Below are positions 1-64,000 of a DNA stretch of 64,000 nucleotides, piece by piece. Below the pieces are notes generated by a model, which worked only from the letters and a program-made list of their open reading frames with translations, ran no database searches and had not been told where the DNA came from. Both the position numbers and the translations under genes were made by a program. How positions within the stretch are numbered: position 1 is the stretch's first letter; each line of letters begins with the position of its first letter. Source of the stretch: Candidatus Omnitrophota bacterium (GTDB lineage Bacteria; Omnitrophota; Gorgyraeia; Gygaellales; Profunditerraquicolaceae); assembly GCA_028715785.1 (NCBI GenBank), contig JAQURC010000003.1, forward strand, positions 27,423-91,422, in the 5' to 3' direction.

Positions 1-624
1 AAATTTATTTTTTACATAATATTTTCGCGTCTCTGAATCTAGCAACGATCCCAACACCACTTTATAATCACTATCTTTGAATTTACTCACAATAGCTTTA
101 AGCTCAGATAATTCCTTTTTATTACCCGGCAACATAATCCCCTGCCTTAGAATAAATTCTATATCAAAAAAATCCCTTATATCTTTCCTATCCAGGGCCG
201 CTTTGATTTTATTCCTCATCGCTTCTTCTAAAGTAACCGCCCTTAAAACAACCTGATCGGTGCTATATTTTGAAAAAGCTATTCTCTCCTGGGTATCGCA
301 CTCCTTAAGTTCTTTCCTGATTTCAATTTTAAGCCGCTTGGGATAATTTTTACTACGCACCTCTAAAAGCAAGCTGTTGAACTTTAACTGCGCGTCCGTA
401 ACCTCATAAAACTTAGCCAAATAACTTTTAACTTTATTAAAATAATCTTTCTGGTCTGTTTTCTTGACAAACCAAAAATCGAGATCCGTGGAATACCGGC
501 CCAACTCATAACAGAGCCGCAGCATTGTGCCGCCGACGAATACAAGCGGCCTGAGAAAATCTCCGTTCTTGAGCTTTTCCAGGGCCTCTATCTCAAATAT
601 TTCATGCTTTCTTAAGGTATCCAT
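1..624 (-). CDS. abiEii: AbiEii/DUF1814-family nucleotidyltransferase (type IV TA toxin), 5' part only; the gene continues beyond window position 1
   Basis: Manual minus-strand translation from the ATG at 624-622 gives MDTLRKHEIFEIEALEKLKNGDFLRPLVFVGGTMLRLCYELGRYSTDLDFWFVKKTDQKDYFNKVKSY... The GGT.L..Y.R.S.DLDF signature is typical of AbiEii. The frame stays open to position 1. It overlaps the stop of the upstream AbiEi-like ORF by 23 nt. It is missing from the ORF track because it is truncated. Confidence 0.7.
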   Translation of the reverse strand, partial: MDTLRKHEIFEIEALEKLKNGDFLRPLVFVGGTMLRLCYELGRYSTDLDFWFVKKTDQKDYFNKVKSYLAKFYEVTDAQLKFNSLLLEVRSKNYPKRLKIEIRKELKECDTQERIAFSKYSTDQVVLRAVTLEEAMRNKIKAALDRKDIRDFFDIEFILRQGIMLPGNKKELSELKAIVSKFKDSDYKVVLGSLLDSETRKYYVKNKF

Positions 625-1195
625 ATTTTAATAATAATTTCCTGGTTGATAACGGGTATTTCCCGGAGATTAGTTTAATCCGCTTCACATCCAATTTGTC
701 CGGATCAATAGAGGTAGGGTCAAAATTATATTTTTTTAAAGACTTAAGATAAATCGCGTCAAGAAATGCCTTCTCGGGGCTGGCGATAAAAAACCCCTTA
801 ATCTTGGCGAACCCAAAATATAATTTTCTATTTATTTTACTGTAATTAAAACTAGTTTCCTTAACTTCAACCAGCTTTGTCCGATAGTAACCCACAGATT
901 CTATAAAATCCCGCTGCAGCTGAGTAGTGATCTCATAATAACTTAAAGCGGTCATAAGTGATATATACGAGGGGACTTGGAGCAAGTTGGCTAAAATAAA
1001 CCGGTCTTCAAGGGAAGCAGAGCTCCATCTTTGGCTTAATATATAAAAATCTCTCTTAACTCTGGTAATATCGCCGCTTTTTACCAGCCTGGTAGCCGCG
1101 ACGCGCGCTGAGCCGGCAGATATGCCAAAGGCCCTTGAAATATCCCGGTAGCTGAAGTAAAGCTTATTTAATAAGTTAATTTTGGCGTAGTTCAT
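602..1195 (-). CDS. abiEi: AbiEi-like antitoxin / transcriptional regulator of the type IV TA pair
   Basis: 197-aa protein immediately upstream of, and overlapping, the AbiEii-like gene. N-terminal region is wHTH-like (YRDISRAFGISAGSARVAATRLVKSGDI). Size and context fit AbiEi. Confidence 0.5.
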   Translation of the reverse strand: MNYAKINLLNKLYFSYRDISRAFGISAGSARVAATRLVKSGDITRVKRDFYILSQRWSSASLEDRFILANLLQVPSYISLMTALSYYEITTQLQRDFIESVGYYRTKLVEVKETSFNYSKINRKLYFGFAKIKGFFIASPEKAFLDAIYLKSLKKYNFDPTSIDPDKLDVKRIKLISGKYPLSTRKLLLKYGYLKKA

Positions 1196-1200
1196 CTAAG

Positions 1201-1234
1201 TATAGTTAGTTAACAGTTTTGTTAATTAACTATA
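1201..1234. promoter_or_regulatory. 14-bp-arm inverted repeat (TATAGTTAGTTAAC-agtttt-GTTAATTAACTATA) immediately upstream of the abiEi start; candidate autoregulatory operator and/or terminator of the upstream GT9 gene
   Basis: Read directly. One mismatch between the arms. It overlaps the GT9 stop codon and ends about 40 nt upstream of the abiEi ATG. Confidence 0.4.
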
Positions 1235-2191
1235 CCTGATATTTTTGGCTTTGTCAAGTACTTCCTCAACGCTTATATCTTCTAAGCTGCTCTTCTCAAT
1301 CACAATGTGCCCTTCTCCCCACGGCCCCCAGCGCTTGGCGGTTTTGCCCGGAAGGTCATTGCGGAAAAGCGCGATTACCGGTGTCCCCACAGCCGCGGCC
1401 AGATGCACCGGCCCGCTGTCACCTGAAATAAGCAGCGAACAACGTTTTAATAACGCGGCTAATTCCACTAAACTTGTCTTATTAATTAAATCCATAACCT
1501 CTGAATAATCTGTCCCCGAAGGCGGCTGAGAATGGGGACTGTCCCCGAATGGGGACTGTCCCCATTCTTCAGTTTTCCCCACAAACACAACCTTCGCCTT
1601 CATCTCCTGCGCAATTCTCCACGCTAGTTCTTTAAACCTCTCAACCGGCCACTGCTTAACCGGGTCGCTGGTAAATGGATGGATCGCAACCGCCCCCGCT
1701 AAAAAATCATATTTGTCATTGCGAGGAAGGCGTAAGCATGACGAAGCAATCTCTTTATTCCGCGTACGCGCCCCAATCAACCCCACTAACTCCAAGTTAC
1801 AATCCACCTCATGCCTGTCACCGAGCGATTTTGTATCTTTTAATTTATGTGTCAGCAAAAATCCCCATTTCCTATTATAGCCAACCCGTACAGGAATCCC
1901 CGCAAAAAAACAAGCGATATGCGCCTCTTTCGTAGGATTTAAAACAACACAGAGGTCAAACTTATGCTTCCTTAAATTCCCTTTGACCTCATCCCAAACC
2001 ACCACCGCATCAACACATTCAACCGCCCCTGCCAATTCGCAAACCGCGGAATTTACCGCCAAAGTAAGTTTTGCCTGCGGGTATAATTCTTTCAGCGCGC
2101 GCATTGCCGGGATATTCAGCAAAAACTCTCCAAACCGGTCATTACGAATAGCCAATATTTTTCTTATCTCAGGTTTTCTGGCCATCAACAA
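1226..2191 (-). CDS. Glycosyltransferase family 9 (LPS heptosyltransferase, WaaF/WaaC-like)
   Basis: The ...SLLISGDSGPVHLAAAVGTPVIALF... motif is characteristic of GT9 heptosyltransferases. It carries an in-frame low-complexity insertion (EEWGQSPFGDSPHSQPPSG) encoded by a palindromic repeat. Confidence 0.8.
   Translation of the reverse strand: MLMARKPEIRKILAIRNDRFGEFLLNIPAMRALKELYPQAKLTLAVNSAVCELAGAVECVDAVVVWDEVKGNLRKHKFDLCVVLNPTKEAHIACFFAGIPVRVGYNRKWGFLLTHKLKDTKSLGDRHEVDCNLELVGLIGARTRNKEIASSCLRLPRNDKYDFLAGAVAIHPFTSDPVKQWPVERFKELAWRIAQEMKAKVVFVGKTEEWGQSPFGDSPHSQPPSGTDYSEVMDLINKTSLVELAALLKRCSLLISGDSGPVHLAAAVGTPVIALFRNDLPGKTAKRWGPWGEGHIVIEKSSLEDISVEEVLDKAKNIRYS
1512..1567. repeat. Family A palindromic array: GTCCCCGAA...GAATGGGGAC-T-GTCCCC GAATGGGGAC-T-GTCCCCATTC (two tandem GGGGACTGTCCCC hairpin units) lying in frame inside the GT9 CDS
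   Basis: Read directly. GGGGAC/GTCCCC arms with a 1-nt centre, duplicated in tandem. Confidence 0.6.
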
Positions 2192-3407
2192 ATTTATTAA
2201 GCGCCAAAGAAATACCGATTATATACCAGAAAACCATTGCTACTCTGGGATAATAAAGGCTGGTTTCGGTAAGGCCATTTACTAAAAAAGCAATTACGCA
2301 AGCAACTAAAGACAGGCCGATTATTTTTAAATACTCATCATTGAGCTTGCGCAATGCATTAAAGGCCTGCCTGAATACCTGAAATAAAAACAGCAAAAAC
2401 ATGGCTAGCCCCAATAAACCAACTTCACCTGCCATCTGTAAGTAGATATTATGCGCGTAGATGGTATCCGCTGTATGCGCGTATTTTTCGGCTTGCTCGG
2501 TCTTATATTTGCCATAATTTCTAGAGAAGGTATTTAGCCCCACGCCGATAAAAGGATGATGCTTAATCATATTTATAGTATTATTGTAAATACTAATCCT
2601 ATCCCGGTTACACATCATGACCAAAGGATTATAGTTAACCTCCTTGGCCCACTGCTTGATATTCTTAGGCATCACAAAAGGAAAGGCTATGAGTATTCCG
2701 ACTAGAATCGAAGTAAGCAGTTTTTTCTTGTTAGCGATACTTAAAAATAATATTGCCAGAAATATCCCCAAACCGGCGCCTCTAGATAAAGACAGATAAA
2801 CTCCGAGTAAACCCAATACACTTGCAAAAAACATTAATATCTTATTCCTGCCTTTGAAATAGAAAAACGTAAGCCCGAAGATTAGTGGAGTGAGCGCCGT
2901 CATATAAATTCCAAAAACATTTGGATTAGGGAATGCGGCCGTCGGCCTGGGTAAACCTATTGCGGCTTGTATAGCGATACGGTGTATAAAATCATAGCCA
3001 AAAACCATCTGCCATAACGCGTCTATTGCCGCAAGGCAGACACCGGAACAGATAGCGATAATAATTCTGGTTATATGTTTCTTATCCCTGACCTCCTCGC
3101 TGCATACCAGGAATATAAGGATATATTTAAGAAGTTTTATGATACCTCCAAAACTCGCACCATAACTGACAGAATTCATAATGGAGATCGCTGAAGCCGC
3201 GAAAAATAGCCCAAAGGATACCAGCGTTAAACGATCGGTAGAAAACGCCTGCCGGGTTATTGACTTTTTAATTATAAATGAAACGCTGAATAAACCGATA
3301 AAAGTATTGGCGATACCCGGGGCGACAGCCACCGAAAAAGGCATTATTACAATTGACCAATAAATCGCAAAATCTAAGAATCTTAATATTTTATCTTTCA
3401 CAGTCAT
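2169..3407 (-). CDS. O-antigen ligase (WaaL/Wzy_C) family integral membrane protein
   Basis: Multi-pass membrane protein with the LSLSRGAGLGIFLAIL motif typical of the O-antigen ligase domain. Confidence 0.6.
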   Translation of the reverse strand: MTVKDKILRFLDFAIYWSIVIMPFSVAVAPGIANTFIGLFSVSFIIKKSITRQAFSTDRLTLVSFGLFFAASAISIMNSVSYGASFGGIIKLLKYILIFLVCSEEVRDKKHITRIIIAICSGVCLAAIDALWQMVFGYDFIHRIAIQAAIGLPRPTAAFPNPNVFGIYMTALTPLIFGLTFFYFKGRNKILMFFASVLGLLGVYLSLSRGAGLGIFLAILFLSIANKKKLLTSILVGILIAFPFVMPKNIKQWAKEVNYNPLVMMCNRDRISIYNNTINMIKHHPFIGVGLNTFSRNYGKYKTEQAEKYAHTADTIYAHNIYLQMAGEVGLLGLAMFLLFLFQVFRQAFNALRKLNDEYLKIIGLSLVACVIAFLVNGLTETSLYYPRVAMVFWYIIGISLALNKFVDGQKT

Positions 3408-3412
3408 CTCCT

Positions 3413-4090
3413 TTAATCAACGAATCTGTATTTAACCATATAAAATACCGCCCAAAGGGCATCCCTTAACCTGATCTTCTTGCCCTCCTTATAAGAACGC
3501 GGATGATAAGAAACGTGCTCTTCCTTTATGCGCAGTTTTCTTTTTAAAGCGGCACAAACTATCTCTACATCAATATCGAATCCGGTAGCGTGAAGTTTCA
3601 AATCCACAAAAGTCGACCTGCGGGCCAGTTTATAACAAGTAGCGTAATCATTAAGCCGCGAACCAAAAAGAAGGTTTAAAGTAAAGGTAAGAAGCCTATT
3701 GCCGAGGCGGTGAATTAATAAACCATGGTATCCTTTAAAGAACCGCGCTCCCAAGACCATATCCAGGTTTCCGCTCTGTATAACCGAAAGCAACTTCAGA
3801 TAATCATTAGGGTCATATTCTAAATCCGCATCTTGAACAATAGCAAATTCGCCCGCGGCATTATCCAGCCCTGTCAGGAACGCAGCGCCCTTACCCCTGT
3901 TTGAACTATGATGAATAACTTTCAGATTATCATAACGCATGTCTCTTAATATTTTATCCGTGCCGTCAGTGGAACTATCATCCACCACCACGATCTCTTT
4001 GTCTACGCCAACGGCATTAATCTTCTCGATAATCTGCCTTACGGTATTGGCTTCGTTATATACCGGAACTATCACAGAAAGTAATGGCAT
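3413..4090 (-). CDS. Glycosyltransferase family 2
   Basis: N-terminal LSVIVPVYNE...VVVDDSSTDGT DxD-type GT2 signature. Confidence 0.8.
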   Translation of the reverse strand: MPLLSVIVPVYNEANTVRQIIEKINAVGVDKEIVVVDDSSTDGTDKILRDMRYDNLKVIHHSSNRGKGAAFLTGLDNAAGEFAIVQDADLEYDPNDYLKLLSVIQSGNLDMVLGARFFKGYHGLLIHRLGNRLLTFTLNLLFGSRLNDYATCYKLARRSTFVDLKLHATGFDIDVEIVCAALKRKLRIKEEHVSYHPRSYKEGKKIRLRDALWAVFYMVKYRFVD

Positions 4091-4091
4091 A

Positions 4092-4799
4092 TTAACCTAG
4101 GATCCTTTTCTTAATTGCCCAAAGGTAAAACTTTAAATAATTAGGAACTAAATTAAACATTCTAAAACTGGATTTACCTTTTTCTCTTTCATGCCATATT
4201 GTAGGCACTTCAGTTATTTTAAAACCCGCGTAATAAGCCTTAAGCGGAAGTTCCATAGATATTTCAAATCCCTTTGACTCTATATTTATGCTATCAATAA
4301 CTTTTTTTCTATACATCTTAAAAGCATTGGCGATATCATGCGTGGGTATCCCAAGCAGATAATAGAGTGACCATCCGGCAAATGCCGAGAAAAAACCCTT
4401 TAGCTTTGAACCGCCAAGCCTGGCCCCGCCTTTTATGTAACGTGAGCCGCAAACTACATCATATCCATCATTAATCTTTCTAATCATCTCTTTTAATGTC
4501 CGCAGATCGTCGCATAGATCTCCCATAACCGGGATTACCAGTTCTCCTTTAGAGTTAGCAAAACCGCACTTAACGGCATTGGCAAAACCTTTTGGCCCAA
4601 GATTATCAACCAGCCTTATATTTGGATATCTTCCCGACAATTCCCTGACTAACGCGGCGGTTTTATCGGTAGAATGGTCATTCACTACAATCAACTCATA
4701 GTCCAGGTCAAGTAAAAACTTGATTTTCTCAATTACACTTATAATATTTTCTTCTTCGTTATGCGCCGGGACAATTATTGATAAATTCATGAGTGTCAT
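4092..4799 (-). CDS. Glycosyltransferase family 2 (polyprenol-phosphate sugar transferase-like); the true start may be the second Met at 4790
   Basis: LSIIVPAHNEEENI...VVNDHSTDKT GT2 signature. The annotated first ATG lies inside a family B repeat copy. Confidence 0.8.
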   Translation of the reverse strand: MTLMNLSIIVPAHNEEENIISVIEKIKFLLDLDYELIVVNDHSTDKTAALVRELSGRYPNIRLVDNLGPKGFANAVKCGFANSKGELVIPVMGDLCDDLRTLKEMIRKINDGYDVVCGSRYIKGGARLGGSKLKGFFSAFAGWSLYYLLGIPTHDIANAFKMYRKKVIDSINIESKGFEISMELPLKAYYAGFKITEVPTIWHEREKGKSSFRMFNLVPNYLKFYLWAIKKRILG

Positions 4800-4827
4800 T
4801 GCGAGCCCCTTTAGGGGCGAAGCAATC
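4793..4827 (+). repeat. Family B structured repeat copy B1 (GTGTCATTGCGAG-CCCCTTTAGGGG-CGAAGCAATC)
   Basis: Read directly. Intergenic between two GT2 genes. A TTGC...GCAA outer stem plus a CCCC/GGGG inner stem can form a hairpin. Confidence 0.6.
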
Positions 4828-4830
4828 GCT

Positions 4831-5613
4831 TCAATCTATTAATTTTCCTTCTTGTGAAGCCTTTTCCCAAATCTTAAGCCATCTTACTTGCGGGCCGATT
4901 ACGCTTAAGATACACCAGGCCAAGCCATGCATGCCGTCTTTGTAGCCTTTTTTTCTGATATAGAGTTTCCAAAATAGCCTAAGCGATTTCCATGTAAGCC
5001 GGTATTTTATTTCTTTTTTACTAACCTTAGGGTTCTCCTTTAGATAAATGGTTGATTCTATATCGGAAAAGAAGTTGCATTTTCCGATAAATTGAGAAAT
5101 TGAATTAAAGGAATAATGATATACTTGCGCATCAATATCTCCTATCGGGCCGTCAACTTTTAGGGTTTCATGGACGCTGCTGCCGACATAAGACGCATTT
5201 GCTTTTTTAGATATCCTTATCATGCGGTCGCGTGAACCGGCATATCTTAAAGGCTTATTCAGGAAATAATTAATTCTAAAATACCTAAACGCAACGTAAT
5301 TGCCCGGATTTTCTATTGCTTGGCGGATTTTCTTTTTCGCATCTTCCGGGAATATTTCATCAGATTCTGTTTGTAAGATCCATTCTCCAGCAGCGTTCTC
5401 TATGCCGATATTACGCTGTTTATCCATATTATAGCCTTCAATTTCATGAGTAACTACTTTTGCCCGGTATTTTTTGCAGATTTCAACCGTTCCGTCAGTG
5501 CCAAGGCTGTCAACCACAACTATTTCATCAACAAGGCCACGCAGGGAATCCAGGCACCTCTCGATTTTTCCCGCTTCATTTTTCACCGGCATTACCGCGG
5601 TCAATTTAGCCAT
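4831..5613 (-). CDS. Glycosyltransferase family 2
   Basis: AVMPVKNEAGKIERCL...VVVDSLGTDGT GT2 signature. Confidence 0.75.
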   Translation of the reverse strand: MAKLTAVMPVKNEAGKIERCLDSLRGLVDEIVVVDSLGTDGTVEICKKYRAKVVTHEIEGYNMDKQRNIGIENAAGEWILQTESDEIFPEDAKKKIRQAIENPGNYVAFRYFRINYFLNKPLRYAGSRDRMIRISKKANASYVGSSVHETLKVDGPIGDIDAQVYHYSFNSISQFIGKCNFFSDIESTIYLKENPKVSKKEIKYRLTWKSLRLFWKLYIRKKGYKDGMHGLAWCILSVIGPQVRWLKIWEKASQEGKLID

Positions 5614-5615
5614 TC

Positions 5616-6290
5616 CTATTTTACTCCTTTAATAAATTCTTCAAGAAAGTTTTCCGGTTTTAAATTCAATAACTTTATCCTATTTGCTTCAAGTCCAGAA
5701 TATGGCATAAGCCTGATATCTTCAGGCGTATAATTGAGCATATTTTCCGGCTTGCCTCTAGTTACAACGCCTACCCCATGGTCACAATCAAGCACAAAGA
5801 CACGAAGATCGCTTCGCAGGCTGCGTAAATGCACAATGGTTTTCCAGACATCTCCGCACCACGGCCCGCCGGATTGGAGAGCAAGATGGCTGGCTTCGCT
5901 TTCAGATTCAGGATTACAGTCGTGCAAAACAATAAAACCAGCATTGTTTAGGTATTTTAATACGTTTAAAACATCTTTTAAGGATTGTTCATAGGTATGT
6001 AGTCCGTCATCTAAAGCAACATCCAGTTTATTCTTATCGAAAAGATTAGAGTTATTTAGGAAAAAATCATCGCTGGTTACTTCAAAAAACATTTCTTTTC
6101 TAAAATTTAAAATGTTTACGATTACGCCTTTAATTTTTTTCTTTAGCTTTAATTTAAAATGCGGATCTACGGCAATTTTTCTTTTAGCATGTATGGCAAA
6201 GAAACTGTTGCCATAATCAGTGCCAATTTCCAAATAAGTTTTTCCTTTTATTTTATCTAATAATGCCTGCACTGCCTGTATCCTATCCAT
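5616..6290 (-). CDS. Putative class I SAM-dependent methyltransferase (Methyltransf_24/TylF-like)
   Basis: YLEIGTDYGNS glycine-rich motif-I-like segment, about 220 aa, sugar-cluster context. Weak assignment. Confidence 0.4.
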   Translation of the reverse strand: MDRIQAVQALLDKIKGKTYLEIGTDYGNSFFAIHAKRKIAVDPHFKLKLKKKIKGVIVNILNFRKEMFFEVTSDDFFLNNSNLFDKNKLDVALDDGLHTYEQSLKDVLNVLKYLNNAGFIVLHDCNPESESEASHLALQSGGPWCGDVWKTIVHLRSLRSDLRVFVLDCDHGVGVVTRGKPENMLNYTPEDIRLMPYSGLEANRIKLLNLKPENFLEEFIKGVK

Positions 6291-6297
6291 TAATTCT

Positions 6298-8367
6298 CTA
6301 ATCCTTATTAAATTTAAGTTTATAAATACGTATCGTGCTATTTTTAAAAACTGGATTAAATATCTCCGGATGCGCTATTGCCCATTTGTCTTCAATGGGG
6401 AAATCATCGGTTTTCTTTATCAATTCCGAGTAAACAAAAAGAAAATCAATTCTTTTGTTTTTAAGGTTAGCAAGCCAAACATTATAATCTGCATTTCCCC
6501 TATAATTTTCAGGGCTTTCAAAATTCCTAAAAACTTTATTCCCATTATAGCCCCAAATGTATTTAGAATCAGGAAAATAATGAAGCATTGCCGGCTCAAC
6601 TTTATTTATAGAAACATAGTAAACATTATTTTTAAAATTCGTTCCGTACAAGGGAAAACCAACAGGTCTGCCGATATAAGCAATATTATTTCCAGTGGTA
6701 TTATCATTAAGCCAATTCCAAGCTTGGGCGGCATCCGGCCAGAACCCGGAATATTTGACCATCTTTGAATAGCTTGGAAATTCATTTTTAATATAAAACT
6801 TTTCAATAAAAACAAGGCTTAGGAATGTAAGAATACATAAGATGATAATTTTTAATTTAAAATTTTTCTTTAACAGTTTTATTATTGATCCAAAAGTAAA
6901 AAATAGTGTTAAAGATAGAATTAAACCTGCAATAAGCTCGTATTTTTTGGCAAGTTCCGGGATTGAGCCAATTACGCACAAAGCAACCAAAATTTTTAAG
7001 AATAATTTTTGTATTTTAAACGCTTCCGCCGCGTAAAAGAAAATTAATATACCAACAGCAAAAAGCGCATAAATGTAACGGATATTCGGCAAAGGGATAA
7101 CAAATCTAAAGGTTAATATGATCAGAAAAGGCAGAATTAATAAATAATCCATTAATAAGCTATGGGTTTTTCTATTTTTAAAAAGTAGTATTGGGCAAGC
7201 TAACACAATCGCCGGCAAGACAAAAATAAGTGTCTGCCCTCCCAGGCCTTCATGAAATAAGAATTTGGCGATGTTAAAGTCTCCCGGCCTTATGCCTGTG
7301 CGGTAAACCACGCTATCAACTACTCCTCTAAAAATTGTGTGTCCGGCTATTTTTAAGTTCAACGGGTAAAGTGGATTATGGGTCAGGATAAAATTCTTTA
7401 TATAACTAAAACCACCCACAGCCAAAATCGGTAAAAAACAAGCAGTAAGAGCGAACATTTTTTTATAGCCAGTATTTTTTGAGAAACATAAATAAAGTAA
7501 CGGCAATAGCAGTAACAATATAATCGGCATTGCTGTAGTTTTAGTACCAATACTAAGGCCGATAGCTAAAGAGCATAAAATAACATTTCTGACCTTGCCT
7601 TCCTTATTAATCAAGAATAAATAATTTAAGGCGATTAAGAATAAGGCTGCTACGATAATATCGATATAGGCGATTTGCAGCTGTTTGAAATAATTTGGGA
7701 TCAAACTAAACAAAACTGCCGCGTAGAATGAAAACTCTTTTGAAAGGTTGAGTTTTCTGGCTAATGAGACTACCGTGAAAAAAGCGGCAATAAAAAATGG
7801 CAGCTGCCCCAAATCAGCCAAAAATACATTTTTTAGCGGTAATATAAACCAGAGGAAAAATAAACTGCCGTTTACGGGGTAATAAGATACGCTTGGGTCG
7901 CCGGATATGCTTATGGGGTTATCAAGGTTATGGTTTTTAAGCCACTCCACGGGAAAAGTAAAATGGTAATTGAGATCATCCCAGCCAAAAGGCGGATTAA
8001 AAAGGTTAATAATAATTTTTACCAATCCAAACCCCAAGAGCACTGCCAAACAAAGCCGGGTAATGTTGTTAATATTTATACCGGTGTTTTGGAAAATAGC
8101 TGAATTTTTAAGATTAACTTTAGCGAATTTGATAACGCCAAGGCTGATAACGAGTACAAATAAGTTAATTAATATGACGTTGTTTAGCTTAAGTAAACCG
8201 AATACTCCTAATAATTCTAAAGTTATGACAATTTGCGAAAAATAAAGAATGAATATGCCAAGAAAGTAGTCTATCCTATTGCTGATCCTAAACAGATATT
8301 TAGCCAGAATTGCCGCATTTGCCAGAACAATTAAATTCATTAATAGCAGTATGAGCATATTAAACAT
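6298..8367 (-). CDS. Large multi-pass membrane protein with a C-terminal soluble domain; GT-C-type (ArnT/PMT-like) glycosyltransferase candidate
   Basis: About 500 aa of hydrophobic helices followed by about 180 aa hydrophilic. AT-rich gene. Confidence 0.4.
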   Translation of the reverse strand: MFNMLILLLMNLIVLANAAILAKYLFRISNRIDYFLGIFILYFSQIVITLELLGVFGLLKLNNVILINLFVLVISLGVIKFAKVNLKNSAIFQNTGININNITRLCLAVLLGFGLVKIIINLFNPPFGWDDLNYHFTFPVEWLKNHNLDNPISISGDPSVSYYPVNGSLFFLWFILPLKNVFLADLGQLPFFIAAFFTVVSLARKLNLSKEFSFYAAVLFSLIPNYFKQLQIAYIDIIVAALFLIALNYLFLINKEGKVRNVILCSLAIGLSIGTKTTAMPIILLLLLPLLYLCFSKNTGYKKMFALTACFLPILAVGGFSYIKNFILTHNPLYPLNLKIAGHTIFRGVVDSVVYRTGIRPGDFNIAKFLFHEGLGGQTLIFVLPAIVLACPILLFKNRKTHSLLMDYLLILPFLIILTFRFVIPLPNIRYIYALFAVGILIFFYAAEAFKIQKLFLKILVALCVIGSIPELAKKYELIAGLILSLTLFFTFGSIIKLLKKNFKLKIIILCILTFLSLVFIEKFYIKNEFPSYSKMVKYSGFWPDAAQAWNWLNDNTTGNNIAYIGRPVGFPLYGTNFKNNVYYVSINKVEPAMLHYFPDSKYIWGYNGNKVFRNFESPENYRGNADYNVWLANLKNKRIDFLFVYSELIKKTDDFPIEDKWAIAHPEIFNPVFKNSTIRIYKLKFNKD

Positions 8368-9238
8368 AAGTTTTTATAATTTTCACCAGTAATGTTAAAT
8401 TAAGGGGTTTAAGTTTAAACGCTTTGATAAAATATTGCCGCGCCTTTTTCCTGTCTATTTTAGAAGCGTCTTTTCCGATTGTCCGATAAAATCTAAAAAG
8501 ATAGTCTTTGTCCTTCCGTAATTGAGAAAAGTTATTTTCTAAGAAGATCTCCTTGCCTTTGATTAAATTTTGGCTGATGACATTAACATGAGTGCTTGAA
8601 GCATGCCAAGTAACCAAATTCTCATTTAAAAAATACAACGGATATTTGTAAGCGACTCTGGCTAAATAATCACCATCGTCCCAATTATACATACTTTCAT
8701 CAAAATAACCAGTCTCTTTTACCGTTTTTATAGGTAATAACCAGCTTGAGGGCGGTGAAATTAATATTCTTAAAGGATAAAAGTTATCCCTTTTGGGATT
8801 AAAGGCTACTCCGGACTTTATTCCGAGCGGGAAAAAAGTCTTTTTTTGCGCTTCGTCGTAACCATTGGTAAAGACTAAACCGATATCCTGATCAAGAGTT
8901 TTAAATATGCTAACCTGTTTTTCAATCTTTTCCGGCAGCCATTCGTCATCAGAATCCAGGAAAGCTATGTATTGCCCATGAGCATTTTTTAATCCGGTGT
9001 TTCTTGCCCCGGCAGGCCCTCTGTTTTGGCTATGGCGAAAGTAACTGACTTTAGTGTCATAAATTGATTGGACTATTTCCTGGGCATTATCTGTAGATGC
9101 GTCATCAACTATAAGAATCTCAATATTCTTATAAGTTTGCTTGAGGCAACTGTTTATCGCTCTCTCTATACAATTAGCCCGGTTATAGGCTGTAATTATT
9201 ATACTTACGAGTTGGTTATCCACCGCATTTATATCCAT
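8360..9238 (-). CDS. Glycosyltransferase family 2
   Basis: VSIIITAYNRANCIERAINSCLKQTY...ILIVDDASTDN...FLDSDDEW, a classic GT2 pattern. Confidence 0.85.
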   Translation of the reverse strand: MDINAVDNQLVSIIITAYNRANCIERAINSCLKQTYKNIEILIVDDASTDNAQEIVQSIYDTKVSYFRHSQNRGPAGARNTGLKNAHGQYIAFLDSDDEWLPEKIEKQVSIFKTLDQDIGLVFTNGYDEAQKKTFFPLGIKSGVAFNPKRDNFYPLRILISPPSSWLLPIKTVKETGYFDESMYNWDDGDYLARVAYKYPLYFLNENLVTWHASSTHVNVISQNLIKGKEIFLENNFSQLRKDKDYLFRFYRTIGKDASKIDRKKARQYFIKAFKLKPLNLTLLVKIIKTYV

Positions 9239-9262
9239 TATGCCAGAATTGTTTTACGGAAA

Positions 9263-10975
9263 TTAAATAATTATCCTGCCCTGCCTGTTTTCCAAAAATT
9301 CTTTTTTATACATAGGATTAAAGAATATAAATAAATCATTATATTTATCGTTATATATTTCTTTGAATCCTCTTTCTTTTAACTCAATAATAACCTGATC
9401 AAATCGTTCCTTATCGCTTTCGATTAACTGGCGGTGCAGCACAACATATTTTGTCAGATACCGGCTATCCGGGCTATTTTCCCAGATATAAATATATTTT
9501 CGATGAGTAAGATGCGGGACTAGCCTGTGAACCGCAGAGACTGAGGCACCTTCGGGAATGTTTTTTAAGGCCATCCTTATTTCAGATGAATGCAACTGCT
9601 TTGCTGAATGGATAAACTTGGACAACTTATGGCCGTCGCTTTTGCCAAAGAAAAACAAAGAAAGGAATATAATTATAGCCGCAAGGCAAATTGATACCCT
9701 TTTCTCTATATCTTTAACAGGAAATTTATTCCTTATAAAATTAACCAACCTGCCTGCCCCGCATATTGCTGAAATAAAAATAAACGGCAAGACATGGGCC
9801 GGATAATGGGAAGTTATTGTTGACATACCGGGGTGGTTAATGCTCCCTATGGCCTGAAACGCAATCGGCAATAAAAATAAAACGTAGTGCTGCGGGCTTA
9901 AGAAAGACAGCATTCCCAGCGGAACAAAAAGCTTTGCATAGTATATAAGTTTATCATTAGAAAAAAATAAATTAATTAGTAACGCGGGATTTTTAATTAC
10001 AGCCAAAATATTTTCAGTGTAGGTTGCCCCAAAAGGAAGCCATTTTAAATACGGGTAAACCTTGGTATTGGCAAAATGCGGCATCACGAAATTAGTAACA
10101 AACGCCCACCACGCTATTGCCAAAACCAAAAGAGCTAATCCAAAACGGTAACGTTTAAGACAGATGAATGAAAAAATCCCGTAAGCAAAAACTAATACCG
10201 CCGCGCTCTCTTTGCAACATAGCATTAAAAATATGGCAATAACTGACCAAAAAGTCCGCTTGGTTATAAGCAAATAATAACTAATAAATGCCAGCGGGAT
10301 TAAAAAAACGTCGGTATGGAAATCCAATAATCCTGCGCCCCTTAACGGACGCGAGAGAAAATAGGCGAGAATAAAAGTAAAGACCAGGAACCTGCTTTTT
10401 AACCTCTCCTTTGCGATCAGGTAAAGCGGAAAAACTGCCAATCCCACGGCAAAGGCCTGGAGAAATATCAATATTATAATATTCGGCCAAATAAAGTATA
10501 AAGGCGCGATCAGGAATAAAACCGGCTCAAAATGGGCGCCCAGATGATTGATATTGCCGTCAATTGAGGAAAAAAAGAGCCTCCCTTTTACAGTATTCCA
10601 AATGGCCTGGTCTGTAACCCCCATATCTATCCCCGCGGATGAAAAAGCAAAATGCCGCATTATCCCGATATACAGAAAAATAAAGGCCAAAACCAGGGAT
10701 AAAAACCAAAGGATCTTAACATCTCCGAGCTTAGATATGTATTTCAATGATTTTACAAGCAAAGAGTTATCAAATGAAGCTTTGTCCAGATACCAGCGCG
10801 CGCCTAACAAGAAAATAAAAATTACACTGTGGACCGAAAGATTGGATATCCCCTCTTTGAAAATAAAAACGAAATCGGTTATAAAAAAACTAAGGAGAAA
10901 AACGAAATAGGCCAATAAAAATTGGTCAAGTAAATTGGTTAATATCTTCTTAAATTTATTCATGATGGCGGTCAA
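9263..10975 (-). CDS. Integral membrane protein (DUF2079/GT-C-like), function unknown
   Basis: 570 aa, more than 10 predicted TM helices, within the glycan cluster. Confidence 0.35.
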   Translation of the reverse strand: MTAIMNKFKKILTNLLDQFLLAYFVFLLSFFITDFVFIFKEGISNLSVHSVIFIFLLGARWYLDKASFDNSLLVKSLKYISKLGDVKILWFLSLVLAFIFLYIGIMRHFAFSSAGIDMGVTDQAIWNTVKGRLFFSSIDGNINHLGAHFEPVLFLIAPLYFIWPNIIILIFLQAFAVGLAVFPLYLIAKERLKSRFLVFTFILAYFLSRPLRGAGLLDFHTDVFLIPLAFISYYLLITKRTFWSVIAIFLMLCCKESAAVLVFAYGIFSFICLKRYRFGLALLVLAIAWWAFVTNFVMPHFANTKVYPYLKWLPFGATYTENILAVIKNPALLINLFFSNDKLIYYAKLFVPLGMLSFLSPQHYVLFLLPIAFQAIGSINHPGMSTITSHYPAHVLPFIFISAICGAGRLVNFIRNKFPVKDIEKRVSICLAAIIIFLSLFFFGKSDGHKLSKFIHSAKQLHSSEIRMALKNIPEGASVSAVHRLVPHLTHRKYIYIWENSPDSRYLTKYVVLHRQLIESDKERFDQVIIELKERGFKEIYNDKYNDLFIFFNPMYKKEFLENRQGRIII

Positions 10976-11480
10976 ACTCGCTTTTTTTACCTAAAACAAC
11001 CAGCTTCATCAGGACTATTGCCTTGGAAATAAACAGCATAACCGGGCTGCCTACATAATATCTCCCGTTGCGCAGGACAATCTGGCTGTTATTCATCAAA
11101 CGGTTAATCCTTATATTAATTATCTCTTGCGCATTATACCTCTTAAGTATATCCCCCTTAGTTAAGCCGGCAGGCGCCTCGCCGAGTTCTCTTAGCAGGC
11201 GAATGCGCCGGGCGGTTTCCCCCATATTTATGAAATTGAAATAACAATAGGAAAGACAGAAATAAATAATTAAATTTACGAAAATTAAAAACAACCAATC
11301 TGCCTCCGGCGCCTGATACGCGAGAATTTCGCAAAGTATTAAAACTATTGATCCACATAAAAAACCGAAATATTCGGATTTCAACAGCTTCTTACCAAGT
11401 AAGTATTTATACAAAAATATTTGCGCGGTTACGTTGCTAAAAATTCCTATAACAGGAATGAGGATATTAAAATAATCCAT
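10956..11480 (-). CDS. Small membrane-anchored protein with a C-terminal wHTH-like soluble domain (paralog 1)
   Basis: About 100 aa of TM helices, then ETARRIRLLRELGEAPAGLTKGDILKRYN...IVLRNGRYYVG. Confidence 0.3.
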   Translation of the reverse strand: MDYFNILIPVIGIFSNVTAQIFLYKYLLGKKLLKSEYFGFLCGSIVLILCEILAYQAPEADWLFLIFVNLIIYFCLSYCYFNFINMGETARRIRLLRELGEAPAGLTKGDILKRYNAQEIINIRINRLMNNSQIVLRNGRYYVGSPVMLFISKAIVLMKLVVLGKKSEFDRHHE

Positions 11481-11486
11481 TTCTAA

Positions 11487-11978
11487 TCAGCCCCCCTTGC
11501 CTAATCCCAGGAAATTACGAAAAACTACAAAAGGCAGCACAAAAAGCCTGCCTTTCTCATTAATTCTATATGTCGAACCGCTTAAATCCACCAACCCGGA
11601 CTCCACTAAGTCTTTAAGCCGGGGCTCAATTAATAAATCACTACCCAGAGATTCTCTTATGCGTTCAAAAAGCAACCCTTCTTTACCGGCCCGGGCAATC
11701 CGCGATACAATAACTAAAGAAGGGCTATCGGCCTCGATAGCCGAATAAGTGATCAAATAACAGATGGACAGGGAAAAAAATAACAAAACAATATGCAGAT
11801 ACTGAGGAACTGTATAAAAAGTATATGAAACCAAGAAGATAATGCCAGAAAGGAGGACCGCGCCAAAGAGTAAGATGAGGGTTTTAATCGGATTCCCGGG
11901 ATAGTGCAATCTCCAAACAACCAGATGCAGCAATAAAGCAATAGTAAATAATAAACTCCCTGAAATTAAGACGCTCAT
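11487..11978 (-). CDS. Small membrane-anchored protein with a C-terminal wHTH-like soluble domain (paralog 2)
   Basis: Same architecture as the neighbouring gene: TM N-terminus, then VSRIARAGKEGLLFERIRESLGSDLL...STYRINEKGRLFV. Confidence 0.3.
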   Translation of the reverse strand: MSVLISGSLLFTIALLLHLVVWRLHYPGNPIKTLILLFGAVLLSGIIFLVSYTFYTVPQYLHIVLLFFSLSICYLITYSAIEADSPSLVIVSRIARAGKEGLLFERIRESLGSDLLIEPRLKDLVESGLVDLSGSTYRINEKGRLFVLPFVVFRNFLGLGKGG

Positions 11979-12751
11979 GTACAGGTTTTCTGCTTTCTTG
12001 CTGCCGTAGATGAGTCTGCGGAAAATACTTCATTAGCTTTCAGGCTTTTTGTAAAATAAAAATCCCTGAGCAATCTTAAGTAGCCTTTGGCTACTTTAAA
12101 TAATGAGGGGAATGAAACGGCTTTAGAAATTCCATCCTTACGTAAACCCAGCCTGTAAGGGACCTCGGCAAAAAGATAGCCTTTTTTAACGGTCCTCACA
12201 AGTATATCGGTCTGAAAAAAGAAACCTGTGCTTCTGAAATCAAGCTCTTTAAGCATAGATCTCCTGTAAAGGACTGTGCCGTTGGTATAGTTAAAATTAA
12301 CTAAAAATGTGCTGTTGATAATAAAACGGTAAACAAAAGACAAAATATTCCTGAAGATTGATCTTACCTCCTTATTAAACACAAATGGAATAACAATATC
12401 TACCTGCTCAAGCAGCCTGAAATACCTGAATATTTCCCAGGGATCATTCTCGTTATCCCCGGGCAGGAGCACAATTGAAGCACCATAAGCGTTATCTACC
12501 CCATCCCAAAAAGAAGCCCCTATCCCCTGCGGTTTACTGTGGTTAAGGATGCGCACCCTTTTATCGGACTGCAAAAAATCCTCTACAATCCCCCTTGTCC
12601 TATCCTTGCTGCCGTCGTTAATCACGATTATTTCACCGCTAATACCGCATTCCTCAAATGCATTTAAAGCGTTCTTTATCGCCAAGAGTATATTCTTTTC
12701 TTCGTTCAATGCCGGCATTATTACTGAAACATCTAAAACTTTTTCGACCAT
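11975..12751 (-). CDS. Glycosyltransferase family 2 (DPM1-like)
   Basis: VSVIMPALNEEKNI...IIVINDGSKDRT. Confidence 0.8.
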   Translation of the reverse strand: MVEKVLDVSVIMPALNEEKNILLAIKNALNAFEECGISGEIIVINDGSKDRTRGIVEDFLQSDKRVRILNHSKPQGIGASFWDGVDNAYGASIVLLPGDNENDPWEIFRYFRLLEQVDIVIPFVFNKEVRSIFRNILSFVYRFIINSTFLVNFNYTNGTVLYRRSMLKELDFRSTGFFFQTDILVRTVKKGYLFAEVPYRLGLRKDGISKAVSFPSLFKVAKGYLRLLRDFYFTKSLKANEVFSADSSTAARKQKTCT

Positions 12752-12767
12752 ATAAACCTACCTTAAG

Positions 12768-13931
12768 CTATATGAAATTAACATGAGGAGGTATTTCTTG
12801 ACGCGCCTGTGGAAGCCCCGGTTCTTCTTTTTTCAGCTTCCATAAGAACTCATTGACTTTATGCTGAAGACATAAAGAACCGCACATTTTCCGGGCATCA
12901 AAATTCTCAGAAGCTAAAAGATTGATCACCTCCCAATACCTGTCGCTCTTCCATATTTCCTTAAAAGGCTTCTCGCAGATATTGCCGATATGGTATTTCT
13001 TATATTTTGAGTTAAACAACATGCCGCACGGGGCGACTAGGCCTGAACCGGAAAATTGCATTATAAAGGGCGGGCCGTAACAACGGCTATAAACCCTCTT
13101 GCCGCCGCTGAGTATTTTTGACCATTTTGCCTTTACCAGGTAATTTCCGCAGGAAAGGGATTCCGCTTGTTTAAGTAATTCAACCAGGTCAAAATACTTT
13201 GAATAATTCACCCCCAATTTCCCCTCTTCGTCATCGCTGCAGTGTTTTATAACCGTATAATCAACCCCCAGTTCTTTTCCCAGGCGCGCCAGCGGAATAA
13301 TCTGGTCCGCAAAATGCGGCAAGAGTACCATTTGTAAACCCAAGGTAACTGGTAATTTTTTCTCATTCTTAATCTGCACGGTTTTCTTAATAGTATTAAT
13401 GACTTTTAAGAAATTACTCTCTTTGCATCCCATAATCTCAGCGTATCTTTTAGGTTCGGCAGCCGAAATATTAAACCTGAGATAAGTCAAGGCCGGAAGT
13501 ATTTCTTCAAGCCGCTCATCTTTTAAGAGAAAACCATTTGTCCCTAAAGCCATATCCAAGCCGTTAGATCTGCCTCTCAAGATGGCATCGTATAAATACG
13601 GGGAACAGGTGCTCTCTCCATCGCTAACGAAACTTATCGCTTTCACGCCGATTTGGGCGGCATCATCAAGAAACCTTAAGATCACCTCTTTGGTCATTTT
13701 CTTCTCGTCATTAGCCTGAAGCTGGCCGTAACAGTATACGCATTTATAAGAGCACCTTCTGGTCAATGCGCAATCAATGGTAATCGGGGCTATTCTTTCC
13801 CCGGCCAGCCAGGCTTCCACCCTATCCCTGTGCCAATTCAACTTATGCCCGTCTAATATTAACTCGTTCATTTTATCCTTTATGATTTCTGCCATAGTAA
13901 TATCAAACCCTGATATAACCCGCTCGGTCAT
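12768..13931 (-). CDS. Radical SAM enzyme with C-terminal SPASM/twitch-like Cys cluster
   Basis: CSYKCVYC (CxxxCxxC) near the N-terminus. Cys-rich C-terminus (CGNYL...CYGPPF...CGMLF...CGSLC). Paralog of the rSAM at 15210..16277; both end in HVNFI. Confidence 0.8.
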   Translation of the reverse strand: MTERVISGFDITMAEIIKDKMNELILDGHKLNWHRDRVEAWLAGERIAPITIDCALTRRCSYKCVYCYGQLQANDEKKMTKEVILRFLDDAAQIGVKAISFVSDGESTCSPYLYDAILRGRSNGLDMALGTNGFLLKDERLEEILPALTYLRFNISAAEPKRYAEIMGCKESNFLKVINTIKKTVQIKNEKKLPVTLGLQMVLLPHFADQIIPLARLGKELGVDYTVIKHCSDDEEGKLGVNYSKYFDLVELLKQAESLSCGNYLVKAKWSKILSGGKRVYSRCYGPPFIMQFSGSGLVAPCGMLFNSKYKKYHIGNICEKPFKEIWKSDRYWEVINLLASENFDARKMCGSLCLQHKVNEFLWKLKKEEPGLPQARQEIPPHVNFI

Positions 13932-14394
13932 CGCTTATCCACTCTGCGACCAGCTTGTGAAAAGTCTTCCTGGCTGCGTAAGGGTCATAGGTTCTTAAAT
14001 GAATCAGCTTCATTAAAGCAAGATCATCACCTCCGCAGCAATGCGAAGGCCCAAGAAATTTAAAATAATCATTAACTCCGGTAGAAATGAACTTTACATT
14101 AATTTTTTGTAAAACTACATCATTACGTATTTGCTCTAAAGCCCGGTAAACAAGAAAGTTTACTATCGAATATACTATAGGTATTAAACCGCTCATGCTC
14201 ATTCCCGCAGCTATCCCTACTGTCCCCTGTTCCATAATTCCGCAATTAATAATTCTCTTGGGAAACTCGCTTTTTAATTTGTCGATTGCGCCAAATCCCA
14301 TATCGCAGACAAGAAGATAATAACGTTTATCTTTGCGAAAATACGGCAACAATAAATCTAGAACCTCTTTGCGATAATTACAAACGGCAGGCAT
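13903..14394 (-). CDS. Transketolase C-terminal-section subunit, pyrimidine-binding domain only (truncated, lacks the Transketolase_C domain)
   Basis: LLVCDMGFGAIDK...CGIMEQGTVGIAAGMSMSGLIPIV matches Transket_pyr. 163 aa versus about 310 aa for a typical subunit. Confidence 0.7.
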   Translation of the reverse strand: MPAVCNYRKEVLDLLLPYFRKDKRYYLLVCDMGFGAIDKLKSEFPKRIINCGIMEQGTVGIAAGMSMSGLIPIVYSIVNFLVYRALEQIRNDVVLQKINVKFISTGVNDYFKFLGPSHCCGGDDLALMKLIHLRTYDPYAARKTFHKLVAEWISDDRAGYIRV

Positions 14395-15208
14395 AGGTCC
14401 TCCCTAATTTCAGCTCTTCGGGCGTCGGCGTGCGGAAATGAAACTTTGGTATATTCTCCATGCACTTAAGCCCGAATCCTTTTATTGTCTCGGCAATAAT
14501 TACACGAGGCACTTTTAAAGAAGTTTTAACTACGGGCCTTATAAACCGGGCAAGCTTAGCGGCATCATGGCCGTTACAAACAACGGGCGCCAGCCCAAAA
14601 CCTTTTAGTTTCTTAAGCTTATCCTTAACATCCCTGTCAAGGACATTAATAATAAAATCCATCGCCTGCAAACGATTGTTATCAATAATAATGGTGAGGT
14701 TGCTGACCTCATGCTTAACCGCGAATTGGATCGCCTCCCAAGTTGTGCCTTCCTGCATCTCCCCATCCCCTATAACGCAAAAGGTATGGAAAATTTTCTT
14801 TTGTAATTTCGCGCCGAATGCCTCTCCTACCGCGATAGGTAAACCATGCCCCAAAGAACCGCATCCTGCCTCAAAACCATAATCCAAACGGTAGTCCATG
14901 CATCCCAAAAGAGTGCTGCCGGGAGCGTAAAAACGCTTCCATTCTTTTTTAAGCAATACCTCTTTATCGGCAAGGATCGCATAAAGGGCGTAACAACCGT
15001 GCGCCTTAGAGAAAATAAACCTGTCTCTCTTATCCCAGCGGGGATTAACCGGATGATAACGCATAACACTATAATAAAGTGCAACAAGGATATCTACGCA
15101 GGAAAGCGACGGGGCAATATGCCCTGCGCCATTTTTAACAGCCACCTCGATTACTTCGTGGCGGATTTGATCGGCTTTTCTTTGCAACGCTTTTCCTGTA
15201 AGATACAT
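14378..15208 (-). CDS. Transketolase N-terminal (TPP-binding) subunit
   Basis: GHIAPSLSCVDILVALYY...DRFIFSKAHG...GSLGHGLPIAVG...VIGDGEMQEG matches TPP-binding transketolase motifs. Confidence 0.8.
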   Translation of the reverse strand: MYLTGKALQRKADQIRHEVIEVAVKNGAGHIAPSLSCVDILVALYYSVMRYHPVNPRWDKRDRFIFSKAHGCYALYAILADKEVLLKKEWKRFYAPGSTLLGCMDYRLDYGFEAGCGSLGHGLPIAVGEAFGAKLQKKIFHTFCVIGDGEMQEGTTWEAIQFAVKHEVSNLTIIIDNNRLQAMDFIINVLDRDVKDKLKKLKGFGLAPVVCNGHDAAKLARFIRPVVKTSLKVPRVIIAETIKGFGLKCMENIPKFHFRTPTPEELKLGRTYACRL

Positions 15209-15209
15209 A

Positions 15210-16277
15210 TTAGATAAAATTAACGTGCGCCGAAGGATGAGTCAGATCCCAAAGATACCTGTTAACCTCATCCATCCTGCAATTCACCCTGCATTTGGCG
15301 GTATTTAACCCCTTTGCCGCCCAACGCACGAGATTATCGCGTTTCTTGCTTTCCCAAATTTCCTTGAAGCTGTTTTTGTAAATATTCCCCAGGCAAAACT
15401 TATTTTTGGTTAAATACATACTGCACGCCCAGACATTCCCTCCGGCGTCAATATACGCCCAGAAAGGAAGCGCCAAACAGTGCTTATAATTACGCTCCGC
15501 CTTATCCCACTTCTGCATTGTGTGTACCCGGAATACGACATTAAAATTTTCACTATTGATCTTATTTAGCTTAGAAGCTAAATCAAAGTACTTATTGTAT
15601 TTAATATCTTTAAATTTGTCGGTCTTGCTTAATGGATGCTGCGAATAGGGTTTCACTACCAGGTAATCCATTCCAATAGACTTAGCCTGCTTAGCTAATA
15701 ATTCTATTTCGCTGTAATTATCCGGCAAAAGGATGGCTTGCATGCCCAGGGTGCAAGGGTATCCCTTTTTCCTGCGTAATTTGGCGGCATACGCCATATT
15801 CTTTATAACTTTATGGAAATCCTCCGGCTTGGTCCTATGAATTTTTGCGTAAGTAACAGGCCTGGCGGCATTAATACTTACCTTAACCCAGGTTAAATAT
15901 GGCAGAGTTGCGGTAGAAATCTTTTCGCTGAACAAAACGGCATTTGAGGTTACAGCAACATCAATACCGGATTTCTTGGTAGTGGCAATTATATCCGCGA
16001 TATCCTTATGCAAAAATGGTTCTCCCTCTCCGGCGTACATAATACTTTTCACCCCAAGCTTACCCATTTCCCTTAACCTTTGCTTAAAAATACTCGTATC
16101 CAGAAACCTGGGCTGATATTCCATAAAATCCAGAGCGCAATATACACAACGGTGGTTACAGGAACCGGCAGGTGATATCTCCATATAAACAGGATAAATA
16201 GGCTTGCCCTTAATCCAATCACCGACCCTTTCAACATGATACATTAGCTTGTGGCTGTCTATTTTATACTTATCCAT
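15210..16277 (-). CDS. Radical SAM enzyme with C-terminal SPASM/twitch-like Cys cluster (paralog)
   Basis: CNHRCVYC CxxxCxxC motif. C-terminal Cys cluster. Ends in HVNFI like the 12768..13931 protein. Confidence 0.8.
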   Translation of the reverse strand: MDKYKIDSHKLMYHVERVGDWIKGKPIYPVYMEISPAGSCNHRCVYCALDFMEYQPRFLDTSIFKQRLREMGKLGVKSIMYAGEGEPFLHKDIADIIATTKKSGIDVAVTSNAVLFSEKISTATLPYLTWVKVSINAARPVTYAKIHRTKPEDFHKVIKNMAYAAKLRRKKGYPCTLGMQAILLPDNYSEIELLAKQAKSIGMDYLVVKPYSQHPLSKTDKFKDIKYNKYFDLASKLNKINSENFNVVFRVHTMQKWDKAERNYKHCLALPFWAYIDAGGNVWACSMYLTKNKFCLGNIYKNSFKEIWESKKRDNLVRWAAKGLNTAKCRVNCRMDEVNRYLWDLTHPSAHVNFI

Positions 16278-16282
16278 TTCGT

Positions 16283-16843
16283 TTATCTTTTATAAAGGAT
16301 ATCCACTAATGCGTGGCAAATCGCCAGGTGGGCAATTTCAACAGCTCCGTAAGATGAAGAAGGCGCGTAGAAATTTACATCCCCCATGCTTCTCAAAGGA
16401 TTCCGGTTGGAAAAACCAGAGAGGCCTATAACAAAACAGCCTTTCTTTTTGGCGCTGGATGCCGCGTTTAAAATATTTTTTGATTTTCCCGAACTGCTTA
16501 TGGCAAAAAGGATATCCCCTTTTTTAGCAAGGACATCTATGGGCACAGAAAAAACACGCTCATAGCCCAAATCATTGCTCAGGCAGGTAAGCAAACTGCT
16601 ATCGTTAAATGCCAGGGAGGGAATTCTTAAATTCTTAAGGAAATCCGTGGCGATATGGCTGGCGATCGAAGCGCTCCCGCCATTACCGATAAAGATTATC
16701 TTTTTCCTCTTTTTGCTTTGCCGGGATATAAGTTTGATGACCTGAAAAATAGCCTTATGAAAATCGAGCGCCCTACGGCTAGAATCCGTCGTTTCTATAT
16801 TTGATAATAAATTGGTTAATTCCAAAAACTGGTTATTTTTCAT
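16283..16843 (-). CDS. gmhA: D-sedoheptulose-7-phosphate isomerase (phosphoheptose isomerase, SIS domain)
   Basis: IIFIGNGGSASIASHIATDF...AISSSGKSKNIL SIS/GmhA motifs. 186 aa. Confidence 0.8.
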   Translation of the reverse strand: MKNNQFLELTNLLSNIETTDSSRRALDFHKAIFQVIKLISRQSKKRKKIIFIGNGGSASIASHIATDFLKNLRIPSLAFNDSSLLTCLSNDLGYERVFSVPIDVLAKKGDILFAISSSGKSKNILNAASSAKKKGCFVIGLSGFSNRNPLRSMGDVNFYAPSSSYGAVEIAHLAICHALVDILYKR

Positions 16844-18375
16844 TTTAAAAGAGTAGTGATGTATTTAAATAAAGGCACCGGTTCAACCGGAGAACGGTTG
16901 CCCACGATTAGCACTTTAATCGCCCCCACCGCATTACCGATAAAACCTACTGTCTCCATGGGGTTCTTTTTGCATACGCATGGCGCAGCAACCGAGAAAA
17001 ACGCGTCCCCCGCCCCTATCCTGTCGACCACATCCTTGGAGAAAACCGGGATCTGGTTAAAACCATCTTTGGCAGAATAAACCAGGGAACCTTTATGCCC
17101 CCTGGTAATAATTATCTTATCGCAGTTAATTTTCTTGCTCACGTCCGTAATTAAGTGCTCGATGTTGGAAATTTTATCATGGCAGGCAAGCCTTAGCTCC
17201 GGCTCGTCAATACAGATAAAATCCGCGCGGTGAAGCTTCGTAATAAGATTGTAGCCAAGATTAGCGCTGTTGGTCTGCACATTTACCGCCAGAAATTTTG
17301 CTTCTTCGCTAAGCAGTTTAATAATTTTAGGAGTAATCATTCCATGCCCAAAATCCGTGACTAAAACAAGGTCAAAATGCTTAAGTGAACCCTGCAAATA
17401 ATCGATAATTTCACTTTCTATGTCTTTGGGCATAATAGAGATATCATCAAGATAGCAGACTTCAAAAAGTTTTGTCAAAAATGCTGGATCCACAAATCTG
17501 CGCTTAACTACTGTTGGAACATCATCGCGATAGTAAAAATTTTGTTTTATGTTAGATTTAAGGTGGCTGGCAACAAAATCTCCGTAATTATTCTTTCGGC
17601 CTACGCAGCTAAGCAGAGTAACATCCTTACAAAAACCCGCGATATGATTAGCCGCTGCCAATACTCCTCCGGCAAAAACCTCCGCATTGGAGAATTTGGT
17701 AGCGATAATATTGTCCTTGGCTGACTTTCCCATCCCCGAACAATAATGGTACTCATCAATAATAATGTCACCGATAACCAAGACCTTTAAATTTTCCAGG
17801 GCTTTGAGCCGGCTGATGATATCGGCGGCGGAATATTTCTTTTTAAAAACATGGAAGAATTCCTTGGCCTCCTGAGGATATGGAGAAAGAAAGGTATTGA
17901 TCAGAGAGGTAGAGCTAAAAGATACTTCATCAGTAAAATGGATCAAGCCCCCTATTGACTTAACCGCCTCCTCTTCTTCATAGATCTTCCCGGTAAGGTC
18001 ATTGGAACGGTCAGCGTAATCGCTGCCTTTAACATAAAAATGCGGCTTAAGTATCTTAATTGTCTCAATCGCAGTCGGCCAATCATTGATCGCCACATAA
18101 TCCACGCATTCTAAAGCCGCGATACTATCGGCGCGCAAATGATGGTTAAAAACAGGCCGGCCCGGGCCTTTATTGACATACTCATCTTTTGTTAAAGTAA
18201 CCACAAGCACATCCCCTTTTTTCTTGGCTGCCTGAAAATGTTTCAGGTGCCCGGGATGCAAAAGGTCGAAGCAGCCGTGGCAATGCGCTATTTTCTTACC
18301 GTTTTTTCTTAAATCTTCAAGAATAAAGGCGAGCTCTTTTATTGTTTTTATTTTGGTTTGAGGATCTCTTTTCAT
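16840..18375 (-). CDS. hldE: Bifunctional heptose 1-phosphate adenylyltransferase (N-terminal) / heptose 7-phosphate kinase (C-terminal); HldE-like but with domain order inverted relative to canonical HldE
   Basis: N-terminal CHGCFDLLHPGH cytidylyltransferase-fold motif as in RfaE domain II. C-terminal PfkB kinase with GAGDAF. Confidence 0.75.
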   Translation of the reverse strand: MKRDPQTKIKTIKELAFILEDLRKNGKKIAHCHGCFDLLHPGHLKHFQAAKKKGDVLVVTLTKDEYVNKGPGRPVFNHHLRADSIAALECVDYVAINDWPTAIETIKILKPHFYVKGSDYADRSNDLTGKIYEEEEAVKSIGGLIHFTDEVSFSSTSLINTFLSPYPQEAKEFFHVFKKKYSAADIISRLKALENLKVLVIGDIIIDEYHYCSGMGKSAKDNIIATKFSNAEVFAGGVLAAANHIAGFCKDVTLLSCVGRKNNYGDFVASHLKSNIKQNFYYRDDVPTVVKRRFVDPAFLTKLFEVCYLDDISIMPKDIESEIIDYLQGSLKHFDLVLVTDFGHGMITPKIIKLLSEEAKFLAVNVQTNSANLGYNLITKLHRADFICIDEPELRLACHDKISNIEHLITDVSKKINCDKIIITRGHKGSLVYSAKDGFNQIPVFSKDVVDRIGAGDAFFSVAAPCVCKKNPMETVGFIGNAVGAIKVLIVGNRSPVEPVPLFKYITTLLK

Positions 18376-19361
18376 TTTGATAGATATCTAAACCAATCTT
18401 TGGTAGCTGTTTCTATTTTTTCAGGGGTCCATACCGGCGCGGCCCGCCAATACTCGATATTATCAAGAATGGATTTTACCCCCTGCTCAAAACTAACCTT
18501 AGGACTCCATCTTAAAAGTTTTTTGATTTTTGCAGTATCCGCGAATGTGCAGTCCGGCTCACCCGGCCTTTTGGGAATATACACTACTTCACCCTTAAGA
18601 AGCTCAACCAAACGGTTAACGCTATAAGTATTCCCTGAGCCGACATTCATCACTTCTTGCTGACAATTTGAATTGGCAGCCATAAAAAAAGCATTGGCCA
18701 CATCAGTAACGAACACAAAATCGCGCGTCTGCGTACCGTCTCCTACTACTGTAAATGGCTTATTATTCAGCTTCTGCGCCAAAAATACTCCAAATACCGC
18801 GCCATAAGTTCCGGATGTCCTTGAGCGCGGGCCGTAAACATTAAAAAGCCTTAATGATACTACCGGTAATTTATATACCTGGCCCCAATGTAAAACCAAT
18901 TGTTCGCCCAAATACTTAGTTAACGCGTAAGGATACTGCGGCCTTGTTTCTGCGGTCTCTTGAGTAGGATATCCATCCGGTATTCCATAACACGAAGATG
19001 ACGCCGCATAAACAAGCTTTTTTACACCGGATAAACGCGCAGCTTCAACTACGCTAAAAGTTCCATCAACATTTGACTTATAATAATCCAAAGGATTGAC
19101 GATTGAAGGAACGATATCCGCCAACGCAGCTAGATGAAAAACATGATCGATCCCCTTAAAATATGGAAGGATTTCGTCAAAGGAAAATATATCAACCTTT
19201 ACTATATTAAGATTCTCATTATTCCTATGGTGGCTAAGATTCTCCAGCCTGCCGGTAGAAAAGTTATCCAGGACAACTACAGAATAACCTTCTTCAATTA
19301 ATTTATCAACCAAATGGCTGGCGATAAACCCTGCACCACCGGTTACTAATGCTTTTTTCAT
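18372..19361 (-). CDS. NAD-dependent sugar-nucleotide epimerase/dehydratase (SDR)
   Basis: [14 protein letters not shown] Rossmann motif. YALTK catalytic YxxxK. Confidence 0.8.
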   Translation of the reverse strand: MKKALVTGGAGFIASHLVDKLIEEGYSVVVLDNFSTGRLENLSHHRNNENLNIVKVDIFSFDEILPYFKGIDHVFHLAALADIVPSIVNPLDYYKSNVDGTFSVVEAARLSGVKKLVYAASSSCYGIPDGYPTQETAETRPQYPYALTKYLGEQLVLHWGQVYKLPVVSLRLFNVYGPRSRTSGTYGAVFGVFLAQKLNNKPFTVVGDGTQTRDFVFVTDVANAFFMAANSNCQQEVMNVGSGNTYSVNRLVELLKGEVVYIPKRPGEPDCTFADTAKIKKLLRWSPKVSFEQGVKSILDNIEYWRAAPVWTPEKIETATKDWFRYLSK

Positions 19362-19383
19362 AATCCTATATCTCCTCTAAATT

Positions 19384-20571
19384 TTAGTTTGCTTTCCCTG
19401 AACCTAAAGCCGCTACTATCCCCAACCACAACCAAAATAATACCGCAAGCGGCAAAGAATATAAGTTAGTATCAAAAAAACTATGGACTAGAAAACCAAT
19501 TAATCCGCATACTCCACCCAATAGGATAGGATCCCTTGTGGATAAGAATTTTTTTATTCCCAGATATAAAACCGAACAAATAAACAGCAAAAAAGCAATC
19601 AAACTAAAAATCCCACTTTCCGCGAGGATTTGCAAAAAACAATTATGCGCGTAGGATATAACTAAATTCGGCAGATATTTTGAAAAATTAGCCATAAAGG
19701 TACCGACCCCTTTGCCCAAAAACGGATTTTCCTTAAACATGGAGATGGCTGCCTGCCAATATTTAAAACGATCCGCATCCCCGCCAAATTGAAATATCGA
19801 AAACAATATCTCCTGGGATTCAGGAATAAATAAAAGGATACCCATAAAAATAAGTATGGTAAAAATGATTACTGGCTTCCTGGAAATAAAAAGCATTGCC
19901 ATCAATACGGCTAAGACTCCTATCCATGCGCCGCGGGAATAAGTGTGAAAAATACAGAAAACCAAGATCGCCGCTAAAAATAATATAGGATAGTATACTC
20001 TTGCCTTAAACACGCGCGGTGTCTTAAGAAAAGCCGCACATAAAGCAAAAGGAATAATTAAATAGGCGCCCAGGTCATTGCAATGATGAAAGCTTGAAGT
20101 AATAGCCCGGACTCCGCCTTTCATAATCATAATTTCTTTTCCCCGCAAGAATTCCACTCCCCAAAAAAGCTGGGCCATCCCTGAAAACGCCACCACAGCT
20201 GATGAAAAAAGAAAAATTGATACGAAAACTAAAATGTCCTTCCTTCTTGTGATTGTATCTTGGAGAATTAAAAAAAGGACAATATATTTACCCCATTTTA
20301 GAAATAAGGCAACAAGGCTTTTCTCAATATATTGTCCGCTGTTAATTAAGGACAGTGCTATAAAAAAGAAAAATAGGGCGAGGAATATATTTTGCTTATG
20401 TTTCAACTGCTGAAAATCAGGCTTAACTATTTTCTTCCCGATAAAACCTAAAAAAATCAAACCAGTAAATAAACTAATAAGCGCATTTGAAATCGGAATA
20501 AAGAATAAAATCCCCCCTAATCCAATTTTAGCCAACAGATCAAAAAAAGTGAATACCTTATCCTTATCCAA
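19384..20571 (-). CDS. O-antigen ligase (WaaL/Wzy_C) family membrane protein
   Basis: HTYSRGAWIGVLAVL motif. Multi-TM. Confidence 0.6.
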   Translation of the reverse strand: MDKDKVFTFFDLLAKIGLGGILFFIPISNALISLFTGLIFLGFIGKKIVKPDFQQLKHKQNIFLALFFFFIALSLINSGQYIEKSLVALFLKWGKYIVLFLILQDTITRRKDILVFVSIFLFSSAVVAFSGMAQLFWGVEFLRGKEIMIMKGGVRAITSSFHHCNDLGAYLIIPFALCAAFLKTPRVFKARVYYPILFLAAILVFCIFHTYSRGAWIGVLAVLMAMLFISRKPVIIFTILIFMGILLFIPESQEILFSIFQFGGDADRFKYWQAAISMFKENPFLGKGVGTFMANFSKYLPNLVISYAHNCFLQILAESGIFSLIAFLLFICSVLYLGIKKFLSTRDPILLGGVCGLIGFLVHSFFDTNLYSLPLAVLFWLWLGIVAALGSGKAN

Positions 20572-20572
20572 A

Positions 20573-21967
20573 TTAATACGCCCCTTTACTTTTAAGCACT
20601 GCCGGGATAGTCCATAGCAATATCTTTATATCCAAACCTAACGACCAGTTATTCACATACCAACTATCCCAACGCATCCACTGGCTAAATTTAAGGCTTG
20701 ATCTGCCTTTCACTTGCGCTAACCCGGTTATCCCCGGCTTTATATTCAATCTTGGAATATGTTTATACTCTATTTTCTCGCTTTCTTCCACAGGGAACGG
20801 CCTGGGGCCAACCAGGCTCATATCACCCTTTAAAACATTAATCAACTGAGGAAGCTCATCCAGGCTGTATTTCCTCAAGAAAGCCCCCACCCTTGTAAGA
20901 CGCGGGTCTTTCCTTATCTTAAAAATAGGGCCATCAACTTCTGATCTATGCCTAATTTGCTCCTTTAACCTATCTGCATTATGAACCATCGAACGAAATT
21001 TATAAAAATTAAATACAATCCCTTTTCTTCCGTTTCTTTTTGAAATGTAAAAAACCGGGCCGCTGCTCTCAATTTTAATAAATAAGCCAATCACAATAAA
21101 AACTGGCAAAAACAGGCACAATATTGAACCAGCAACAAATATATCAAAAATACGCTTAATAATACTGTCCGCCTTAACCTGTTCCCCCTGAAAACAGGTT
21201 ATCAAAGGGATAGAGCCCAGATAGTTTAAATTTAGTTTTTGGAAAGGTAAACCAAAATTATCAATAATTAACCTCACGGCTTTGCCTGTTTTGCCGCATT
21301 TAGCAAGAAAATCATTTATGGACATACTGCTTGAGTATTCCGTAACATAAATCTCATCAATAAAATACTTCTTTACGATATGCTCAAGGTCATCAACTTT
21401 TCCTAAAATCTTAACTTCGCAAAAATCGCCTGTCCGCTTATCATCTAAAATGCCTTTAACACGTAAACCAAGGAATGGGTTATCCTTAATTTCTTGAAGC
21501 ATAAGTTCAGTTTCTTTGCCTATTCCGATAAGCAGAACATTATAATTTGCGAAACCGCTGCTTATAAGTTTCCTGACACAAATCCTCTTGAGGATCCGCC
21601 ACAGAATAATAAAAATAGAGAGGGCTAAAACTGCCTCAATAAAAACAGTACGGGAGAAAAAATTCATGCCAAGTAAATAAACAAATAAGTCCGCAATAAC
21701 TGAAGCAAATACTACGCCTTTTACAACCATAAAACTTTCTTCAATTATGCTTAAATAACGAATAGTAGAATATAAATGCAGACTATTTAAAATAAAAATA
21801 AGACAGATACCCCAAAAGATAAATACGGTTATATAGGCTTTTTGGATAACCAACTCATGGGGGACCAAAGAAGGATTTAGGAAATAGGGAACAGCAAAAG
21901 CAAGGCTAATCAATAAAACATCAATAGTAAGATATAAAAAATGGGCGTATCTATTAGTTCGCAACAT
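20573..21967 (-). CDS. Polyprenyl-phosphate hexose-1-phosphate transferase (WbaP/sugar transferase family, initiating enzyme)
   Basis: C-terminal SLDELPQLINVLKGDMSLVGPRP bacterial sugar transferase signature. N-terminal TM region. Confidence 0.85.
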   Translation of the reverse strand: MLRTNRYAHFLYLTIDVLLISLAFAVPYFLNPSLVPHELVIQKAYITVFIFWGICLIFILNSLHLYSTIRYLSIIEESFMVVKGVVFASVIADLFVYLLGMNFFSRTVFIEAVLALSIFIILWRILKRICVRKLISSGFANYNVLLIGIGKETELMLQEIKDNPFLGLRVKGILDDKRTGDFCEVKILGKVDDLEHIVKKYFIDEIYVTEYSSSMSINDFLAKCGKTGKAVRLIIDNFGLPFQKLNLNYLGSIPLITCFQGEQVKADSIIKRIFDIFVAGSILCLFLPVFIVIGLFIKIESSGPVFYISKRNGRKGIVFNFYKFRSMVHNADRLKEQIRHRSEVDGPIFKIRKDPRLTRVGAFLRKYSLDELPQLINVLKGDMSLVGPRPFPVEESEKIEYKHIPRLNIKPGITGLAQVKGRSSLKFSQWMRWDSWYVNNWSLGLDIKILLWTIPAVLKSKGAY

Positions 21968-22009
21968 GAGGTAAATTATATCATAGATTAAGTATTGTTG
22001 ACAATAAAA

Positions 22010-22861
22010 TTATGGCCTTGAGGAACCCGCTTTAAGACGAGAATGAGATTTAAAAATTAGGTCAATTAATACATAATATACAAACAATGGGTAGTTTACT
22101 AAATACCTGCGCCACAGCCGCTTAGGCTCAGTAATAAGCCTGAACAGCCACTCAAAACCATTATCCCGTATCCAGCGAGGGGCTTGCGGTTTAACGCCAG
22201 CCAAGAAATCAAACGCCGCCCCTACCCCAACCACAACCGCCACCTTAAGTTTATCTTTATGTTCGTACATCCAAAGCTGCTGTTTGGGCGTGCCAAGGCC
22301 AACCCATAAGAGATCCGGAGAAACTTTATTAATAATTTCAACGATAGTTTTATCCTCATCATTATCCAAAGCCCTAAATGGCGGAGCGTAAGTACCCGCT
22401 ACGACTAGACCAGGAAATCTAGCTTTCAAATTATTAACCAATAAATTTAAGGTTACCTGAGTAGTCCCATAGAAAAAATTTGAGTAGCCCTTAATTTCAG
22501 CTAACCTTAAAGACTCAAGCATCAAATCAGGCCCATACACTCTCCTTTTAAGGGGATGGCCTTTGAACCTGGAAAGCAATACTAATGAAATCCCATCAGA
22601 AACAGATAGGCTGCTACCGTTTATCGCATTTCTAACCTTATCATTCTTTTTACCGGCGATCATATCATAGGCATTAGCTACAACGACGTAATTGCCGATT
22701 TTTTTGTTTTCAATCCAGCCGGAAATTCGCTTAATTACATCGGGAATCTGGACTAAATCAACACGCATGCCTAAAATATCCAAATAATCATTATCCCTGC
22801 TTCCAGAAACAGGTTTATTTTTCATTGTCATAAGATATCTTAGATTCCTGTGGTTTTTCAA
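22010..22861 (-). CDS. WecB/TagA/CpsF family glycosyltransferase (GT26)
   Basis: About 250 aa with a GT26-like N-terminal region (ILGMRVDLV...) and size and context typical of the family. Confidence 0.75.
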   Translation of the reverse strand: MKNHRNLRYLMTMKNKPVSGSRDNDYLDILGMRVDLVQIPDVIKRISGWIENKKIGNYVVVANAYDMIAGKKNDKVRNAINGSSLSVSDGISLVLLSRFKGHPLKRRVYGPDLMLESLRLAEIKGYSNFFYGTTQVTLNLLVNNLKARFPGLVVAGTYAPPFRALDNDEDKTIVEIINKVSPDLLWVGLGTPKQQLWMYEHKDKLKVAVVVGVGAAFDFLAGVKPQAPRWIRDNGFEWLFRLITEPKRLWRRYLVNYPLFVYYVLIDLIFKSHSRLKAGSSRP

Positions 22862-23984
22862 GAAAAGGTAATGCTACCAACGTAGGAATCATCCAATAAT
22901 AGACATGCCAAGGAATTAGAAGAAGCCCGGAATAAATGTGCCCTGTTATAACAGCCGATGCGATTAAAATATGCGCTTGACTGGCCAAGGAAAAGTTTTT
23001 TATAATTTTTGAATACAACCAGATAAAAATAATTGCTACAAAAAAAGCTATCTCGAAATTCCCCTTTTGATACAGAGTAGCACCCCATAAATAATGAAAT
23101 AAAAAATGTTTGTAATTTAGAATTAAAAATGGCAAGGAAAACAAGCTTACCGTTAAAACTATACCAATTATGCTATGGATAAGATAGCGACGGCTATTCC
23201 TGAAAATAAGGAAAAGAAGTATCGCTGCCGGCAGCATATAGCATATCCTTACCATCGAACTTATCCCAAGCAGAATCCCGATAATAAAAAATCTTAGCCA
23301 TTTAATATCTACCCATTGCTTTAAGAAAATTAGAACTGCTAAATACAAAAATGGCATCCCATATAAAAGTTCCTCCGAACTTTCCCAATAACACCAATTA
23401 AAATATGGATGAAACACCATCACAATTAAAGCCAACGTCAAAATCGGGCGAGCGCTAACCCTCTCAATATATTTCCATAGGTAAAAAACGATAAATGCCA
23501 TAACGAATGTAGAAAGTATATTGATGTTATTGAAAAATTTTACAAATGGCAAGGATAATAATACCGAAGCAGGGCCGCCAGTAATCGGCGGTTTACAACA
23601 AAAGGTAGGCTTATCAAAAGGGTATATCCCCTGTAAGAAAAAATTCACCGATTGGTAAAGGGCGTCATCCCTATCCCCCTCCCTACCTATTGAATCCATT
23701 CCTCTATAGATCTTGATTCCCAGGTAAAGGATAAAAAAAGCGATAACAATCAAAAAATTAAAGGTTTCTCTTTTGATGTTACGGTTAATCAATGCATAAA
23801 GATACAAGAATAAGGTAGGTAAAGTCAACAAAGTGAGGGGCAACAAACTGAAACCGTCGTTTCTTAAACCCAGGTATCTGGGATGAATAATCATAAACGC
23901 AAAAAAGAACAAGGCAATTAAAATTTCTGTTATGCCGATTGTTTTGTAATTATCTTCGCTATTGAATCCCATTTTTACCCTCAT
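22815..23984 (-). CDS. Integral membrane protein, possible GT-C-type glycosyltransferase
   Basis: 389 aa, about 10 TM helices. No diagnostic motif recognised. Confidence 0.3.
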   Translation of the reverse strand: MRVKMGFNSEDNYKTIGITEILIALFFFAFMIIHPRYLGLRNDGFSLLPLTLLTLPTLFLYLYALINRNIKRETFNFLIVIAFFILYLGIKIYRGMDSIGREGDRDDALYQSVNFFLQGIYPFDKPTFCCKPPITGGPASVLLSLPFVKFFNNINILSTFVMAFIVFYLWKYIERVSARPILTLALIVMVFHPYFNWCYWESSEELLYGMPFLYLAVLIFLKQWVDIKWLRFFIIGILLGISSMVRICYMLPAAILLFLIFRNSRRYLIHSIIGIVLTVSLFSLPFLILNYKHFLFHYLWGATLYQKGNFEIAFFVAIIFIWLYSKIIKNFSLASQAHILIASAVITGHIYSGLLLIPWHVYYWMIPTLVALPFLEKPQESKISYDNEK

Positions 23985-25395
23985 ATCCCCTAAACAGATA
24001 ATCGCAGCTTAAAGCAAAAATTAAATAAATATTAACATAGAATGGATAAAAATATCTCGTTTCAGTATGAAAATGGTAGGCAAAAAAATAGAAATAACCC
24101 AGGCTGATTATGATAAGTGCGTGTTTAAATCTTAATTTCAGTAAACTTTTGACCCCGGATCTCAGCGCGTACTTTAAAACTCCTGCTATAATTACCAAAT
24201 AAATTAATATGCTGTATAGAAAATGCAAGATTATAGCCGAAGCAAGATAAATATAATTGGTCAGCCTTGTCGCATGCTCCGGGAAGATATCCGGATAGAC
24301 GCCCTCAAATAAAACATGGTTTAAGGCATTCAAACAATAAAACCAAATATACCTAAAAGGGTGTTCTTTAACAAGACGGTGCCATTCCGCAATAGCAGAA
24401 ATCTCAGTATTCGAATAATGTCCTTCATTATAACTATTCAAAAATCCTGTTGATTTTATATAAGGCTCACCGGTTATTTTCGCCATCCTCTTGGAATCGC
24501 TTGGAAAAGAAACTTCACCTAGCTTGTTAGATAATTGAAAAATACCCCATTTTAATGAGTCTTTTAAATCCCAGTCTACCAAATAAGCATGGGCCAAAAG
24601 ATTATCAGCACCCCTTATAGCAACCATAGCGTAACCATACTTTTTGTAATTTCTAGCACTCCACAGAAAAGGAAATAAAAGGCTTATGCACAAAAACATT
24701 ATAATCGGCTTAGCGATAATTTTTATGGAACAGCTTTTTTTAGTAAATAAAATCCTGTAAACCAGAATAAAAAAAACTAACCAAAAAGGATAAATTAAAA
24801 AGAAAGCCTTAGTAATTACCAGCCAACCTGCCGCTAAAGCAGCAATAATCCAGAATTTTAGTTCAGTGGAACACCAAGAGTTCTCTTCATTTAGAGATAT
24901 TTTCATAAGGCAAAACAAGATTAGAGAGTTGAGAAAAAGCTGTAGCGGCTCTGAATACACGCGGAGCGCAGAAAATGATGCCAATTGAGGACTAAGAGTG
25001 AACGGCAAGCTAAAAACAAATACTCTTTTTAATGAAGAATTGGGCATTAAAATTCTTAATACCAAAAAGAACAAGGTAGCTGACGCAGAAAATAAGAGGA
25101 TATTTGTAATACGCACTAATATTACTGCATTAGATTCAGAAAATAACCAAAATAATGGGGATATTAATATGGGATACCCCGGCTCTTTAGCCATACCGCA
25201 TTTCCAGAGCCCTCCTGAAACTATATCTTGAGCATATTGAATAAAATTTAAAGCATCATATTGTTGTTGAAAGCGTAGGCTAAAAATCAGGAAAATAGAT
25301 CCGAATAAAAAAGATATTCCGAAAATTATCGGCAAATAAATTTTATTGTTCTTGGCGCTATCCTTATTTTGCGGGCTGATTCTTATGTAATTCAT
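23959..25395 (-). CDS. Integral membrane protein, GT-C (ArnT/PMT-like) glycosyltransferase candidate
   Basis: 478 aa, multi-TM, cluster context. Confidence 0.4.
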   Translation of the reverse strand: MNYIRISPQNKDSAKNNKIYLPIIFGISFLFGSIFLIFSLRFQQQYDALNFIQYAQDIVSGGLWKCGMAKEPGYPILISPLFWLFSESNAVILVRITNILLFSASATLFFLVLRILMPNSSLKRVFVFSLPFTLSPQLASFSALRVYSEPLQLFLNSLILFCLMKISLNEENSWCSTELKFWIIAALAAGWLVITKAFFLIYPFWLVFFILVYRILFTKKSCSIKIIAKPIIMFLCISLLFPFLWSARNYKKYGYAMVAIRGADNLLAHAYLVDWDLKDSLKWGIFQLSNKLGEVSFPSDSKRMAKITGEPYIKSTGFLNSYNEGHYSNTEISAIAEWHRLVKEHPFRYIWFYCLNALNHVLFEGVYPDIFPEHATRLTNYIYLASAIILHFLYSILIYLVIIAGVLKYALRSGVKSLLKLRFKHALIIISLGYFYFFAYHFHTETRYFYPFYVNIYLIFALSCDYLFRGYEGKNGIQ

Positions 25396-26240
25396 AATTC
25401 TCTTACCTTCTTTAAATCCGCGAATATCTCCGGAACATCAGTCTTATCTGGTACGAAGGAAACTGCTTCCTCAACCACTCTCATATCCAAATCTTCTTCT
25501 TTTAAAAGTGAAACTAAGAGATCCTTCATTCTGATACTACCACCGCTACCGACGTTATATACCTCTCCTGACTTCCCTCGTTCCATAATCTTTTGGTAAT
25601 ACTTGACAGCTTCTCGAACATCGATATAATCTCTCTTTGCTTCCAAATTCCCCACTACTATCTTAGAAATATCCCCTCTTTTTATTTTTTCTATCTGATC
25701 ATAGACCTTCCCGATAAACATAAGCTTTGAAATCCGCCTGCCATCACCAGATAGATTAAAGGTGCGCGCCATTACAATATCCATCTGGTAGGCCTTATGA
25801 TAAAAATTCATCAGATATGTTTGGTAAACCTTGGTAAGGCCGTGAATACGGCAGGGCCGCAGCGGATAGCTCTCGCTAACAGGATTATCCTTAACATCAA
25901 CAAAACCGTATTCAGCAGAACTTCCAATCAACAGTACCCGGCAGGAAATAGCGGATCCCAATAAAGAATCTAAGATATTTTTTGTGCTTAATACATTTAC
26001 CGAATAGTCAATGTCATAGTTATTGGTAAAACTGCCGGCAAGATGATAAATGCGATCCGGCCGGATCTTATCGATCAAGGCCTGTACGGATTCTCTTCGG
26101 GTCAAATCGCAATTCAAGACATTTTTAGCGTTATCGGAAATAAAATCAGTTAAATAAAGTTCAGGTCCGCACTGTTTGGATAAAAACTCAATAAGATGAC
26201 GGCCTGTAAACCCTAAAGCACCAGTGACCAATATTTTCAC
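25392..26240 (-). CDS. NAD(P)-dependent sugar-nucleotide reductase/epimerase (SDR)
   Basis: ILVTGALGFTGRHL Rossmann motif. Confidence 0.7.
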   Translation of the reverse strand: MKILVTGALGFTGRHLIEFLSKQCGPELYLTDFISDNAKNVLNCDLTRRESVQALIDKIRPDRIYHLAGSFTNNYDIDYSVNVLSTKNILDSLLGSAISCRVLLIGSSAEYGFVDVKDNPVSESYPLRPCRIHGLTKVYQTYLMNFYHKAYQMDIVMARTFNLSGDGRRISKLMFIGKVYDQIEKIKRGDISKIVVGNLEAKRDYIDVREAVKYYQKIMERGKSGEVYNVGSGGSIRMKDLLVSLLKEEDLDMRVVEEAVSFVPDKTDVPEIFADLKKVREL

Positions 26241-26950
26241 TATTCGATCCTCATCTTTTTCTTTATCTCCGCGTAATGCTCATCGGCGTACTGATAATCT
26301 TCCGCTCGTCCTATATCTAACCAAAATCCGTCAAATTTATGCACGTGGATTTTATCTTTATTTTTGATACCATCAAGCATTAATTGGTCGAATCCATACT
26401 GCCGGCCTCTTGGCGTGCTTTCAATTACTGAACGATTGAGGCAATAAATCCCCATACTAACATCAAAACGGTAAACCGGTTTTTCATTAAATCCCGTTAG
26501 GCAATGCCCACTATCATACTCCATTACTCCAAAGTCAATAGTCAATTCCCTTGAACAGGCCGCCACAGAAATCTTTCTTTGATTCTTTACATGTTCCTGG
26601 TAAAATTCTTTAAGATTTAGATTACATAGGACATCGGAATTCATTACGAGAAAATTATCCGGAAGATCCTGAATAAGCGCCAACGGACCCACAGTATTAA
26701 GGGGCTTGTCCTCAAGAGAATAATCGATCAGAACGCCCCATTTCTTCCCATCCCCAAAATAAGCTCTCACTAACTCAGCAAGGTGGTTAACAGCTAACGT
26801 AATATTAGTAAAACCTGCCTTGGCCAATTGAAGAATAACTAATTCAAGAACCGAACATTCGCCTCCAATAGGGACTAAGGGTTTAGGAATCAAAGTAGTA
26901 TAAGGCTTAAGCCGCGCTCCCTTTCCCCCTGCCAAAATGATTGCTCTCAT
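26240..26950 (-). CDS. Sugar-1-phosphate nucleotidyltransferase (NTP_transferase fold)
   Basis: MRAIILAGGKGARLKPYTTLIPKPLVPIGG signature. Confidence 0.75.
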   Translation of the reverse strand: MRAIILAGGKGARLKPYTTLIPKPLVPIGGECSVLELVILQLAKAGFTNITLAVNHLAELVRAYFGDGKKWGVLIDYSLEDKPLNTVGPLALIQDLPDNFLVMNSDVLCNLNLKEFYQEHVKNQRKISVAACSRELTIDFGVMEYDSGHCLTGFNEKPVYRFDVSMGIYCLNRSVIESTPRGRQYGFDQLMLDGIKNKDKIHVHKFDGFWLDIGRAEDYQYADEHYAEIKKKMRIE

Positions 26951-26951
26951 T

Positions 26952-27950
26952 TTAAATATTGTAGATCCCGGTTTTGTATCTCTTTAAGTTTTCCCTTTTC
27001 TTAAACCATATAATTGTCTCTTCAAGACCTTTCTCTAAGCTATATTTTGGCTGCCAGCCCGTCAGAGAAGTTATTTTTTTATTGCTGCCGAGGAGGCGTT
27101 CTACCTCCGAACCCTTAGGCCTCTTGCGTTCTTCGTCAATGATGATCTTCGCGCGCCGGTTCAACTTATCAACTAAGATTTTCGCCAGTTCTTCAACAGA
27201 TACTTCGATCCCGCTGGAAATATTAATCTCTTCTCCTATGGTTTTTTTAGAGCCGGCAATCTCTAAAAAAGCGCGGCAGACATCTTTTACGTAATTAAAA
27301 TCGCGGGTTGGCACCAAGTTTCCCAAACGAATCTCTCTGGCTCCGGCCAGTAATTGAGTAATAATTGCCGGGATTATGGCCCGCGCGGACTGTCGCGGAC
27401 CATAGGTATTAAAGGGACGCGCAATTACGATTGGTAATTTAAAAGACCGATAAAAAGATTCCGCTAAACGATCAGCAGCGATTTTAGTTGCGCTATATGG
27501 AGACTGAGCCTGTAGAGGATGTTTTTCATCAATTGGCACATATTGAGCTGTCCCATAAACTTCCGAAGTAGAAGTAATAATTATTTTCTTTACATCAAGC
27601 TTTCTGGCCGACTGCAATATGTTAAGAGTGCCTTTGATATTAGTATCTGCATACGAATCCGGTGATTGATAGGAAAACGGAATTGCAATCAGGGCAGCCA
27701 GGTGGAATACGATATCGCAACTTTTCATTGCTTTCTCAACTCCATGCACATCACGAATATCGCCCGGGAAGACCTCAATCCGCTTTATTTTGCTATCCGG
27801 AAGGGAATCAAGCCAGCCCCACGAATTAAAAGAGTTATAATAAACAAAGGCTCTCACATCATAATCCCGTTCAATTAAAAATTCGGTTAGATGGCTTCCT
27901 ATAAAACCATCAGCTCCAGTTATTAATATCTTTTTTCGGGTTTTTTCCAT
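26952..27950 (-). CDS. NAD-dependent sugar-nucleotide 4,6-dehydratase/epimerase (SDR)
   Basis: ILITGADGFIGSHL. SPYSATKIAAD YxxxK motif. Confidence 0.8.
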   Translation of the reverse strand: MEKTRKKILITGADGFIGSHLTEFLIERDYDVRAFVYYNSFNSWGWLDSLPDSKIKRIEVFPGDIRDVHGVEKAMKSCDIVFHLAALIAIPFSYQSPDSYADTNIKGTLNILQSARKLDVKKIIITSTSEVYGTAQYVPIDEKHPLQAQSPYSATKIAADRLAESFYRSFKLPIVIARPFNTYGPRQSARAIIPAIITQLLAGAREIRLGNLVPTRDFNYVKDVCRAFLEIAGSKKTIGEEINISSGIEVSVEELAKILVDKLNRRAKIIIDEERKRPKGSEVERLLGSNKKITSLTGWQPKYSLEKGLEETIIWFKKRENLKRYKTGIYNI

Positions 27951-28026
27951 ACTTTTTCAATCCCAGTAAATCGTTATTTTTACATTCGCCTACTTTGCAT
28001 ATTATACTTCTTAACAGATTATAAAA

Positions 28027-29217
28027 CTAATTATTTATTCTGGTCACCACTATCTTTTTGAATTTTATTGTTTTTTCATAAATATTAATTAAATCATAGT
28101 AGTTCTTCTCTTCATTAAACTGATCTCGGTAAATTTTATTTGCATTCTTGCCCATTTCCATGCGCTCTTTATTATGGAAAAATAAATAAGTAATTTTTGC
28201 AGCTAAATCATTTATGTTGCCCGGCTCAAATAAGACGCCGCTAAACCCATCTATAACGAACTCCTTAATGGCTCCTAAATTACTGGCCAAAACCGGCTTG
28301 GATAAAGCGAAGCTTTCCATTATAACCAAAGGCATATTTTCATAACATTCTGAAGGAAAGATTATAAAAGAAGCTCCTCTTATTGTCTTAAGAAGTAAAT
28401 CCCTATCTATTTTCCCTAAAAATTCAACATTATCGTATGAAGAAGAAAAATCATAAACTCTTTCTTTTAACGGGCCATCGCCAATAATTTTCAAATTGAA
28501 TGCGGGATTGAGGTTATAAGCACCCATTAATGTCTCTACGCCTTTATAATCGACAAGCCGGCCAATAAATAAAGCATAATTATGCTCCTGGCTACCTGAT
28601 TCCGGTTCAATTGTTAAAAAATTTGGCTTCAAATGCATTCTTTGTTCCTCTAGCCCAAACTCAATAAATTTATTCCTACTAAATCTACTTGTCGCGATAT
28701 ATGAATCCGCATTTTTAAAAAAAGGATTTCTCTTAAAAATAAGTTTTGCCAAGAAAAATGAAAGAATAAAAGAACTATTCCAGCATCTTCCCACCACTGC
28801 ATGAAAAAATCGTTTATCCTTGCATCTTTCACAAACTTTTCCTTTACGAAAAAAAATACCCTTAAGACAGAAAAACCTGTAATTATGAAGAGACTGGACT
28901 ACCGGAATATCCTCTTCTTTTAATGCGTAATATACCGCAGGTGTTATATAAAAGAAGATATTGTGAATATGCGCAATATCCGGTTTTTCCTTTTTTATAA
29001 TTTCTTTTATTTCTTTATAAACTACCCTGGAGAAATTCAGTCTCAGCAGAATAAAAATGACCTTTCTAAAAAATGGCAAACTTTTGATATATTCGTTTGA
29101 TTTCTCGTAACGAATTACTTTGTGCCCACGTTCCTCTAATACCTTCGCCTCCGCACTAAATACCTCGTCTTCCCCTCCTTTTTCCAAATAATGATTATGA
29201 ATGATTAAAACTTTCAT
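28027..29217 (-). CDS. Glycosyltransferase family 4 (GT-B)
   Basis: MKVLIIHNHYLEKGGEDEVF... at the N-terminus. C-terminal sugar-donor domain pattern. Confidence 0.7.
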   Translation of the reverse strand: MKVLIIHNHYLEKGGEDEVFSAEAKVLEERGHKVIRYEKSNEYIKSLPFFRKVIFILLRLNFSRVVYKEIKEIIKKEKPDIAHIHNIFFYITPAVYYALKEEDIPVVQSLHNYRFFCLKGIFFRKGKVCERCKDKRFFHAVVGRCWNSSFILSFFLAKLIFKRNPFFKNADSYIATSRFSRNKFIEFGLEEQRMHLKPNFLTIEPESGSQEHNYALFIGRLVDYKGVETLMGAYNLNPAFNLKIIGDGPLKERVYDFSSSYDNVEFLGKIDRDLLLKTIRGASFIIFPSECYENMPLVIMESFALSKPVLASNLGAIKEFVIDGFSGVLFEPGNINDLAAKITYLFFHNKERMEMGKNANKIYRDQFNEEKNYYDLINIYEKTIKFKKIVVTRINN

Positions 29218-30713
29218 AGGGTTTTATTTTTGAATAGATACGCAAAGGTCAACCCAAATAAACTCCACAACGGAATTGCAGTATACGGCATTTCTAAAAT
29301 CTCCAGAAAGTTAGCTGCTATAAACCAATTTATTAGTATGCCGGTCAATAATATTCCTGTTAAGGACCGGTTCTGAAAAGAACGTTTTATAAGGGAGAAA
29401 AGTGTAACAAAAACATAGACAATAATTATTATACCTAGTATGCCCGCACGATAAACTATATCAATATAAGAATTATGCAGACATACCCACCCGTCTCTCA
29501 TCCACTCTCCTGAAGCCCAACCTAAAATTTCTAAAGAGCGGGCGCGGAAAGGTTTGCCAAAATCAAAACCAAATACAGGATGCTGCATTATTAACTCGTC
29601 AAGAGCATCTCCCCAAATAAAAATTCTAAATAAACTATTTATATACGGGATATCAATACCCCTATTGGAAAAATCAACATTGTCTCTCCTTACTTCATTT
29701 ACTAACCTAGAAATTTTTGTAAAAAAACTAATTTTATATCCTTTAACATTTGGAGTTTTCCCAACTGCTGGATTATTTTCAATAGCAGATATTAAAGGAG
29801 ATTTATTAGTTATCTTATATTTATAGTCATTATTCTTTTGAACCCAGGCGTTATCTTTATTATATAATTTTATATCTAATTTTGATGCTTTAAAGTTATC
29901 TTCTTTATTACGAAGATTTTCTATGTTTACATTATATCTTTTAACCAACTCATCAATACTTAATATAGATTTTAATTCATTCGGTTTGCCATACTTTACT
30001 CCTCCGTAGAAAATAAATGATATAAAAATAAAAAAAAGAATAATTTTATAAATCTTTTTAATTTTTAAAATATACAAAAAACCAAAAGCCGCGAAGATAC
30101 CTGCAGATAAATTACTTACGGAAAAAGTCCTTGGAATATCAAAAAGTGGCCTGTAGGGGAATATAAGTAATAACAATAAAAATAAGACAGACTTTACCAG
30201 CCTATTCGGATAATCCTTTACCAGGATTGCTGTCAGTATAAAACAAGTCAAAGCATAATAAGGGAAAAAAATATCGAATTTAAAAATAGAAAGGAATACG
30301 AAGATTAGAATTAAACATTTCCTGGGTGCAAAAAAATCACTCCTATAGAAAACATAAGTAAAAATGGCAAAGAAAGGATAAAAAAATAATACAGCATGTC
30401 TTAATGCTAATGGACCCCAATAAAGATATCCAAAGACTGTTTTTATAATTAAGAATCCTAGACATAAACAAAATAGTAGGGAAACAATATTAATATTATT
30501 ACGATCAATCAATTGTTTTAGGAGAAAAAGGAAAAAACAGGTTAAAAATACCATATCGCTAATAAAAAATGGCGCTCCCATGAAAGATAAATCGATATGT
30601 AATTTAGCGAAATTCCTATAGAACAACACATACGATAGCGAAAGTATCCCTATAAAAAATAAACCTAGATAATCGATTATTTTGTTATTTTTTTCTTTCA
30701 ACGCTTCATTCAT
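29214..30713 (-). CDS. Wzy-like O-antigen/EPS polymerase candidate (multi-pass membrane protein)
   Basis: About 12 TM helices with a central periplasmic loop. AT-rich. Lies between glycosyltransferases near wzx. Confidence 0.4.
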   Translation of the reverse strand: MNEALKEKNNKIIDYLGLFFIGILSLSYVLFYRNFAKLHIDLSFMGAPFFISDMVFLTCFFLFLLKQLIDRNNINIVSLLFCLCLGFLIIKTVFGYLYWGPLALRHAVLFFYPFFAIFTYVFYRSDFFAPRKCLILIFVFLSIFKFDIFFPYYALTCFILTAILVKDYPNRLVKSVLFLLLLLIFPYRPLFDIPRTFSVSNLSAGIFAAFGFLYILKIKKIYKIILFFIFISFIFYGGVKYGKPNELKSILSIDELVKRYNVNIENLRNKEDNFKASKLDIKLYNKDNAWVQKNNDYKYKITNKSPLISAIENNPAVGKTPNVKGYKISFFTKISRLVNEVRRDNVDFSNRGIDIPYINSLFRIFIWGDALDELIMQHPVFGFDFGKPFRARSLEILGWASGEWMRDGWVCLHNSYIDIVYRAGILGIIIIVYVFVTLFSLIKRSFQNRSLTGILLTGILINWFIAANFLEILEMPYTAIPLWSLFGLTFAYLFKNKTL

Positions 30714-31929
30714 TTACTATCACCTGTTTGAATACTCGTGACCATTGTGAATACACTACCTTTTTAGCAAAACGCTCCCTTGTTAAAACGGCAGGTTTAG
30801 GCATCTTATTAATAAACGCTATCAGCGCATCTCTTATTGCATATGGATCATTACTTGTGCAAATACTTACTCCATCCTTTAGCAAATCATTAGTAACTGA
30901 ATCTTTCCCGGCAAGTGCAAAGATAGGCTTGTCTGCGCCAAAATAATCAATTAATTTAACATGCAAAATAACATTACCCCAACCATGAAAATAATCTGGA
31001 TGAACTCCTAAAAGTAAAAGCGCATCTGCCGTCTTCATCAAACCAAGGCTTTCAGAATATGGGATATGGATTACTTTCGAATCGTCATAATTAAAATTGA
31101 CCTGTTTTGCAAGGTCGAGTTTCTTTATAAGTCTGGATACGCTTCCCTTATAGTGCGGATTTGCCCTGCCAATCAAGTCAAAAAAAACCTTATTTTTTAA
31201 TGAAGGTTCATCTCTGAACATAATACTTATAGCTTTTAGTAAATGTAAAATATATCCTCCTACGGGAATCTGACCAAAATGTCGGATAATAATTTTACCA
31301 TCAGATTTAAGTTTGGCGGATTCGCCATAAAGCCTTAAATCATAAAAATAAGGAATAATAAATGTTTTTCTTTCTAAAACAACTCTTTCCTTCGAAAACT
31401 GGGAAAACGCCCAATCCCTTAGCTTGCTATTACAATAGCAAATAGCATCGCAAGACAAAAGCACGCTGCGCTCCATAACCTTTCTAAGTGGAGCTAGTTT
31501 TAAATCCGGGTTATTTCCCCAGGGATCACCGAAAAAAACAACCCACGGTAGCTTATGTTTATAGATTTTCTTGAGCAAAAAACCAACAATATTAGTCCAG
31601 CTATAAGGAGAAATCGAAAATAATAAATTATAATTCTTTCTGCGTATAATGCTACTTGCCATCCCAAATGCAGTAAATACCCAAAGCGATGGCTTATTAA
31701 AAGGACACTTGACTTTATATAACGTTGCCCCCCTCATAAGCTGCACAAATGTATCGTCAATCTTAGCCTTCCTATCTTCGCAAGAAATAATATCAATTTC
31801 CCAGCCATCTTGAAGCATCGCATTGATAATTTTAGCTGTGCTTACAGAAATCGTGGTTAATTGATCCGGAGATGGAGCACAGATAACTAACCCTTTTTTA
31901 AATTTAATATTTTCCTTTTTTTCAAACAT
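30706..31929 (-). CDS. Glycosyltransferase (GT-B fold, GT4-like)
   Basis: Size and context. Weak similarity pattern. Confidence 0.45.
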   Translation of the reverse strand: MFEKKENIKFKKGLVICAPSPDQLTTISVSTAKIINAMLQDGWEIDIISCEDRKAKIDDTFVQLMRGATLYKVKCPFNKPSLWVFTAFGMASSIIRRKNYNLLFSISPYSWTNIVGFLLKKIYKHKLPWVVFFGDPWGNNPDLKLAPLRKVMERSVLLSCDAICYCNSKLRDWAFSQFSKERVVLERKTFIIPYFYDLRLYGESAKLKSDGKIIIRHFGQIPVGGYILHLLKAISIMFRDEPSLKNKVFFDLIGRANPHYKGSVSRLIKKLDLAKQVNFNYDDSKVIHIPYSESLGLMKTADALLLLGVHPDYFHGWGNVILHVKLIDYFGADKPIFALAGKDSVTNDLLKDGVSICTSNDPYAIRDALIAFINKMPKPAVLTRERFAKKVVYSQWSRVFKQVIVNE

Positions 31930-31937
31930 ATAAATTC

Positions 31938-33455
31938 CTATCGCTGCCTTTTTAACAGTCTTTCAATAACGCGTTTTAATAAACCGTAAGTTTTGTTTAT
32001 CTGCAACAAAAATAATTCCCGAAAATAAATTTTATAACGACTGGATTTTCTATAAAATGCATGGTGCGTTACAAACCAATATAGAGAATCAAGGTATTCT
32101 CCTAGAATCATGTACCTAAATCGGACCTTAACGTAGAGAAGCCCCATATTTTTCTTATGTTTAGCCAGTTTAAAACGCGGGTCTGTTATTTCCTGATAAG
32201 ACCTTCTTTGGCCTGAAATTTCATATTCATCCTTTTTAAGCCGAGGAATAACATATTTATCATATAATTCGGTTCCCAGGAGAGGTACGGTAACTGCAAA
32301 AGAATATTTAGTAGCTTTTATAGAATTTGCCAGGCGAAAAGTTGCTGCGAGATCTTCTTCTTGTTCTGTAGGAGTATTTATCAAAAAATTCGCCAAAGAT
32401 CTAAGGCTGTATTTTTTACAAATTTGAAACGCCTGTTTTATTTTTTTAATAGTTGCGCCCTTTTTCATTTCCTTAAGAATACGCTCAGAACCCGATTCAA
32501 CACCAAACTCAACTTGGATGCAGCCGGCTTCTTTCATGTTTTTTGCCATATTCTCTGAAAATGTATTAACATGGCTCTGGCATCCCCATACCAATCTCAG
32601 ATCTCTATCTTTTAATAAGTTGCTAAATTCAATGACTCTTCGGTCGTTTAAAGTAAACATGTCATCTTCAATTGAAAAACCATCAATCTTAAATTTATTT
32701 TTTAAATAGGCTATTTCCTTAACAACTACTTCCGCAGGGCGTGAACGTATGCGGGAAGTATAGCTATTTGCCGAAACTAATGAATTATTCCCACAAAAAG
32801 TACAATTGAATGGACAGCCTCTGGTTGTTTGAATGCCTATTCCGGAAATAAAAATATTGCGGATTAGATCTGTGCGGGGCTGCAAATAATAAGTTAGATC
32901 TAATAAATGATACGGGGGCAATGAAAAGAAATCCAAATTTTCTAATAACTGCCTCGGTTTTGTCTTATGTAATTCGCCATCTCTATAAAATGCCAACCCA
33001 TCAATCTTATCAACTTCCGCTTTACTTTCTATCGCATTTAAAAGTTCATAAAGAGTCTGTTCTCCTTCGCCTAATACAACATAATCAAATATGTTTTTTT
33101 CCTCTAGGAAATCTTTTGGGCAAAAAGTAGGATGATGCCCGCCAGCGATGATAAAACCTTTGTATCCCCTTGCTCTTAACTGCTGCGCCATTCTATATAC
33201 GCAGCCAAACTCAGCAGTAAGACAAGTAAAACCAATGGAAACTGTTGGCTTTACCAGCAATTTGTCAACTATATAATTTTCCGCTTCTATTAATGAAACA
33301 TTGGGAATATTTAGATATTTAACGTCGAGAATCTCGCATTTTTTCCCCTTATCTTCCAGGTATGCAGCAAGCGAAAGGATTGAAAAAGGAATATTGCGAG
33401 AAGAAAGCCTGGTAGGAGGATTAACCAGAATTATATCGAGTTCATTATTATTCAT
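31938..33455 (-). CDS. B12-binding domain radical SAM enzyme (class B rSAM, methyltransferase-like)
   Basis: N-terminal cobalamin-binding-like region (ILVNPP...), then TTRGCPFNCTFC CxxxCxxC. Confidence 0.8.
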   Translation of the reverse strand: MNNNELDIILVNPPTRLSSRNIPFSILSLAAYLEDKGKKCEILDVKYLNIPNVSLIEAENYIVDKLLVKPTVSIGFTCLTAEFGCVYRMAQQLRARGYKGFIIAGGHHPTFCPKDFLEEKNIFDYVVLGEGEQTLYELLNAIESKAEVDKIDGLAFYRDGELHKTKPRQLLENLDFFSLPPYHLLDLTYYLQPRTDLIRNIFISGIGIQTTRGCPFNCTFCGNNSLVSANSYTSRIRSRPAEVVVKEIAYLKNKFKIDGFSIEDDMFTLNDRRVIEFSNLLKDRDLRLVWGCQSHVNTFSENMAKNMKEAGCIQVEFGVESGSERILKEMKKGATIKKIKQAFQICKKYSLRSLANFLINTPTEQEEDLAATFRLANSIKATKYSFAVTVPLLGTELYDKYVIPRLKKDEYEISGQRRSYQEITDPRFKLAKHKKNMGLLYVKVRFRYMILGEYLDSLYWFVTHHAFYRKSSRYKIYFRELFLLQINKTYGLLKRVIERLLKRQR

Positions 33456-34978
33456 AGAGTTTTCCTGGGCAACATTTTTTCGATAAAACTTAAAGCATAA
33501 CCTTTAAAAAAGTATTGTTCCTGTTTAGACAATAAGATAAAATAAGATGCTATGGAATAAAGTAATACATCTAAGATCCCTATGATCATAAGAAAAATTA
33601 GGTTATGAATATGGCCTCTAAACACATAGTAACTGGTCAAAACGATAAGAAGTGCGACAATAATTGATTTAGCCAAATTATAAATATATTCCTTTGCAGG
33701 AAAATGAGTTAAATTTTTGTTTACCCAGGGCACTAAAATAAATAAACCGATCAGGTGTGTCAGCAGCCAAGACAATGCAATCCCAAAAATACCATAATAA
33801 CGGATCAATACTAAAGATACCATTATATGGATAGTTAACATTATTAAGTTTACTTTTATAGCTTTGCTTAAATTTGAAGTACTATATAGAATAATCCCAA
33901 TAATTGAAAGTAGACTGCTTGTTAACACCCCCCAGCTAACGACCCTAAGAATTTGATGCGCACGCAGAGCAAACTCTAAGCCGATCCAGTACTTCAATAT
34001 TTCTATTGCAAATATACTTACAAAAGTAGAAACAAAAACAGCGGTAATGACGATGGCCTTGGTAATCCTTCTATAAAGCCTGTCAAATTCCGCATTCTCA
34101 TTAGCAGCATTATACATGCTAAATGCTGGAAAGAGAGTCGCAATAGCAGAAACTTGAAATTCCCATGCCCGGGAACTAATTTCAAATGGAACAGAATAAT
34201 ACGCCAAATTTGCAATAGGTAGAAAAATACCGATAATAAACTTATCTACATACGTGATAAACATCCCTATTGAATCTGCTGTAAACGATTTTATGGAATA
34301 GCCCAAAACCATAGCAGCGGTATTTTTATCATAGCTGGGGACAACGGCCCCCTGAGGCAATGATTTTTTTACAAAAATATAAAGTACAAAAAAATGCACT
34401 ATTCCGATTATTACATTAACGACTACTACGGTTTGCAAGAAACACCCCAGCCATAATACAACAACAGAAAATATAATTTTTAGGCTGTTAAATATCGTAT
34501 TGATAAAATTAAGAAGATATATCTTCTGATATCCGATTGCTATTGCTTGAACAAATAGTTGAGGTAACCTAAAAATCAAATAGAAGGCTGTTAGATAAAA
34601 AGTTATCAGTGCCTCCTGTTGCATCCAACCTGGAATCTTGAATATTTTCATTAAAAAGAAGTGCGTCAATATGCCCAGGATTAATGCGCCTACCAAACCC
34701 ATGATTAGATAAAGGGAAAAAGAAGTTTTAACAAGTTTTCTTATTTTTTCTATGTCATTAATAACATTGTATTCCGCAATATACTTAGTAATCCCCCTAG
34801 CTAAGCCAAAATCAAAAAGAGACGAATAGCCAATAACAATCAAACTTAAAGATAATACGCCGTAGGCGTCAACTCCAAGTTTATTAATTAGATATGGAAC
34901 CGAAATTAATGATATAATTCCGATCCAAATCCGGCATAGATATGTGCTTGAAATATTCTTTAAAATAATCTTGTTCAT
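33452..34978 (-). CDS. wzx: Wzx-type polysaccharide flippase (MOP superfamily)
   Basis: 508 aa, 12 or more TM helices. Typical polysaccharide biosynthesis protein N-terminus. Confidence 0.75.
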   Translation of the reverse strand: MNKIILKNISSTYLCRIWIGIISLISVPYLINKLGVDAYGVLSLSLIVIGYSSLFDFGLARGITKYIAEYNVINDIEKIRKLVKTSFSLYLIMGLVGALILGILTHFFLMKIFKIPGWMQQEALITFYLTAFYLIFRLPQLFVQAIAIGYQKIYLLNFINTIFNSLKIIFSVVVLWLGCFLQTVVVVNVIIGIVHFFVLYIFVKKSLPQGAVVPSYDKNTAAMVLGYSIKSFTADSIGMFITYVDKFIIGIFLPIANLAYYSVPFEISSRAWEFQVSAIATLFPAFSMYNAANENAEFDRLYRRITKAIVITAVFVSTFVSIFAIEILKYWIGLEFALRAHQILRVVSWGVLTSSLLSIIGIILYSTSNLSKAIKVNLIMLTIHIMVSLVLIRYYGIFGIALSWLLTHLIGLFILVPWVNKNLTHFPAKEYIYNLAKSIIVALLIVLTSYYVFRGHIHNLIFLMIIGILDVLLYSIASYFILLSKQEQYFFKGYALSFIEKMLPRKTL

Positions 34979-35088
34979 ATTATCGCAAATTAAAAAAATC
35001 TATCCACAATTTACGCTTAGGTAAATTATTTAGATATACGGAACTCTGCTAAGCATGAGTCATCTTGGTCAAAATTCCAGATACATAG

Positions 35089-36057
<969 letters not shown>

Positions 36058-36062
36058 TTATA

Positions 36063-36100
36063 GATTGCTTCGTCGGGCTTTGCCCTCCTCGCAACGACAC
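36063..36100 (-). repeat. Family B repeat copy B3 (GTGTCGTTGCGAGGAGGGCAAAGCCCGACGAAGCAATC), intergenic between gmd and fcl
   Basis: Read directly. Confidence 0.55.
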
Positions 36101-36115
36101 ATATAGTCCCTATTA

Positions 36116-37159
36116 TTAGTCTACCTTCCACCATCTGTTAGGGAATTTCTTCTCCAATATCTTATCCCCTTCTCCTATAGCTTTTAACCCAAAGGCCCGC
36201 ACATCAGCATCTACCATTATCTTTACTAGATCATTAAAATTCACTTTAGGATGCCACTTAAGCACCTTCTTTGCTTTCTTAATGTCAGCAATAAGGTTAT
36301 TTACTTCTGTCGGACGAAAATAACGCGGGTCAATACTTACGTATTTCTTCCACTTTAGGCCAACGTAACTAAAAGCTTCTTCGACTAATTCTTTTACAGA
36401 ATGAGACTCACCTGTACCTGTAACATAATCATCGGGTTTATCCTGCTGTAATATTCGCCACATAATCTCGGTATACTCAGGCGCAAAACCCCAATCCCTT
36501 TTTGCATTAAGATTACCTAAATAAAGCTTATCCTGCTTGCCGGCTAAGATGCTGGCTACTGCCCGGGTAATCTTCCTACTAACAAAAGTTTCTCCTCTAC
36601 GGGGACTTTCGTGGTTAAAAAGTATGCCATTACAGGCAAACATATTATAACCGTCGCGATAATTTTTTGTCAGCCAATACGAATAAAGTTTGGCGCAGGC
36701 ATAAGGGCTTTGCGGCTGGAACTGAGTAGTTTCTGATTGCGGCGGGAGCGCGGAACCGAACATTTCGCTGGAGGATGCCTGGTAGAACTTGATCTTTCTA
36801 CCGCTGCGGCGGATTGCCTCCAGGATACGCGTCGTGCCTAAGGCGGTGATATTTCCCGTGTATTCGGGGATATCAAAACTTACCCGGACATGGCTCTGGG
36901 CTGCTAAGTGATACACTTCATCCGGTTTTATATTAAAAATAATGTTATTGATTTGCTCGGCGTCGGCGATATCGCCATAATGCAGGAATAATTTTGCCTT
37001 TTTAGAATGCGGATCGACATAGATATGGTCTATCCTGCCAGTATTAAAAGTGCTTGCGCGGCGGATTATTCCATGAACTTGGTAACCTTTTGAAAGCAGG
37101 AATTCGGTTAAATAGGAACCATCCTGCCCCGTTGCTCCAGTAATAAGCGCTTTTTTCAT
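36116..37159 (-). CDS. gmd: GDP-mannose 4,6-dehydratase
   Basis: [35 protein letters not shown] is the canonical Gmd N-terminus. Confidence 0.9.
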
Positions 37160-37506
37160 ACTAACTCCTCTTGAGCTTTACTTTTTTCATTTAACGAATC
37201 CCCTAGTTCCTGTTTTAATTGATTATATTCCACCTCTTTTATTTGCAGGAAATGCTGGAGGAGCCTGAATTTTTCTTCCAGGCCTTTCTCGGTTAAAAGA
37301 TAATGCATTTTTCTTAGTTTCCCCGGGTTACCGGTGAAGTTTTTGGCTTTGATGAAACCCTTCAGGATAAGTTCGCGTAGAAGATAGTTAGTTTTACCTA
37401 AGGAGATATTCAGGCGGGTGGAAAGATCGCGCTGGGTAGTATTTGGGTTAGCTTCTAACTCTTTGAAAATAAAGAGGGTTTCTTCTGTTTGGAGATGTTC
37501 AGTCAT
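37156..37506 (-). CDS. EPS-associated MarR-family winged-helix transcriptional regulator
   Basis: 116 aa. ...[33 protein letters not shown]... wHTH directly upstream of gmd, as in the EPS-associated MarR family. Confidence 0.6.
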
Positions 37507-37563
37507 TGAACGGATATTGTAACAAGTAGAGGAAAAAAGTCAAGAAATATGACGGATTTTTAC

Positions 37564-38370
37564 CTAAAAAGGAATGGTGATTCCGGCTTCGATTGCCTGT
37601 TCTTTTTGGCGGGATTTCAGCCTTATAAAGGCTTCAGCATCAAGGTGTTCTAAGAATTTACGGGTCATAGTAAGAGTTGCGCCTAGGGGTTGGCCAAGCT
37701 CGTTCTTAAGCGCGAAAATAACTTTGTTACGGCCAAAGGTTACCTTTGCCCCGAATTCTATTGCCCTGACCTTGCCTTGGCCATAATCCATCTGAAAAGT
37801 TAGCCCTAAATCGCGGCCAAACCTCCATTCACCGTAGAGAATAATTATCTGGCCGGGCGCGCTCAGGCGGCTTTGGCGAATACCTATACCAATGCGATAA
37901 CAGATCTCTCCTTTTTTAGGGTAAAATGTCGGCGATTCAAGCTGGACCTTGAATTCAAAACGCGAAGTTGAGCTGCCTTCAAGTATATAAACAAGGCGAT
38001 TGGCCGAAGGTATGTTCCAATAACCTTTAAAAGTTAATCTGTCGCGGCCGTCTTCTGACGTATATTCGATCTGTTGATTATCATTTAGTTTCCAGCTTCC
38101 TTTAAAGGTGTAGGTTTCAGGCGGGCCTTTGCGGCCGGTAACTTCAAAGCAAAGTTGGTTGTAATCATTGGCGCGCCAGGTGCCTTTGAGTTTAAGTATA
38201 CGCAGATGGGATTGCCCCTGCTCTTCTGAGATTGCTTCGTCGCCTTCGGCTCCTCGCAATGACGGTCTCGTAGGCTTATTCCATGTTTGGATGGTTTCGA
38301 TAACCAGAGCATCGGATTCAGCGGCGATAAAACGTTTACGCAGGGTATTTTTTGGCTTAATTGATTTCAT
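37564..38370 (-). CDS. Hypothetical beta-rich protein, unknown function
   Basis: No recognisable motifs. Carries an in-frame family B repeat insertion (SLRGAEGDEAIS). Confidence 0.3.
   Translation of the reverse strand: MKSIKPKNTLRKRFIAAESDALVIETIQTWNKPTRPSLRGAEGDEAISEEQGQSHLRILKLKGTWRANDYNQLCFEVTGRKGPPETYTFKGSWKLNDNQQIEYTSEDGRDRLTFKGYWNIPSANRLVYILEGSSTSRFEFKVQLESPTFYPKKGEICYRIGIGIRQSRLSAPGQIIILYGEWRFGRDLGLTFQMDYGQGKVRAIEFGAKVTFGRNKVIFALKNELGQPLGATLTMTRKFLEHLDAEAFIRLKSRQKEQAIEAGITIPF
38230..38265 (-). repeat. Family B repeat copy B4, in frame inside the hypothetical gene
   Basis: Reverse complement GTCATTGCGAGGAGCCGAAGGCGACGAAGCAATC. Confidence 0.55.
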
Positions 38371-38410
38371 CTCAAATTGGGGCCGGATCTGTTTTCCTAT
38401 TACGAGATTA

Positions 38411-39589
38411 TTAAATAACCGACAAGAACTCTTTTAGATTATACGCCCGGGCAGTTTTAGTAAGAGGAAAAGATTTATCGATAAGCGAGATAACACAACC
38501 GTTTAGTATAGACAATTTTTTGCTTTTGCGCAGATTGCGCAGCCGTTCTATCGAATTAATCATGCTGGAATTGGGCGTTTTAGTTAATTTGATCTCACAA
38601 GGCCTAATCACACCCGCCTTTTCTTCAATAATTATATCTATTTCCAGCCCGTTGTTTGTCCGGTAATAGTAAAGAGGCGGCGTTAATCCGAGGTTAAAAT
38701 AATGTTTTAATAGTTCCTGGATCACAAAATTCTCGAAAATAGCCCCTGCCTGCGCGCCGCGCGTAAGAGCAATTTTTGATTTATTGCCGATTAAATAATT
38801 TACTAATCCGATGTCGGTAAAATATACTTTTGGAGATTTTACAATACGGCTGCCTAAATTAAGATGATATGGCCTAAGCAGAAATATAACCTGGGATACT
38901 TCAAGGATGCTTACCCATAATTTCACCGCTTGAATCGATACGCCCAAATCATTAGAAAGAGACTGATAATTTAAGGCCTGGGATGAGCGGGCAGCTAAAA
39001 GAAAGAGCAGGTCGCGGAAATGGGTTATTTTCTCCAGCCGATAAAAAGGCTGCACGTCTTTCTCTAAATATGTGGATACATAAGATCCAAACCAGCGCTG
39101 CGAATCATGGTTTGGCCTTAACATTAACTCTGGATATGAACCATTAATACCGCGGAAAGAATAGTTCTGCGTGGCGCTTTTTGCCTCAGTAATAGCCATG
39201 GGCAAAAGATGAAAAATCGCCGCCCTACCCGCCAAACTCTCTCGGAGATTATGGATCATCGTAAATTGCTGCGAACCGGTGAGTATAAACCGCCCTCTTC
39301 TCCCTGATTCATCCGCCCTTATCTTAATATACGGCAGAAGCTGCGGGGCATATTGAATTTCGTCTATGATTAACGGCTCTTTATACTCATCAAAAAATAG
39401 CTCCGGATCCTCCTGGGCGAGCTTTAAATCGCGCGGATTATCTAAAGAAACATAGCGGTGCGTCTTTTGGAAAAGATGCGCAAGAAGCGTAGACTTTCCC
39501 GTCTGGCGCATCCCGGTCAAAACTAAAACGCGGAATTGGAGAGCGGCTTTCTTAAGGACACCTTCTATATTTCGCCTGTAATACTTCAT
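38411..39589 (-). CDS. AAA+ ATPase (AAA_14 plus DUF4143 architecture)
   Basis: Walker A LTGMRQTGKST. Size and C-terminal region typical of the DUF4143 ATPase family. Confidence 0.65.
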   Translation of the reverse strand: MKYYRRNIEGVLKKAALQFRVLVLTGMRQTGKSTLLAHLFQKTHRYVSLDNPRDLKLAQEDPELFFDEYKEPLIIDEIQYAPQLLPYIKIRADESGRRGRFILTGSQQFTMIHNLRESLAGRAAIFHLLPMAITEAKSATQNYSFRGINGSYPELMLRPNHDSQRWFGSYVSTYLEKDVQPFYRLEKITHFRDLLFLLAARSSQALNYQSLSNDLGVSIQAVKLWVSILEVSQVIFLLRPYHLNLGSRIVKSPKVYFTDIGLVNYLIGNKSKIALTRGAQAGAIFENFVIQELLKHYFNLGLTPPLYYYRTNNGLEIDIIIEEKAGVIRPCEIKLTKTPNSSMINSIERLRNLRKSKKLSILNGCVISLIDKSFPLTKTARAYNLKEFLSVI

Positions 39590-39673
39590 GCTAAAATTAT
39601 ATAATACAAATATGATTTGTCAAGTTAATTATGTATTTACTAAAACAACCGTGATCGGATCTATTTTTTTTAT

Positions 39674-40720
39674 TTAGAGTTTTCTTAGCTTCGCCTCATT
39701 ATTCCTGATCCAGTTAAAAATATCATTCAGGATCGTTATTGCCGGTTTTTGCGGCTGCCATTTTAGTTCCCGGGTAACTTTTTTGTTATCCGTAAGGTAT
39801 ACGGCGATATCGCCCGGACGGTTACGCAAGTTGTGGCCAACTTTAACGTTATTACCGGAAATCTGCCGGCAAAGCGCGGTGGTTTCCAATAAAGAAAGGC
39901 TTATTTCTCTTGCGCCGCCGACATTATAAGTATTGCCGCTTAACTTAGGAAGGCTGTTTGCCTGTATGCCAATTAGCCGGCAAAGGTCATCAACATGTAA
40001 AAGGTCGCGCACCTGTTTGCCTTGCCCGCCAAAACCGATATATTTAAGCGGCTTTTTAAAATAGTGCGCCAGCATCCAATAGGTAAATACCCCCTGGTCA
40101 ACCTTGCCAAACTGCCATGGCCCGGCAACCACTCCGCAGCGGTTCACAACCGCCTTGATCCCGTAGGCGGCAATATACTCTTGCAGGATAAATTCCGACG
40201 CCAGCTTAGTCGCCCCATACAAAGTCTTTGGGCCGGTTAAAGAAAAATCCGTATCGATACCGCTAAAACGCGGCCACTCAAACCTGCTCTTTGATTCAAG
40301 GCGCTTGATCGCGTTTATTTTTTCATAGGGATAAACCCTGCTTGTGGAAAGGAAAATCATCCCCGCTTTACGCTTGCGGCACAACTCAAGGCAGTTAACC
40401 GTGCCCATCAGGTTGGTATCAATAATATAAGATGGATTCTGATAACCCGCCAATACCGACGGCTCGGCTGAACATTCCAATATCAAATCTATATCAAATT
40501 CCAGATCCAGGTCTTTGGGGCGCCGGGCATCACCGCGGATAAACTTAACGCCGTTTTCCTTAAGCCGCGGTAAATTAAATTCGCTTCCCCGGCGGACCAA
40601 GTTATCCAAAACAAAAACTTTAAGCCGCGGATATTCGCGCTTAAAATATACCGCCAGGTTACTGCCGATAAACCCCGCGCCGCCGGTGATTAAAATATTA
40701 TTATACTTCATATTTTCCAC
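39674..40720 (-). CDS. NAD-dependent sugar-nucleotide epimerase/dehydratase (SDR)
   Basis: ILITGGAGFIGSNL. YGATK YxxxK. Confidence 0.75.
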   Translation of the reverse strand: MENMKYNNILITGGAGFIGSNLAVYFKREYPRLKVFVLDNLVRRGSEFNLPRLKENGVKFIRGDARRPKDLDLEFDIDLILECSAEPSVLAGYQNPSYIIDTNLMGTVNCLELCRKRKAGMIFLSTSRVYPYEKINAIKRLESKSRFEWPRFSGIDTDFSLTGPKTLYGATKLASEFILQEYIAAYGIKAVVNRCGVVAGPWQFGKVDQGVFTYWMLAHYFKKPLKYIGFGGQGKQVRDLLHVDDLCRLIGIQANSLPKLSGNTYNVGGAREISLSLLETTALCRQISGNNVKVGHNLRNRPGDIAVYLTDNKKVTRELKWQPQKPAITILNDIFNWIRNNEAKLRKL

Positions 40721-40751
40721 AATATTTGTTTTGTAACTGGTTATCTTTTAT

Positions 40752-40778
40752 GGAATTACATAGACTGTCTATAATTAT
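40752..40778. promoter_or_regulatory. Family F palindromic motif (ATAATTATAGACAGTCTATGTAATTCC in gene sense) about 35-60 nt upstream of the SDR gene start at 40720
   Basis: One of four copies of the (A/G)TAGACAGTNTA(C/T)GTAATTC motif, each just upstream of a gene start. Confidence 0.45.
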
Positions 40779-41814
40779 CGTGAATTTGTTTGATTGTTTC
40801 TTCGATACCAAACTTGTAATTCCAGTTCGGATAATGTGATTTAAATTTAGAGACATCGCTGATCCACCAGATGTGGTCGCCGATACGGTTGGTATCAATA
40901 TACTCATACTCAAACTGTTCCCCGGTAAGTTTTTCGCAAATTTCGATTGCCTCTAAAACCGACACATTGGCAAACCTGCTTCCTCCAATATTATAAACCT
41001 CTCCGGAGCGGGGATTCTTAAAATAGTGATAAAACGCGTTAACCAAATCAAATGAGTGGATATTATCCCTGACCTGTTTTCCTTTATAACCGAAGATCTT
41101 GTATATCCTTCTGGTAATGGCGCATTTAACCAGATATGATAAAAATCCGTGCAGTTCGGCTCCGGAATGCGCCGGTCCGGTAAGACAGCCGCCGCGAAAT
41201 ATGCCTGTTTTAAGATGAAAGTATCTTCCATACTCTTGAACCATTACGTCCGCGGCAACTTTGGAGGCGCCAAAAACTGAATGCAAACAATTATCGATGC
41301 TCATGGTCTCATCGATACCATTATAATATTTATGGTCGCTGGCTATTTCAAAACGCTTTTCTTTTTCAATTAAGGGCAGGCGGTTAGGGGTATCGCCATA
41401 GACTTTATTGGTGGAGGTAAAAATAAAAACTGCCTGCGGGCAGAACCGGCGCAGCGCCTCAAGCAAGACCAAAGTTCCGACCGCGTTTACGCCGAAATCC
41501 ACTGCCGGATCTTTTGCCGCCCAATCATGAGAAGGCTGGGCCGCGGCATGGACAACCAAGGCGATATCCTTGTTAAACTTCTTGAATATGTGATTTATTT
41601 TATGCCGGGAACGGATATCTACGGAATAATGCCGGTAGTTCTTATACTGTTTCTGGAGGCGCTGCTTGTTCCAAAGGATTGAACCGTCTTGGCCAAAAAA
41701 ACTTTTACGCATATTATTATCCATGCCGACGATATCAAAACCTTTTTCAGCAAAAAAAGTGACGGTTTCAGAGCCGATTAAGCCGCATGAGCCTGTTACG
41801 ATAACAACTGACAT
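40756..41814 (-). CDS. NAD-dependent sugar-nucleotide epimerase (SDR, CDP-paratose 2-epimerase-like)
   Basis: [21 protein letters not shown] YxxxK region. Confidence 0.7.
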
Positions 41815-41832
41815 ATTATTCCTTTCCCATCC

Positions 41833-41853
41833 ATAGACAGTTTACGTAATTCC
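41833..41853. promoter_or_regulatory. Family F motif copy (ATAGACAGTTTACGTAATTCC) 20-40 nt upstream of the SDR gene start at 41814
   Basis: Read directly. Confidence 0.45.
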
Positions 41854-41906
41854 ATCAAAGATAAACAGTTACATAAGAAATACTTCGAATGAATTAGGGA
41901 ATATTT

Positions 41907-42926
41907 CTATTTATTATACAGTTTATTAATATCCCCGAGTTTGCTCTTAAGCCACCCCTGATGCTTAAGCGACCAGTCCACAGTAAACTTAAGTCCTTGC
42001 GCGAGTTTAACAATCGGACGCCAACCGAGTTTTTGATAAAGCTTTTTGGAGTCCAAGCTATATCTTATATCATGGCCTAAACGATCCTTAACAAATTCAA
42101 ACCTGTCCTGGCTGACACCCAGGGTTCTTAGCAATAACTTGACTGTGTCAATATTCTTACTTTCGCAAGCGCTGCCTAAATTATAAATCTGGCCCGTTGC
42201 GCCTTTATTCATAACCGCCAAAATTCCTCTGGCGCAATCATCAACATAAAGCCATTCACGCACATTTAGCCCTTTGCCGTAAACCGGAACCTTACCGCAT
42301 CCTATTATTTTCAAGATCGCCAGCGGGATCAACTTCTCAGGATACTGCCATGGCCCGTAATTATTTGAGGGGCGGATGATTATCGCGGGAAATTTATAAG
42401 TCCTGATATACGACTGCGCCAGAAGGTCTGCTGCCGCTTTAGATGCCGCATAAGGACTGTTAGGCTTAACGGGAGAATTTTCGTCAAACTTGCCATTGGC
42501 AATTTCTCCGTAAACTTCATCGGTACTGATAAAAATAAATTTCTTTACCCCAAACTTACGGCTGGTATCCATAAGAATCTGCGTACCCTTAATATTGGTT
42601 TCAATAAACGGCGAGGCATCGTTAATACTGCGGTCAACGTGGCTCTCGGCGGCAAAATGCACGACGATATCCGGCTTTTCTCTAGCAAATATTGTTTCTA
42701 TCTGTTTTCTATTGCAAATATCGGTTTTATAAAATTTGAATTTTCCCTCCACCTCCGCAAGGCGCTTAAGGTCTCCTGCGTAAGTAAGTTTATCGGCTAT
42801 AATAACCGAGCCGTAGGGGAGGTTTAAACCTCCCCTACGGCAATCACCGAGAATAAGCCTCACAAAGGCGCTGCCGATAAACCCCGCGCCGCCGGTAACT
42901 AGGATTTTAGGTATTCTTTTACGCAT
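41907..42926 (-). CDS. rfbB: dTDP-glucose 4,6-dehydratase
   Basis: [16 protein letters not shown]...ADKLTYAGDL...FIFISTDEVYGE...SPYAASKAAADLL matches RfbB. Contains an in-frame palindromic insertion ([12 protein letters not shown]). Confidence 0.9.
   Translation of the reverse strand: MRKRIPKILVTGGAGFIGSAFVRLILGDCRRGGLNLPYGSVIIADKLTYAGDLKRLAEVEGKFKFYKTDICNRKQIETIFAREKPDIVVHFAAESHVDRSINDASPFIETNIKGTQILMDTSRKFGVKKFIFISTDEVYGEIANGKFDENSPVKPNSPYAASKAAADLLAQSYIRTYKFPAIIIRPSNNYGPWQYPEKLIPLAILKIIGCGKVPVYGKGLNVREWLYVDDCARGILAVMNKGATGQIYNLGSACESKNIDTVKLLLRTLGVSQDRFEFVKDRLGHDIRYSLDSKKLYQKLGWRPIVKLAQGLKFTVDWSLKHQGWLKSKLGDINKLYNK
42811..42840. repeat. Family C perfect 30-nt palindrome CCGTAGGGGAGGTTTAAACCTCCCCTACGG, in frame inside rfbB
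   Basis: Read directly. GTAG...CTAC ends around a GTTTAAAC core. Flanked by ...ACCGAG on both sides. Confidence 0.65.
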
Positions 42927-43720
42927 TCTTCTAAAACTGAATTAATATTCCTGGTTTTAAAACCGGTTTTCTCAAGCTTGGTTGTGGACAAAATCAGGTT
43001 GGTCCTGGCTAAACCCAGCTTTTTTAAAGCAACCACTTTGAATTTAAATCCCGGAACGTATCTTTGATAAACCTTCATAAGCTCAGGGTAACGCAAGCCG
43101 CCTTTGTTTACCACGTTATATACCCCTTTAGCGTCAATTTTGAGCAAATGTTTAACCGCATTGACAAAATCAGGGATATAGGTTACAGAGTTGGGGATAT
43201 CAATCACTTTCTTGTATTTTATAAGTTTATCCAACACATTCTTAGGGTGTTTGGCATTAAGCAGGGGTATGCGGATCCTCGGAATAAGTATATTGTAATC
43301 CCGGGCAAGCGCCTCAAGCGCCCTTTCCGCATATATTTTGCTGCGGCTGTAGAATAACCCGAAGAAATAATCCCGGCTGTCTTCTTTTATCGGCTTGTTT
43401 TTCCTATAATCGTAATTAAAGATACACCCGCTGCTTATATGCACAAGCTTGATGTTGTTGCGCAGGCATATTTCAGCCAGGATTACCGGGACAAAACTAT
43501 TTGCCAACAATGTTGTGTCTTTTTCCAGCTCACAGTCATCAACATTGCGCCTGCCGGTAATACCGATGCAATTAATGATTATTTTTGGGTTGTATTTCTT
43601 AACCAGCTTTTCGGCATCGCTAAAATAATTGATCATTGAGCCATCAATCCTGCAATCAAGTTCTTTTTGCAGCCTTTGGCCGATAAATCCTTCCCCTAAA
43701 ATTAAAATATTATTATGCAT
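42899..43720 (-). CDS. dTDP-4-dehydrorhamnose reductase-like SDR (RmlD family)
   Basis: 273 aa. [11 protein letters not shown] Rossmann motif and YSRSKIYAE YxxxK. Adjacent to rfbA and rfbB. Confidence 0.6.
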
Positions 43721-44579
43721 CCTTAAGCAGATCCTTCAAGTATTGCCCATAGCTGGTTGGTGTATGGCCGGCAAGCTTTAGCAATTGCGTTTTATTAATA
43801 TACCCCATGCGATAGGCCACTTCTTCAATACAACCAATCTTTAATCCCTGCCTGTCTTCAATTGTCTTAATAAAAACCGAGGCATCAATTAAAGACTCAA
43901 ATGTTCCGGTATCTAACCAGGCATGGCCGCGGCCGAGAAATTTTAATTTAAGCTTACCCTCTTTAATATACTCGTTATTTACCGCAGTGATTTCAAGTTC
44001 GCCCCTTTTAGATGGCTTAATCTTTTTAGCAATGTTTACCACGTCATTATCATAAAAATATATCCCTGAAACTGCCCAGTTAGACCTGGGTCTCTTCGGC
44101 TTCTCTGCTATCGCGATTACCCTGCATTTCTTATCAAATTCAAGGACGCCATAGCGCCGAGGATCCTTAACATAATAACCGAAAATTATTCCGCCTTTTT
44201 TTAGCTTAGCCGATTGCTGAAGTAACCTTGTAAGGTCCTGGCCGTAAAATATATTATCCCCTAAAATAAGGCATACCTTATCGGAACCGATAAATTCCTC
44301 GCCGATTATAAAGCTCTGGGCAATGCCTTTTGGCTCGGGTTGAGTCGCATAAGTAAGCTTGATCCCTAAGCTGTGGCCATCGTCAAGAAGATCTTTAAAT
44401 CTTGGGGTGTCTTTTGGAGTTGAAATTATCAGGATATCGCGTATACCGGCAAGCATTAAAACCGATAAAGGATAATAAACCATCGGTTTGTCGTAAATCG
44501 GCAGTAACTGCTTGCAAACGCTTTTAGTGATTGGATAAAGCCGGGTGGCTTTACCGCCGGCCAGAATTATCCCCTTCAT
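43713..44579 (-). CDS. rfbA: Glucose-1-phosphate thymidylyltransferase
   Basis: [54 protein letters not shown] is canonical RmlA. Start placed at this Met. The 12-codon upstream extension in the ORF track reads through a palindrome and is probably not translated. Confidence 0.9.
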
Positions 44580-44583
44580 CCGG

Positions 44584-44859
44584 CTACCCCTCCTGCCTGC
44601 CGGCAGGCAGGCCATATTTAAAATATAAAAATATTAATATCGATAAACTCACTAAAGTTACCGCGTTTGCCAATATGATTATCGGATCCTTGCGGGAAAT
44701 CCCGTAAATTATCCACAGTAAAACGCCGGCAGAAAGTTGGAACAGCATAACCGGGCTGACATCTTTAACAGACCGCATCCGTATAGACCTGGCTATCTGC
44801 GGAATGAAGGAAAACGTGGTTAAAGTGGCGGCAATTGCACCAATCAGCGTCCAAAACAT
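44584..44859 (-). CDS. SemiSWEET-family sugar transporter (PQ-loop, 3 TM)
   Basis: 91 aa. [19 protein letters not shown]-loop motif. [26 protein letters not shown] closely resembles known bacterial SemiSWEETs. The C-terminal tail GLPAGRQEG is a read-through of a 20-nt palindrome. Confidence 0.7.
44590..44609. repeat. Perfect 20-nt palindrome CCTGCCTGCCGGCAGGCAGG between the SemiSWEET and rfbA genes
   Basis: Read directly. Confidence 0.6.
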
Positions 44860-44900
44860 AATTAATGATTATATCTCTAAACCCCTGAAAAATAAAGGTA

Positions 44901-44926
44901 ATAATTATAGACAGTGTACGTAATTC
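44901..44926. promoter_or_regulatory. Family F motif copy (ATAATTATAGACAGTGTACGTAATTC) upstream of the SemiSWEET start and downstream of RAYT; the sense strand contains TATAAT
   Basis: Read directly. Inverted relative to the F copy on the other side of the RAYT gene. Confidence 0.45.
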
Positions 44927-44942
44927 TATTAAAGTTAGATGG

Positions 44943-45629
44943 TTACGAAACAAATATTGCGGCTTTCCGGCCTTGCCTTCTCGGAAAATAATGCGCGCCT
45001 GTCTTCACCAGCCTGCGCAAGAAATCTTGATCACCGCGAGGAATCTCTATATTCGAGAAATAGGCCTCCTTTTTATTATCAAAAACACTCAAGAATTCTT
45101 TATAAGCTGCCTGCCGTCCAACAGCCTCTTTTCCGAAATCTTCAAAATCAGGGCTAACCCGCGTTATGCCATCCTCTTGCCCCAAACAATAAAATCGCGC
45201 ACTACTATGCGCATATTCACAGGCCTCTATAACCATCCCCGCGCGCACCGGATTTCTCTCTACATATCTGCCGCAATTTTTCAAATACAAATCCTTTTGT
45301 ATCGGCTGCAATTTAAACCTGCCTTGCCATAAAAAACCCACTGCGTTATATTGCTTATGGTAATAATGGCTATACGCCCGATGTAATCCTGCCATAAATT
45401 TCGAAATTAGCTCCGGGTATTCAAATTCAACCACAAGATGGTAATGATTTGGCATAATGACCCAATGATATATTTTTGCATCAAACCTATTGCTATACTC
45501 GCAAAGCAGCCTCTCGAAATGACCAAAATCCTCAGATTCTTGGAAAATTACTTTGCGCCCACTGCTTCGGCTAAACGCATGATAAACTAATGATTGTTGC
45601 AACTGATGCTTACGCGCGTACGATGGCAT
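44943..45629 (-). CDS. IS200/IS605-like HuH tyrosine transposase of REP-associated (RAYT) type
   Basis: HuH motif VIMPNHYHLVVEF. C-terminal AHSSARFY region resembles the RAYT catalytic Tyr/HSS signature. Single gene with no tnpB, flanked by inverted family F motifs. Confidence 0.7.
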   Translation of the reverse strand: MPSYARKHQLQQSLVYHAFSRSSGRKVIFQESEDFGHFERLLCEYSNRFDAKIYHWVIMPNHYHLVVEFEYPELISKFMAGLHRAYSHYYHKQYNAVGFLWQGRFKLQPIQKDLYLKNCGRYVERNPVRAGMVIEACEYAHSSARFYCLGQEDGITRVSPDFEDFGKEAVGRQAAYKEFLSVFDNKKEAYFSNIEIPRGDQDFLRRLVKTGAHYFPRRQGRKAAIFVS

Positions 45630-45736
45630 TGCCTTTTCTCCTTCTGTTACAACTGACGCAGAAGATAGAAAAATCTAACAATATTTATTTTAGGAGAAAA
45701 TATTTCTTACAGATATGATTGGGGAATATAGGGTTA

Positions 45737-45753
45737 GGTAAACTGTCTACAAG
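45737..45753. promoter_or_regulatory. Family F motif partial copy (sense CTTGTAGACAGTTTACC) upstream of RAYT, in inverted orientation to the copy at 44901
   Basis: Read directly. Confidence 0.4.
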
Positions 45754-45775
45754 ATAAGTTTTTAGAATTTTAAGA

Positions 45776-46942
45776 TTAAATTCTAATCTTTAAAAATCTG
45801 CGGGAACCGGCCTTGAGGATGCCGGCTTCAGCCGGGACAAAATCGTCTTTTTCGATTTTTACGTTGTTAAAGCTGACTGCCCCCTGTTTTATCAGCCTGC
45901 GCGCCTCATTACCGCTGGCCGCTAAGTTACTTTCGGTAAGAATAACTAAAATGGTTTTCCTGCCATCAGTTTTAAAGACAGGCATATCTTGAGGAGTTTC
46001 TTTTTGGGAAAAAACGCGGGAAAATTCTTCCGCTTCTTTTTCCGCGGCCCCGGCAGAGTGGTATTGAGTGATAATAATCTTGGCCAAATTAATTTTTGCA
46101 TCTTTTGGATGCATCTGCCTGACTTTAGCTAAATCCTCATCGGTCAACAATTCATAATATTTAAACATCATCTCGTCGGAGATTGACATGATTTTACCGA
46201 ATATCTCTTTAGCCGGTTCATTAATGCCGATATAATTACCGCAAGACTTGCTCATTTTCTGGATGCCATCGGTGCCTTCTAAGAGCGGCATGGTCAGAAC
46301 CACCTGCTGCGGCTGGTTGAAATCTTTTTGGAATTCTCTTCCTACCAGCAAATTAAATATCTGGTCCGTTCCGCCGATTTCCACGTCAGCCTCAAGCATG
46401 ACCGAATCATAACCCTGCATTAGAGGATAAACAAACTCTAAAATCGAAATATTTTCTCCGTTTGTAAAACGTTTCTTAAAATCATCACGGGCCAGCATTT
46501 GGGAAACCGAAGCGTGGGTAGTAAGCTGCAGCATTTGGACCCCTGACATTTTTTCAAACCATTTGCTGTTAAAAACTATTTTGAGCTTGCGCATATCCAG
46601 GATCTTAGCTACCTGCTTCTTGTAGGTTTGGGCGTTGGCGGCCACCTCCTGTCTGGTGAGTTGTTTTCTGATTTCCGAGCGGCCGCTGGGATCCCCGATC
46701 CTGCCGGTAAAATCGCCGATAAGAAAATAAACTTCATGCCCTAAATCCTGGAATTGACGCAGCTTTCTTAAGAGCACGGTATGGCCCAGATGTAAATCCG
46801 GCGCGGTAGGATCAAACCCGGCTTTAATTTTTAAGGGGCGCTTAGTTTTAATGCTCTGCTCCAGCTTCTTACGAAGCTCATCTTCAGAGATTATCTCTAC
46901 GGCGCCACGCTTCATAATATCTAATTGCTTTTCGATATCCAT
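45776..46942 (-). CDS. tyrS: Tyrosine--tRNA ligase
   Basis: [23 protein letters not shown]-region and KMSKS motif. C-terminal S4-like domain. Confidence 0.95.
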
Positions 46943-46954
46943 AGTTATCCACAG

Positions 46955-46982
46955 CCGTAGGGGAGGTTTAAACCTCCCCTAC
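46955..46982. repeat. Family C palindrome copy (CCGTAGGGGAGGTTTAAACCTCCCCTAC), intergenic between rpsA and tyrS
   Basis: Identical core to the copy inside rfbB. Confidence 0.65.
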
Positions 46983-46989
46983 ATATTCA

Positions 46990-48531
46990 TTATAAACGGG
47001 CTGTCAGGCCGATTTTTGCCTGCTCCACATCCACTTTGATTACCTTAACCTTGATTTTATCGCCGGGTTTTAAATTGGCGGCTGTTTCTTTTTCGATCTC
47101 GCTGGAATAAATCAAGCCTTCCAGTTCGCTGTCGATCTTGGCAAATACGCCGAATTCGGTAAGGCTGGATACCTCCACCTCCAATTGCGTATCCAAAGGA
47201 TATTTCTCGGCGATTTTTGGCCAGGGATTCTCCTGCAGTTGCTTTAAACCTAAAGCGATCCTGCGGTTGGCAGAATCAACCGAAAGAATGGAAACATCCA
47301 CCTTCTGCCCCTTTTTTAAAACATCCTGCGGATGGCCGATCCTTCTGGTCCAGGAAATATCGGAAACATGGATCATGCCTTCCAAGTTAGAATCCAGCTC
47401 CACAAACGCCCCATACTCGGTAAAACCGCGGACCTTGCCGGATACGCTTGTGCCAACCGGATATTTTGATTCCGCTTCCAGCCAGGGGTTCTGCTCCAGT
47501 TGTTTCAAGCTAAGGGAGATCCTGCGGGAATCTTTTTCGATGCTCAAGATCTGGGTTTCCACCATATCGCCTACGGCAAACATCTCGCCCGGGTTATTCA
47601 CCCGCTTGGTCCAGGAGATCTCGGAAACATGAATAAGGCCTTCAATGCCTTTTTCCAGTTCCACGAAAACTCCGTAAGGCAGGATATTGACTACCTTGCC
47701 TTTTACCTTTGAGCCGACGCTGAATTTGTTCTCGATATCCTTCCATGGATCAGAAAGCCTCTGCTTCAGGCCCAAAGAAACTTTACCCGAAGCCTGGTCG
47801 AGATTTAAGATCATCACTTCGATCTTATCGCCGATAGCCACGATCTCGGAAGGATGGCTGATCTTTGACCAGGACATATCCGTAATATGCAGCAGGCCGT
47901 CAAGGCCGCCTAAATCAATAAAGGCGCCGAAGTCGGTAATCGCTTTGACCAGGCCGGGATAAATATTGCCGATCTTCAATTCGCCCCAAATCTTGCTTTT
48001 AGCCACATCCCTGTCCGCCTGCACTGCTTCGCGGCGGCTGACAATGATGGAACGGCGCAGGTTATTGACTTTAACGATCTTAAATTTGAATATCTTATAT
48101 AAGATATCCTTATCGGCCATATTGCGGAAAGAGGAAAGCGAACTGGGCAGGAACCCTTCGATACCCATAATATCGACCAGGAATCCGCCTTTGACTTTCT
48201 TGACCGGCTTGCCTTCAACCAAAGTGCCGTCATTGGATAATTTAACGATTTTATCCCAGCCTTGCATGCGCATGGCTTTTTCGCGCGAGAGGGTCATAAC
48301 GCCGGCGTCATTTTCCATGCTTTCCAGCAAAAACTCCATCTCTTTACCGACGGCTAAATCCGCGGCGCTGAATTCGGTAATCGCAACTATGCCTTCGGAT
48401 TTAAAACCCACATCCACCAGGACCTCTTTACTCTTGATTTCGACGATCTTGCCGGTTACAACCTGGCCTTCCTTCAAAACCTTGATACTTTGATTGTACA
48501 TCTGCTCTAATTCTGCTCTAGTATCCGACAT
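46990..48531 (-). CDS. rpsA: 30S ribosomal protein S1
   Basis: Six tandem S1 domains with recurring GxV.G.V......FGAFV motifs. Confidence 0.9.
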   Translation of the reverse strand: MSDTRAELEQMYNQSIKVLKEGQVVTGKIVEIKSKEVLVDVGFKSEGIVAITEFSAADLAVGKEMEFLLESMENDAGVMTLSREKAMRMQGWDKIVKLSNDGTLVEGKPVKKVKGGFLVDIMGIEGFLPSSLSSFRNMADKDILYKIFKFKIVKVNNLRRSIIVSRREAVQADRDVAKSKIWGELKIGNIYPGLVKAITDFGAFIDLGGLDGLLHITDMSWSKISHPSEIVAIGDKIEVMILNLDQASGKVSLGLKQRLSDPWKDIENKFSVGSKVKGKVVNILPYGVFVELEKGIEGLIHVSEISWTKRVNNPGEMFAVGDMVETQILSIEKDSRRISLSLKQLEQNPWLEAESKYPVGTSVSGKVRGFTEYGAFVELDSNLEGMIHVSDISWTRRIGHPQDVLKKGQKVDVSILSVDSANRRIALGLKQLQENPWPKIAEKYPLDTQLEVEVSSLTEFGVFAKIDSELEGLIYSSEIEKETAANLKPGDKIKVKVIKVDVEQAKIGLTARL

Positions 48532-48564
48532 TTCTAATTACTTCCTTTCTTTATATTTTATATT

Positions 48565-48646
48565 GTGTCATTGCGAGCCCTGAAAGGGCGAAGCAATCTA
48601 TCTTTTATGAGATTGCCGCGTCGCCTTTGGCTCCTCGCAATGACAC
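48565..48646. repeat. REPIN-like doublet: two family B copies in inverted orientation (48565-48598 plus strand, 48611-48646 minus strand) separated by 12 nt
   Basis: GTGTCATTGCGAGCCCTGAAAGGGCGAAGCAATC ... GATTGCCGCGTCGCCTTTGGCTCCTCGCAATGACAC. Intergenic between plsC and rpsA. Confidence 0.65.
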
Positions 48647-48651
48647 TACTT

Positions 48652-49248
48652 TTAATTAACCGATAACTGTTTGATGCTGGCCATTATCATATTCGAAATT
48701 TCCTGATAAGGCTTCCCCCTTTCTATATGAATTTCTTGACCGAAGCGGACTAAAATCTTCCTGCCAAAATTAATCTTCCTGTTGACTCCCTTAGGCAGCG
48801 CTTCGTATGTCCCTGAAACATAAGCCGGAATAACCGGCACATTTGCTTTATCCGCCAAGAATCCTGCTCCCGGCTCCGGATTAATAAATGCTTTATCAAT
48901 GGGCCGGCGCGCCCCTTCCGGAAAAATCGCCAAGCCCTCTCCGCCGCGGGCCAAGCGCAATGACTTCTTTAACGCCGCAAAATCCGCCCTGCCTCTTTTT
49001 ACCGGAATTACCCCTACCGATTTCATCCAAAAACCTAAAAACCGGTTATTAAATAAAGTGTCGCGCGCCATAAAATGCACGGAGCGCTTGCATCCTGAAC
49101 CCAAAGCAACCGGGTCCAGGTAACTTAAGTGATTACAGGCCAGAATGAATCCGCCTTTTTTGGGCAGGTTCTCCCTGCCCTCTACTTTAAAATCGAAAAA
49201 GAGTTTCAAAAAAACCAATAGTATGAACCTGCTGAATCTATACGCCAT
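48652..49248 (-). CDS. plsC: 1-acyl-sn-glycerol-3-phosphate acyltransferase
   Basis: ACNHLSYLDPVAL (HX4D) and FPEGAR motifs. Confidence 0.8.
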   Translation of the reverse strand: MAYRFSRFILLVFLKLFFDFKVEGRENLPKKGGFILACNHLSYLDPVALGSGCKRSVHFMARDTLFNNRFLGFWMKSVGVIPVKRGRADFAALKKSLRLARGGEGLAIFPEGARRPIDKAFINPEPGAGFLADKANVPVIPAYVSGTYEALPKGVNRKINFGRKILVRFGQEIHIERGKPYQEISNMIMASIKQLSVN

Positions 49249-50671
49249 CCTTTATAATAATCTCTTTGGCCAAAACAAGAAGTTTCTTGGCCTGAGCGAG
49301 GCTTTTTGCCTCGGCATAAGTGCGCATAATCGGCTCGGTGCCTGAACCGCGGAACATCAGCCAGCTTTGATCCTCGCAAGTAAGCTTTATCCCGTCGTAA
49401 TCTTTGATATCTATGACTTTTTTCCCTAATAATTCTTTGGGCAGGTTTTCTTTTTTGGGCTCAACGCGCTTATCCAGGTGAAAATCCTGGCGCACGTAAT
49501 AATATTTGCCGAATTTTTTTTCAGTTTCATTCAAGATCTTCAACATATTCTTATTGCGGTAAACCATCATTTCGATCAAAAGCAGCCCTGCCATTGTCCC
49601 GTCGCGCTCGGGGATATAGCCTTTGACCCCCATACCGCCGGCCTCTTCTCCTCCGGCTACGATATCCTCGGTCTCCATAAGATTGGAAATATATTTAAAA
49701 CCTACGGGAGTCTCGTACAGTTTAATTCCCAAAAATTTTGCGATATTGTCCATCATCGTCGAGCCGCAGATAGTTTTAACCAATCCGCCGCTAAAACGGC
49801 GGTCCTGGTTTAAATGCAACGCAAGCAGCCCTAAAATTTTCTGCGGATGGATAAACACGCCGCCGGGGGCAACCGCGGCAATCCTGTCGGCATCGCCGTC
49901 AAGGGCGATACCTAAATCAAATTTCTCTTTCTTTACGCGCGCCTTTAATTCCTCCAAGTTATCTTCCACCGGCTCCGGCCTGCCTCCCCCGAAAGAAGGA
50001 TTAATGGTATTGCGCATGAACTCTAGCCTTATCTTGGTGCCCTTAAGCACCTGGGCGATAAAACTGTCTCCTGAACCATACATCGAATCCACTAAAACCT
50101 TGAATTTTTTATTCTTTATTTTCTTTAAATCAATATAATTGCGGATAAACTTTATGTAATCTTTGATGATGTCCACGGCTTCAATGGAGCCGGCCGGAGC
50201 AGTTTCTTTTACCGGGTTCTTGCCCAGGAGCCCTTCCACCTCTTTAGTCAGCTCGGAGCTGGCTCCGCCGCCGCTGGAGTTCTTGATTTTAAAACCATTA
50301 TATTCGGCCGGGTTATGCGAAGCGGTAATCATGACCCCTAAATCCAGCTTGCGCGACTTAATCGCGAAACTCAATGCCGGAGTAGGCGTGGGCCGGTCGG
50401 AAAGAATCACGTCTATATCGTTACTTTTTAATACCATGGCTGCGGCCAGGGCGAACTTATCCGACATAAAACGCGTGTCAAAACCAACCGCGGCCTTTTT
50501 ACCGGCGCCTAAATAATCCGCCACGGCCTGGGCCAGGATCTTAACGTTTTCCAGGGTATAAGTGTCGGCGATAATTGCACGCCATCCGTCGGTGCCGAAT
50601 TTAATCTGCGCAACAGTATCACTCATCGCTATTTCTCCTTGTCCACGTGGACAACACCCGCGCAATTCCAA
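49238..50671 (-). CDS. Phosphoglucomutase/phosphomannomutase (alpha-D-phosphohexomutase family)
   Basis: GVMITASHNPAEYNGFK active-site serine loop. Confidence 0.85.
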   Translation of the reverse strand: MELRGCCPRGQGEIAMSDTVAQIKFGTDGWRAIIADTYTLENVKILAQAVADYLGAGKKAAVGFDTRFMSDKFALAAAMVLKSNDIDVILSDRPTPTPALSFAIKSRKLDLGVMITASHNPAEYNGFKIKNSSGGGASSELTKEVEGLLGKNPVKETAPAGSIEAVDIIKDYIKFIRNYIDLKKIKNKKFKVLVDSMYGSGDSFIAQVLKGTKIRLEFMRNTINPSFGGGRPEPVEDNLEELKARVKKEKFDLGIALDGDADRIAAVAPGGVFIHPQKILGLLALHLNQDRRFSGGLVKTICGSTMMDNIAKFLGIKLYETPVGFKYISNLMETEDIVAGGEEAGGMGVKGYIPERDGTMAGLLLIEMMVYRNKNMLKILNETEKKFGKYYYVRQDFHLDKRVEPKKENLPKELLGKKVIDIKDYDGIKLTCEDQSWLMFRGSGTEPIMRTYAEAKSLAQAKKLLVLAKEIIIKDGV

Positions 50672-50684
50672 TTAGCGCGGGGTG

Positions 50685-51316
<632 letters not shown>

Positions 51317-51320
<4 letters not shown>

Positions 51321-51883
51321 TTATACAGCTTCCTTTTATTGATGTAGTCAAAAACTTTATCCGGCACCAGGTACCTGAATGATTTATTTTCTTGAATACA
51401 CTGGCGCACCTCAAAACCTGAAACATCCACCGCCCGGATGGCCAAGGTCTGAATATAAGGCGGCAACTGCTGAAGCGGATATCCCGGCCGGGTAGCCGCG
51501 ATAAATTTTACCATTTTGATTATTTCGCTTAAATCCTTCCACTCGTTTAAATATTTAAGCAGGTCGGAGCCGATAATAAAATAAATTTCATCGCGGGTAA
51601 ATTTATTTTTTAATTCTTTTAAGGTATCGATTGTGTAAGAGCGGCCGGGGCGCCTGATTTCAATGTCCGAAACCGCAAAAAACTTATTCCCCTTAATCGC
51701 TAATTCCAGCATTTTCAAACGGTCGGCTGCGGGGGCGATATCCACATTGTCCTTATGCGGCGGCAGCGCCGTGGGGATAAAAATAATTTTATCCAGGGCC
51801 AACTTTTCCCTTACTTCTTCGGCCAAAATCAAATGTCCCAGGTGCACCGGATTAAAAGTCCCGCCAAGGATACCGATCTTCAT
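51317..51883 (-). CDS. nadD: Nicotinate-nucleotide adenylyltransferase
   Basis: IGILGGTFNPVHLGHL (H/T)xGH motif. 188 aa. Confidence 0.85.
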
Positions 51884-53136
51884 TGCCGGACCTGCCCTGT
51901 GCCAAAAACCATATATTTATAAGTAGTCAGCTCTTCGAGCCCCATCGGCCCGCGGGCGTGCAGTTTATCCGTTGAGATGCCGATCTCAGCGCCCATCCCG
52001 AACTGATTGCCGTCGGTAAAACGGGTCGAAGCGTTCAGGTAAACGCAGGCCGAATCCACTTCTTTTAAGAATTTTAAAGCGTTATCCTGATTATCCGTGA
52101 CAATGCTGTCTGAATGATGCGAGCCGTAATCGTTGATATGCCTGATCGCTTCATCCAGGCCATCAACCACCTTAACCGACAAGATTAAATCCAGGTACTC
52201 GGTGCGATAATCTTTGTCTGTAGCAACCTTTGCCCATTTAGCGATTTTCCTGGTAAAGGCGCATCCGCGGATCTGCACGCCGGCAGCTTTAAATTTTTTA
52301 AGCATCCCGGGCAAGAACCTGGCGGCAACATCGCGGTGCACCAGCATGCTTTCCATGGCATTACAGACTCCCGGCCGCTGCACCTTGGCATTAAAACAAA
52401 TGCTCTCTGCCATATTTAAATCCGCCCACTCGTCAACATAGACATGGCAGATGCCTTTATAATGCTTGATCACCGGTATACGCGATAACTTAACTACTTT
52501 ATTGATCAGCCCTTCTCCGCCGCGGGGGATCACCACATCGATATAATTATTCAACTTTAACAAAATATCCACCGCCTTATGGTCGCTGGTGTCAATTAAA
52601 TTGATTGCCCCGCAAGCGATAGCGTGTTTTTTCATTACGCCATTAAGCACTTTGTAAATGGCAAGATTGGAATTTAAGGATTCGCTGCCGCCGCGCAAAA
52701 TCAGGCTGTTTCCGGATTTAAAACACAGGCCGATACAATCCGCGGTGACATTGGGACGCGATTCATAAATTATGGCAATTACCCCGATAGGACAGCGCGC
52801 CTTTTGAATATGCAGTCCGCCGGGCGTACTCCAATCGGCCAGGACCTTTCCGACAGGATCTTCCAATTTAACAATATCGAGCAGAGAATCCGCCATCTGC
52901 CTGATTCTTTCCTCATTTAAAGAAAGGCGATCAATAAAAGAGCTGCTTTTGCCGGCCGATAGCGCGATATCTTTTTTATTCGCTTTCAAAATTACCTCTT
53001 TGTTGCCCAATAAAGCAGCGGCCATCTCGGCAAGCACTTTATCTTTGGCCTCTCTAGACAAGACAGCAAGCGCTCTTGATGCTGCCTGCGCTTTTTTGGC
53101 AATAGCCTCTATTTTCTTCTTAAGATCTTGTTTCAT
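51880..53136 (-). CDS. proA: Gamma-glutamyl phosphate reductase
   Basis: 418 aa aldehyde dehydrogenase-fold protein with ProA-typical motifs. Adjacent to proB. Confidence 0.9.
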   Translation of the reverse strand: MKQDLKKKIEAIAKKAQAASRALAVLSREAKDKVLAEMAAALLGNKEVILKANKKDIALSAGKSSSFIDRLSLNEERIRQMADSLLDIVKLEDPVGKVLADWSTPGGLHIQKARCPIGVIAIIYESRPNVTADCIGLCFKSGNSLILRGGSESLNSNLAIYKVLNGVMKKHAIACGAINLIDTSDHKAVDILLKLNNYIDVVIPRGGEGLINKVVKLSRIPVIKHYKGICHVYVDEWADLNMAESICFNAKVQRPGVCNAMESMLVHRDVAARFLPGMLKKFKAAGVQIRGCAFTRKIAKWAKVATDKDYRTEYLDLILSVKVVDGLDEAIRHINDYGSHHSDSIVTDNQDNALKFLKEVDSACVYLNASTRFTDGNQFGMGAEIGISTDKLHARGPMGLEELTTYKYMVFGTGQVRQ

Positions 53137-53906
53137 TTTTTCTTAGGTATAAATATAGTGCCGCGGCTGTAAGGGTCCAGCGCGACCCTGCTGATAATCC
53201 CTTTTTTGCCTCCGTTGGCAATTACGCAAGGAATTCCGGAATCAACGGCAATGGATGCTGCTTGGATTTTGGTGATCATGCCGCCGACACATTTCTTTTT
53301 ACTGGTCGGGCAAGCCAGGGATTTTATCGCCGGGGTTATCCTGCCAACCGAACGGATAACCTTCTTATCTTTGTCCAACAGCCCATCCACATCGGAAAGG
53401 ATAATCAATAGATCGGCATCCACCAATATGGAAACCAAAGCCGAAAGTTTGTCATTGTCGCCGAATTTAATCTCCTCGGTTGCCACCGTGTCGTTCTCGT
53501 TTATGATCGGCACGCACTTAAGCTCAAGCAGAGTATTCAAAGTATGTTTTGCGTTGAGATACCGGCGATCCGAAAAATCATCCCAGGTCAAAAGCAGTTG
53601 GGCGCAATTTATACCGTGCTTATTAAAAGCCAGCTTATAAATATGCATTAATTCATGCTGGCCGATAGCCGCGGTAGCCTGCAAATACGCAAGCTCCTTG
53701 GGACGGCTGGTTGTCTTTAAGATTGACATACCGATAGCGATTGCCCCCGAAGAAACAACCACCACCTCTTTGCCCTGCTTTACCAAAGCAGATATTTGAC
53801 AAGAGATATCATGAATTAAAGCAGTGTCTATTTTATGCTTATCCCCCGCGAAAATACTTGCCCCGATCTTTATTACGATCCTCTTATAATTTCTTGGCGA
53901 CCGCAT
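53133..53906 (-). CDS. proB: Glutamate 5-kinase (short form without PUA domain)
   Basis: RIVIKIGASI...VVVSSGAIAIG amino-acid kinase family. 257 aa. Confidence 0.85.
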   Translation of the reverse strand: MRSPRNYKRIVIKIGASIFAGDKHKIDTALIHDISCQISALVKQGKEVVVVSSGAIAIGMSILKTTSRPKELAYLQATAAIGQHELMHIYKLAFNKHGINCAQLLLTWDDFSDRRYLNAKHTLNTLLELKCVPIINENDTVATEEIKFGDNDKLSALVSILVDADLLIILSDVDGLLDKDKKVIRSVGRITPAIKSLACPTSKKKCVGGMITKIQAASIAVDSGIPCVIANGGKKGIISRVALDPYSRGTIFIPKKK

Positions 53907-54837
53907 CGACTAACTCCTCTAAATTTTTTTTCTCTAAAGCCGAAATCGGATAAACCGGTTTTTTGACCAATTTCTTAAATTTTTTCAGGTTTTCCTCTGC
54001 TCCGGGGATATCCATTTTATTGGCGCAGATCACCTGGGGTTTCTTATAGACCTCTTTGCCGTAATTCTTTAATTCCAAATTTATTTTTTTGTAATCATCA
54101 ACCGGTTCCCTGCCCTCAAAACCCGCCATATCGATCAAATGGATCAAAACTTTTGTCCGCTCGGCGTGTTTTAAGAATTTATCCCCTAATCCGCGGCCCT
54201 CCCAGGCTCCCTCGATTAAACCGGGGATATCGGCAATGACAAATCTTTTGTGCCTGCTGTTGACTACCCCTAAGATCGGAGCCGTCGTCGTAAAAGGATA
54301 AGCGGCAATCTTCGGGTGGGCATTGGAAACCGCGGAGATCAAAGTGGACTTGCCTGCATTAGGAAATCCGACCACCGCAACATCGGCCAGGAGTTTTAAA
54401 TCCAAAATAATTGTTTTTTCTTCTCCCGGCTCACCCGGTGTCGCTTCTTTACGATGCCAATTGCCTATGCCGCCCTTGCCTCCGCGGGCAACGATTACCT
54501 GATCGCCTTCGACATTCAGGTCGCGTAAAACAGATCCTGTTGCCTCATCTTTAATGATCGTGCCCAAAGGCACGCGCACGATTATATCCGCGGCCCCTTT
54601 ACCTTTTTTGTGGTTGCTTGAGCCATATCCGCCATGGGCGCCGAAAAAATGCCGGTGATGCTGAAAATCCAGAAGGGTAAGCAGGTTGGGATCCGCCTGA
54701 AAAATAATATCCGCCCCCTTACCCCCGTCTCCTCCGTCAGGGATCCCCCGGCGCTGGTATTTATCCCGATAAAGGCTTTGGCAGCCGCGGCCGCCATTGC
54801 CGGCGCGGATATTAATTTTAGCGCTGTCAATGAACAC
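53884..54837 (-). CDS. obg: GTPase Obg/CgtA
   Basis: MFIDSAKINIRAGNGGRGCQSLYRDKY...GGDGGKG Obg fold. G domain GFPNAGKST. Confidence 0.9.
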   Translation of the reverse strand: MFIDSAKINIRAGNGGRGCQSLYRDKYQRRGIPDGGDGGKGADIIFQADPNLLTLLDFQHHRHFFGAHGGYGSSNHKKGKGAADIIVRVPLGTIIKDEATGSVLRDLNVEGDQVIVARGGKGGIGNWHRKEATPGEPGEEKTIILDLKLLADVAVVGFPNAGKSTLISAVSNAHPKIAAYPFTTTAPILGVVNSRHKRFVIADIPGLIEGAWEGRGLGDKFLKHAERTKVLIHLIDMAGFEGREPVDDYKKINLELKNYGKEVYKKPQVICANKMDIPGAEENLKKFKKLVKKPVYPISALEKKNLEELVDAVAKKL

Positions 54838-54842
54838 TGGAT

Positions 54843-55160
54843 TTATAAACCTAACTCAATAGATTTAATCTTAAGCTCGGTAAGCTGCGGCCGATGCCCT
54901 TTTTCCCAGTGAGAGTTTTTTCTCCGGCGGTATTTATAAGCGGTGGTTTTTTCACCCAGCGTCTGCCTTAAGACCGTTGCTTCCACCTTGGCCCCTTTAA
55001 CATAAGGAGTGCCAATCTCAACTTTCTTGTCCTTGGAGACCAATAAAACCTTATCGATGATAAGATTATCCCCTGAAGCTGCCGTCTCTTTATTAACCTC
55101 GATAATATCATCTTTTTTTACATTATACTGTTTTGAGCCAACTTCAATTACTGCATACAT
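54843..55160 (-). CDS. rplU: 50S ribosomal protein L21
   Basis: MYAVIEVGSKQYNVKKDDII canonical L21 start. 105 aa. Confidence 0.9.
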   Translation of the reverse strand: MYAVIEVGSKQYNVKKDDIIEVNKETAASGDNLIIDKVLLVSKDKKVEIGTPYVKGAKVEATVLRQTLGEKTTAYKYRRRKNSHWEKGHRPQLTELKIKSIELGL

Positions 55161-55196
55161 TTGTTATCCTCCTTTAAAATGAATCCGCCAAAACAA

Positions 55197-55250
55197 GGGG
55201 ACGGTTCTATTTTTCAATCAAATCAGGAGACGAAAAATAGAACCGTCCCC
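55197..55250. repeat. Family D hairpin element GGGGACGGTTCTATTTTTC-(16 nt)-GAAAAATAGAACCGTCCCC between rng and rplU; may also act as the rng terminator
   Basis: Read directly. 19-bp perfect stem. Confidence 0.6.
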
Positions 55251-55298
55251 TGGATTTTCACCTAAGAACTTTATATTATATACCCGCTGATTTTGGGG

Positions 55299-56741
55299 TC
55301 AAGCTATTTTGATGTCTTCCAGGTGCGCGGTAGGGTTGGAGATAAGGCTGATCTTAGTCCTATATTTATGCTCAACTGCGCGCAGGGCCTCCTTATCTTT
55401 TAAGATTTCATCGATCACCGGCGGAGCCAAAGTAACCGAGACCTGTTTTAAGGTTTTGCCCTTAAGATAACGCTTAAGTTCTTTTAAGGCGAAAATTCCC
55501 AGGGTTTGCGGTGAACGCAGTTTACCTTTGCCCTTACAATACGGGCAGGGATGAAAAGAAAGCATCTGCACGGTCTTATGTATCCGTTCACGGGTCATCT
55601 CCACTATTCCAAACTTAGAAATCCCCAGAATATCATACTTTGCCCGGTCGCTGGATAAAGCGTTTTTCAAAATATTCAGCAATTCCCGGCGGTGGCCTTC
55701 CCGCTCCATATCGATAAAATCGATCACGATAATACCGCCTAAATCCCGCAGCACAAGCTGCCGGGCGATCTCAACCGCTGCCTCGGCGTTAACCTTAAAA
55801 GCCATGTCCTCCTGATTGACCTTTTTCTTAAAGCCTCCGCTATTCACATCGATTACAACCAACCCTTCAGTCGGCTCAATAATCAGGTAAGCCTTGGATT
55901 TCAAGTAGACATGGCTCTCAAAAATATGATTAATTTGTTTTTCCACGTCTTTTGCGCCAAAAAGGTCATCTCCCTTATAAAGTTCGACTTTTTTGCACAG
56001 GTAACTTAAAAAAGTGCGCATAAAATGCTGGATGCGGTAAAATTCAGGCTTGGAATCAACAATAAGTTTGGTAACATCTTCGGTAAAGGAATCGCGGATT
56101 GCCCGCAGGGTTAAATCGTATTCCTCATAAACTAAAGCCGGAGCTTTCTTGCCTTGGGCGCTTTTTTCCACGCGTTTCCACAATTTATAAAGAAATTGGG
56201 CGTCGCGGGTTAGCTCCTGCTGGCTTCTCCCGCTGGAGGCAGTACGCACAATAAAGCCTACCGGGTCAGGAAATTTCAAACCCTTAAAAATTTCACGCAG
56301 GCGTTTTCTTTCAGCCTCATCCTCAATGCGGCGGGAAATTCCGCCCTGTTTATCCAGCGGCATGATCACCAGGTACCTGCCGGCCAAACCAATCTGCGTG
56401 GAAAGGCGCGGCCCCTTGGTCCCGAAAGACTCTTTAACTACCTGGACTAAAACTTCCTGTCCTTTTTTTACTTCTTTGATCGGAGTCTGCTGCGGGGCTT
56501 CCAAAGACTCATAAGCGGATTCAATCTCGGATAGATACAAGAAACCATTTTTAGGCAAGCCGATATCCACAAAGGCCGCCCCGATAGACGGCATCACCGC
56601 CTCGATCCTTCCCTTATAGATATTGCCGACGATGGTGCGGTCCTGCGGGCGCTCGATATGAAATTCCAAAAGCAGCCCGTTGTCAACTATGGCAACACGT
56701 TTTTCCTGCGTTTCAACATTAATTAAAATTTCCTTGGACAT
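55299..56741 (-). CDS. rng: Ribonuclease G (RNase E/G family)
   Basis: S1 domain N-terminus (GNIYKGRIEAVMPSIGAAFVDIG), DNase-I-like catalytic region, about 480 aa. Confidence 0.85.
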   Translation of the reverse strand: MSKEILINVETQEKRVAIVDNGLLLEFHIERPQDRTIVGNIYKGRIEAVMPSIGAAFVDIGLPKNGFLYLSEIESAYESLEAPQQTPIKEVKKGQEVLVQVVKESFGTKGPRLSTQIGLAGRYLVIMPLDKQGGISRRIEDEAERKRLREIFKGLKFPDPVGFIVRTASSGRSQQELTRDAQFLYKLWKRVEKSAQGKKAPALVYEEYDLTLRAIRDSFTEDVTKLIVDSKPEFYRIQHFMRTFLSYLCKKVELYKGDDLFGAKDVEKQINHIFESHVYLKSKAYLIIEPTEGLVVIDVNSGGFKKKVNQEDMAFKVNAEAAVEIARQLVLRDLGGIIVIDFIDMEREGHRRELLNILKNALSSDRAKYDILGISKFGIVEMTRERIHKTVQMLSFHPCPYCKGKGKLRSPQTLGIFALKELKRYLKGKTLKQVSVTLAPPVIDEILKDKEALRAVEHKYRTKISLISNPTAHLEDIKIA

Positions 56742-57024
56742 CTTTTACCTGGATCCCTTCTGGTAATTGTTTTTGCAGCCTATCCCTAAAATCAACGGGG
56801 GCAACCGGAAACCTTAATACCACAGAAGCCTCTTCGGATTCGCTCTCTACTCCCAACTTTAACGCCCTCTTAAAACTTAATCTGGGGTGCGGGCTGAACC
56901 CCTCTGACATTTTTAAGGGGAGCTTGGCGCGGCGCATAGCGCGCATAAATAGGCGCATCAGGTCTAAATGCGAAATATAACGCATCAGGCCTTTTTTAGA
57001 AAAATTAAAATTTACTCTATACAT
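56719..57024 (-). CDS. DUF2344 (TIGR03936-like) protein, short 101-aa form
   Basis: YISHLDLMRLFMRAMRRAKLPL...FSPHPRLSF matches the DUF2344 N-terminal region. Typical members are about 230 aa. Confidence 0.5.
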   Translation of the reverse strand: MYRVNFNFSKKGLMRYISHLDLMRLFMRAMRRAKLPLKMSEGFSPHPRLSFKRALKLGVESESEEASVVLRFPVAPVDFRDRLQKQLPEGIQVKDVQGNFN

Positions 57025-57095
57025 AAAAATATAAGAACCCCATTTCCCGATTAGCTTCGAAACAGTTTCGAGGCTAAAGGGGAAATGGGGGCATA

Positions 57096-58829
57096 TTATT
57101 TCTTTTTCTTCTTCCTATCTGCCGGCTCAGCCTTGACCACTACCGGCTCATTACGCTCCAATCTTTTTTCTAACTTTGTGATTTCCTCGGGAGTAAACTC
57201 ACCTTCCCTAACTATCCTGGCTTTGATAAAAATCAAAAGATCGATCTTGGTGGTATGAGTCGTTTCCCGGCCAAAAAACTTTCCTAAACCCCAGGGAAGA
57301 TCTTTTAAGAAAGGGATCCCGATAAACTCTTTCGCCTTAACATCCTTAAGCAAACCGCCGATTACAACAGTCTCTCCATCCCTAAGCAGCACCTGTGTCT
57401 GGGCTTCGCGCACATCGATAACCGGATAACTTGTGGTTGTCGTAGCGCCTCCGGCAGTAGAACTGGCTGTAATACTGGAAGTAGAAGAAGTAATGCTGGG
57501 ATGAATGATCATATTAATATAGCCTTCTTCGCTTATCTGAGGCACGACATTTAAACGAATGCCTATTTCCTGATAATAATCTAATGTCTGGGTAACTGTT
57601 GCCCCTGTCCCGGATGTAGCCGTGCCTGCGGTAACCGTGGAAGCTAATATGGGGGTATGATAACCCACCAACATCGATGCTTCCTGGTTATCAAGGGTAA
57701 GAACGCTTGGCGCGGATAAGGTATTCGTATTGGCATCATCCTCCAGGGCATGTATAACTGCTTCAAATTTTGTTCCGGTCAGTTTCTGGAATACAAACTC
57801 CGCCCCTGCGTTATAAGGCTCATATCCTAAGATTGTGGTTGTTGCCGGGCTAAACACAGAAGGCTTCAACGGGTTTGTAGTTGTAGTGATGGTGCCTCCA
57901 TGGCCTCCTATATCTTTACCATTAGCAACTTCCTGCATCGTAATCGTATTTGACCTGGCGGTATTATTGCCGCCTAAACCCCAATCAACGCCAAGATCCC
58001 TCAACTTATCCCGGTTAACCTCGATAATTTTAGTCTCAATAAGCACCTGTTTGGGTTTAACATCAATCTTGGGTAAAATGATATTACGTATTCTATCGAG
58101 AGTACTGGCTGTATCGGTAATCACCAGAATCTTGGATTTTACGGAAGGATCAAACTCCGCCTTCTTCATTACTGTCTCTCCGGTAGCGCTCTTCTCATAA
58201 GAAACCGTTTCGGACTTAATCTCTCCGGCTGATTCCTTTACTAAAGTTGCGCTGGAACTTTCCGTTTCTTTACCGATTTGAAATGTCCCAAACTTCCAAC
58301 CCTTTTGGCCGCGGGTATATAGAACCGATATCCTTCCGCGCGGAGAAAGCAAAGGAATAATAATTTTTTGCGCATCCTGGGCATCTAAAAATTTAAGCGT
58401 GATAATCTCCGTCTGTAAAGGCTCCTCGGAGGCGATCTTGGCCACATTTTCTACCTTAGTGACCAGGATAACATTACCCTGCCTCTGGTAGCCAAAACCA
58501 TAAGTCTTTAAGATTACATCCAGGGCCATCTCCCAGGGCACATCGCTCAGGCGCACCGAAATATTGCCGATAACATCCGGAGTAGTTACGATATTTATTC
58601 CGGATTTATAAGAGATAATTTTAAGGACATTGTTGATATCCGCCTCCCTAAAATCAAAAGTCACGTTTCCCGCACCCGTATAAGGGATACCTCCAGTTTC
58701 TGCCACAGGCACCTGTTGTATCGGCAGCGCTTTGGCCAGATCGGGCCCGCTTTGCGTATCCTTAGCCTCCTGCGCGGCAAAAGCAAAACAATAAAAAGTA
58801 AAAATAAATATTAAAAATATTTTTTTCAC
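57096..58829 (-). CDS. pilQ: Type IV pilus secretin
   Basis: C-terminal secretin domain (VVIGGLLKDVKAKEFIGIPFLKDLPWGLGKFFG). N-terminal signal peptide. Confidence 0.85.
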   Translation of the reverse strand: MKKIFLIFIFTFYCFAFAAQEAKDTQSGPDLAKALPIQQVPVAETGGIPYTGAGNVTFDFREADINNVLKIISYKSGINIVTTPDVIGNISVRLSDVPWEMALDVILKTYGFGYQRQGNVILVTKVENVAKIASEEPLQTEIITLKFLDAQDAQKIIIPLLSPRGRISVLYTRGQKGWKFGTFQIGKETESSSATLVKESAGEIKSETVSYEKSATGETVMKKAEFDPSVKSKILVITDTASTLDRIRNIILPKIDVKPKQVLIETKIIEVNRDKLRDLGVDWGLGGNNTARSNTITMQEVANGKDIGGHGGTITTTTNPLKPSVFSPATTTILGYEPYNAGAEFVFQKLTGTKFEAVIHALEDDANTNTLSAPSVLTLDNQEASMLVGYHTPILASTVTAGTATSGTGATVTQTLDYYQEIGIRLNVVPQISEEGYINMIIHPSITSSTSSITASSTAGGATTTTSYPVIDVREAQTQVLLRDGETVVIGGLLKDVKAKEFIGIPFLKDLPWGLGKFFGRETTHTTKIDLLIFIKARIVREGEFTPEEITKLEKRLERNEPVVVKAEPADRKKKKK

Positions 58830-59194
58830 CTTGTTTCCTCCTTGGTTAATTCTACCTCCAAAGGCTGGCCATCTTTAATAAAAACTACCTTATTTTCAAA
58901 AATTTTCAAAACCTGATAATCCCCGACGGTATCTCCGATCCCCACTACGGAGGCGTTAACTATGGCAAAGCAACGGCCCAGCTTATCATAAATGATCCCT
59001 TCTATCGCTATGCCCCCCGAAGCGGCAGCCTCTTGTTTATCGAGTTTAAGCAGCCTGCCTTCGGCAGTTACCAGCGGGATAAAAGGATTGCGCCTGCCTT
59101 TGGCATCATAAACAAATTCACCCTGGCCAAAAACCAGAGTCAGGAACCCCAAAAACAAAAAGAATGAAAATAAAAATTTCTTATTTACTGACAT
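58826..59194 (-). CDS. pilP: Pilus assembly protein PilP-like
   Basis: Signal peptide. RNPF motif. Position between pilO and pilQ. Confidence 0.55.
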   Translation of the reverse strand: MSVNKKFLFSFFLFLGFLTLVFGQGEFVYDAKGRRNPFIPLVTAEGRLLKLDKQEAAASGGIAIEGIIYDKLGRCFAIVNASVVGIGDTVGDYQVLKIFENKVVFIKDGQPLEVELTKEETR

Positions 59195-59741
59195 ATGTCC
59201 GAATGACCAAGCTGACTTTTTGTTTCAGATAATCCGGCATCCGCGCCGAAATCTTCAGCTCAGCCACTCCCATAAAGACCGGTGAATTTTCCAGGCTGTG
59301 AATAAACTTACCCAGGCTATGGTAATCACAGATTAAATCCAAGTTAATTAGGACCGGGGCAAGCTTGCCGGCGGCAACAGCTGATTTTTCTGTTTCACGG
59401 CTGGTCCGAATCTGCATAATTCTTACATCGAATTTATTCGCCTCGCTTGAAATATCCCGCAGAAGCCCGGAGACACGGCTTTCGGCAATCAGCTTAGAAG
59501 ACCTGTTGGCTGCCTTGTAAGATTCCAAAACAGGCCTGCTTTTAAAAGCGCGCATATCCTCCAGATCACGATTCAAATTTTTAAGATCCTTTTCAAAACG
59601 GCTAATTTTGGGATCCAGGCTTTTTAATCCGGCAACCTGGGCCTTTAAGATATAATTGGCCTCCACATAAACAATAAAGACGCAAAATATGATGATTAAT
59701 ATTTTTTTCTGTTTATCTAATTGTATATTGGCCAGGTTCAT
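59181..59741 (-). CDS. pilO: Pilus assembly protein PilO
   Basis: Single TM plus coiled-coil. Gene order pilMNOPQ. Confidence 0.6.
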   Translation of the reverse strand: MNLANIQLDKQKKILIIIFCVFIVYVEANYILKAQVAGLKSLDPKISRFEKDLKNLNRDLEDMRAFKSRPVLESYKAANRSSKLIAESRVSGLLRDISSEANKFDVRIMQIRTSRETEKSAVAAGKLAPVLINLDLICDYHSLGKFIHSLENSPVFMGVAELKISARMPDYLKQKVSLVIRTYVSK

Positions 59742-60343
59742 TTGGATTTCAAAGCTCCTACCAAGACAAAATCCGCGACATCATAGCTTCCGATATTCCT
59801 TTTCTGCGCGTTACTTAATTCAAAATTTGAAAAATCCTTGAAAAATTCTTTATCTGACTTTAAGTTATCCAACAGCTTGTTAACCAGGACAAGCTCCTCC
59901 TTTTGTAACGAAATAACCGAACCCTGAATAATGAGATTCTGCTTGCCCAGCGACAGGTCATTAAACCAGACTCCGGCGGGTAAATTCAGGCTTAATTTAT
60001 TTAATTTCTGCGCCCAGAGAATCCTTTGGCTGATTAAAAACTGCGTCAGGCCGGCATCCTGAGAAACCGCTGAATACTGCCGGTTGAATTCATCCAGTAT
60101 TTTTTTCCGCGGCTCAAGGGCCGTCCATTTACGCTTTAAAGAAGCCAGCTGTCCGCCTTTAGCTATGCCGATTACCGCAAAATAAAGATGCGCTAAAATA
60201 AATAATCCCAGTAAAACAGGAATGGCATAAATAAACAACTTGTCCCGGCTAACCCCTGTCATGGTCGTTACCATAACCTGCTCAAGGGTTTTTTCCTTAG
60301 TTTTAACTCTTAGTTCCTGGGGTAATAAATTTATCTCGATCAT
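59738..60343 (-). CDS. pilN: Pilus assembly protein PilN
   Basis: MIEINLLPQELR canonical PilN N-terminus. Confidence 0.7.
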   Translation of the reverse strand: MIEINLLPQELRVKTKEKTLEQVMVTTMTGVSRDKLFIYAIPVLLGLFILAHLYFAVIGIAKGGQLASLKRKWTALEPRKKILDEFNRQYSAVSQDAGLTQFLISQRILWAQKLNKLSLNLPAGVWFNDLSLGKQNLIIQGSVISLQKEELVLVNKLLDNLKSDKEFFKDFSNFELSNAQKRNIGSYDVADFVLVGALKSK

Positions 60344-61446
60344 CTTTGGCGTAAAGCCAGGCCTACGGCAACATTAAACTGACCGGAAAAATTGTTTAAT
60401 CTCTGCGCGTCTATTTTATCGGAGATCTTTATCTGCTTAAACGCATCCCAAGGCTCTACCGGGATGCCTAAACAGGCAGATAACATCTCGGTTAAACCGG
60501 CTATTTTACTCCCTCCGCCGCTTAAGAATATCTTGGCCACGCTTGAGGAGTTCTGGCTTTCGTAATAATCAAATGACGTGCGGATCTCTGCCGCTAAATT
60601 TATAAGCACGCTCTCCACGCCGGCCTTAACCTTATTGGCTCTTTCAGGATCCGGATTGTGGCTTTGGCTATCCGTAGCCAAACCACCGCCCTCTGGCTTG
60701 TGGCTTTGGCTATCTGTAGCCAAACCACCGCCCTCTGGCTTGATTTTAAGCGCTTCGGCGGCTTTAAAATCCAGCTCAAAAATATCCATAATCTTCCTGG
60801 TAAAATTTGCTCCCGCGGAATGGATATCGCGGCTTAAACGCGGTATCCTGTTATCAAGGATATTGACATTGCTGATTGAAGCCCCGATATTCAAAAGGCA
60901 AATGGACTTGTTCTCCGGCACATCGATTTTAGGATAATTAAAATTAAACGCGTTAACCAGCGCTATCGAATCAATATCAATGATATTAGGCCTTAATCCG
61001 GCATTTTCAAGGGTTTTATGCCTTTGCCGCATCAATTCTTTTTTGATCGCGGCGATCAAGACAAGCATCTTGTTTTCAGGCAAGTCGTTTTTGAGGATTT
61101 CGGCATCTAGATCAACCTCGTCGATGGAAAAAGGAATATGTTTCTGGGCCTCGAACTTAAGCGCCTGTTTAAGCTCGGCTTTATTCATCCGCAGAAAATT
61201 TACATAACGGATAACCGTGGATGAGCCGCAAAAAGAAATGTTTACCAGATCGGCATCCTGGGCGTGCCTGATCTTCTTCAGCGCCTCCGTCGGATCAAGC
61301 TGGCCCTCCTCAAAGTCAAAATTAACCAGCTCGACAGCTTCGTTAATTTTTAATTTTACGCATTTGATCGACTGCGTGCCGATATCCAGGCCGATACTGA
61401 ACTTTTCTTTTGCTTTAGGAAATCCTATTTTAGAAAAAATATTCAT
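60340..61446 (-). CDS. pilM: Type IV pilus assembly ATPase-like protein PilM (actin-like fold), with an in-frame 28-aa tandem-repeat insertion
   Basis: IGLDIGTQSIKCVKL N-terminus. Insertion (PEGGGLATDSQSHK)x2 encoded by a 42-bp tandem repeat. Confidence 0.8.
   Translation of the reverse strand: MNIFSKIGFPKAKEKFSIGLDIGTQSIKCVKLKINEAVELVNFDFEEGQLDPTEALKKIRHAQDADLVNISFCGSSTVIRYVNFLRMNKAELKQALKFEAQKHIPFSIDEVDLDAEILKNDLPENKMLVLIAAIKKELMRQRHKTLENAGLRPNIIDIDSIALVNAFNFNYPKIDVPENKSICLLNIGASISNVNILDNRIPRLSRDIHSAGANFTRKIMDIFELDFKAAEALKIKPEGGGLATDSQSHKPEGGGLATDSQSHNPDPERANKVKAGVESVLINLAAEIRTSFDYYESQNSSSVAKIFLSGGGSKIAGLTEMLSACLGIPVEPWDAFKQIKISDKIDAQRLNNFSGQFNVAVGLALRQR
60657..60740. repeat. Family E: 42-bp tandem direct repeat x2 (GTGGCTTTGGCTATC(C/T)GTAGCCAAACCACCGCCCTCTGGCTT), each unit with a TTTGGCTA-TCCG-TAGCCAAA hairpin, inside pilM
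   Basis: Read directly. One mismatch between the two units. Confidence 0.7.
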
Positions 61447-61449
61447 CGT

Positions 61450-61863
61450 CTATCTCTTATCGCAGCTTTCCGCCAGGATCAAACCTCCGGTAGAAACCGA
61501 ATACACCATCTTTCCGGTAAGCTTGCAGTCAACCGGCGCTGCCGAACAATTATAGCCGGATGCGTCCAGCCTCTGGCAATCATATTCATAACCCCGTATT
61601 GAAGAACTGTCCAGATAATTTCTCTCCAGATAAGCCGGCTCACTTTTAGTAAACTGATCGATGCTGGTCGGATATGCGCTTTTATTATTTTTAGCGTAAT
61701 TTTCTAAAGCCGTGGAAAGGAGCTTAAGGTTCACCTGGGCCAATAGCTGGTTATGCCCGATATTATAGATGATTATCTTCTGTACCGCCAGGCGCAGCAA
61801 TAACGCGGACAAAGCCGCAACGATCATGATCGTAACAAAGCTTCTGGCTTTTCGATTAAACAT
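61450..61863 (-). CDS. Pilin-like protein with degenerate prepilin signal
   Basis: N-terminal RKARSFVTIMIVAALSALLL hydrophobic helix resembles class III signal peptides but lacks Gly(-1) and Glu(+5). C-terminal Cys pairs (CQRL...C...C). Confidence 0.4.
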   Translation of the reverse strand: MFNRKARSFVTIMIVAALSALLLRLAVQKIIIYNIGHNQLLAQVNLKLLSTALENYAKNNKSAYPTSIDQFTKSEPAYLERNYLDSSSIRGYEYDCQRLDASGYNCSAAPVDCKLTGKMVYSVSTGGLILAESCDKR

Positions 61864-61956
61864 AGTTAAAACCCTCTCACTTGCGCTCAGACATTATTTT
61901 AATATTACCATAAAGAGGCTATTTAGCAACCAATTTTTACTAAGCAGTAAATAAAA

Positions 61957-62036
61957 GAGGTAGTTCTATTTTTCTGCACTTTGTAGCTGACGTTTAAACG
62001 TCAGCTACTCTGTGGATAAAAAATAGAAACGTTCCC
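61957..62036. repeat. Family D-like hairpin element (GAGGTAGTTCTATTTTTC...GAAAAATAGAAACGTTCCC) with a nested family C-like perfect palindrome GTAGCTGACGTTTAAACGTCAGCTAC (61983-62008)
   Basis: Read directly. Intergenic between the TPR-protein gene and the pilin-like gene. Confidence 0.6.
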
Positions 62037-62042
62037 TGGTTT

Positions 62043-63980
62043 CTAGTTTTCGGCGATTAACCTCTTGGCCCGGATATGATTAGGATTAATTTTTAAGGCC
62101 TGCTTTAAAGTAGATTTTACCCTGGCTTTCTCCCCTTTTTTCAGGTAAGCTAAGCCCAGATTATAATAGTAATCGGAGGATTTAGGATCCAGGTCTAAAG
62201 CGCAATTAAACGCGCTGACCGAGGCATCCCAATGATTATTTTGGGCAAAATAAATCCCTAAATTATTATAGAACTGAGCGGCATTATCCAGCCAGCCGGC
62301 GCTTTTAAAAAAATCCGCGATGGCCTTATCCCGGGCCAAATCAGTTTTGCCCGCAACTTTACCCAAAGATTCCGCTATCTGGACTGCGGCGAAATTAATG
62401 TCCCCTTTAGCAAAATAAATCCGCGCCAGGTTAAAATGCGTAAACTTGAGGCTGTGGTCAAGTTTTAACGCCTGGTTATATTTTACGATTGCCCCATCCA
62501 AGTTACCGGTAGCTTCATAAATATTACCCAGGTTATTTTGCACATCCCCTGCTTTTGCGCCAAGCGGGCTTTTCTCAAGTAGTTCGTATTCTGCCTTGGC
62601 CTGGTCATAAAGCTTTAATTTGAAATAAAGGTTGGCTAAATTCGCCCGAGCCTCGATTAAATCCGGCTTAATTTCTAATGCCCTCTTATATTCAAGTCTT
62701 GCCTGATCAAACTTGCCTCTGTATTCATATTCCAGGCCCAGATTATTGTGCGCCTGGAAACTGGCGGGAGAATACTTGATGATATTCTTGTAAAAAACCA
62801 CCGGGTTTTTCCATTCGAAATTTCGGCCGGCGGTAAGCAGAATATAGAACGCGCAAAATAATCCGGCGCTTAAAATAAATAATTCCCTCCTTAAAGTTTT
62901 ATGTAAAATACAGGCTAGGAGCATAAAAAAGCTTATGGAAGATAAATAGATGAAATGCTCGGCGACAAAAGCATTGATCGGGAAAATCCCGGATTGCGGG
63001 ATAAAAAAGACCAGCGCCCAGAACAACATAAATGCAGCCACCTTATTCTCCGGCCGATACTTTAAGTAACGCCAGCAGGTAAACAGAATCACCCCAAGAA
63101 AGAAAACAGCAATTAGGATGCCAGCAATACTTGTCGGCCGTAGCAGTTCATGATTCATGTGCAAGTTGACCGGTAAAATAAGCAGTTTAAAATACGTAAG
63201 GATTACTTTAGGTAAAACACTCAGGCGGACAAACCAGGCGACATTGGCCAGAGCGGGGGGCCGCAGTGTTGCAAATTTAAAAAAAGATAGCCTTAAAAGC
63301 AGATAGCTTATGCTGATCAGAAAAAACGGAGCGATGTTTTTGACAAAATAATATTTTTCTTTTAACCTACCCCTTAAGAAGTAGAAAGCATAACCGCAAA
63401 TTATAAAAGGAAAAACAATCGCCACTTCTTTGGATAATAGGGCTACAAAGAAACTAAATACTGAAAAAATGTAGAATAAACTGCGGCGGCGGAAAGTTTC
63501 CTGGCTCCTGATAAAAAACAATAACGCCAGGATGACAAAAAAACCCACCAGCATCTCTGCCCTGCCTGAAATATAAGTAACCGCCTCGGTGTGCAGGGGG
63601 CTGGCGGCGAACATGGAGGCAGCGGCAATGCTGACAGCCAAATTAGCCAGCAGCTTAAATACCAGAAGAAAAACTAAAAAAGAAACAGCGGCCTGTAAAA
63701 TAACGTTGGTCAGGTGATAACCGAAAGGATTTAGCTGCCAAAAATGATAATCGAATATATACGATATGGTTTGCAACGGGCGGTAAAAATTAGAGCCGCT
63801 GGCTACCCCGAAATACAGGTCATTGGTAAAACTTAAAGGCAAATTCCGCGCGCTGCGGATAAGCGTATTTTTAACTACCAAAGCCTGATCATCCCAGATA
63901 AACGGATTGGATAAGGAATTAAAATAGGCGAGAAAACATACTGCAGTAATTAGGATAAAAACAAAAAATTTAATTTTCAT
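62043..63980 (-). CDS. Membrane protein with N-terminal multi-TM (GT-C/PMT-like) domain and C-terminal TPR repeats
   Basis: About 400 aa with 10 or more TM helices, then TPR motifs (YNLGLEYEYRGKFDQARLEYKRALEIKPD..., NLGNIYEATGNLDGAIVKYNQALKLD...). Confidence 0.6.
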   Translation of the reverse strand: MKIKFFVFILITAVCFLAYFNSLSNPFIWDDQALVVKNTLIRSARNLPLSFTNDLYFGVASGSNFYRPLQTISYIFDYHFWQLNPFGYHLTNVILQAAVSFLVFLLVFKLLANLAVSIAAASMFAASPLHTEAVTYISGRAEMLVGFFVILALLFFIRSQETFRRRSLFYIFSVFSFFVALLSKEVAIVFPFIICGYAFYFLRGRLKEKYYFVKNIAPFFLISISYLLLRLSFFKFATLRPPALANVAWFVRLSVLPKVILTYFKLLILPVNLHMNHELLRPTSIAGILIAVFFLGVILFTCWRYLKYRPENKVAAFMLFWALVFFIPQSGIFPINAFVAEHFIYLSSISFFMLLACILHKTLRRELFILSAGLFCAFYILLTAGRNFEWKNPVVFYKNIIKYSPASFQAHNNLGLEYEYRGKFDQARLEYKRALEIKPDLIEARANLANLYFKLKLYDQAKAEYELLEKSPLGAKAGDVQNNLGNIYEATGNLDGAIVKYNQALKLDHSLKFTHFNLARIYFAKGDINFAAVQIAESLGKVAGKTDLARDKAIADFFKSAGWLDNAAQFYNNLGIYFAQNNHWDASVSAFNCALDLDPKSSDYYYNLGLAYLKKGEKARVKSTLKQALKINPNHIRAKRLIAEN

Positions 63981-63989
63981 TAAAAACTA

Positions 63990-64000
63990 GGGGACGGTTC
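63990..64000. repeat. Partial family D left arm (GGGGACGGTTC) at the window edge
   Basis: Identical to the first 11 nt of the copy at 55197. Confidence 0.4.

Follow-up and report, generated by a model that had tools for sequence, protein, structure and literature searches.

How do short palindromic repeats come to lie in frame inside protein-coding genes, and are they dispersed or amplified elements resembling the Rickettsia palindromic elements (RPEs), as an earlier note on this DNA had proposed? The 64-kb stretch that we analysed (the window), part of a Candidatus Omnitrophica MAG, is about 97.5% ORF and contains four short palindromic repeat families: A (GGGGACNGTCCCC), B (YGTCATTGCGAG-variable hairpin-CGAAGCAATCY), C (a GTAG...CTAC hairpin) and D (a 42-nt unit in pilM). 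The in-frame units claimed for five ORFs and for the tail of a SemiSWEET protein are all real and lie where the note had placed them. All four families are dispersed and the host proteins' orthologs show gaps, which supports the core of that proposal.

Repeat families and their host genes

Since ORFs take up such a share of the window, a large part of the repeat loci (7 of 13) is genic. Relative to length, six spacer loci in 1.56 kb of non-ORF DNA compare with seven genic loci in 61.8 kb, a density about 30-fold higher in spacers, and the repeats are thus strongly enriched in the little non-coding DNA present. The same units had been said to recur in intergenic spacers, which is the case for families B and C; neither family A nor the pilM unit was found in a spacer within the 64-kb window. 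When 120 homologs are aligned, the insertions cluster at one to three sites per protein. No clear case of target-site duplication was found, the only possible one being a 3-nt CAA at the pilM site.

The GT9 heptosyltransferase-like ORF (1226–2191, minus strand; Pfam Glyco_transf_9, E = 7.6e-27), whose protein matches Omnitrophica MAG protein P0121 at 100%, has two element-bearing sites. Site 2 holds a family A array (1510–1568) that encodes WGQSPFGDSPHSQPPSG. The tandem palindromic units reported here (1512–1567) resolve into two perfect GGGGACTGTCCCC units (1534–1546 and 1551–1563; 17-nt period over 1530–1563, TRF score 68) and a degenerate third (1512–1524), all in frame. The GGGGACTGTCCCC pattern has 2 matches in the window versus 0.03 expected, the site 2 DNA folds with z = -7.7, and the array is absent from baseline GT9 orthologs of 296–303 aa. 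The 30-nt family A doublet is in the inverted orientation in the close relative L202, and family A units are also present in Fcl, GT9 and RfbB from other genomes. At site 1 a family B copy (1713–1755, core 1718–1750, plus strand) encodes EIASSCLRLPRNDK; this in-frame copy had been overlooked in the earlier note. B-type sequence occupies site 1 in 26 of 120 orthologs and baseline sequence in 83. Compared with L202 (92% identical), site 1 differs by a sharp replacement of about 75 nt that extends past the element, with almost no net length change and no net insertion; it looks like allelic block replacement, or recombination between alleles.

The GDP-L-fucose synthase gene fcl (35089–36054, minus strand; Pfam Epimerase; PDB GDP-L-fucose synthases, E = 6e-68) carries a family B copy (35428–35466, core 35434–35461, minus strand) that encodes 12 residues. 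These 12 codons lie in the loop between helix 184–200 and strand 211–215 (AlphaFold2 pLDDT 59 for residues 201–210), and about 45 of 70 species representatives have the baseline loop. Across genomes this single hot spot holds at least seven unrelated palindrome types. Some inserts in the Fcl loop elsewhere are idiosyncratic long palindromes (AKVKAE...PQPQPHP type), P0017 and P0087 have mixed or nested elements inside one loop, and in the homolog P0055 the element is triplicated along with flanking host codons. The Fcl stem reads GCGCGAAGCGC in the window versus CCCCGAAGGGG in L001 and L002, both perfect stems with compensated changes. Another in-frame family B copy lies in the gene for a hypothetical protein (37564–38370, minus strand), which matches no Pfam or NCBIfam family and has orthologs in L015, L025 and L061. 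This copy (38226–38265, core 38231–38260, minus strand) encodes SLRGAEGDEAIS and is 88% identical over 43 nt to an intergenic copy at 48602–48644; the L025 ortholog has no such segment, and that of L015 carries another palindrome in its place.

In the dTDP-glucose 4,6-dehydratase gene rfbB (41907–42926, minus strand; Pfam match, PDB matches at E = 2.7e-89) lies a family C unit (42809–42841; AGCC-GTAG-GGGAGG-TTTAAA-CCTCCC-CTAC) that encodes 10 residues (+G) between the GxxGxxG helix and strand beta-2. The perfect palindrome described here is real and in frame (fold z = -8.3), with a length of 32 nt (42810–42841) rather than the 30 nt given before. A 30-nt unit within it is 100% identical to an intergenic copy 4.1 kb away (46953–46982; 2 matches versus 0 expected), which fills most of a 47-nt spacer. 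The third family C copy in the window, which has fully compensated stem changes, is a variant (61983–62008, GTAG-CTGACG-TTTAAA-CGTCAG-CTAC) nested in the loop of a spacer hairpin (61955–62050) with 'family F' arms GTTCTATTTTT / AAAAATAGAAAC; in the close relatives L201 and L203 this spacer has another hairpin element, common to both. RfbB has 9–10 extra residues relative to the orthologs of L003 and L006, which lack 9 residues exactly there, and the L025 ortholog has a family A doublet in that loop. Since the loop is naturally variable in homologs with solved structures, the clean gap is visible only in close orthologs.

The type IV pilus gene pilM (60340–61446, minus strand; Pfam PilM_2, E = 1.3e-45, matching in two stretches; PDB PilM matches) bears the family D units (60650–60742), which encode (KPEGGGLATDSQSH) x 2. 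The hairpin-containing 2 x 42-bp tandem repeat that had been described is confirmed: its units (60656–60742) are 97% identical (TRF score 167) and each forms a hairpin (z = -6.0). Relatives of 83–98% identity differ in copy number, with two units in the window, none in L203, one in L201 and four in P0256; L201 is 98.4% identical in DNA and the difference is exactly 42 nt. Sixteen other orthologs carry this type of unit at a second site in PilM. In line with the surface-loop placement raised earlier, the predicted structures put the Fcl insert in a helix-to-strand connection and the PilM insert in coil (pLDDT 25–34). Finally, the SemiSWEET tail does read through a perfect 20-nt palindrome (CCTGCCTGCCGGCAGGCAGG, 44592–44611), which lies within the last codons of the ORF at 44584–44859; the C-terminal tails of SemiSWEET orthologs differ.

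Family B in spacers and outside this genome

The 64 kb hold 7 copies of family B, in which the ends are conserved and the inner hairpin varies. One intergenic copy (4793–4830, core 4798–4826, plus strand; fold z = -2.65) fills a 31-nt spacer between two genes. A relaxed pattern scan places another upstream of fcl (36063–36096, minus strand) in a 61-nt spacer (36055–36115), its left end slightly diverged (CGTTGCGAG...); this copy is a second addition to the earlier list. Two more form an inverted, REPIN-like doublet (48565–48646; 48570–48597 / 48612–48641) in a 120-nt spacer, an 89-nt fold of -24.9 kcal/mol (z = -6.8). The in-gene copies at 1718 and 38231, which were identified through their conserved ends, fold no better than shuffles by nearest-neighbour energies. 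A doublet at the CbiQ 3' end is present in L201 and absent in L203.

Family B is abundant in metagenomes from many habitats, with at least 120 loci in metagenome contigs and at least 120 in viral contigs, many of them inverted doublets, and the conservation of its ends extends across phyla and to viral contigs. The end is YGTC, roughly half of the metagenome copies having CGTC, and the family has no match in Rfam or in the literature searched. When 101 distinct inner sequences were folded, 40% of them did better than 95% of shuffles. The commonest core is GA-GCGAAGC-GA, in which we take GCGAAGC to be the d(GCGAAGC) mini-hairpin, flanked by potential tandem G.A pairs. This mini-hairpin is known from DNA biophysics as a structural motif and, unlike family B, is not a repeat family. 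It matters here only in that the energy model probably understates the stability of single-stranded family B DNA.

Origin and persistence of the in-frame copies

The repeats are dispersed elements that sit in frame at positions where orthologs have gaps, and close relatives are polymorphic for their presence and copy number. The claim that homologs have no such segment stands in part: gaps match the units in PilM, RfbB, the hypothetical protein, Fcl and GT9, but many orthologs carry a different element there. Unexpectedly, the loops of Fcl, GT9, RfbB and the hypothetical protein hold different repeat families in different genomes, and between close relatives the elements are seen to be inverted in place, duplicated in tandem, nested or replaced as blocks.

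The explanation that we favour, and consider likely as a whole, is that several families of hairpin-forming, REP/RPE-like repeats of about 13–42 nt spread through a very compact Omnitrophota genome. Genic copies would persist only if the net added length is a multiple of three, if the reading frame of the unit has no stop, and if the site is a surface loop, an inter-domain linker or a protein terminus; copies at other positions would be purged by selection, for which the low density of genic copies speaks. Those that persist would be translated as short, probably disordered peptide loops and would be mere passengers, neutral or slightly deleterious, and not adaptations. Resident hairpins would stay unstable, undergoing tandem duplication, flipping in place, nesting and exchange for other family members, and it is this instability in place that would let one protein loop hold different repeats in different lineages. 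Spread may have proceeded via single-stranded DNA hairpins with an HUH/Y1 (RAYT-like) enzyme acting in trans.

Possible, and the best of the alternatives, is that each loop received one or a few insertions in the distant past and that the versions were then shuffled among lineages by allelic recombination or horizontal transfer. The sharply bounded block at GT9 site 1 is as such shuffling predicts, and insert-bearing Fcl genes fall in two clades of the Fcl tree; since the window's Fcl gene is 70–83% identical across many phyla and in archaea, it has clearly been horizontally exchanged. However, the unrelated palindrome types at the one Fcl hot spot mean that several independent events are still needed, and neither the mixed or nested elements in one loop (P0017, P0087 and C in F) nor the uninserted Fcl genes of L007 and L025, which nest within the insert-bearing clade, fit readily with shuffling of a few old insertions.

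An origin on the spot, by slippage and intrastrand template switching at quasi-palindromes followed by tandem duplication and with no mobile family at all, is unlikely. It would account well for pilM, which among close relatives varies only in tandem copy number (1, 2 or 4), for the GT9 doublet, flipped in place as template switching at a hairpin predicts, for the idiosyncratic long palindromes of some Fcl loops in other genomes and for the triplication in P0055. Yet family C is identical at 30 of 30 positions at two unlinked loci, family B recurs at seven sites in the window and in other genomes, family A is found in three different proteins of different genomes, and the pilM unit occupies two PilM sites. 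Local processes thus account for amplification and inversion, but they leave the dispersal of identical or near-identical units over unlinked loci unexplained.

That the inserts are kept for a function, be it of the mRNA or DNA hairpin at its place in the gene (translation pausing between domains, mRNA stability or a protein-binding site) or of a useful variable peptide loop, we regard as decidedly unlikely. The perfect stems with compensated changes inside coding copies could reflect selection on structure rather than neutrality, many lineages have the same inter-element positions filled, and the spacer hairpins that lie upstream of rplU and downstream of the secretin gene are conserved, their changes being compensatory. 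Against this, the peptides encoded by different families and frames bear no relation to each other, the inserts are predicted to lack structure, many orthologs, close ones included, work without an insert, and the units found in genes also fill spaces between genes.

Short GC-rich hairpins inside coding regions are also the general appearance of the 'byp' elements of yeast mitochondria, and the inserts might accordingly be skipped by ribosome hopping, as in these or in T4 gene 60, or removed from the RNA. This is highly improbable: all copies in real genes preserve the frame and are free of stop codons, the one open frame of three in family C is that used in rfbB, and of the three frames of family D, two of them open, the GLATDSQSH frame is used at both PilM sites, as translation predicts, whereas bypassing would not require open frames. 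An assembly or binning artefact at repeats, conceivable for a MAG, is hardly credible since the architectures recur, with intact ORFs, in independent assemblies (NCBI, JGI, ENA and Logan).

Known repeat systems and the Y1 enzyme

In-frame REP and RPE insertions are already known, and this Omnitrophota genome offers a new example of the 'selfish DNA inside genes' known from Rickettsia; what it adds is that one protein loop holds different repeats among different relatives. REPs are 20–40 nt stem-loops that are mostly intergenic and near gene 3' ends; a minority lie in frame as singles or dimers of about 10–30 residues, sometimes twice per gene, and intragenic GTAG- and CGTC-tagged REPs, as well as RPEs, have been documented in frame (Di Nocera et al. 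2013, PMC3733652). In recB of Xanthomonas different REPs sit at about one site (PMC3733652). The units described here are likewise short stem-loops, mostly intergenic and near gene 3' ends, with a minority in frame as singles or dimers. They differ in phylum, with at least four families coexisting in one 64-kb stretch that is about 97.5% ORF and has 7 of 13 loci genic; in their ends, only family C having GTAG and family B having YGTC; and in that loops of several proteins hold different families across many genomes.

RPEs lie in frame inside essential genes and are translated as extra peptide segments, and the shorter RPE-4 and RPE-6 have been classed as CGTC REPs (summarised in PMC3733652). 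The likeness lies in palindromic repeats that are in frame within genes and translated; the Rickettsia host is obligate intracellular, whereas the lineage here is a free-living or epibiotic environmental one. RPE-1, at about 100–150 nt, is much longer than the Omnitrophota units, which have no sequence relation to RPEs. RPE-4 and RPE-6, as CGTC REPs, are a closer parallel to family B than RPE-1.

REPIN-RAYT systems pair REP doublets with a domesticated Y1 transposase (PMC8266576, PMC5581495), and RAYTs use a GTAG tag (PMC8266576). Similarly, each inverted family B doublet folds as a single long hairpin, family C bears a GTAG guide-like tetranucleotide, and a Y1/HUH protein is encoded nearby. 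Families A, B and D are without a terminal GTAG. The RAYT-type transposase that had been reported is a real Y1_Tnp ORF of 228 aa (44943–45629, minus strand; PF01797, E = 8e-15; HYH and RYVERNP motifs) whose best NCBIfam match is the RAYT model; its REP_Tyr_transpos score of 62 bits, versus 21 bits for IS200, lies below the cut-off of 80. In contrast to REPIN-RAYT pairs, this gene is not flanked by units of families A–D. Given the sub-threshold score and the different flanking repeat, we can only infer that a Y1 enzyme mobilises the elements. Two observations count against enzyme-driven spread: families A–D are each without a linked enzyme, and no homolog of this Y1 gene was found in 0.63 Mb of family-B-bearing metagenome loci. 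Family B is common to phyla and viral contigs rather than lineage-specific, and such sharing of its ends is unusual for lineage-specific REP/RAYT pairs.

RAYT genes can be flanked by unrelated long TIRs, forming 'TIRtrons' (PMC3733652). Here a TIR-like repeat of about 62 nt (44901–44962, plus strand), unrelated to families A–D, lies at the 3' end of the Y1 gene, with further copies at 41833–41887 and 40717–40778 (inverted) and, upstream of the gene at about 45735–45760, a shorter match (TTGTAGACAGTTTACCTAA) in inverted orientation.

Repeat families of the window and their placement

Every credible gene of the window lies on the minus strand, and maximal ORFs cover ~97.5% of it, leaving 1,562 nt spread across 34 spacers. 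Fcl and GT9 each have a 100% identical counterpart among NCBI MAG proteins of Candidatus Omnitrophica, encoded on a 190-kb contig. The five ORFs that bear palindromic elements are real genes: the GT9 heptosyltransferase-like gene (Pfam Glyco_transf_9), fcl (GDP-L-fucose synthase; PDB matches, E = 6e-68), rfbB (dTDP-glucose 4,6-dehydratase; PDB, E = ~3e-89), pilM (Pfam PilM_2) and the ORF at 37564-38370, which encodes a conserved hypothetical protein (268 aa) that matches no Pfam or NCBIfam family. Orthologs of this last protein adjoin fcl/rfb genes in other Omnitrophota (loci L015, L025 and L061). GT9 itself adjoins an AbiEi-like antitoxin gene (602-1195), and an AT-rich, nearly perfect palindrome of 36 nt takes up the spacer between the two (1200-1235); L202, a close relative, has an AbiEii gene beside its AbiEi homolog.

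The earlier note had listed in-frame palindromic repeats in GT9 (1512-1567), fcl (35433-35466), the hypothetical protein (38230-38265), rfbB (42811-42840) and pilM (60657-60740), all of which we recovered in place and in frame, along with a real 20-nt palindrome in the SemiSWEET tail; the list was nevertheless incomplete, having overlooked a further copy in GT9 at 1718-1750. We group the repeats into four families. A 13-nt palindrome, GGGGACNGTCCCC, defines family A; GT9 carries two perfect copies of it, spaced 17 nt apart, and a third that is degenerate. In family B a variable inner hairpin is enclosed by conserved ends, (Y)GTCATTGCGAG ... CGAAGCAATC(Y); three of its seven window copies are in frame within genes (fcl, the hypothetical protein and GT9 1718-1750), and the other four occupy spacers, singly at 4798 and 36063 and as an inverted doublet at 48570 / 48612. 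Three of the copies lie on the plus and four on the minus strand, and in contigs classed as viral the orientation relative to genes is inconsistent. Family C, GTAG-N6-TTTAAA-N6'-CTAC, has three copies: those in rfbB and in the spacer at 46953 are identical over 30 nt, while in the third, at 61983, every stem position has changed with compensation and GTAG, CTAC and the loop are kept. The 42-nt unit of pilM makes up family D. The claim that the units recur in intergenic spacers thus holds for families B and C, but not for D, with no further copy in the window, or for A, which like D forms one array within the 64 kb.

Pattern counts exceed those in shuffled sequence (expected 0 for family C and 0.03 for family A). 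Single-stranded DNA folds of families A, C and D and of the B doublet lie far beyond shuffles (z = -5.8 to -8.3); under the same energy model, two single B copies reach z ~ -2.6 and two others do no better than shuffles. No part of the window matches Rfam at gathering thresholds, and at E <= 1 there is nothing for the B doublet and, for the family C spacer, only chance-level hits that score far under threshold. Six loci fall within the 1,562 nt of non-ORF DNA versus seven genic loci in 61,817 nt, a ~30-fold higher density in spacers, as expected if insertion is random and purifying selection acts on it; by count, about half of the loci are genic. All reading frames of family A are open, as are one of three in family C, the one used by rfbB, and two of three in family D.

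Insertion sites in orthologs and close relatives

The proposal that the units occupy positions where homologs have no such segment is borne out in pilM, RfbB and the hypothetical protein, in which the ortholog gap coincides with the unit. Orthologs of PilM are mostly 338-340 aa long and read straight through from AAEELKI to NPDPER; at this point a 14-residue unit is present once in a subset of orthologs, twice in the window and four times in one homolog. A relative 98.4% identical over 5 kb (L201) differs from the window pilM by exactly one 42-nt unit, and a more distant relative has none. The RfbB orthologs in L003 and L006 (58% identity) lack nine residues exactly at the palindrome; the gap is less clear in more distant PDB homologs because the loop there is of variable length, and the close relative L202 has only a 30%-identical paralog, hence no close-relative comparison. 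The segment inserted in the hypothetical protein is missing from its ortholog in L025. Removing 12 codons from the window Fcl allows it to align with E. coli Fcl, and ~45 of 70 species representatives have the short baseline loop DAxxxxxxxIxVWGTG. For GT9, the insertion claim stands at site 2, where 47 of 120 orthologs show a short baseline, but not at site 1, where the B-type unit replaces a segment of near-equal length; relative to a 92%-identical relative, the site 1 difference is a sharply bounded block substitution of ~75 nt. The only possible target-site duplication is a 3-nt CAA at the pilM site, the junctions at palindromes being ambiguous. IKPEGGGLATDSQSHK is one of the predicted peptides across insert junctions.

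The Fcl model from AlphaFold2 (mean pLDDT 82) locates the insert (pLDDT 59) where helix 184-200 ends and in the coil that leads to strand 211-215. The 28 inserted residues of PilM are predicted to be coil (pLDDT 25-34); since that model is poor overall (mean pLDDT 59), we used it solely for this prediction.

The same protein positions hold different elements in different genomes. In an alignment of 120 Fcl homologs (75-100% identical) there is a single insertion hot spot, occupied in about half of the sequences by contents of many kinds: B-type units (including RHCEE...), the A-type RGLSPKGTVP in at least 45 sequences, and several others. In the DNA of 80 species representatives these inserts are nearly all palindromes, unrelated to one another in sequence, and B variants with ATTGC/GCAAT changed to ATTCT/AGAAT are found among them. 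Insert-bearing genes fall into two clades of a neighbour-joining tree, with some uninserted members inside, a pattern compatible both with one old insertion followed by turnover and with repeated insertion in repeat-rich lineages. Fcl proteins 70-83% identical are found in Omnitrophota, Planctomycetota (anammox), Thermodesulfobacteriota, Nitrospirota, Chloroflexota, Elusimicrobiota and Patescibacteria and in the archaea Methanoperedens and Methanocellaceae, which implies wide horizontal transfer of the gene.

Among 120 GT9 orthologs, site 2 holds an A-type unit in at least 30, a B-type in 11 and none in 47, and site 1 a B-type in 26, an A-type in 11 and the baseline in 83. The RfbB loop carries family C in the window versus an A doublet in L025, and the site in the hypothetical protein carries family B versus a different 29-nt palindrome in L015. 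Besides its loop doublet, the L025 RfbB (5325-5415) has an N-terminal extension (RDCPRRGLS) that contains another A-type doublet. There are two hot spots in PilM, and the open frame GLATDSQSH of family D is shared by both; the presence of a ..GLATDSQSH unit at each indicates that the pilM unit is itself dispersed, with no further copies in the window or in ~1.7 Mb of other loci.

Close relatives differ at shared sites; one of them, GCA_041643255.1, shows 92-98% identity to the window in the stretches compared. The 30-nt A doublet of GT9 is an exact reverse complement in one relative (GGGGACAGTCCCC-ATTC-GGGGACAGTCCCC versus GGGGACTGTCCCC-GAAT-GGGGACTGTCCCC), through either an in-place flip or re-insertion. 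Two relatives have the same hairpin element in the spacer that follows the TPR gene, where the window carries a family C variant within the loop of a different type of spacer hairpin. The C-terminal tail of CbiQ in L201 runs into a B doublet (5556-5621) that the next relative does not have. In the Fcl homolog P0055, the A-type unit together with adjacent host codons is repeated three times in tandem (GLSPQGTVPEILVWGSG x 3); part of a conserved beta-strand motif is duplicated in this triplication.

Family B in other genomes and the Y1 transposase

The exact-ends pattern of family B matches at least 120 loci in metagenome contigs from many habitats and at least 120 in IMG/VR contigs classed as viral. 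The commonest form among the matches listed is GTCATTGCGAG-GAGCGAAGCGA-CGAAGCAATC, and its GCGAAGC core matches an unusually stable DNA mini-hairpin, with possible tandem G.A pairs at its flanks. Inner sequences of the listed matches vary widely and stay hairpin-like, 40% of 101 distinct ones beating 95% of shuffles. Pyrimidines directly flank the ends in at least 95% of the matches listed; C precedes GTCATTGCGAG in 77 of 148 metagenome and 52 of 165 viral matches listed, and T in most of the others. About half of the listed metagenome copies therefore start with CGTC, as does one of the six window copies with an exact left end. Inverted doublets are frequent, with many +/- pairs 10-60 nt apart in the metagenome loci listed, and one metagenome contig (L152, 3900-5000) has nine of them in a perfect 121-nt tandem array. 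Some of the contigs classed as viral (L204-L323) carry 4-6 copies, each with a different inner stem; in some, all copies share one orientation, and the copies lie mostly between ORFs. A genic share of 49 of 155 metagenome copies (ORFs >= 150 aa) was discarded as unreliable, because most of these contigs have a GC content of 60-70% and the "peptides" at the flanks resemble spurious ORFs. Literature searches with family B DNA words and encoded peptides returned only chance primer matches or nothing, and those on palindromic repeats in Omnitrophota only CRISPR-related papers. Family B appears to be undescribed and common to several phyla and contigs classed as viral.

The earlier note had also placed a RAYT-type transposase in the window. 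The ORF at 44943-45629 matches Pfam Y1_Tnp (E = 8e-15) and has the HUH motif (HYH, in PNHYHLVV) and catalytic tyrosine of the Y1 transposase fold, along with RYVERNP in RYVERNPVRAG. RAYT is its best NCBIfam match, but the score of 62.1 bits, though well above the 21 bits of the IS200 model, lies under the NF047646 cut-off of 80. No PDB sequence matches at E <= 0.01. Its flanks carry a ~62-nt TIR-like repeat and no A-D units, the nearest of which are 1.3 and 2.1 kb away. This repeat (ATAGACAGTNTACGTAATTC...AAACAGTTAC...) occupies three spacers of the rfb-like cluster (40717-40778, inverted; 41833-41887; 44901-44962), with a TATAAT in one copy on the gene strand. Beyond the gene, at ~45735-45760, is a short inverted match, so that the gene looks bracketed by its own TIR-like repeat. 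The arrangement resembles the 'TIRtron' organisation of some RAYT-like genes (PMC3733652). A tblastn search with the Y1 protein gave no match in 1.7 Mb of other loci, and no homolog was found in 0.63 Mb around family B copies. Because the flanks are of another kind and family B elsewhere has no homolog nearby, we do no more than infer that the Y1 protein could mobilise families A-D. Its most plausible substrate would be family C, in view of the GTAG ends and known RAYT recognition.

Comparison with REP and RPE elements, and interpretation

In-frame palindromic repeats are already established from the Rickettsia RPEs and elsewhere (PMC3733652): GTAG and CGTC REPs lie inside genes of Opitutus, Thauera and Xanthomonas, and two different REPs occupy about the same site in recB (PMC3733652). 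Like REPs, which are ~20-40 nt long, the elements described here are short palindromes, most of them with a stable stem-loop, are by density predominantly extragenic and, in family B, form the inverted doublets that define REPINs (48565-48646, and L201 5556-5621). A GTAG end is found in all three family C copies, is absent from A and B, and occurs in D only inside the hairpin. None of families A-D flanks the Y1 gene (44943-45629) as REPs flank a cognate RAYT, and the repeats have none of the IS-derived ends of MITEs. Family B resembles the published CGTC REPs, including Rickettsia RPE-4/6, in its frequent in-frame genic copies (three of seven in the window) and in the lack of a Y1 homolog within the 0.63 Mb around its copies; its left end reads CGTC in some of the copies. 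The likeness to RPE-1-type elements is functional only, these being ~100-150 nt long versus 13-42 nt for the units here. The in-frame hairpin repeats are therefore a known kind in a new phylum and not a new class of system; what is notable is that several repeat families coexist in one compact genome, and that loops of several enzymes are used repeatedly by different families across many genomes.

The best-supported reading is that of selfish REP/RPE-like hairpin repeats, which selection would confine to scarce spacer DNA and to tolerant in-frame protein positions; genic copies would be translated as disordered loops and remain unstable in place. With ~97.5% of the genome in ORFs there is almost no neutral space, which would make tolerant protein loops a main refuge. 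Allelic recombination probably has a share in the same-site pattern, in particular at GT9 site 1. Local template switching, hairpins with a function of their own, and artefact are further rivals to the selfish-repeat reading. Another, bypassing of the insert during translation, is disfavoured by the use of open frames by family C in rfbB and family D at both PilM sites, which argues for translation.

A more specific extension of the selfish-repeat reading, possible in our view though rather doubtful, is that the hairpins act as landing pads. An initial insertion in a tolerant loop or spacer would form a hairpin of single-stranded DNA that could attract other families, nest with them or be overwritten by them, and a small set of defined loops in conserved enzymes (Fcl, GT9, RfbB, PilM and others) would become hypervariable cassettes with faster turnover than their genes; family B, here YGTCATTGCGAG-hairpin-CGAAGCAATCY with the GCGAAGC mini-hairpin core, would be an undescribed, virus-carried, multi-phylum element mobilised by an enzyme other than a flanking RAYT.

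The repeats inflate and diversify proteins in Omnitrophota and many other uncultured lineages, account for length differences among otherwise 80%-identical orthologs, and turn spacer copies into spurious "hypothetical proteins", all of which matters for annotation. The lineage can serve as a natural experiment that shows where well-known enzymes accept 10-40 additional residues in their loops. Relatives that differ at shared sites in copy number, inversion, nesting or replacement could reveal how non-GTAG hairpin repeats move and spread.

Two other spacer hairpins were observed in the window. One, with 26-nt arms (GGGGACGGTTCTATTTTTC / GAAAAATAGAACCGTCCCC), lies between the RNase E/G and rplU genes (55190-55257) and is kept with compensated changes in a relative (L203 16100-16160); possible roles are those of a terminator or an rplU leader, and its arm sequence occurs again in the spacer at 61955-62050. 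The other, with 37-nt arms, lies between the secretin and DUF2344 genes (57027-57101) and both relatives retain it; a partial copy of 90% identity at an unrelated site of L201 (2329-2376) points to another dispersed family of spacer hairpins.

Follow-up and report, generated by a model that had tools for sequence, protein, structure and literature searches.

The repeat analysed here has its closest described counterparts among the CGTC-tagged REPs and the Ssn-related motifs (SRMs). The CGTC-tagged REP superfamily (Di Nocera, De Gregorio and Rocco 2013, PMC3733652), to which dRS3 of Neisseria and RPE-4 and RPE-6 of Rickettsia belong, is characterised by an unpaired CGTC tag with TGTC and CCTC as variants (PMC3733652), a continuous stem of 8-9 bp closed by a loop of 4-5 nt, and after the stem a short tail of 3 unpaired nt with the consensus CCA. 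SRMs, for which the NTS of Neisseria is the type (Chenal et al. 2025, PMC11893778), are oriented hairpin repeats of 20-50 nt, like the repeat described below. Their partner enzyme Ssn accepts only ssDNA as a substrate and cleaves it strand-specifically next to the hairpin, the 3 nt upstream of the palindrome being needed for cutting and the C after the palindrome for binding (PMC11893778). The role demonstrated for Ssn in Neisseria is the restriction of transforming ssDNA. In REPIN/RAYT systems (Bertels and Rainey 2011; Nunvar 2010; Ton-Hoang 2012), short palindromic repeats with an inverted doublet as the unit, a single-copy gene for an ssDNA-hairpin-specific nuclease flanked by its repeats, and the lack of target duplication all resemble what we found, but the GTAG tag and the Y1/HUH transposase of these systems are both missing from the present family. 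Rickettsia palindromic elements (RPE; Ogata et al. 2000) are similar in being palindromic insertions placed in frame at tolerant positions of the protein surface, whereas RPE-1 measures 100-150 bp and is confined to one genus, and the repeat described here has units of 26-61 nt and is found in many phyla.

The window, a 64-kb stretch of DNA from a Candidatus Omnitrophota MAG, contains seven copies of this repeat (family B), three on the plus strand and four on the minus strand (Table 1). The six copies listed in the initial annotation are all present, but the total had to be raised by copy 1; the inverted pair with its 12-nt spacer was found as described. The tag is TGTC in six copies and CGTC in one. 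When the window was searched for GTCATTGCGAG with at most one mismatch, 8 matches were obtained against 0.67 expected, and none of 100 shuffles reached 8. The eighth match (45513-45523) is probably due to chance, because it has no proper right half and is positioned within a Y1 transposase gene.

Table 1. Positions and sequence make-up of the repeat copies and of the doublet spacer in the 64-kb window
Feature	Position	Strand	Sequence	Flank
Copy 1	1715-1751	+	T/GTCATTGCGAG-GAAGGCGTAAGCATGA-CGAAGCAATC	
Copy 2	4795-4827	+	GTCATTGCGAG-CCCCTTTAGGGG-CGAAGCAATC	
Copy 3	35433-35464	-	GTCATTGCGAG-GCGCGAAGCGC-CGAAGCAATC	
Copy 4	36063-36098	-	GTCGTTGCGAG-GAGGGCAAAGCCCGA-CGAAGCAATC	left flank GTCGTTGCGAG
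Copy 5	38230-38263	-	C/GTCATTGCGAG-GAGCCGAAGGCGA-CGAAGCAATC	
Copy 6, left arm of doublet	48567-48598	+	GTCATTGCGAG-CCCTGAAAGGG-CGAAGCAATC	
Doublet spacer	48599-48610		TATCTTTTATGA (12 nt)	
Copy 7, right arm of doublet (inverted)	48611-48644	-	GTCATTGCGAG-GAGCCAAAGGCGA-CGCGGCAATC	right flank CGCGGCAATC

Four of the copies, including the inverted doublet, are intergenic, two are in frame within genes, and one is associated with the 5' part of a hypothetical ORF. Copy 2 is located between two minus-strand GT2 glycosyltransferase genes (4092-4799 and 4831-5613) and takes up nearly the entire gap, and the GTCAT of the element holds the first ATG of the downstream ORF, a second ATG being located 9 nt further in. 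Copy 4 separates gmd (36116-37159) from fcl (35089-36054), two genes that overlap in the related contig L121 without a spacer like that of copy 4, and the doublet has rpsA (46990-48531) on one side and a gene for an acyltransferase (48652-49248) on the other. Copy 5 is either in the 5' part of the hypothetical ORF 37564-38370, in which no Pfam domain was found and where it would be read as PSLRGAEGDEAIS, or upstream of the true start of this ORF. Copy 1 lies in frame within a GT9 heptosyltransferase ORF (1226-2191, minus strand), where its antisense reading is ...EIASSCLRLPRND...; the Pfam Glyco_transf_9 domain crosses it unbroken, covering residues 70-299 in one stretch, and in the linker that holds copy 1 the alignment with solved homologues is of low confidence. 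Copy 3 encodes, in frame, 11 residues of a surface loop of GDP-L-fucose synthase (the fcl gene, minus strand). This enzyme has ~12 additional residues compared with solved GDP-L-fucose synthases, exactly at this loop, and many homologues contain the element or other short inserts there. The DNA of copy 3 is nearly identical in a relative whose protein is 86% identical, and 0 of 10 third codon positions differ.

The copies share, on the written strand, the layout YGTC-ATTGC-GA-[variable hairpin]-GAA-GCAAT-C. With ViennaRNA, all copies in the window were folded into a 5-bp ATTGC/GCAAT stem that a GA/GAA internal loop separates from a distal hairpin, and the fold energies ranged from -7.0 kcal/mol for copy 1, the weakest, to -15.9 kcal/mol for copy 2. 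The distal hairpin is highly variable in length and sequence, and the copies often contain GNA triloops and tandem G.A pairs. Covariation was analysed in 58 distinct 32-nt copies, taken from the window and from other genomes. Changes on both sides were found in each of the five pairs that make up the central helix, double-change cells numbered 33 against 9.1 +/- 2.4 in shuffled sets (0 of 500 shuffles reached 33), and 84% of the cells in this helix were paired, compared with 15-53% when the partners were slid. The basal pairs 4-31, 5-30 and 6-29 were standard in 52, 58 and 57 of the 58 sequences, respectively, at positions constrained by the search pattern, whereas the covariation of the central helix was seen at positions that the pattern left free. 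The central stem is thus self-complementary with compensatory changes, and the earlier suggestion that selection acts on the hairpin structure is supported.

The proposed family presupposes that further copies exist outside the window, and it stands because such copies are present in other genomes: the exact 21-base flank pattern matched at least 120 genome stretches in 596 Gb, against ~7 expected by chance (21 fixed bases, 25 gap lengths, 2 strands). The identical 21 flanking bases occur across genomes of many phyla, mainly in doublets whose untagged ends point towards one another. Among the 249 copies found with relaxed criteria in the 120 loci listed, 78 pairs were tails-facing, 8 were tags-facing and 11 were in tandem, which agrees with the inverted doublet being the characteristic unit, and the arms were unequal in 73 of the 78 tails-facing pairs. 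In 441 copies, GTC is fixed and is preceded by T (57%) or C (35%), and the palindrome is followed by a fixed C, then T (59%) or C (39%), then C (59%) or A (27%); alphaproteobacterial copies typically have the tail CCA(G), and those of the window CTC or CTA. Direct repeats of 2-8 nt flanking 97 doublets or units were at chance level, and a MITE of a DDE transposon, which would account for the inverted ends, was rejected for this lack of a target-site duplication.

Outside the window, the repeat is closely associated with a gene encoding a small GIY-YIG nuclease. In 80 metagenomic loci picked solely by similarity to the GIY-YIG protein, a repeat was found within 150 nt of the gene in 78 loci and on both sides in 63, and the repeat density was 8.7 per kb near the gene and 0.47 per kb farther off. 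The gene-bearing unit, which is about 360-455 bp in size, consists of an arm, 3-54 nt, an ATG with ~95 codons and a stop, 0-19 nt and an inverted arm, so that the ~95-codon ssn gene usually occupies the position of the spacer in a doublet such as that in the window. The arms can be unequal with or without the gene: a 26-nt arm is present in 10 of 21 such units and in 34 of the 78 gene-less doublets listed. The encoded protein of ~95 aa has a single domain, matched by Pfam GIY-YIG at 65 bits, and has 44% identity (E = 9e-17, with 93% of the query aligned) with the product of a Neisseria gonorrhoeae locus that is embedded in NTS copies, which is the ssnA arrangement. By sequence, then, the partner protein is classed as a homologue of Neisseria SsnA, and it would fall into the CDD family cd10448. 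No ssn gene was found within the 64-kb window, and its copies are therefore non-autonomous; we infer that a cognate Ssn elsewhere in this genome cuts these copies and spreads them.

Taken as a whole, the family-B repeat fits a described class, that of the CGTC-tagged REPs and Ssn-related motifs, and is not a new kind of element. With the SRMs it shares the GTC immediately 5' of a palindrome starting with AT and the C immediately 3' of it, which are also the positions critical for Ssn, as well as the many copies in many phyla and the IS-like arrangement in which inverted copies flank the ~95-aa GIY-YIG gene. It differs from them in its bipartite stem, in which the 5-bp basal helix and the variable distal hairpin are separated by the internal loop, and the published SRM pattern, HGTCWYN(0-2)YYVSBRHN(0-5)WNVSBRGN(0-2)RNCYNB, matched 0 of 441 family-B copies while the NTS control was matched. 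Furthermore, 2-3 of the 7 window copies are intragenic, compared with 2% for NTS in N. meningitidis (PMC11893778), and the repeats flank an ssn gene elsewhere in the family, as in the SRM system, but not in the window. With the CGTC-tagged REPs it shares the unpaired 5' tag CGTC/TGTC, a stem whose first two pairs are AT (every window copy has ATTGC...GCAAT), a short tail, here of variable sequence after its fixed C, the predominance of inverted dimers, which are mainly heterodimers, the complementary spacer ends, the in-frame intragenic copies and the lack of an adjacent transposase gene. The stem, in contrast to the continuous stem of these REPs, is interrupted and its distal part is variable. 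Bradyrhizobium CGTC-1 units are described as having loops of varied length (PMC3733652), and to the extent of that description CGTC-1 may be the same family as the repeat reported here.

We consider it likely that the seven copies are non-autonomous members of the CGTC-tagged REP/SRM class, with the hairpin as the recognition site of an Ssn-family GIY-YIG endonuclease of ~95 aa. This reading builds on the anatomy, covariation, distribution, doublet dominance, gene-repeat association and lack of target duplications observed here, and on the ssDNA-specific, strand-specific cleavage reported in the literature. The single-stranded sequence 5'-YGTC-ATTGC-GA-[hairpin]-GAA-GCAAT-C-3' folds as a bipartite hairpin, which the nuclease would bind, and the ssDNA would be nicked at a short distance (a few bases) 5' of the tag. 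Elsewhere, the nuclease gene is carried between two inverted copies of the repeat (about 360-455 bp), and the gene-less doublet at 48567-48644 has this geometry minus the gene, in the manner of a MITE, while the five singletons in the window look like solo ends. Copies would persist where the harm is small, such as in short intergenic gaps and in tolerant protein loops when in frame.

A further step, which we put forward only tentatively, is that the hairpin/GIY-YIG gene/hairpin unit of 360-455 bp is a self-mobilising element, with the doublets and singletons as its MITE-like and solo-end derivatives. It fits because the geometry is the same, the arms are unequal and targets are not duplicated, and because the units are found on many short contigs and in-frame insertions recur in one protein loop. 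If true, this would be the smallest autonomous bacterial transposon, in which a GIY-YIG ssDNA nuclease replaces the DDE, HUH or serine/tyrosine enzyme, and the near-identity of the 21 flanking bases over more than 10 phyla would reflect the horizontal spread of one enzyme-site pair. As the gene-less doublets closely match the gene-bearing units, the mode of multiplication of the repeat is testable. The association of gene and repeat could also be explained by homing of the gene into pre-existing doublets. It is unlikely, in our view, that the GIY-YIG gene is such a homing passenger, one that targets the doublet spacers as safe landing sites with the arms as homology while the doublets spread through an unknown enzyme, recombination or slippage during replication. 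In favour of this, GIY-YIG proteins are a classic type of homing endonuclease, the gene sits exactly at the spacer position, complete doublets flank it on both sides in some loci, and no transposition activity is reported for Ssn. However, in Neisseria, Rhizobium and Planktothrix the genes of this clade are flanked by different cognate repeats and the specificity of the enzymes matches in vitro (PMC11893778), which argues for enzyme-repeat co-evolution, and 81% of SRM-rich genomes encode an Ssn homologue (PMC11893778).

The initial annotation had allowed for an RNA or an ssDNA hairpin; selection on a hairpin was borne out, and ssDNA, not RNA, is most likely the form that matters, because the copies are in both orientations while the genes are uniformly on the minus strand, because they often contain GNA triloops and tandem G.A pairs, and because the published partner enzyme cuts ssDNA exclusively. 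It is improbable that the hairpins were selected in operon mRNAs as transcript stabilisers, processing sites or terminators, even though the genes form a co-directional, operon-like array with four copies in its short intergenic gaps, the hairpins would also be stable in RNA form (ViennaRNA), and Di Nocera et al. argue for transcription of many REPs and a possible post-transcriptional action (PMC3733652). Relative to transcription, the copies are found both ways round, 3 versus 4, although the GA/GAA loop and the flanks are strand-specific; none of the 7 window copies has a U-run 3' of it on the transcribed strand; Rfam gave no match at gathering score in the window and only chance-level matches around doublets; copies are also found in frame within coding regions; and RNA is not bound by Ssn (PMC11893778). 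A role at the RNA level could be a secondary effect of some copies.

That the copies are classical REPINs mobilised by a RAYT (Y1/HUH transposase) is highly improbable: a Y1_Tnp protein with high similarity to RAYT/TIRYT sequences is indeed encoded in the window (44943-45629), inverted doublets are the hallmark of REPINs, and the lack of target duplication is expected of ssDNA transposition by HUH enzymes, but the tag is YGTC and not the GTAG required by RAYTs, the RAYT-like gene has inverted repeats of its own on its flanks (TTATAGACAGTGTACGTAATTCTAT and its inverse), which are unrelated to family B, the nearest family-B copy being some 3 kb off, the repeat-bearing loci (1.18 Mb) contained only one further Y1 transposase ORF as against 78 of 80 for the GIY-YIG gene, and Di Nocera et al. 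found no CGTC repeats flanking a tyrosine transposase gene (PMC3733652). The comparison with REPINs made in the initial annotation holds for the inverted-doublet architecture but not for a true REPIN, in view of the YGTC tag and the GIY-YIG nuclease.

With its assignment to the CGTC-tagged REP/SRM class, a repeat of an Omnitrophota genome is now placed in a class with a biochemically defined partner, the Ssn ssDNA nucleases, and one sequence family of the SRM class is seen to be common, nearly unchanged, to very distant bacteria. Since the published SRM pattern misses this family entirely, pattern-based surveys undercount such motifs. For annotation, the repeat explains many spurious small ORFs, as well as odd inserts of 11-12 residues, with peptides of the type VIASEAKQS, for example in GDP-L-fucose synthase.

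The initial annotation had described a structured repeat with conserved flanks and a variable central hairpin; this observation is confirmed here, its structural interpretation is supported, and the repeat, family B (YGTC-ATTGC-GA-variable hairpin-GAA-GCAAT-C), belongs to a known class, the CGTC-tagged REPs or Ssn-related motifs (SRMs) that are paired with Ssn-type GIY-YIG nucleases. All of the six copies claimed were recovered by a search with GTCATTGCGAG and CGAAGCAATC and by direct reading, and an additional copy in a heptosyltransferase gene brings the total to seven. On its own and with one mismatch at most, the left flank gave 8 matches in the window against 0.67 expected, a number reached in none of 100 shuffles; the eighth match, at 45513-45523, has no proper right half, lies within a transposase gene and was set aside as chance. 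Four of the copies are intergenic, inside a dense array of polysaccharide and LPS genes, and all genes in the window are on the minus strand. The window copies are non-autonomous. No tRNA genes were found in the window, nor was there any Rfam match in it at gathering or permissive thresholds.

Copies of family B and other elements in the window
Element	Position	Strand	Location and remarks
Family B copy	1715-1751	+	GT9 heptosyltransferase gene, inter-domain region; in frame, antisense reading
Family B copy	4795-4827		Between two GT2 genes, occupying almost the entire gap
Family B copy	35433-35464		In frame within the GDP-L-fucose synthase gene
Family B copy	36063-36098		gmd/fcl intergenic gap
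Family B copy	38230-38263		5' part of a hypothetical ORF; may precede the true start
Family B doublet	48567-48644		Gap between rpsA and an acyltransferase gene
RAYT/TIRYT-like Y1 (IS200-like) transposase gene	44943-45629	-	228 aa; its insertion separates tyrS from a PQ-loop gene
Inverted repeats of the transposase gene	44901-44962, 45727-45751		Flanks of the transposase gene
Solo 62-nt transposase repeat	40717-40778		Between two epimerase genes
GTAG...CTAC palindromic repeats	42809-42841, 46953-46982, 61979-62008		
Tandem duplication	60650-60733		Inside ORF 60340-61446(-)
Inverted repeat	55190-55257		Intergenic
Inverted repeat	57027-57101		Intergenic

Every copy shares a fold in which an unpaired GTC of 3 nt is followed by the 5-bp ATTGC/GCAAT stem, an asymmetric GA/GAA internal loop with a closing G-C pair, and a distal hairpin that varies in both sequence and length, with a C left unpaired at the end. 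It had been proposed that the structure of the central stem is kept by compensatory change, and the covariation analysis bears this out. Among 58 distinct 32-nt copies, in which the central positions were free of constraint by the search pattern, all five pairs of the central helix showed changes on both sides, and double-change cells numbered 33, compared with 9.1 +/- 2.4 in shuffles, none of 500 of which reached 33. The covariation score was 0.172 versus 0.086, and 84% of cells were paired, compared with 15-53% when the partners were slid. Adjoining the closing G-C are two pairs that switch jointly between tandem G.A/A.G mismatches and Watson-Crick pairing. GNA triloops closed by C-G (GCGAAGC, GCGCAGC, GCGTAGC) are frequent, and this motif forms unusually stable DNA mini-hairpins. 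Pair counting told more than an energy test of short central segments, which discriminated only moderately from mononucleotide shuffles (mean -4.2 versus -2.2 kcal/mol) because tandem G.A pairs and 2-bp stems score poorly.

Further copies were found when the exact pattern, with a 6-30-nt gap, was searched in 596 Gb of sequence representing one genome per species: at least 120 genome stretches matched, while about 7 chance matches were estimated. The hosts among the matches listed include Alphaproteobacteria (many Bradyrhizobium isolates), Gammaproteobacteria, Cyanobacteria (Nostoc), Bacteroidota isolates (Pedobacter, Chryseobacterium, Hymenobacter), and MAGs of Chloroflexota, Patescibacteria, Planctomycetota, Omnitrophota, Zixibacteria, Desulfobacterota, Ignavibacteriota and others; chance may explain a few matches whose 6-8-nt centres do not pair (Helicobacter, Sporomusa). 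In collections of plasmids and phages the canonical 35-mer was seldom found (2 records from plasmids and 5 weak matches from phages), and literature searches with the nucleotide strings in both orientations and with the encoded peptides returned primers only or nothing. With relaxed flanks, 249 copies were listed in 120 loci, and adjacent pairs in these loci were predominantly inverted with their untagged tails facing (78, versus 8 with tags facing and 11 in tandem). The spacers of the tails-facing pairs are mostly 8-33 nt long, frequently have complementary ends (CAG...CTG, TC...GA), and are alike within one genome, for example in Bradyrhizobium or Solimonas. The two arms of a doublet are usually unequal in length, 26 + 32 nt being the commonest combination. 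In 92% of copies GTC is preceded by T or C, and the final C is followed by T or C and then by C or A, with no conservation further out. No target-site duplication was found at doublets or units. Loci from Chloroflexus and a MAG (L006 1372-1506, L115 458-2300, and L096) also showed copies arrayed in tandem or densely clustered, their short spacers being identical, which points to local amplification besides the dispersed copies.

These features agree with those of the CGTC-tagged REP superfamily, to which Neisseria dRS3 and Rickettsia RPE-4 and RPE-6 belong (Di Nocera, De Gregorio, Rocco 2013, PMC3733652): an unpaired CGTC/TGTC tag, an AT-first stem, a short tail, a predominance of inverted dimers that are mostly heterodimers with complementary spacer ends, and in-frame copies inside genes. 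However, the described families have an 8-9-bp stem and a 4-5-nt loop, whereas in family B the stem is interrupted and the distal hairpin varies; this bipartite hairpin is distinctive, and the host range is very wide. K-turn, sarcin-ricin, attC, CRISPR-repeat and IS terminal-repeat motifs were dropped on account of misfits at the conserved positions.

An all-against-all comparison of ORFs around the 120 repeat-bearing loci revealed no recurrent neighbour gene, and the genes between neighbouring copies are ordinary housekeeping genes, not REPtron-like. GIY-YIG ORFs are rare near random copies (2 in the 120 loci listed), and the partner gene was noticed because a Planctomycetota locus (L045) holds a 96-aa GIY-YIG gene exactly in the spacer of a doublet. 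When 30 homologues were aligned and 80 metagenomic loci were picked by protein similarity only, a family B copy was located within 150 nt of the gene in 78 of the 80 loci, and on both sides in 63, the density being 8.7 copies per kb near the gene versus 0.47 per kb farther off. In the most frequent layout (21 of 62 units with a script-delimited ORF), a plus-strand arm is followed by 3-54 nt, ATG, about 95 codons, a stop, 0-19 nt and an inverted arm, for 356-455 bp overall; in some other loci, the gene is flanked on either side by a complete doublet.

This association is already published and is not new (Chenal et al. 2025, PMC11893778). Ssn proteins are single-domain GIY-YIG proteins of about 94 aa (CDD cd10448) whose genes are flanked by hairpin repeats, SRM in general and NTS (CGTCATTCCCGCGMAVGCGGGAATCYRG) in Neisseria (PMC11893778). 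Binding is to the hairpin in ssDNA, with cleavage upstream of it, and the enzymes are inactive on dsDNA, RNA or the reverse strand; cutting depends most on the three bases that precede the palindrome and binding on the C directly after it, and in meningococci the system restricts transforming DNA (PMC11893778). Our query protein shared 44% identity (E = 9e-17) with an N. gonorrhoeae locus that lies amid NTS copies. Homologues from Rhizobium and Planktothrix plasmids are flanked by repeat variants of their own, CGTCATCCCAGGGCTTGACCCTGGGATC and TGTCATTCTGAGTGAAACGAAGAATC; the Planktothrix variant shares the GAG...CGAAG core of family B but not its basal stem. None of 441 family B copies matched the degenerate SRM pattern as published, which did match the NTS control; a family B-aware form could be YGTCATTGCGAG-N(4-40)-CGAAGCAATC. 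On the Planktothrix agardhii plasmid p1 (L204), the Ssn-type gene with its flanking hairpin repeats (398-682) lies within a defence island, with a restriction-modification gene of MmeI type on one side and drmA, the DISARM helicase gene, on the other.

The source genome is predicted to encode a cognate Ssn, which would cut the window copies and may be what spreads them. The unequal arms of gene-less doublets recur in gene-bearing units, and the repeat-gene-repeat layout was likened to an insertion sequence by Chenal et al., who did not demonstrate mobility (PMC11893778); alternatively, the nuclease may merely home into the repeats as a passenger and not be their spreader. Mobilisation by a RAYT is an improbable rival explanation, although the window encodes a RAYT-like Y1 transposase. 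The terminal inverted repeats around this gene (core TTATAGACAGTGTACGTAATTCTAT) are its own and unrelated to family B, no copy of which adjoins it; this agrees with the negative result of Di Nocera et al., who emphasised that no dedicated transposase goes with CGTC repeats (PMC3733652). A purely RNA-level role as the primary explanation is unlikely given the mixed orientation of the copies relative to transcription, the absence of U-runs after the hairpins, the copies inside coding regions and a partner enzyme that ignores RNA, although side effects of the hairpins on some transcripts are conceivable.

The copy in the GDP-L-fucose synthase (Fcl) gene encodes part of a surface loop, and exactly there the protein is longer than solved structures by about 12 residues. 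In an alignment of 120 homologues, this loop carries the element in all three forward frames; some homologues have two or nested copies, and others have different short repeat-derived peptides. The element is nearly unchanged in the DNA of a relative (contig L121), whose protein is 86% identical to that of the window. None of 10 third codon positions within the element differ, whereas adjacent codons vary freely. Conservation thus acts on the nucleotide sequence and not on the peptide. The loop (aligned to window 35400-35480) holds many different short inserts in homologues from Omnitrophota and other MAGs (P0001-P0120), including GLSPKGTVPE, SSTNSPFTIHHS, EPRAKSQEP, ISQPQPHPQP and others, some of them duplicated or nested, and is a hot spot or tolerant sink for several small repeat families. 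At the other sites, an insertion was not demonstrable by comparison of the GT9 heptosyltransferase with solved structures, and diverged Gmd C-termini gave no clean empty-site comparison at the gmd-fcl junction.

Several other elements were seen in the window. The tyrS and PQ-loop genes that flank the transposase gene are adjacent in L121, and a third copy of the transposase repeat stands alone 4.1 kb off. A second palindromic family has the classical GTAG...CTAC ends; GCCGTAGGGGAGGTTTAAACCTCCCCTACGGC occurs twice, with 30 nt from AGCC to CTAC identical, beside a diverged copy, GTAGCTGACGTTTAAACGTCAGCTAC, and these may be GTAG-type REPs associated with the RAYT-like gene. The tandem duplication consists of a 42-nt unit, 93% identical between its copies. 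The long, near-perfect local inverted repeats at 55190 (26-nt arms, 92% complementarity, 16-nt gap) and 57027 (37-nt arms, 78% complementarity, 1-nt gap) are probably terminators or other hairpin elements.

Follow-up and report, generated by a model that had tools for sequence, protein, structure and literature searches.

A conserved gene cassette for the probable synthesis of an activated C7 sugar and its remodeling by two radical SAM enzymes and a thiamine-dependent enzyme

We describe a cassette of seven to ten genes that we interpret as a conserved, horizontally spread sugar-tailoring unit. Anaerobic bacteria and archaea from more than 12 phyla share it, and it is present in at least 504 species-level genomes. 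The cassette most likely makes an activated C7 sugar and then remodels it with two radical SAM (rSAM) enzymes and a thiamine-dependent (ThDP) enzyme. Its core is formed by genes in the window, the 64,000-nucleotide stretch of Candidatus Omnitrophota DNA analyzed here. A literature search found no published account of the cassette and no description of the combination of heptose activation, two rSAM enzymes, and a ThDP enzyme, in keeping with the suggestion of the first-pass annotation that the pathway had not been described before.

Results

Organization of the cassette

All of the previously listed open reading frames were present at the given coordinates on the minus strand, where they form a single tightly packed operon whose junctions are either overlaps of 4 to 17 nt or gaps of 1 to 16 nt (Table 1). 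The SDR gene overlaps the kinase/nucleotidyltransferase gene by 4 nt, and the Transketolase_N gene starts 1 nt past the rSAM-B stop codon. The earlier description of overlapping or abutting frames holds as regards packing, but the deposited gene model of rSAM-A (P0121) starts at M13 (12768-13895, 375 aa) rather than at 13931 (387 aa), so that this gene abuts the TK-C gene without overlapping it. GmhA-like, HldE-like, and paralogous rSAM genes lie together inside a glycan locus of ~43 kb that also contains a GT9 gene, and we agree that this is a dedicated sugar module rather than a chance neighborhood.

Table 1. Features of the cassette and its surroundings, with window coordinates
Feature	Position	Strand	Basis
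SDR-family NDP-sugar epimerase-type enzyme, 329 aa, first cassette gene	18372..19361	-	Pfam Epimerase, 205.7 bits
Reverse-order HldE-like bifunctional enzyme, 511 aa	16840..18375	-	Pfam CTP_transf_like and PfkB
Nucleotidyltransferase domain of HldE-like enzyme	aa 33-158 = 17902-18279	-	Pfam CTP_transf_like
Kinase domain of HldE-like enzyme	aa 197-496 = 16888-17787	-	Pfam PfkB
GmhA-like SIS-domain sugar-phosphate isomerase, distinct subfamily, 186 aa	16283..16843	-	Pfam SIS
rSAM-B, Twitch-like single auxiliary-cluster domain, 355 aa	15210..16277	-	Pfam Radical_SAM and SPASM
ThDP-binding (PP-domain) subunit, non-canonical split transketolase-like, 276 aa	14378..15208	-	Pfam Transketolase_N, 96.6 bits
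Pyr-domain-only subunit of transketolase-like enzyme, 163 aa	13903..14394	-	Pfam Transket_pyr only
rSAM-A, paralogue of rSAM-B, optional second tailoring enzyme	12768..13895	-	Pfam Radical_SAM and SPASM
GT2 glycosyltransferase, 258 aa	11975..12751	-	Pfam Glycos_transf_2
TM1, small membrane protein with C-terminal winged-helix-like part, 163 aa	11487..11978	-	Sequence
TM2, paralogue-like small membrane protein, 174 aa	10956..11480	-	TM1 architecture by sequence inspection
DUF2079 polytopic membrane protein, 570 aa	9263..10975	-	Pfam DUF2079, 231 bits
Large membrane protein with weak GT-C-like matches, 689 aa	6298..8367	-	Pfam, below cut-off
GT9 (heptosyltransferase-family) glycosyltransferase, 321 aa	1226..2191	-	Pfam Glyco_transf_9, 94.6 bits (cut-off, 22)

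Heptose-type genes

The SDR enzyme gave its top NCBIfam matches to GalE, LegB, and RmlB, all under the cut-off, and scored 116.8 bits with the HldD-type heptose epimerase model; by inspection, its AASSSCYG motif does not contain the Asp-Glu pair of 4,6-dehydratases. In 21 of 62 loci, the gene immediately preceding the kinase gene is an orthologue with at least 55% identity. For the bifunctional enzyme, the best NCBIfam matches were rfaE_dom_II (107.6 bits) and rfaE_dom_I (107.9 bits), the PDB matches were the heptose-7-phosphate kinase 4e84 and cytidylyltransferases, and the HPGH (HxGH), SFSSTS, and GAGD motifs are intact. The domain order bears out its reading as a domain-swapped, HldE-like enzyme, with the transferase N-terminal and the kinase C-terminal. 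In 38 of 62 loci, an orthologue is encoded upstream of rSAM-B at a distance of at most 4.5 kb. The identification of a gmhA gene was likewise upheld at the level of best matches: phosphoheptose isomerases make up all of the closest PDB entries to the SIS protein (1x94, E = 1.9e-24), and its best NCBIfam model is gmhA (106 bits, against a cut-off of 209). However, both this protein and the kinase/transferase score well under the equivalog cut-offs for GmhA and HldE. The SIS protein retains the equivalents of H61 and H180, and in all 41 module orthologues the catalytic E65 is replaced by Asp and Q172 by Glu.

No GmhB was found within the window, contrary to the earlier view of the module as self-contained. 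In three archaeal loci, GmhB (42 to 44% identical to Escherichia coli GmhB) and transaldolase genes adjoin the cassette, which supports a heptose substrate.

Two paralogous radical SAM enzymes

rSAM-B is the invariant center of the cassette. As had been noted, rSAM-A is its paralogue, and HVNFI is the C-terminus of each; the two align along their whole length with 30% identity (E = 1e-55). They also share four extra cysteines, an N-terminal D(G/S)HKL..H..RV..W motif, and the C-terminal HxNF(I/V) signature. The SPASM label needs correcting: Pfam matches SPASM in both proteins, but the region has four conserved extra cysteines rather than seven, making it Twitch-like. Among solved structures, BlsE and DesII come nearest, with SkfB and SuiB also close structural neighbors, and DesII is the best PDB sequence match of rSAM-A. 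No NCBIfam family model covers either protein, and no maturase model came near its cut-off, which sets them apart from the peptide maturases, a distinction that the first-pass annotation had posed as a test.

rSAM-A is 76 to 80% identical across Omnitrophota, CPR, Nitrospirota, Brocadia, and Auribacterota. The bracketing by two rSAM enzymes seen in the window is not general, because rSAM-A occurs in only 28 of 60 loci, with other rSAM classes in its place elsewhere. Domain fusions occur among the relatives, with SIS, cytidylyltransferase-like, methyltransferase, or ThDP domains as partners; in P0279, rSAM-B is joined to an ALS-like enzyme. The fusions of rSAM-B relatives to SIS and cytidylyltransferase-like domains tie them to sugar-phosphate and nucleotide steps.

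A ThDP enzyme that accompanies rSAM-B

In 62 of 66 nonredundant related loci, a ThDP gene follows the rSAM-B orthologue at a distance of 6 kb or less (400 nt or less in 39 of them), a clustering far from chance. The slot directly after rSAM-B is occupied by a transketolase (TK)-like pair in 34 loci, a PDH-E1 alpha/beta-like pair in 24, and an ALS-like enzyme in 4. A minimal deltaproteobacterial variant consists of rSAM-B-E1alpha-E1beta-GT2, with the SIS and kinase/nucleotidyltransferase genes missing nearby, so the substrate need not be a heptose in every case. In four loci, the cassette is adjoined by genes for TylC3-like C-methyltransferases, enzymes whose substrates are NDP-keto sugars.

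The split TK genes, with the C subunit cut to the pyrimidine-binding domain, are as first described. The N subunit is nearest in the PDB to the split TK 6yak (E = 3.8e-49) and scores 203 bits with the NCBIfam transketolase model, and Pfam detects no Transketolase_C domain in the product of 13903..14394; short C subunits of this type (163 to 225 aa) recur in 23 loci. With residues numbered as in E. coli TktA, the TK-like pairs (38, from the window and 37 loci) retain the cofactor and catalytic residues H26, H66, D155, N185, and H261 (PP subunit) and E411 and H473 (Pyr subunit). In contrast, none of the 38 has the equivalents of S385, H461, D469, and R520. In the window, Gly stands in for S385 and H461 and Leu for D469, and R520 has no counterpart, whereas the canonical split TK 6yaj keeps H461 and D469. 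Cys replaces H100 in the window protein and in each of its 23 orthologues of the short-C type. These losses fit a putative acceptor that is bulky and not phosphorylated.

Glycosyltransferases and membrane proteins

The 258-aa GT2 is probably a polyprenyl-phosphate sugar synthase: its nearest solved structures are GtrB (5ekp), DPMS (5mlz), and ArnC, and its NCBIfam matches are AglJ, ArnC, and PpgS, all under the cut-off. Unlike GtrB, ArnC, and DPMS, it has no transmembrane helices. In 34 of 60 loci, it is encoded at most 8 kb away from rSAM-B. TM1 matched no Pfam or NCBIfam family; TM1 and TM2 follow the GT2 gene in L002, L007, L011, L037, L044, and L059 and lie nearby in L035, and we infer that TM1 is a GT2 partner. 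TM2 co-occurs with TM1 and may assist the GT2 as well. A DUF2079 orthologue (75% identity) follows TM2 in L007; a sequence search found no solved relative of the DUF2079 protein, a candidate periplasmic transferase that may use a lipid-linked sugar. The 689-aa protein reached 21.5 bits with GT-C_AftD and 19.5 bits with PMT_2, both under the Pfam cut-off, and its orthologues (33% identity) follow TM1/TM2 in L002 and L011. The GT9 assignment was confirmed above its cut-off, and GT9 genes also adjoin the cassette in L003/L004 and L067, with a weak blastp match (25%) in L039.

Discussion

Proposed pathway

We tentatively propose a pathway to which we give slightly less than an even chance of being right. 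The GmhA-like isomerase and HldE-like enzyme would, by homology, make a nucleotide-activated heptose out of sedoheptulose-7-phosphate or a close analogue, which would also require a GmhB phosphatase encoded elsewhere. rSAM-B would then act on the activated sugar by hydrogen abstraction, and dehydrogenation or 1,2-elimination would leave a carbonyl (a keto or deoxy-keto/aldehyde sugar). To this carbonyl the TK-like pair, with its ThDP chemistry retained and its sugar-phosphate pocket lost, would add a two-carbon acyl-anion unit, giving a C-branched or chain-extended heptose; for the H100-Cys short-C type, the donor might be pyruvate, in the style of DXS, or a glycolaldehyde unit might be transferred. 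The order of rSAM before ThDP enzyme is assumed. rSAM-A would carry out a second radical tailoring step, and the GT2, perhaps aided by TM1 and TM2, would load the product onto a polyprenyl phosphate carrier, for use by the downstream membrane glycosyltransferases or the GT9 in the surface glycan that the 43-kb locus builds.

Gene content, paralogy, motif status, conservation, synteny, fusions, and fold neighbors are the observations on which the pathway is built; the substrate, nucleotide, and product are inferred from them. The coupling of rSAM-B to a ThDP enzyme, including the P0279 fusion, the three ThDP classes in one slot, and the pattern of retained and lost residues in the TK-like pairs speak for it. 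Its heptose identity is suggested by the GmhA/HldE best matches, the recurring GT9, and the archaeal GmhB and transaldolase, and the TylC3-like neighbors, the rSAM-B fusions to SIS and cytidylyltransferase-like domains, and the resemblance of the GT2 to GtrB, DPMS, and ArnC also count in favor of the pathway. Against it stand the Asp for catalytic Glu in the SIS protein, family scores that all fall under NCBIfam cut-offs, the lack of GmhB in the window, the minimal variant, and the GT2 without transmembrane helices; in addition, the ThDP enzyme could decarboxylate or cleave its substrate instead of serving as a carboligase.

Alternative explanations

The first-pass annotation had the split TK supplying sedoheptulose-7-phosphate to GmhA, with the rSAM enzymes performing redox or epimerization chemistry on the nucleotide-heptose independently of it. 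The true transketolases among the best matches of the N subunit, the intact cofactor and catalytic residues, the adjacent GmhA-like and HldE-like genes, and the archaeal loci, in which precursor supply evidently matters, agree with this. However, the phosphate- and C2-OH-binding residues S385, H461, D469, and R520 are gone from every pair, which makes such a supply unlikely, and the short-C type has also lost H100 and the entire C-terminal domain. Moreover, the slot is held in 28 loci by PDH-E1-like or ALS-like enzymes, neither of which can form sedoheptulose-7-phosphate, and the ThDP gene tracks rSAM-B rather than the SIS gene, as the minimal variant and the ALS-rSAM-B fusion illustrate. We consider this explanation improbable. 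Unlikely, too, is that the ThDP enzyme and rSAM-B act away from the nucleotide sugar, either making a small acyl or ketol substituent out of pyruvate or working on a polyprenyl-phosphate-linked sugar after the GT2, with the heptose genes only frequent neighbors. Lipid-linked sugars are tailored in the Arn pathway and by DprE1/DprE2, the minimal variant dispenses with the activation genes, and the frequent GT2 resembles polyprenyl-phosphate glycosyltransferases; yet rSAM-B relatives are fused to SIS and cytidylyltransferase-like domains, the kinase/nucleotidyltransferase gene is often close upstream, and the nearest structures act on nucleoside- or nucleotide-bearing sugars.

All three ThDP classes decarboxylate 2-oxo acids in their first half-reaction, and the ThDP enzyme might instead remove the carboxyl group of an alpha-keto-acid sugar or cleave a ketose; the skeleton would then be shortened or rearranged rather than extended. 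Such a reaction would suit the presence of a decarboxylase, BlsE, in the pair of closest structures, and the NeuB-like, pseB, and pseF genes (ulosonic acids) that adjoin the module of Solidesulfovibrio carbinolicus (DSM 3852), but the window core and most loci are without ulosonic-acid genes, and the documented sugar-pathway roles of the three classes are all carboligations (PMC12247030); we regard it as quite doubtful. Least credible, and disfavored to the point of being very nearly dismissed, is that rSAM-A and rSAM-B are SPASM-type peptide maturases with a RiPP precursor encoded elsewhere. The Pfam SPASM matches and the proximity of SkfB and SuiB point that way, against which the conserved extra cysteines number only four, NCBIfam maturase models are far from cut-off, the operon has no room for a precursor gene, sugar-gene synteny is kept in more than 60 genomes, and the fusion partners seen in relatives are sugar-pathway and ThDP domains.

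Comparison with known systems

The short GT2 near GtrB/DPMS/ArnC, followed by two small and large polytopic membrane proteins, recalls GtrA/B/C, ArnC/E/F/T, and DPM1/2/3. This is a resemblance only, as the cassette GT2 is not membrane spanning, the small proteins match no flippase family, and the large ones have no solved relative by sequence. DesII (a TDP-4-amino-4,6-dideoxyglucose deaminase/dehydrogenase) and BlsE (a cytosylglucuronate decarboxylase) act on nucleotide- or nucleoside-linked sugars, and BtrN and AprD4 are comparable by mechanism; the identity of DesII and BlsE to the cassette enzymes is only 15 to 16%, and the latter have distinct N-terminal (DxHKL..H..RV..W) and C-terminal (HxNFI) signatures.

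The ADP-L-glycero-D-manno-heptose pathway (GmhA, HldE, GmhB, and HldD) is echoed in the GmhA-like SIS protein, the HldE-type domains with intact HxGH and GAGD motifs, the adjacent SDR epimerase-type gene, the GT9 in the locus, and the GmhB of the three archaeal loci. The cassette departs from that pathway and the wider heptose nucleotidyltransferase family in its reversed domain order, its low equivalog scores, the SIS substitution, and the window without GmhB, and also in having rSAM and ThDP enzymes, which the classical pathway does not.

Three ThDP classes perform, or have been proposed for, C-branching of keto sugars by two-carbon transfer: YerE-like decarboxylases, alpha-KADH2, and split-gene TKs (PMC12247030, a 2025 review; AviB1/B2, Pau11/12, and YerE are described in PMC4425429). 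YerE is ALS-like; AviB1/AviB2, Pau11/12, and KbDH are PDH-E1-like alpha/beta enzymes; and split-gene TKs are proposed for miharamycin and amipurimycin. There, NDP-hexose 4,6-dehydratases and related enzymes supply the keto sugar and no radical SAM partner takes part, and the known split TKs, reported only from Streptomyces (PMC12247030), differ from the cassette type, with its Pyr-only C subunit and Cys at H100. The likeness lies at the level of enzyme class: the same three classes occupy a single conserved position in the cassette.

Organization of the cassette in the window

The window belongs to a metagenome-assembled genome of Candidatus Omnitrophota. All genes between ~1.2 and 44.6 kb of it lie on the minus strand and form a single, very large surface-glycan locus (~43 kb), which encodes an initiating phosphoglycosyl transferase, a WecG-type transferase, three Wzy_C proteins and a flippase, together with many GT2, GT4 and GT9 enzymes, several SDR and nucleotidyltransferase proteins, methyltransferases and a B12-binding radical SAM protein (505 aa, 31938-33455). 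Beyond the locus, at its upstream edge, lies an IS200-like (Y1_Tnp) transposase gene (44943-45629), followed by housekeeping genes. Blocks of low GC content (0.32-0.36) at 6-10 kb and at 28-34 kb hint at a mosaic locus that was assembled horizontally. An insertion-like DUF4143/AAA_14 ATPase gene (38411-39589) sits amid nucleotide-sugar genes, and the downstream end of the locus carries the gene for a small protein (602-1195) with an N terminus resembling an AbiEi antitoxin or a PaaX-like winged helix.

Embedded in this locus is the cassette that the first-pass annotation had described as a self-contained heptose module, and ORF calls and Pfam searches of the window recovered every gene that it had named. 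From the SDR gene to the GT2 gene, the junctions are overlaps of 4-17 nt or gaps of 1-16 nt, as fits one operon. The two radical SAM proteins, rSAM-A and rSAM-B, are indeed paralogs (30% identity over the full length, E = 1e-55), both ending in HVNFI, and the GT9 gene of the locus scores above the gathering threshold. The HldE-like kinase/nucleotidyltransferase (kinase/NT) has the reversed domain order that had been reported for it: HldE carries its kinase domain at the N terminus and its adenylyltransferase domain at the C terminus, whereas the window protein begins with the nucleotidyltransferase domain.

Genes of the cassette and the GT9 gene of the same locus (window coordinates)
Feature	Position	Strand	Remarks
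SDR epimerase-type enzyme	18372-19361	-	first in transcription order
Kinase/NT, 511 aa	16840-18375	-	cytidylyltransferase-like domain aa 33-158; PfkB kinase domain aa 197-496
SIS-domain protein (GmhA-like)	16283-16843	-	
rSAM-B	15210-16277	-	
Transketolase N-type subunit	14378-15208	-	
Pyr-domain-only subunit, 163 aa	13903-14394	-	Pfam Transket_pyr only
rSAM-A	12768-13895	-	deposited gene model, start at M13
GT2, 258 aa	11975-12751	-	
GT9	1226-2191	-	Pfam Glyco_transf_9, 94.6 bits (cut-off 22)

Coupling of rSAM-B to thiamine diphosphate enzymes

We called ORFs in 86 related loci and matched them against the window proteins. The usual gene order (optional genes in parentheses) is (SDR), (stand-alone NT), kinase/NT, SIS, rSAM-B and a thiamine diphosphate (ThDP) enzyme, followed by (GT2), (second radical SAM), (AP_endonuc_2) and (two small membrane proteins), the second radical SAM protein being rSAM-A, a 288-aa protein or a 356-aa protein. 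The tightest link in the cassette is that between rSAM-B and the ThDP enzyme: of the 66 non-redundant loci whose downstream sequence is long enough, 62 have a ThDP gene no more than 6 kb downstream of rSAM-B (39 of them within 400 nt), and two of the four exceptions have it upstream instead. The type of enzyme in this slot varies, being transketolase-like in 34 loci, a pyruvate-dehydrogenase-E1-like alpha/beta pair in 24 (the beta subunit scoring 344 bits, above the cut-off, on the PDH E1-beta model) and acetolactate-synthase (ALS)-like in 4. A minimal deltaproteobacterial form consists of rSAM-B, E1alpha, E1beta, GT2, a B12-binding radical SAM (B12-rSAM), GT9 and a small radical SAM, with no SIS or kinase gene found nearby. 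Between the window and a Brocadia locus (L005), the kinase/NT and GT2 proteins are 46% and 49% identical, far less conserved than rSAM-A.

Gene fusions tie rSAM-B both to sugar-activation steps and to the ThDP step, since members of its family are fused to a SIS domain (P0246), a cytidylyltransferase-like domain (P0267, P0268 and P0278), a methyltransferase (P0273) and a complete ALS-like ThDP enzyme (P0279). Another rSAM-B homolog (P0290, 631 aa) carries an inserted intein that has an HNH endonuclease.

The transketolase-like pair

To the transketolase pair had been assigned the supply of sedoheptulose-7-phosphate to GmhA. We aligned the window pair and 37 related transketolase-like pairs with Escherichia coli TktA and found that the cofactor and catalytic residues (H26, H66, D155, N185, H261, E411 and H473) and the ThDP/Mg motif (GDG...N) are kept throughout. 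In transketolase, S385, H461 and R520 bind phosphate, D469 binds the C2 hydroxyl, and H100 touches the C1 hydroxyl of the donor in the yeast and E. coli enzymes. In the window pair, Gly stands in for both S385 and H461, Leu for D469 and Cys for H100, and R520 is absent; these changes are invariant in the type with a short C subunit (the H100-to-Cys change occurring in the window and all 23 short-C orthologs). Across the 38 pairs, S385 is replaced by Gly or Ile, H461 by Gly and D469 by Leu or Gln, and the R520 position is missing or holds Thr or Lys (Arg in one); the full-length type likewise lacks all four. The canonical split transketolase of Carboxydothermus, in contrast, keeps H461 and D469. 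The canonical three-domain architecture (PP, Pyr and C-terminal) is also missing, as the C subunit of the window consists of the Pyr domain only, and such short C subunits recur in 23 loci.

Judged by its predicted active site, the pair is no transketolase in the usual sense. The loss of sugar-phosphate-binding residues, together with the replacement of the pair by E1 and ALS types in other loci, argues against a sedoheptulose-7-phosphate feed to GmhA and also against the alternative that these subunits are simply the housekeeping transketolase of the organism, and we reject both readings. The H100-to-Cys change would remove the contact with the donor C1 hydroxyl and is compatible with pyruvate as the donor, in the manner of DXS; the E1 and ALS variants point to pyruvate.

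The radical SAM enzymes

Both radical SAM families have an invariant CX3CX2C motif (C40/C44/C47 in rSAM-B and C48/C52/C55 in rSAM-A) and a GGE-type motif, which is an invariant GEGEP in rSAM-B and has SDGES as its counterpart in rSAM-A; the Pfam Radical_SAM scores are 61-62 bits. The families also share an N-terminal D(G/S)HKL..H..RV..W motif and a C-terminal HxNF(I/V) motif. A joint alignment of the two families revealed, in addition to CX3CX2C, exactly four more conserved cysteines, arranged as CX17C containing GX4C, then CX3C. The seven-cysteine SPASM motif (CX9-15GX4C...CX2CX5CX3C...C) was not found in either family, although the region scores above the cut-off of Pfam SPASM. Four cysteines correspond to one auxiliary cluster, and the proteins are thus better described as Twitch-like (or truncated SPASM) than as full SPASM enzymes, the label they had carried.

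The SPASM match raises the possibility that these proteins are maturases of ribosomally synthesized peptides (RiPPs), and structural comparison favors sugar chemistry by a small margin. The confident AlphaFold model of rSAM-B (pLDDT 94.8) has DesII (Foldseek, E = 2.7e-18) and BlsE as its nearest solved structures, and in sequence searches of the PDB both rSAM-A and rSAM-B again matched DesII best; DesII acts on a TDP-sugar and BlsE on a cytosyl-sugar, but since the margin of DesII and BlsE over RiPP maturases is small, we count the structural match as supporting only. The maturase reading is rejected on other grounds: no NCBIfam model came near its cut-off with either protein (the best, a tungsten-cofactor maturase, scored 88-89 bits against 380), only four extra cysteines are conserved, the abutting genes leave no space for a precursor peptide gene, sugar genes surround the relatives in more than 60 genomes, and rSAM-B is fused to sugar-pathway and ThDP domains.

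Identity of the sugar

Several findings bear on the proposal of a heptose. All best matches of the SIS protein are phosphoheptose isomerases (GmhA), and it retains H61, H180 and the SSGKS loop; the catalytic E65 is Asp in all 41 module orthologs, and the score on the GmhA equivalog model is 106 bits (cut-off 209). For the two kinase/NT domains, the best matches are rfaE II and I (domains II and I of HldE), and in the window the HxGH, ISTS-like and GAGD motifs are intact, with a score of 155 bits on the HldE equivalog model (cut-off 521). GT9 genes recur next to the cassette. The most telling support comes from three archaeal loci (L051, at 5178-7347, from Methanoperedens BLZ2, and L047 and L049 from two other archaeal MAGs), in which genes for transaldolase and for a GmhB that shares 42-44% identity with the E. 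coli protein lie directly upstream of the cassette, so that the classical heptose route from central metabolites is complete there, in organisms that do not make LPS. In L051 and L047, these genes are followed by a GSU2086-family protein (NF052581) and then by stand-alone NT, kinase/NT, SIS and rSAM-B.

The GSU2086-family protein occurs in 21 loci and accompanies most loci with a stand-alone NT. Where this extra 162-aa NT is present (for example, at 1707-2195 of L005), the second His of HxGH in the fused NT is replaced by Ile or Val. The stand-alone NT apparently makes up for the degenerate fused domain, a pattern of replacement that fits an active pathway.

We did not find GmhB in the window, and the module is to that extent not self-contained. 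The AP_endonuc_2 proteins of some loci, which weakly match the CbiR phosphodiesterase (41.6 bits against a cut-off of 105), could possibly serve as a phosphatase in place of GmhB; the window lacks such a gene. Taken together, the homologies make it probable that the sugar of the window is a heptose or a close analog. The initial observation thus stood, as did a dedicated pathway of modified-heptose type and radical SAM enzymes other than peptide maturases; the role given to the transketolase, the SPASM label and self-containment did not. Literature searches that paired radical SAM enzymes with transketolases, heptose or ADP-heptose, YerE, twitch domains or pseudaminic acid yielded no published description of the cassette, and 'Sugar Lego' (PMC5702140) names transketolases only generically. 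A preprint on anammox S-layer glycoproteomics reports oligo-heptose chains and contains nothing that we could link to the cassette; the even nominal mass of its unidentified '232' ion makes a nitrogen-containing species probable, our guess being dimethyl-HexNAc and not a C2-extended heptose.

Distribution and horizontal spread

A genome scan with an alignment of 14 rSAM-B sequences detected relatives in 504 or more species-level genomes. The best 80 of these (55-88% identity) come from Omnitrophota, anammox and other Planctomycetota, Nitrospirota, Nitrospinota, Elusimicrobia, Thermodesulfobacteriota/Deltaproteobacteria, Firestonebacteria, Auribacterota, Lentisphaeria, Fibrobacter and Hydrogenedentota, and, among the archaea, from Methanoperedens BLZ2, Hydrothermarchaeota and Nanoarchaeia. 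In a library search, rSAM-B yielded 469 clusters at 50% identity with E < 1e-30, and the rSAM-A proteins of Omnitrophota, CPR bacteria, Nitrospirota, Brocadia and Auribacterota share 76-80% identity. Such similarity across phyla, combined with varied flanks, indicates that the cassette has spread horizontally.

We found one cultured carrier, Solidesulfovibrio carbinolicus DSM 3852, whose 133-kb plasmid pDCAR1 (L087; NZ_CP026539.1, 67846-96907) has a core of kinase/NT, GSU2086-family protein, SIS and rSAM-B (C3Y92_RS20620, 54% identity), next to a full-length split transketolase, two B12-rSAMs and the pseudaminic-acid genes pseB, pseF and a NeuB-like gene. The region, whose cassette genes have only generic annotations, could be an island for the glycosylation of flagellin or of the surface, and the availability of a cultured strain opens the question to experiment.

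Proposed pathway

The interchange of three ThDP enzyme classes is most simply read as the addition of a two-carbon acyl anion to a carbonyl of an activated sugar. In the pathway that we propose, rSAM-B would supply the acceptor carbonyl on the activated sugar, the ketone being made anaerobically by radical dehydrogenation or 1,2-elimination in the style of DesII, BtrN or AprD4, or would process the ThDP adduct, and the TK-like, E1-like or ALS-like enzyme would add the two-carbon unit to the carbonyl. TylC3-like NDP-keto-sugar C-methyltransferases adjoin the cassette in four loci, which suggests keto-sugar intermediates; such enzymes and B12-rSAMs recur beside it (L002, L003, L067, L087 and L051), suggesting heavily C-methylated sugars.

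The GT2 protein would then hand the product to a polyprenyl phosphate carrier, the weakest part of the proposal. The nearest solved structures to GT2 are GtrB, DPMS and ArnC (E = 1e-9 to 1e-11), polyprenyl-phosphate synthases with membrane-anchoring helices, whereas no transmembrane segment is evident in the window protein. In the window and at least seven other loci, it is followed by two small membrane proteins, in the window paralog-like proteins of ~170 aa (10956-11480 and 11487-11978), each with three predicted transmembrane helices and a C-terminal winged-helix-like part, that matched no family. The arrangement recalls DPM1/DPM2/DPM3 and, together with the large membrane proteins that follow, suggests such a hand-over; a sequence search found no PDB relatives of the DUF2079 protein and the 689-aa membrane protein.

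We consider it possible, if somewhat short of an even chance, that the cassette encodes a new route to branched or C9-type heptose derivatives, in which a Twitch-type radical SAM enzyme would create a carbonyl on a nucleotide-heptose without oxygen or NAD before ThDP-dependent C2 addition, and which would have spread horizontally through anaerobic bacteria and archaea (Omnitrophota, CPR, anammox bacteria, Nitrospirota, Elusimicrobia, Methanoperedens and DPANN) to yield an undescribed class of surface sugars. If so, radical SAM chemistry would here for the first time be linked to thiamine-dependent carboligation in the biosynthesis of a sugar, two large radical SAM families now without annotation would gain a function, and an unknown surface sugar would be placed in lineages with almost unstudied envelopes (Omnitrophota, CPR, anammox bacteria and ANME-2d archaea). 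Lineages about which little is known carry the cassette very widely, the proposed coupling of radical SAM and ThDP enzymes is directly testable, and the truncated, pocket-remodeled transketolase is of interest as a biocatalyst.

The cassette is made of known kinds of parts, newly combined. According to a 2025 review, exactly three ThDP classes perform, or are proposed for, two-carbon C-branching of keto sugars (PMC12247030; see also PMC4425429): YerE-like decarboxylases (ALS type), alpha-keto-acid-dehydrogenase-type alpha/beta pairs (AviB1/B2 and KbDH) and split-gene transketolases, the last from miharamycin and amipurimycin biosynthesis (PMC12247030). These are the same three classes that are interchangeable beside rSAM-B. 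Reports of split transketolases with a proposed ketone acceptor are so far confined to Streptomyces, and none of these enzymes has been characterized (PMC12247030). In the known C-branching pathways the ketone is made by NAD-dependent 4,6-dehydratases and related enzymes, whereas the minimal cassette is without these; the proposed pathway, if correct, would offer an anaerobic alternative to dehydratase-based routes to branched sugars.
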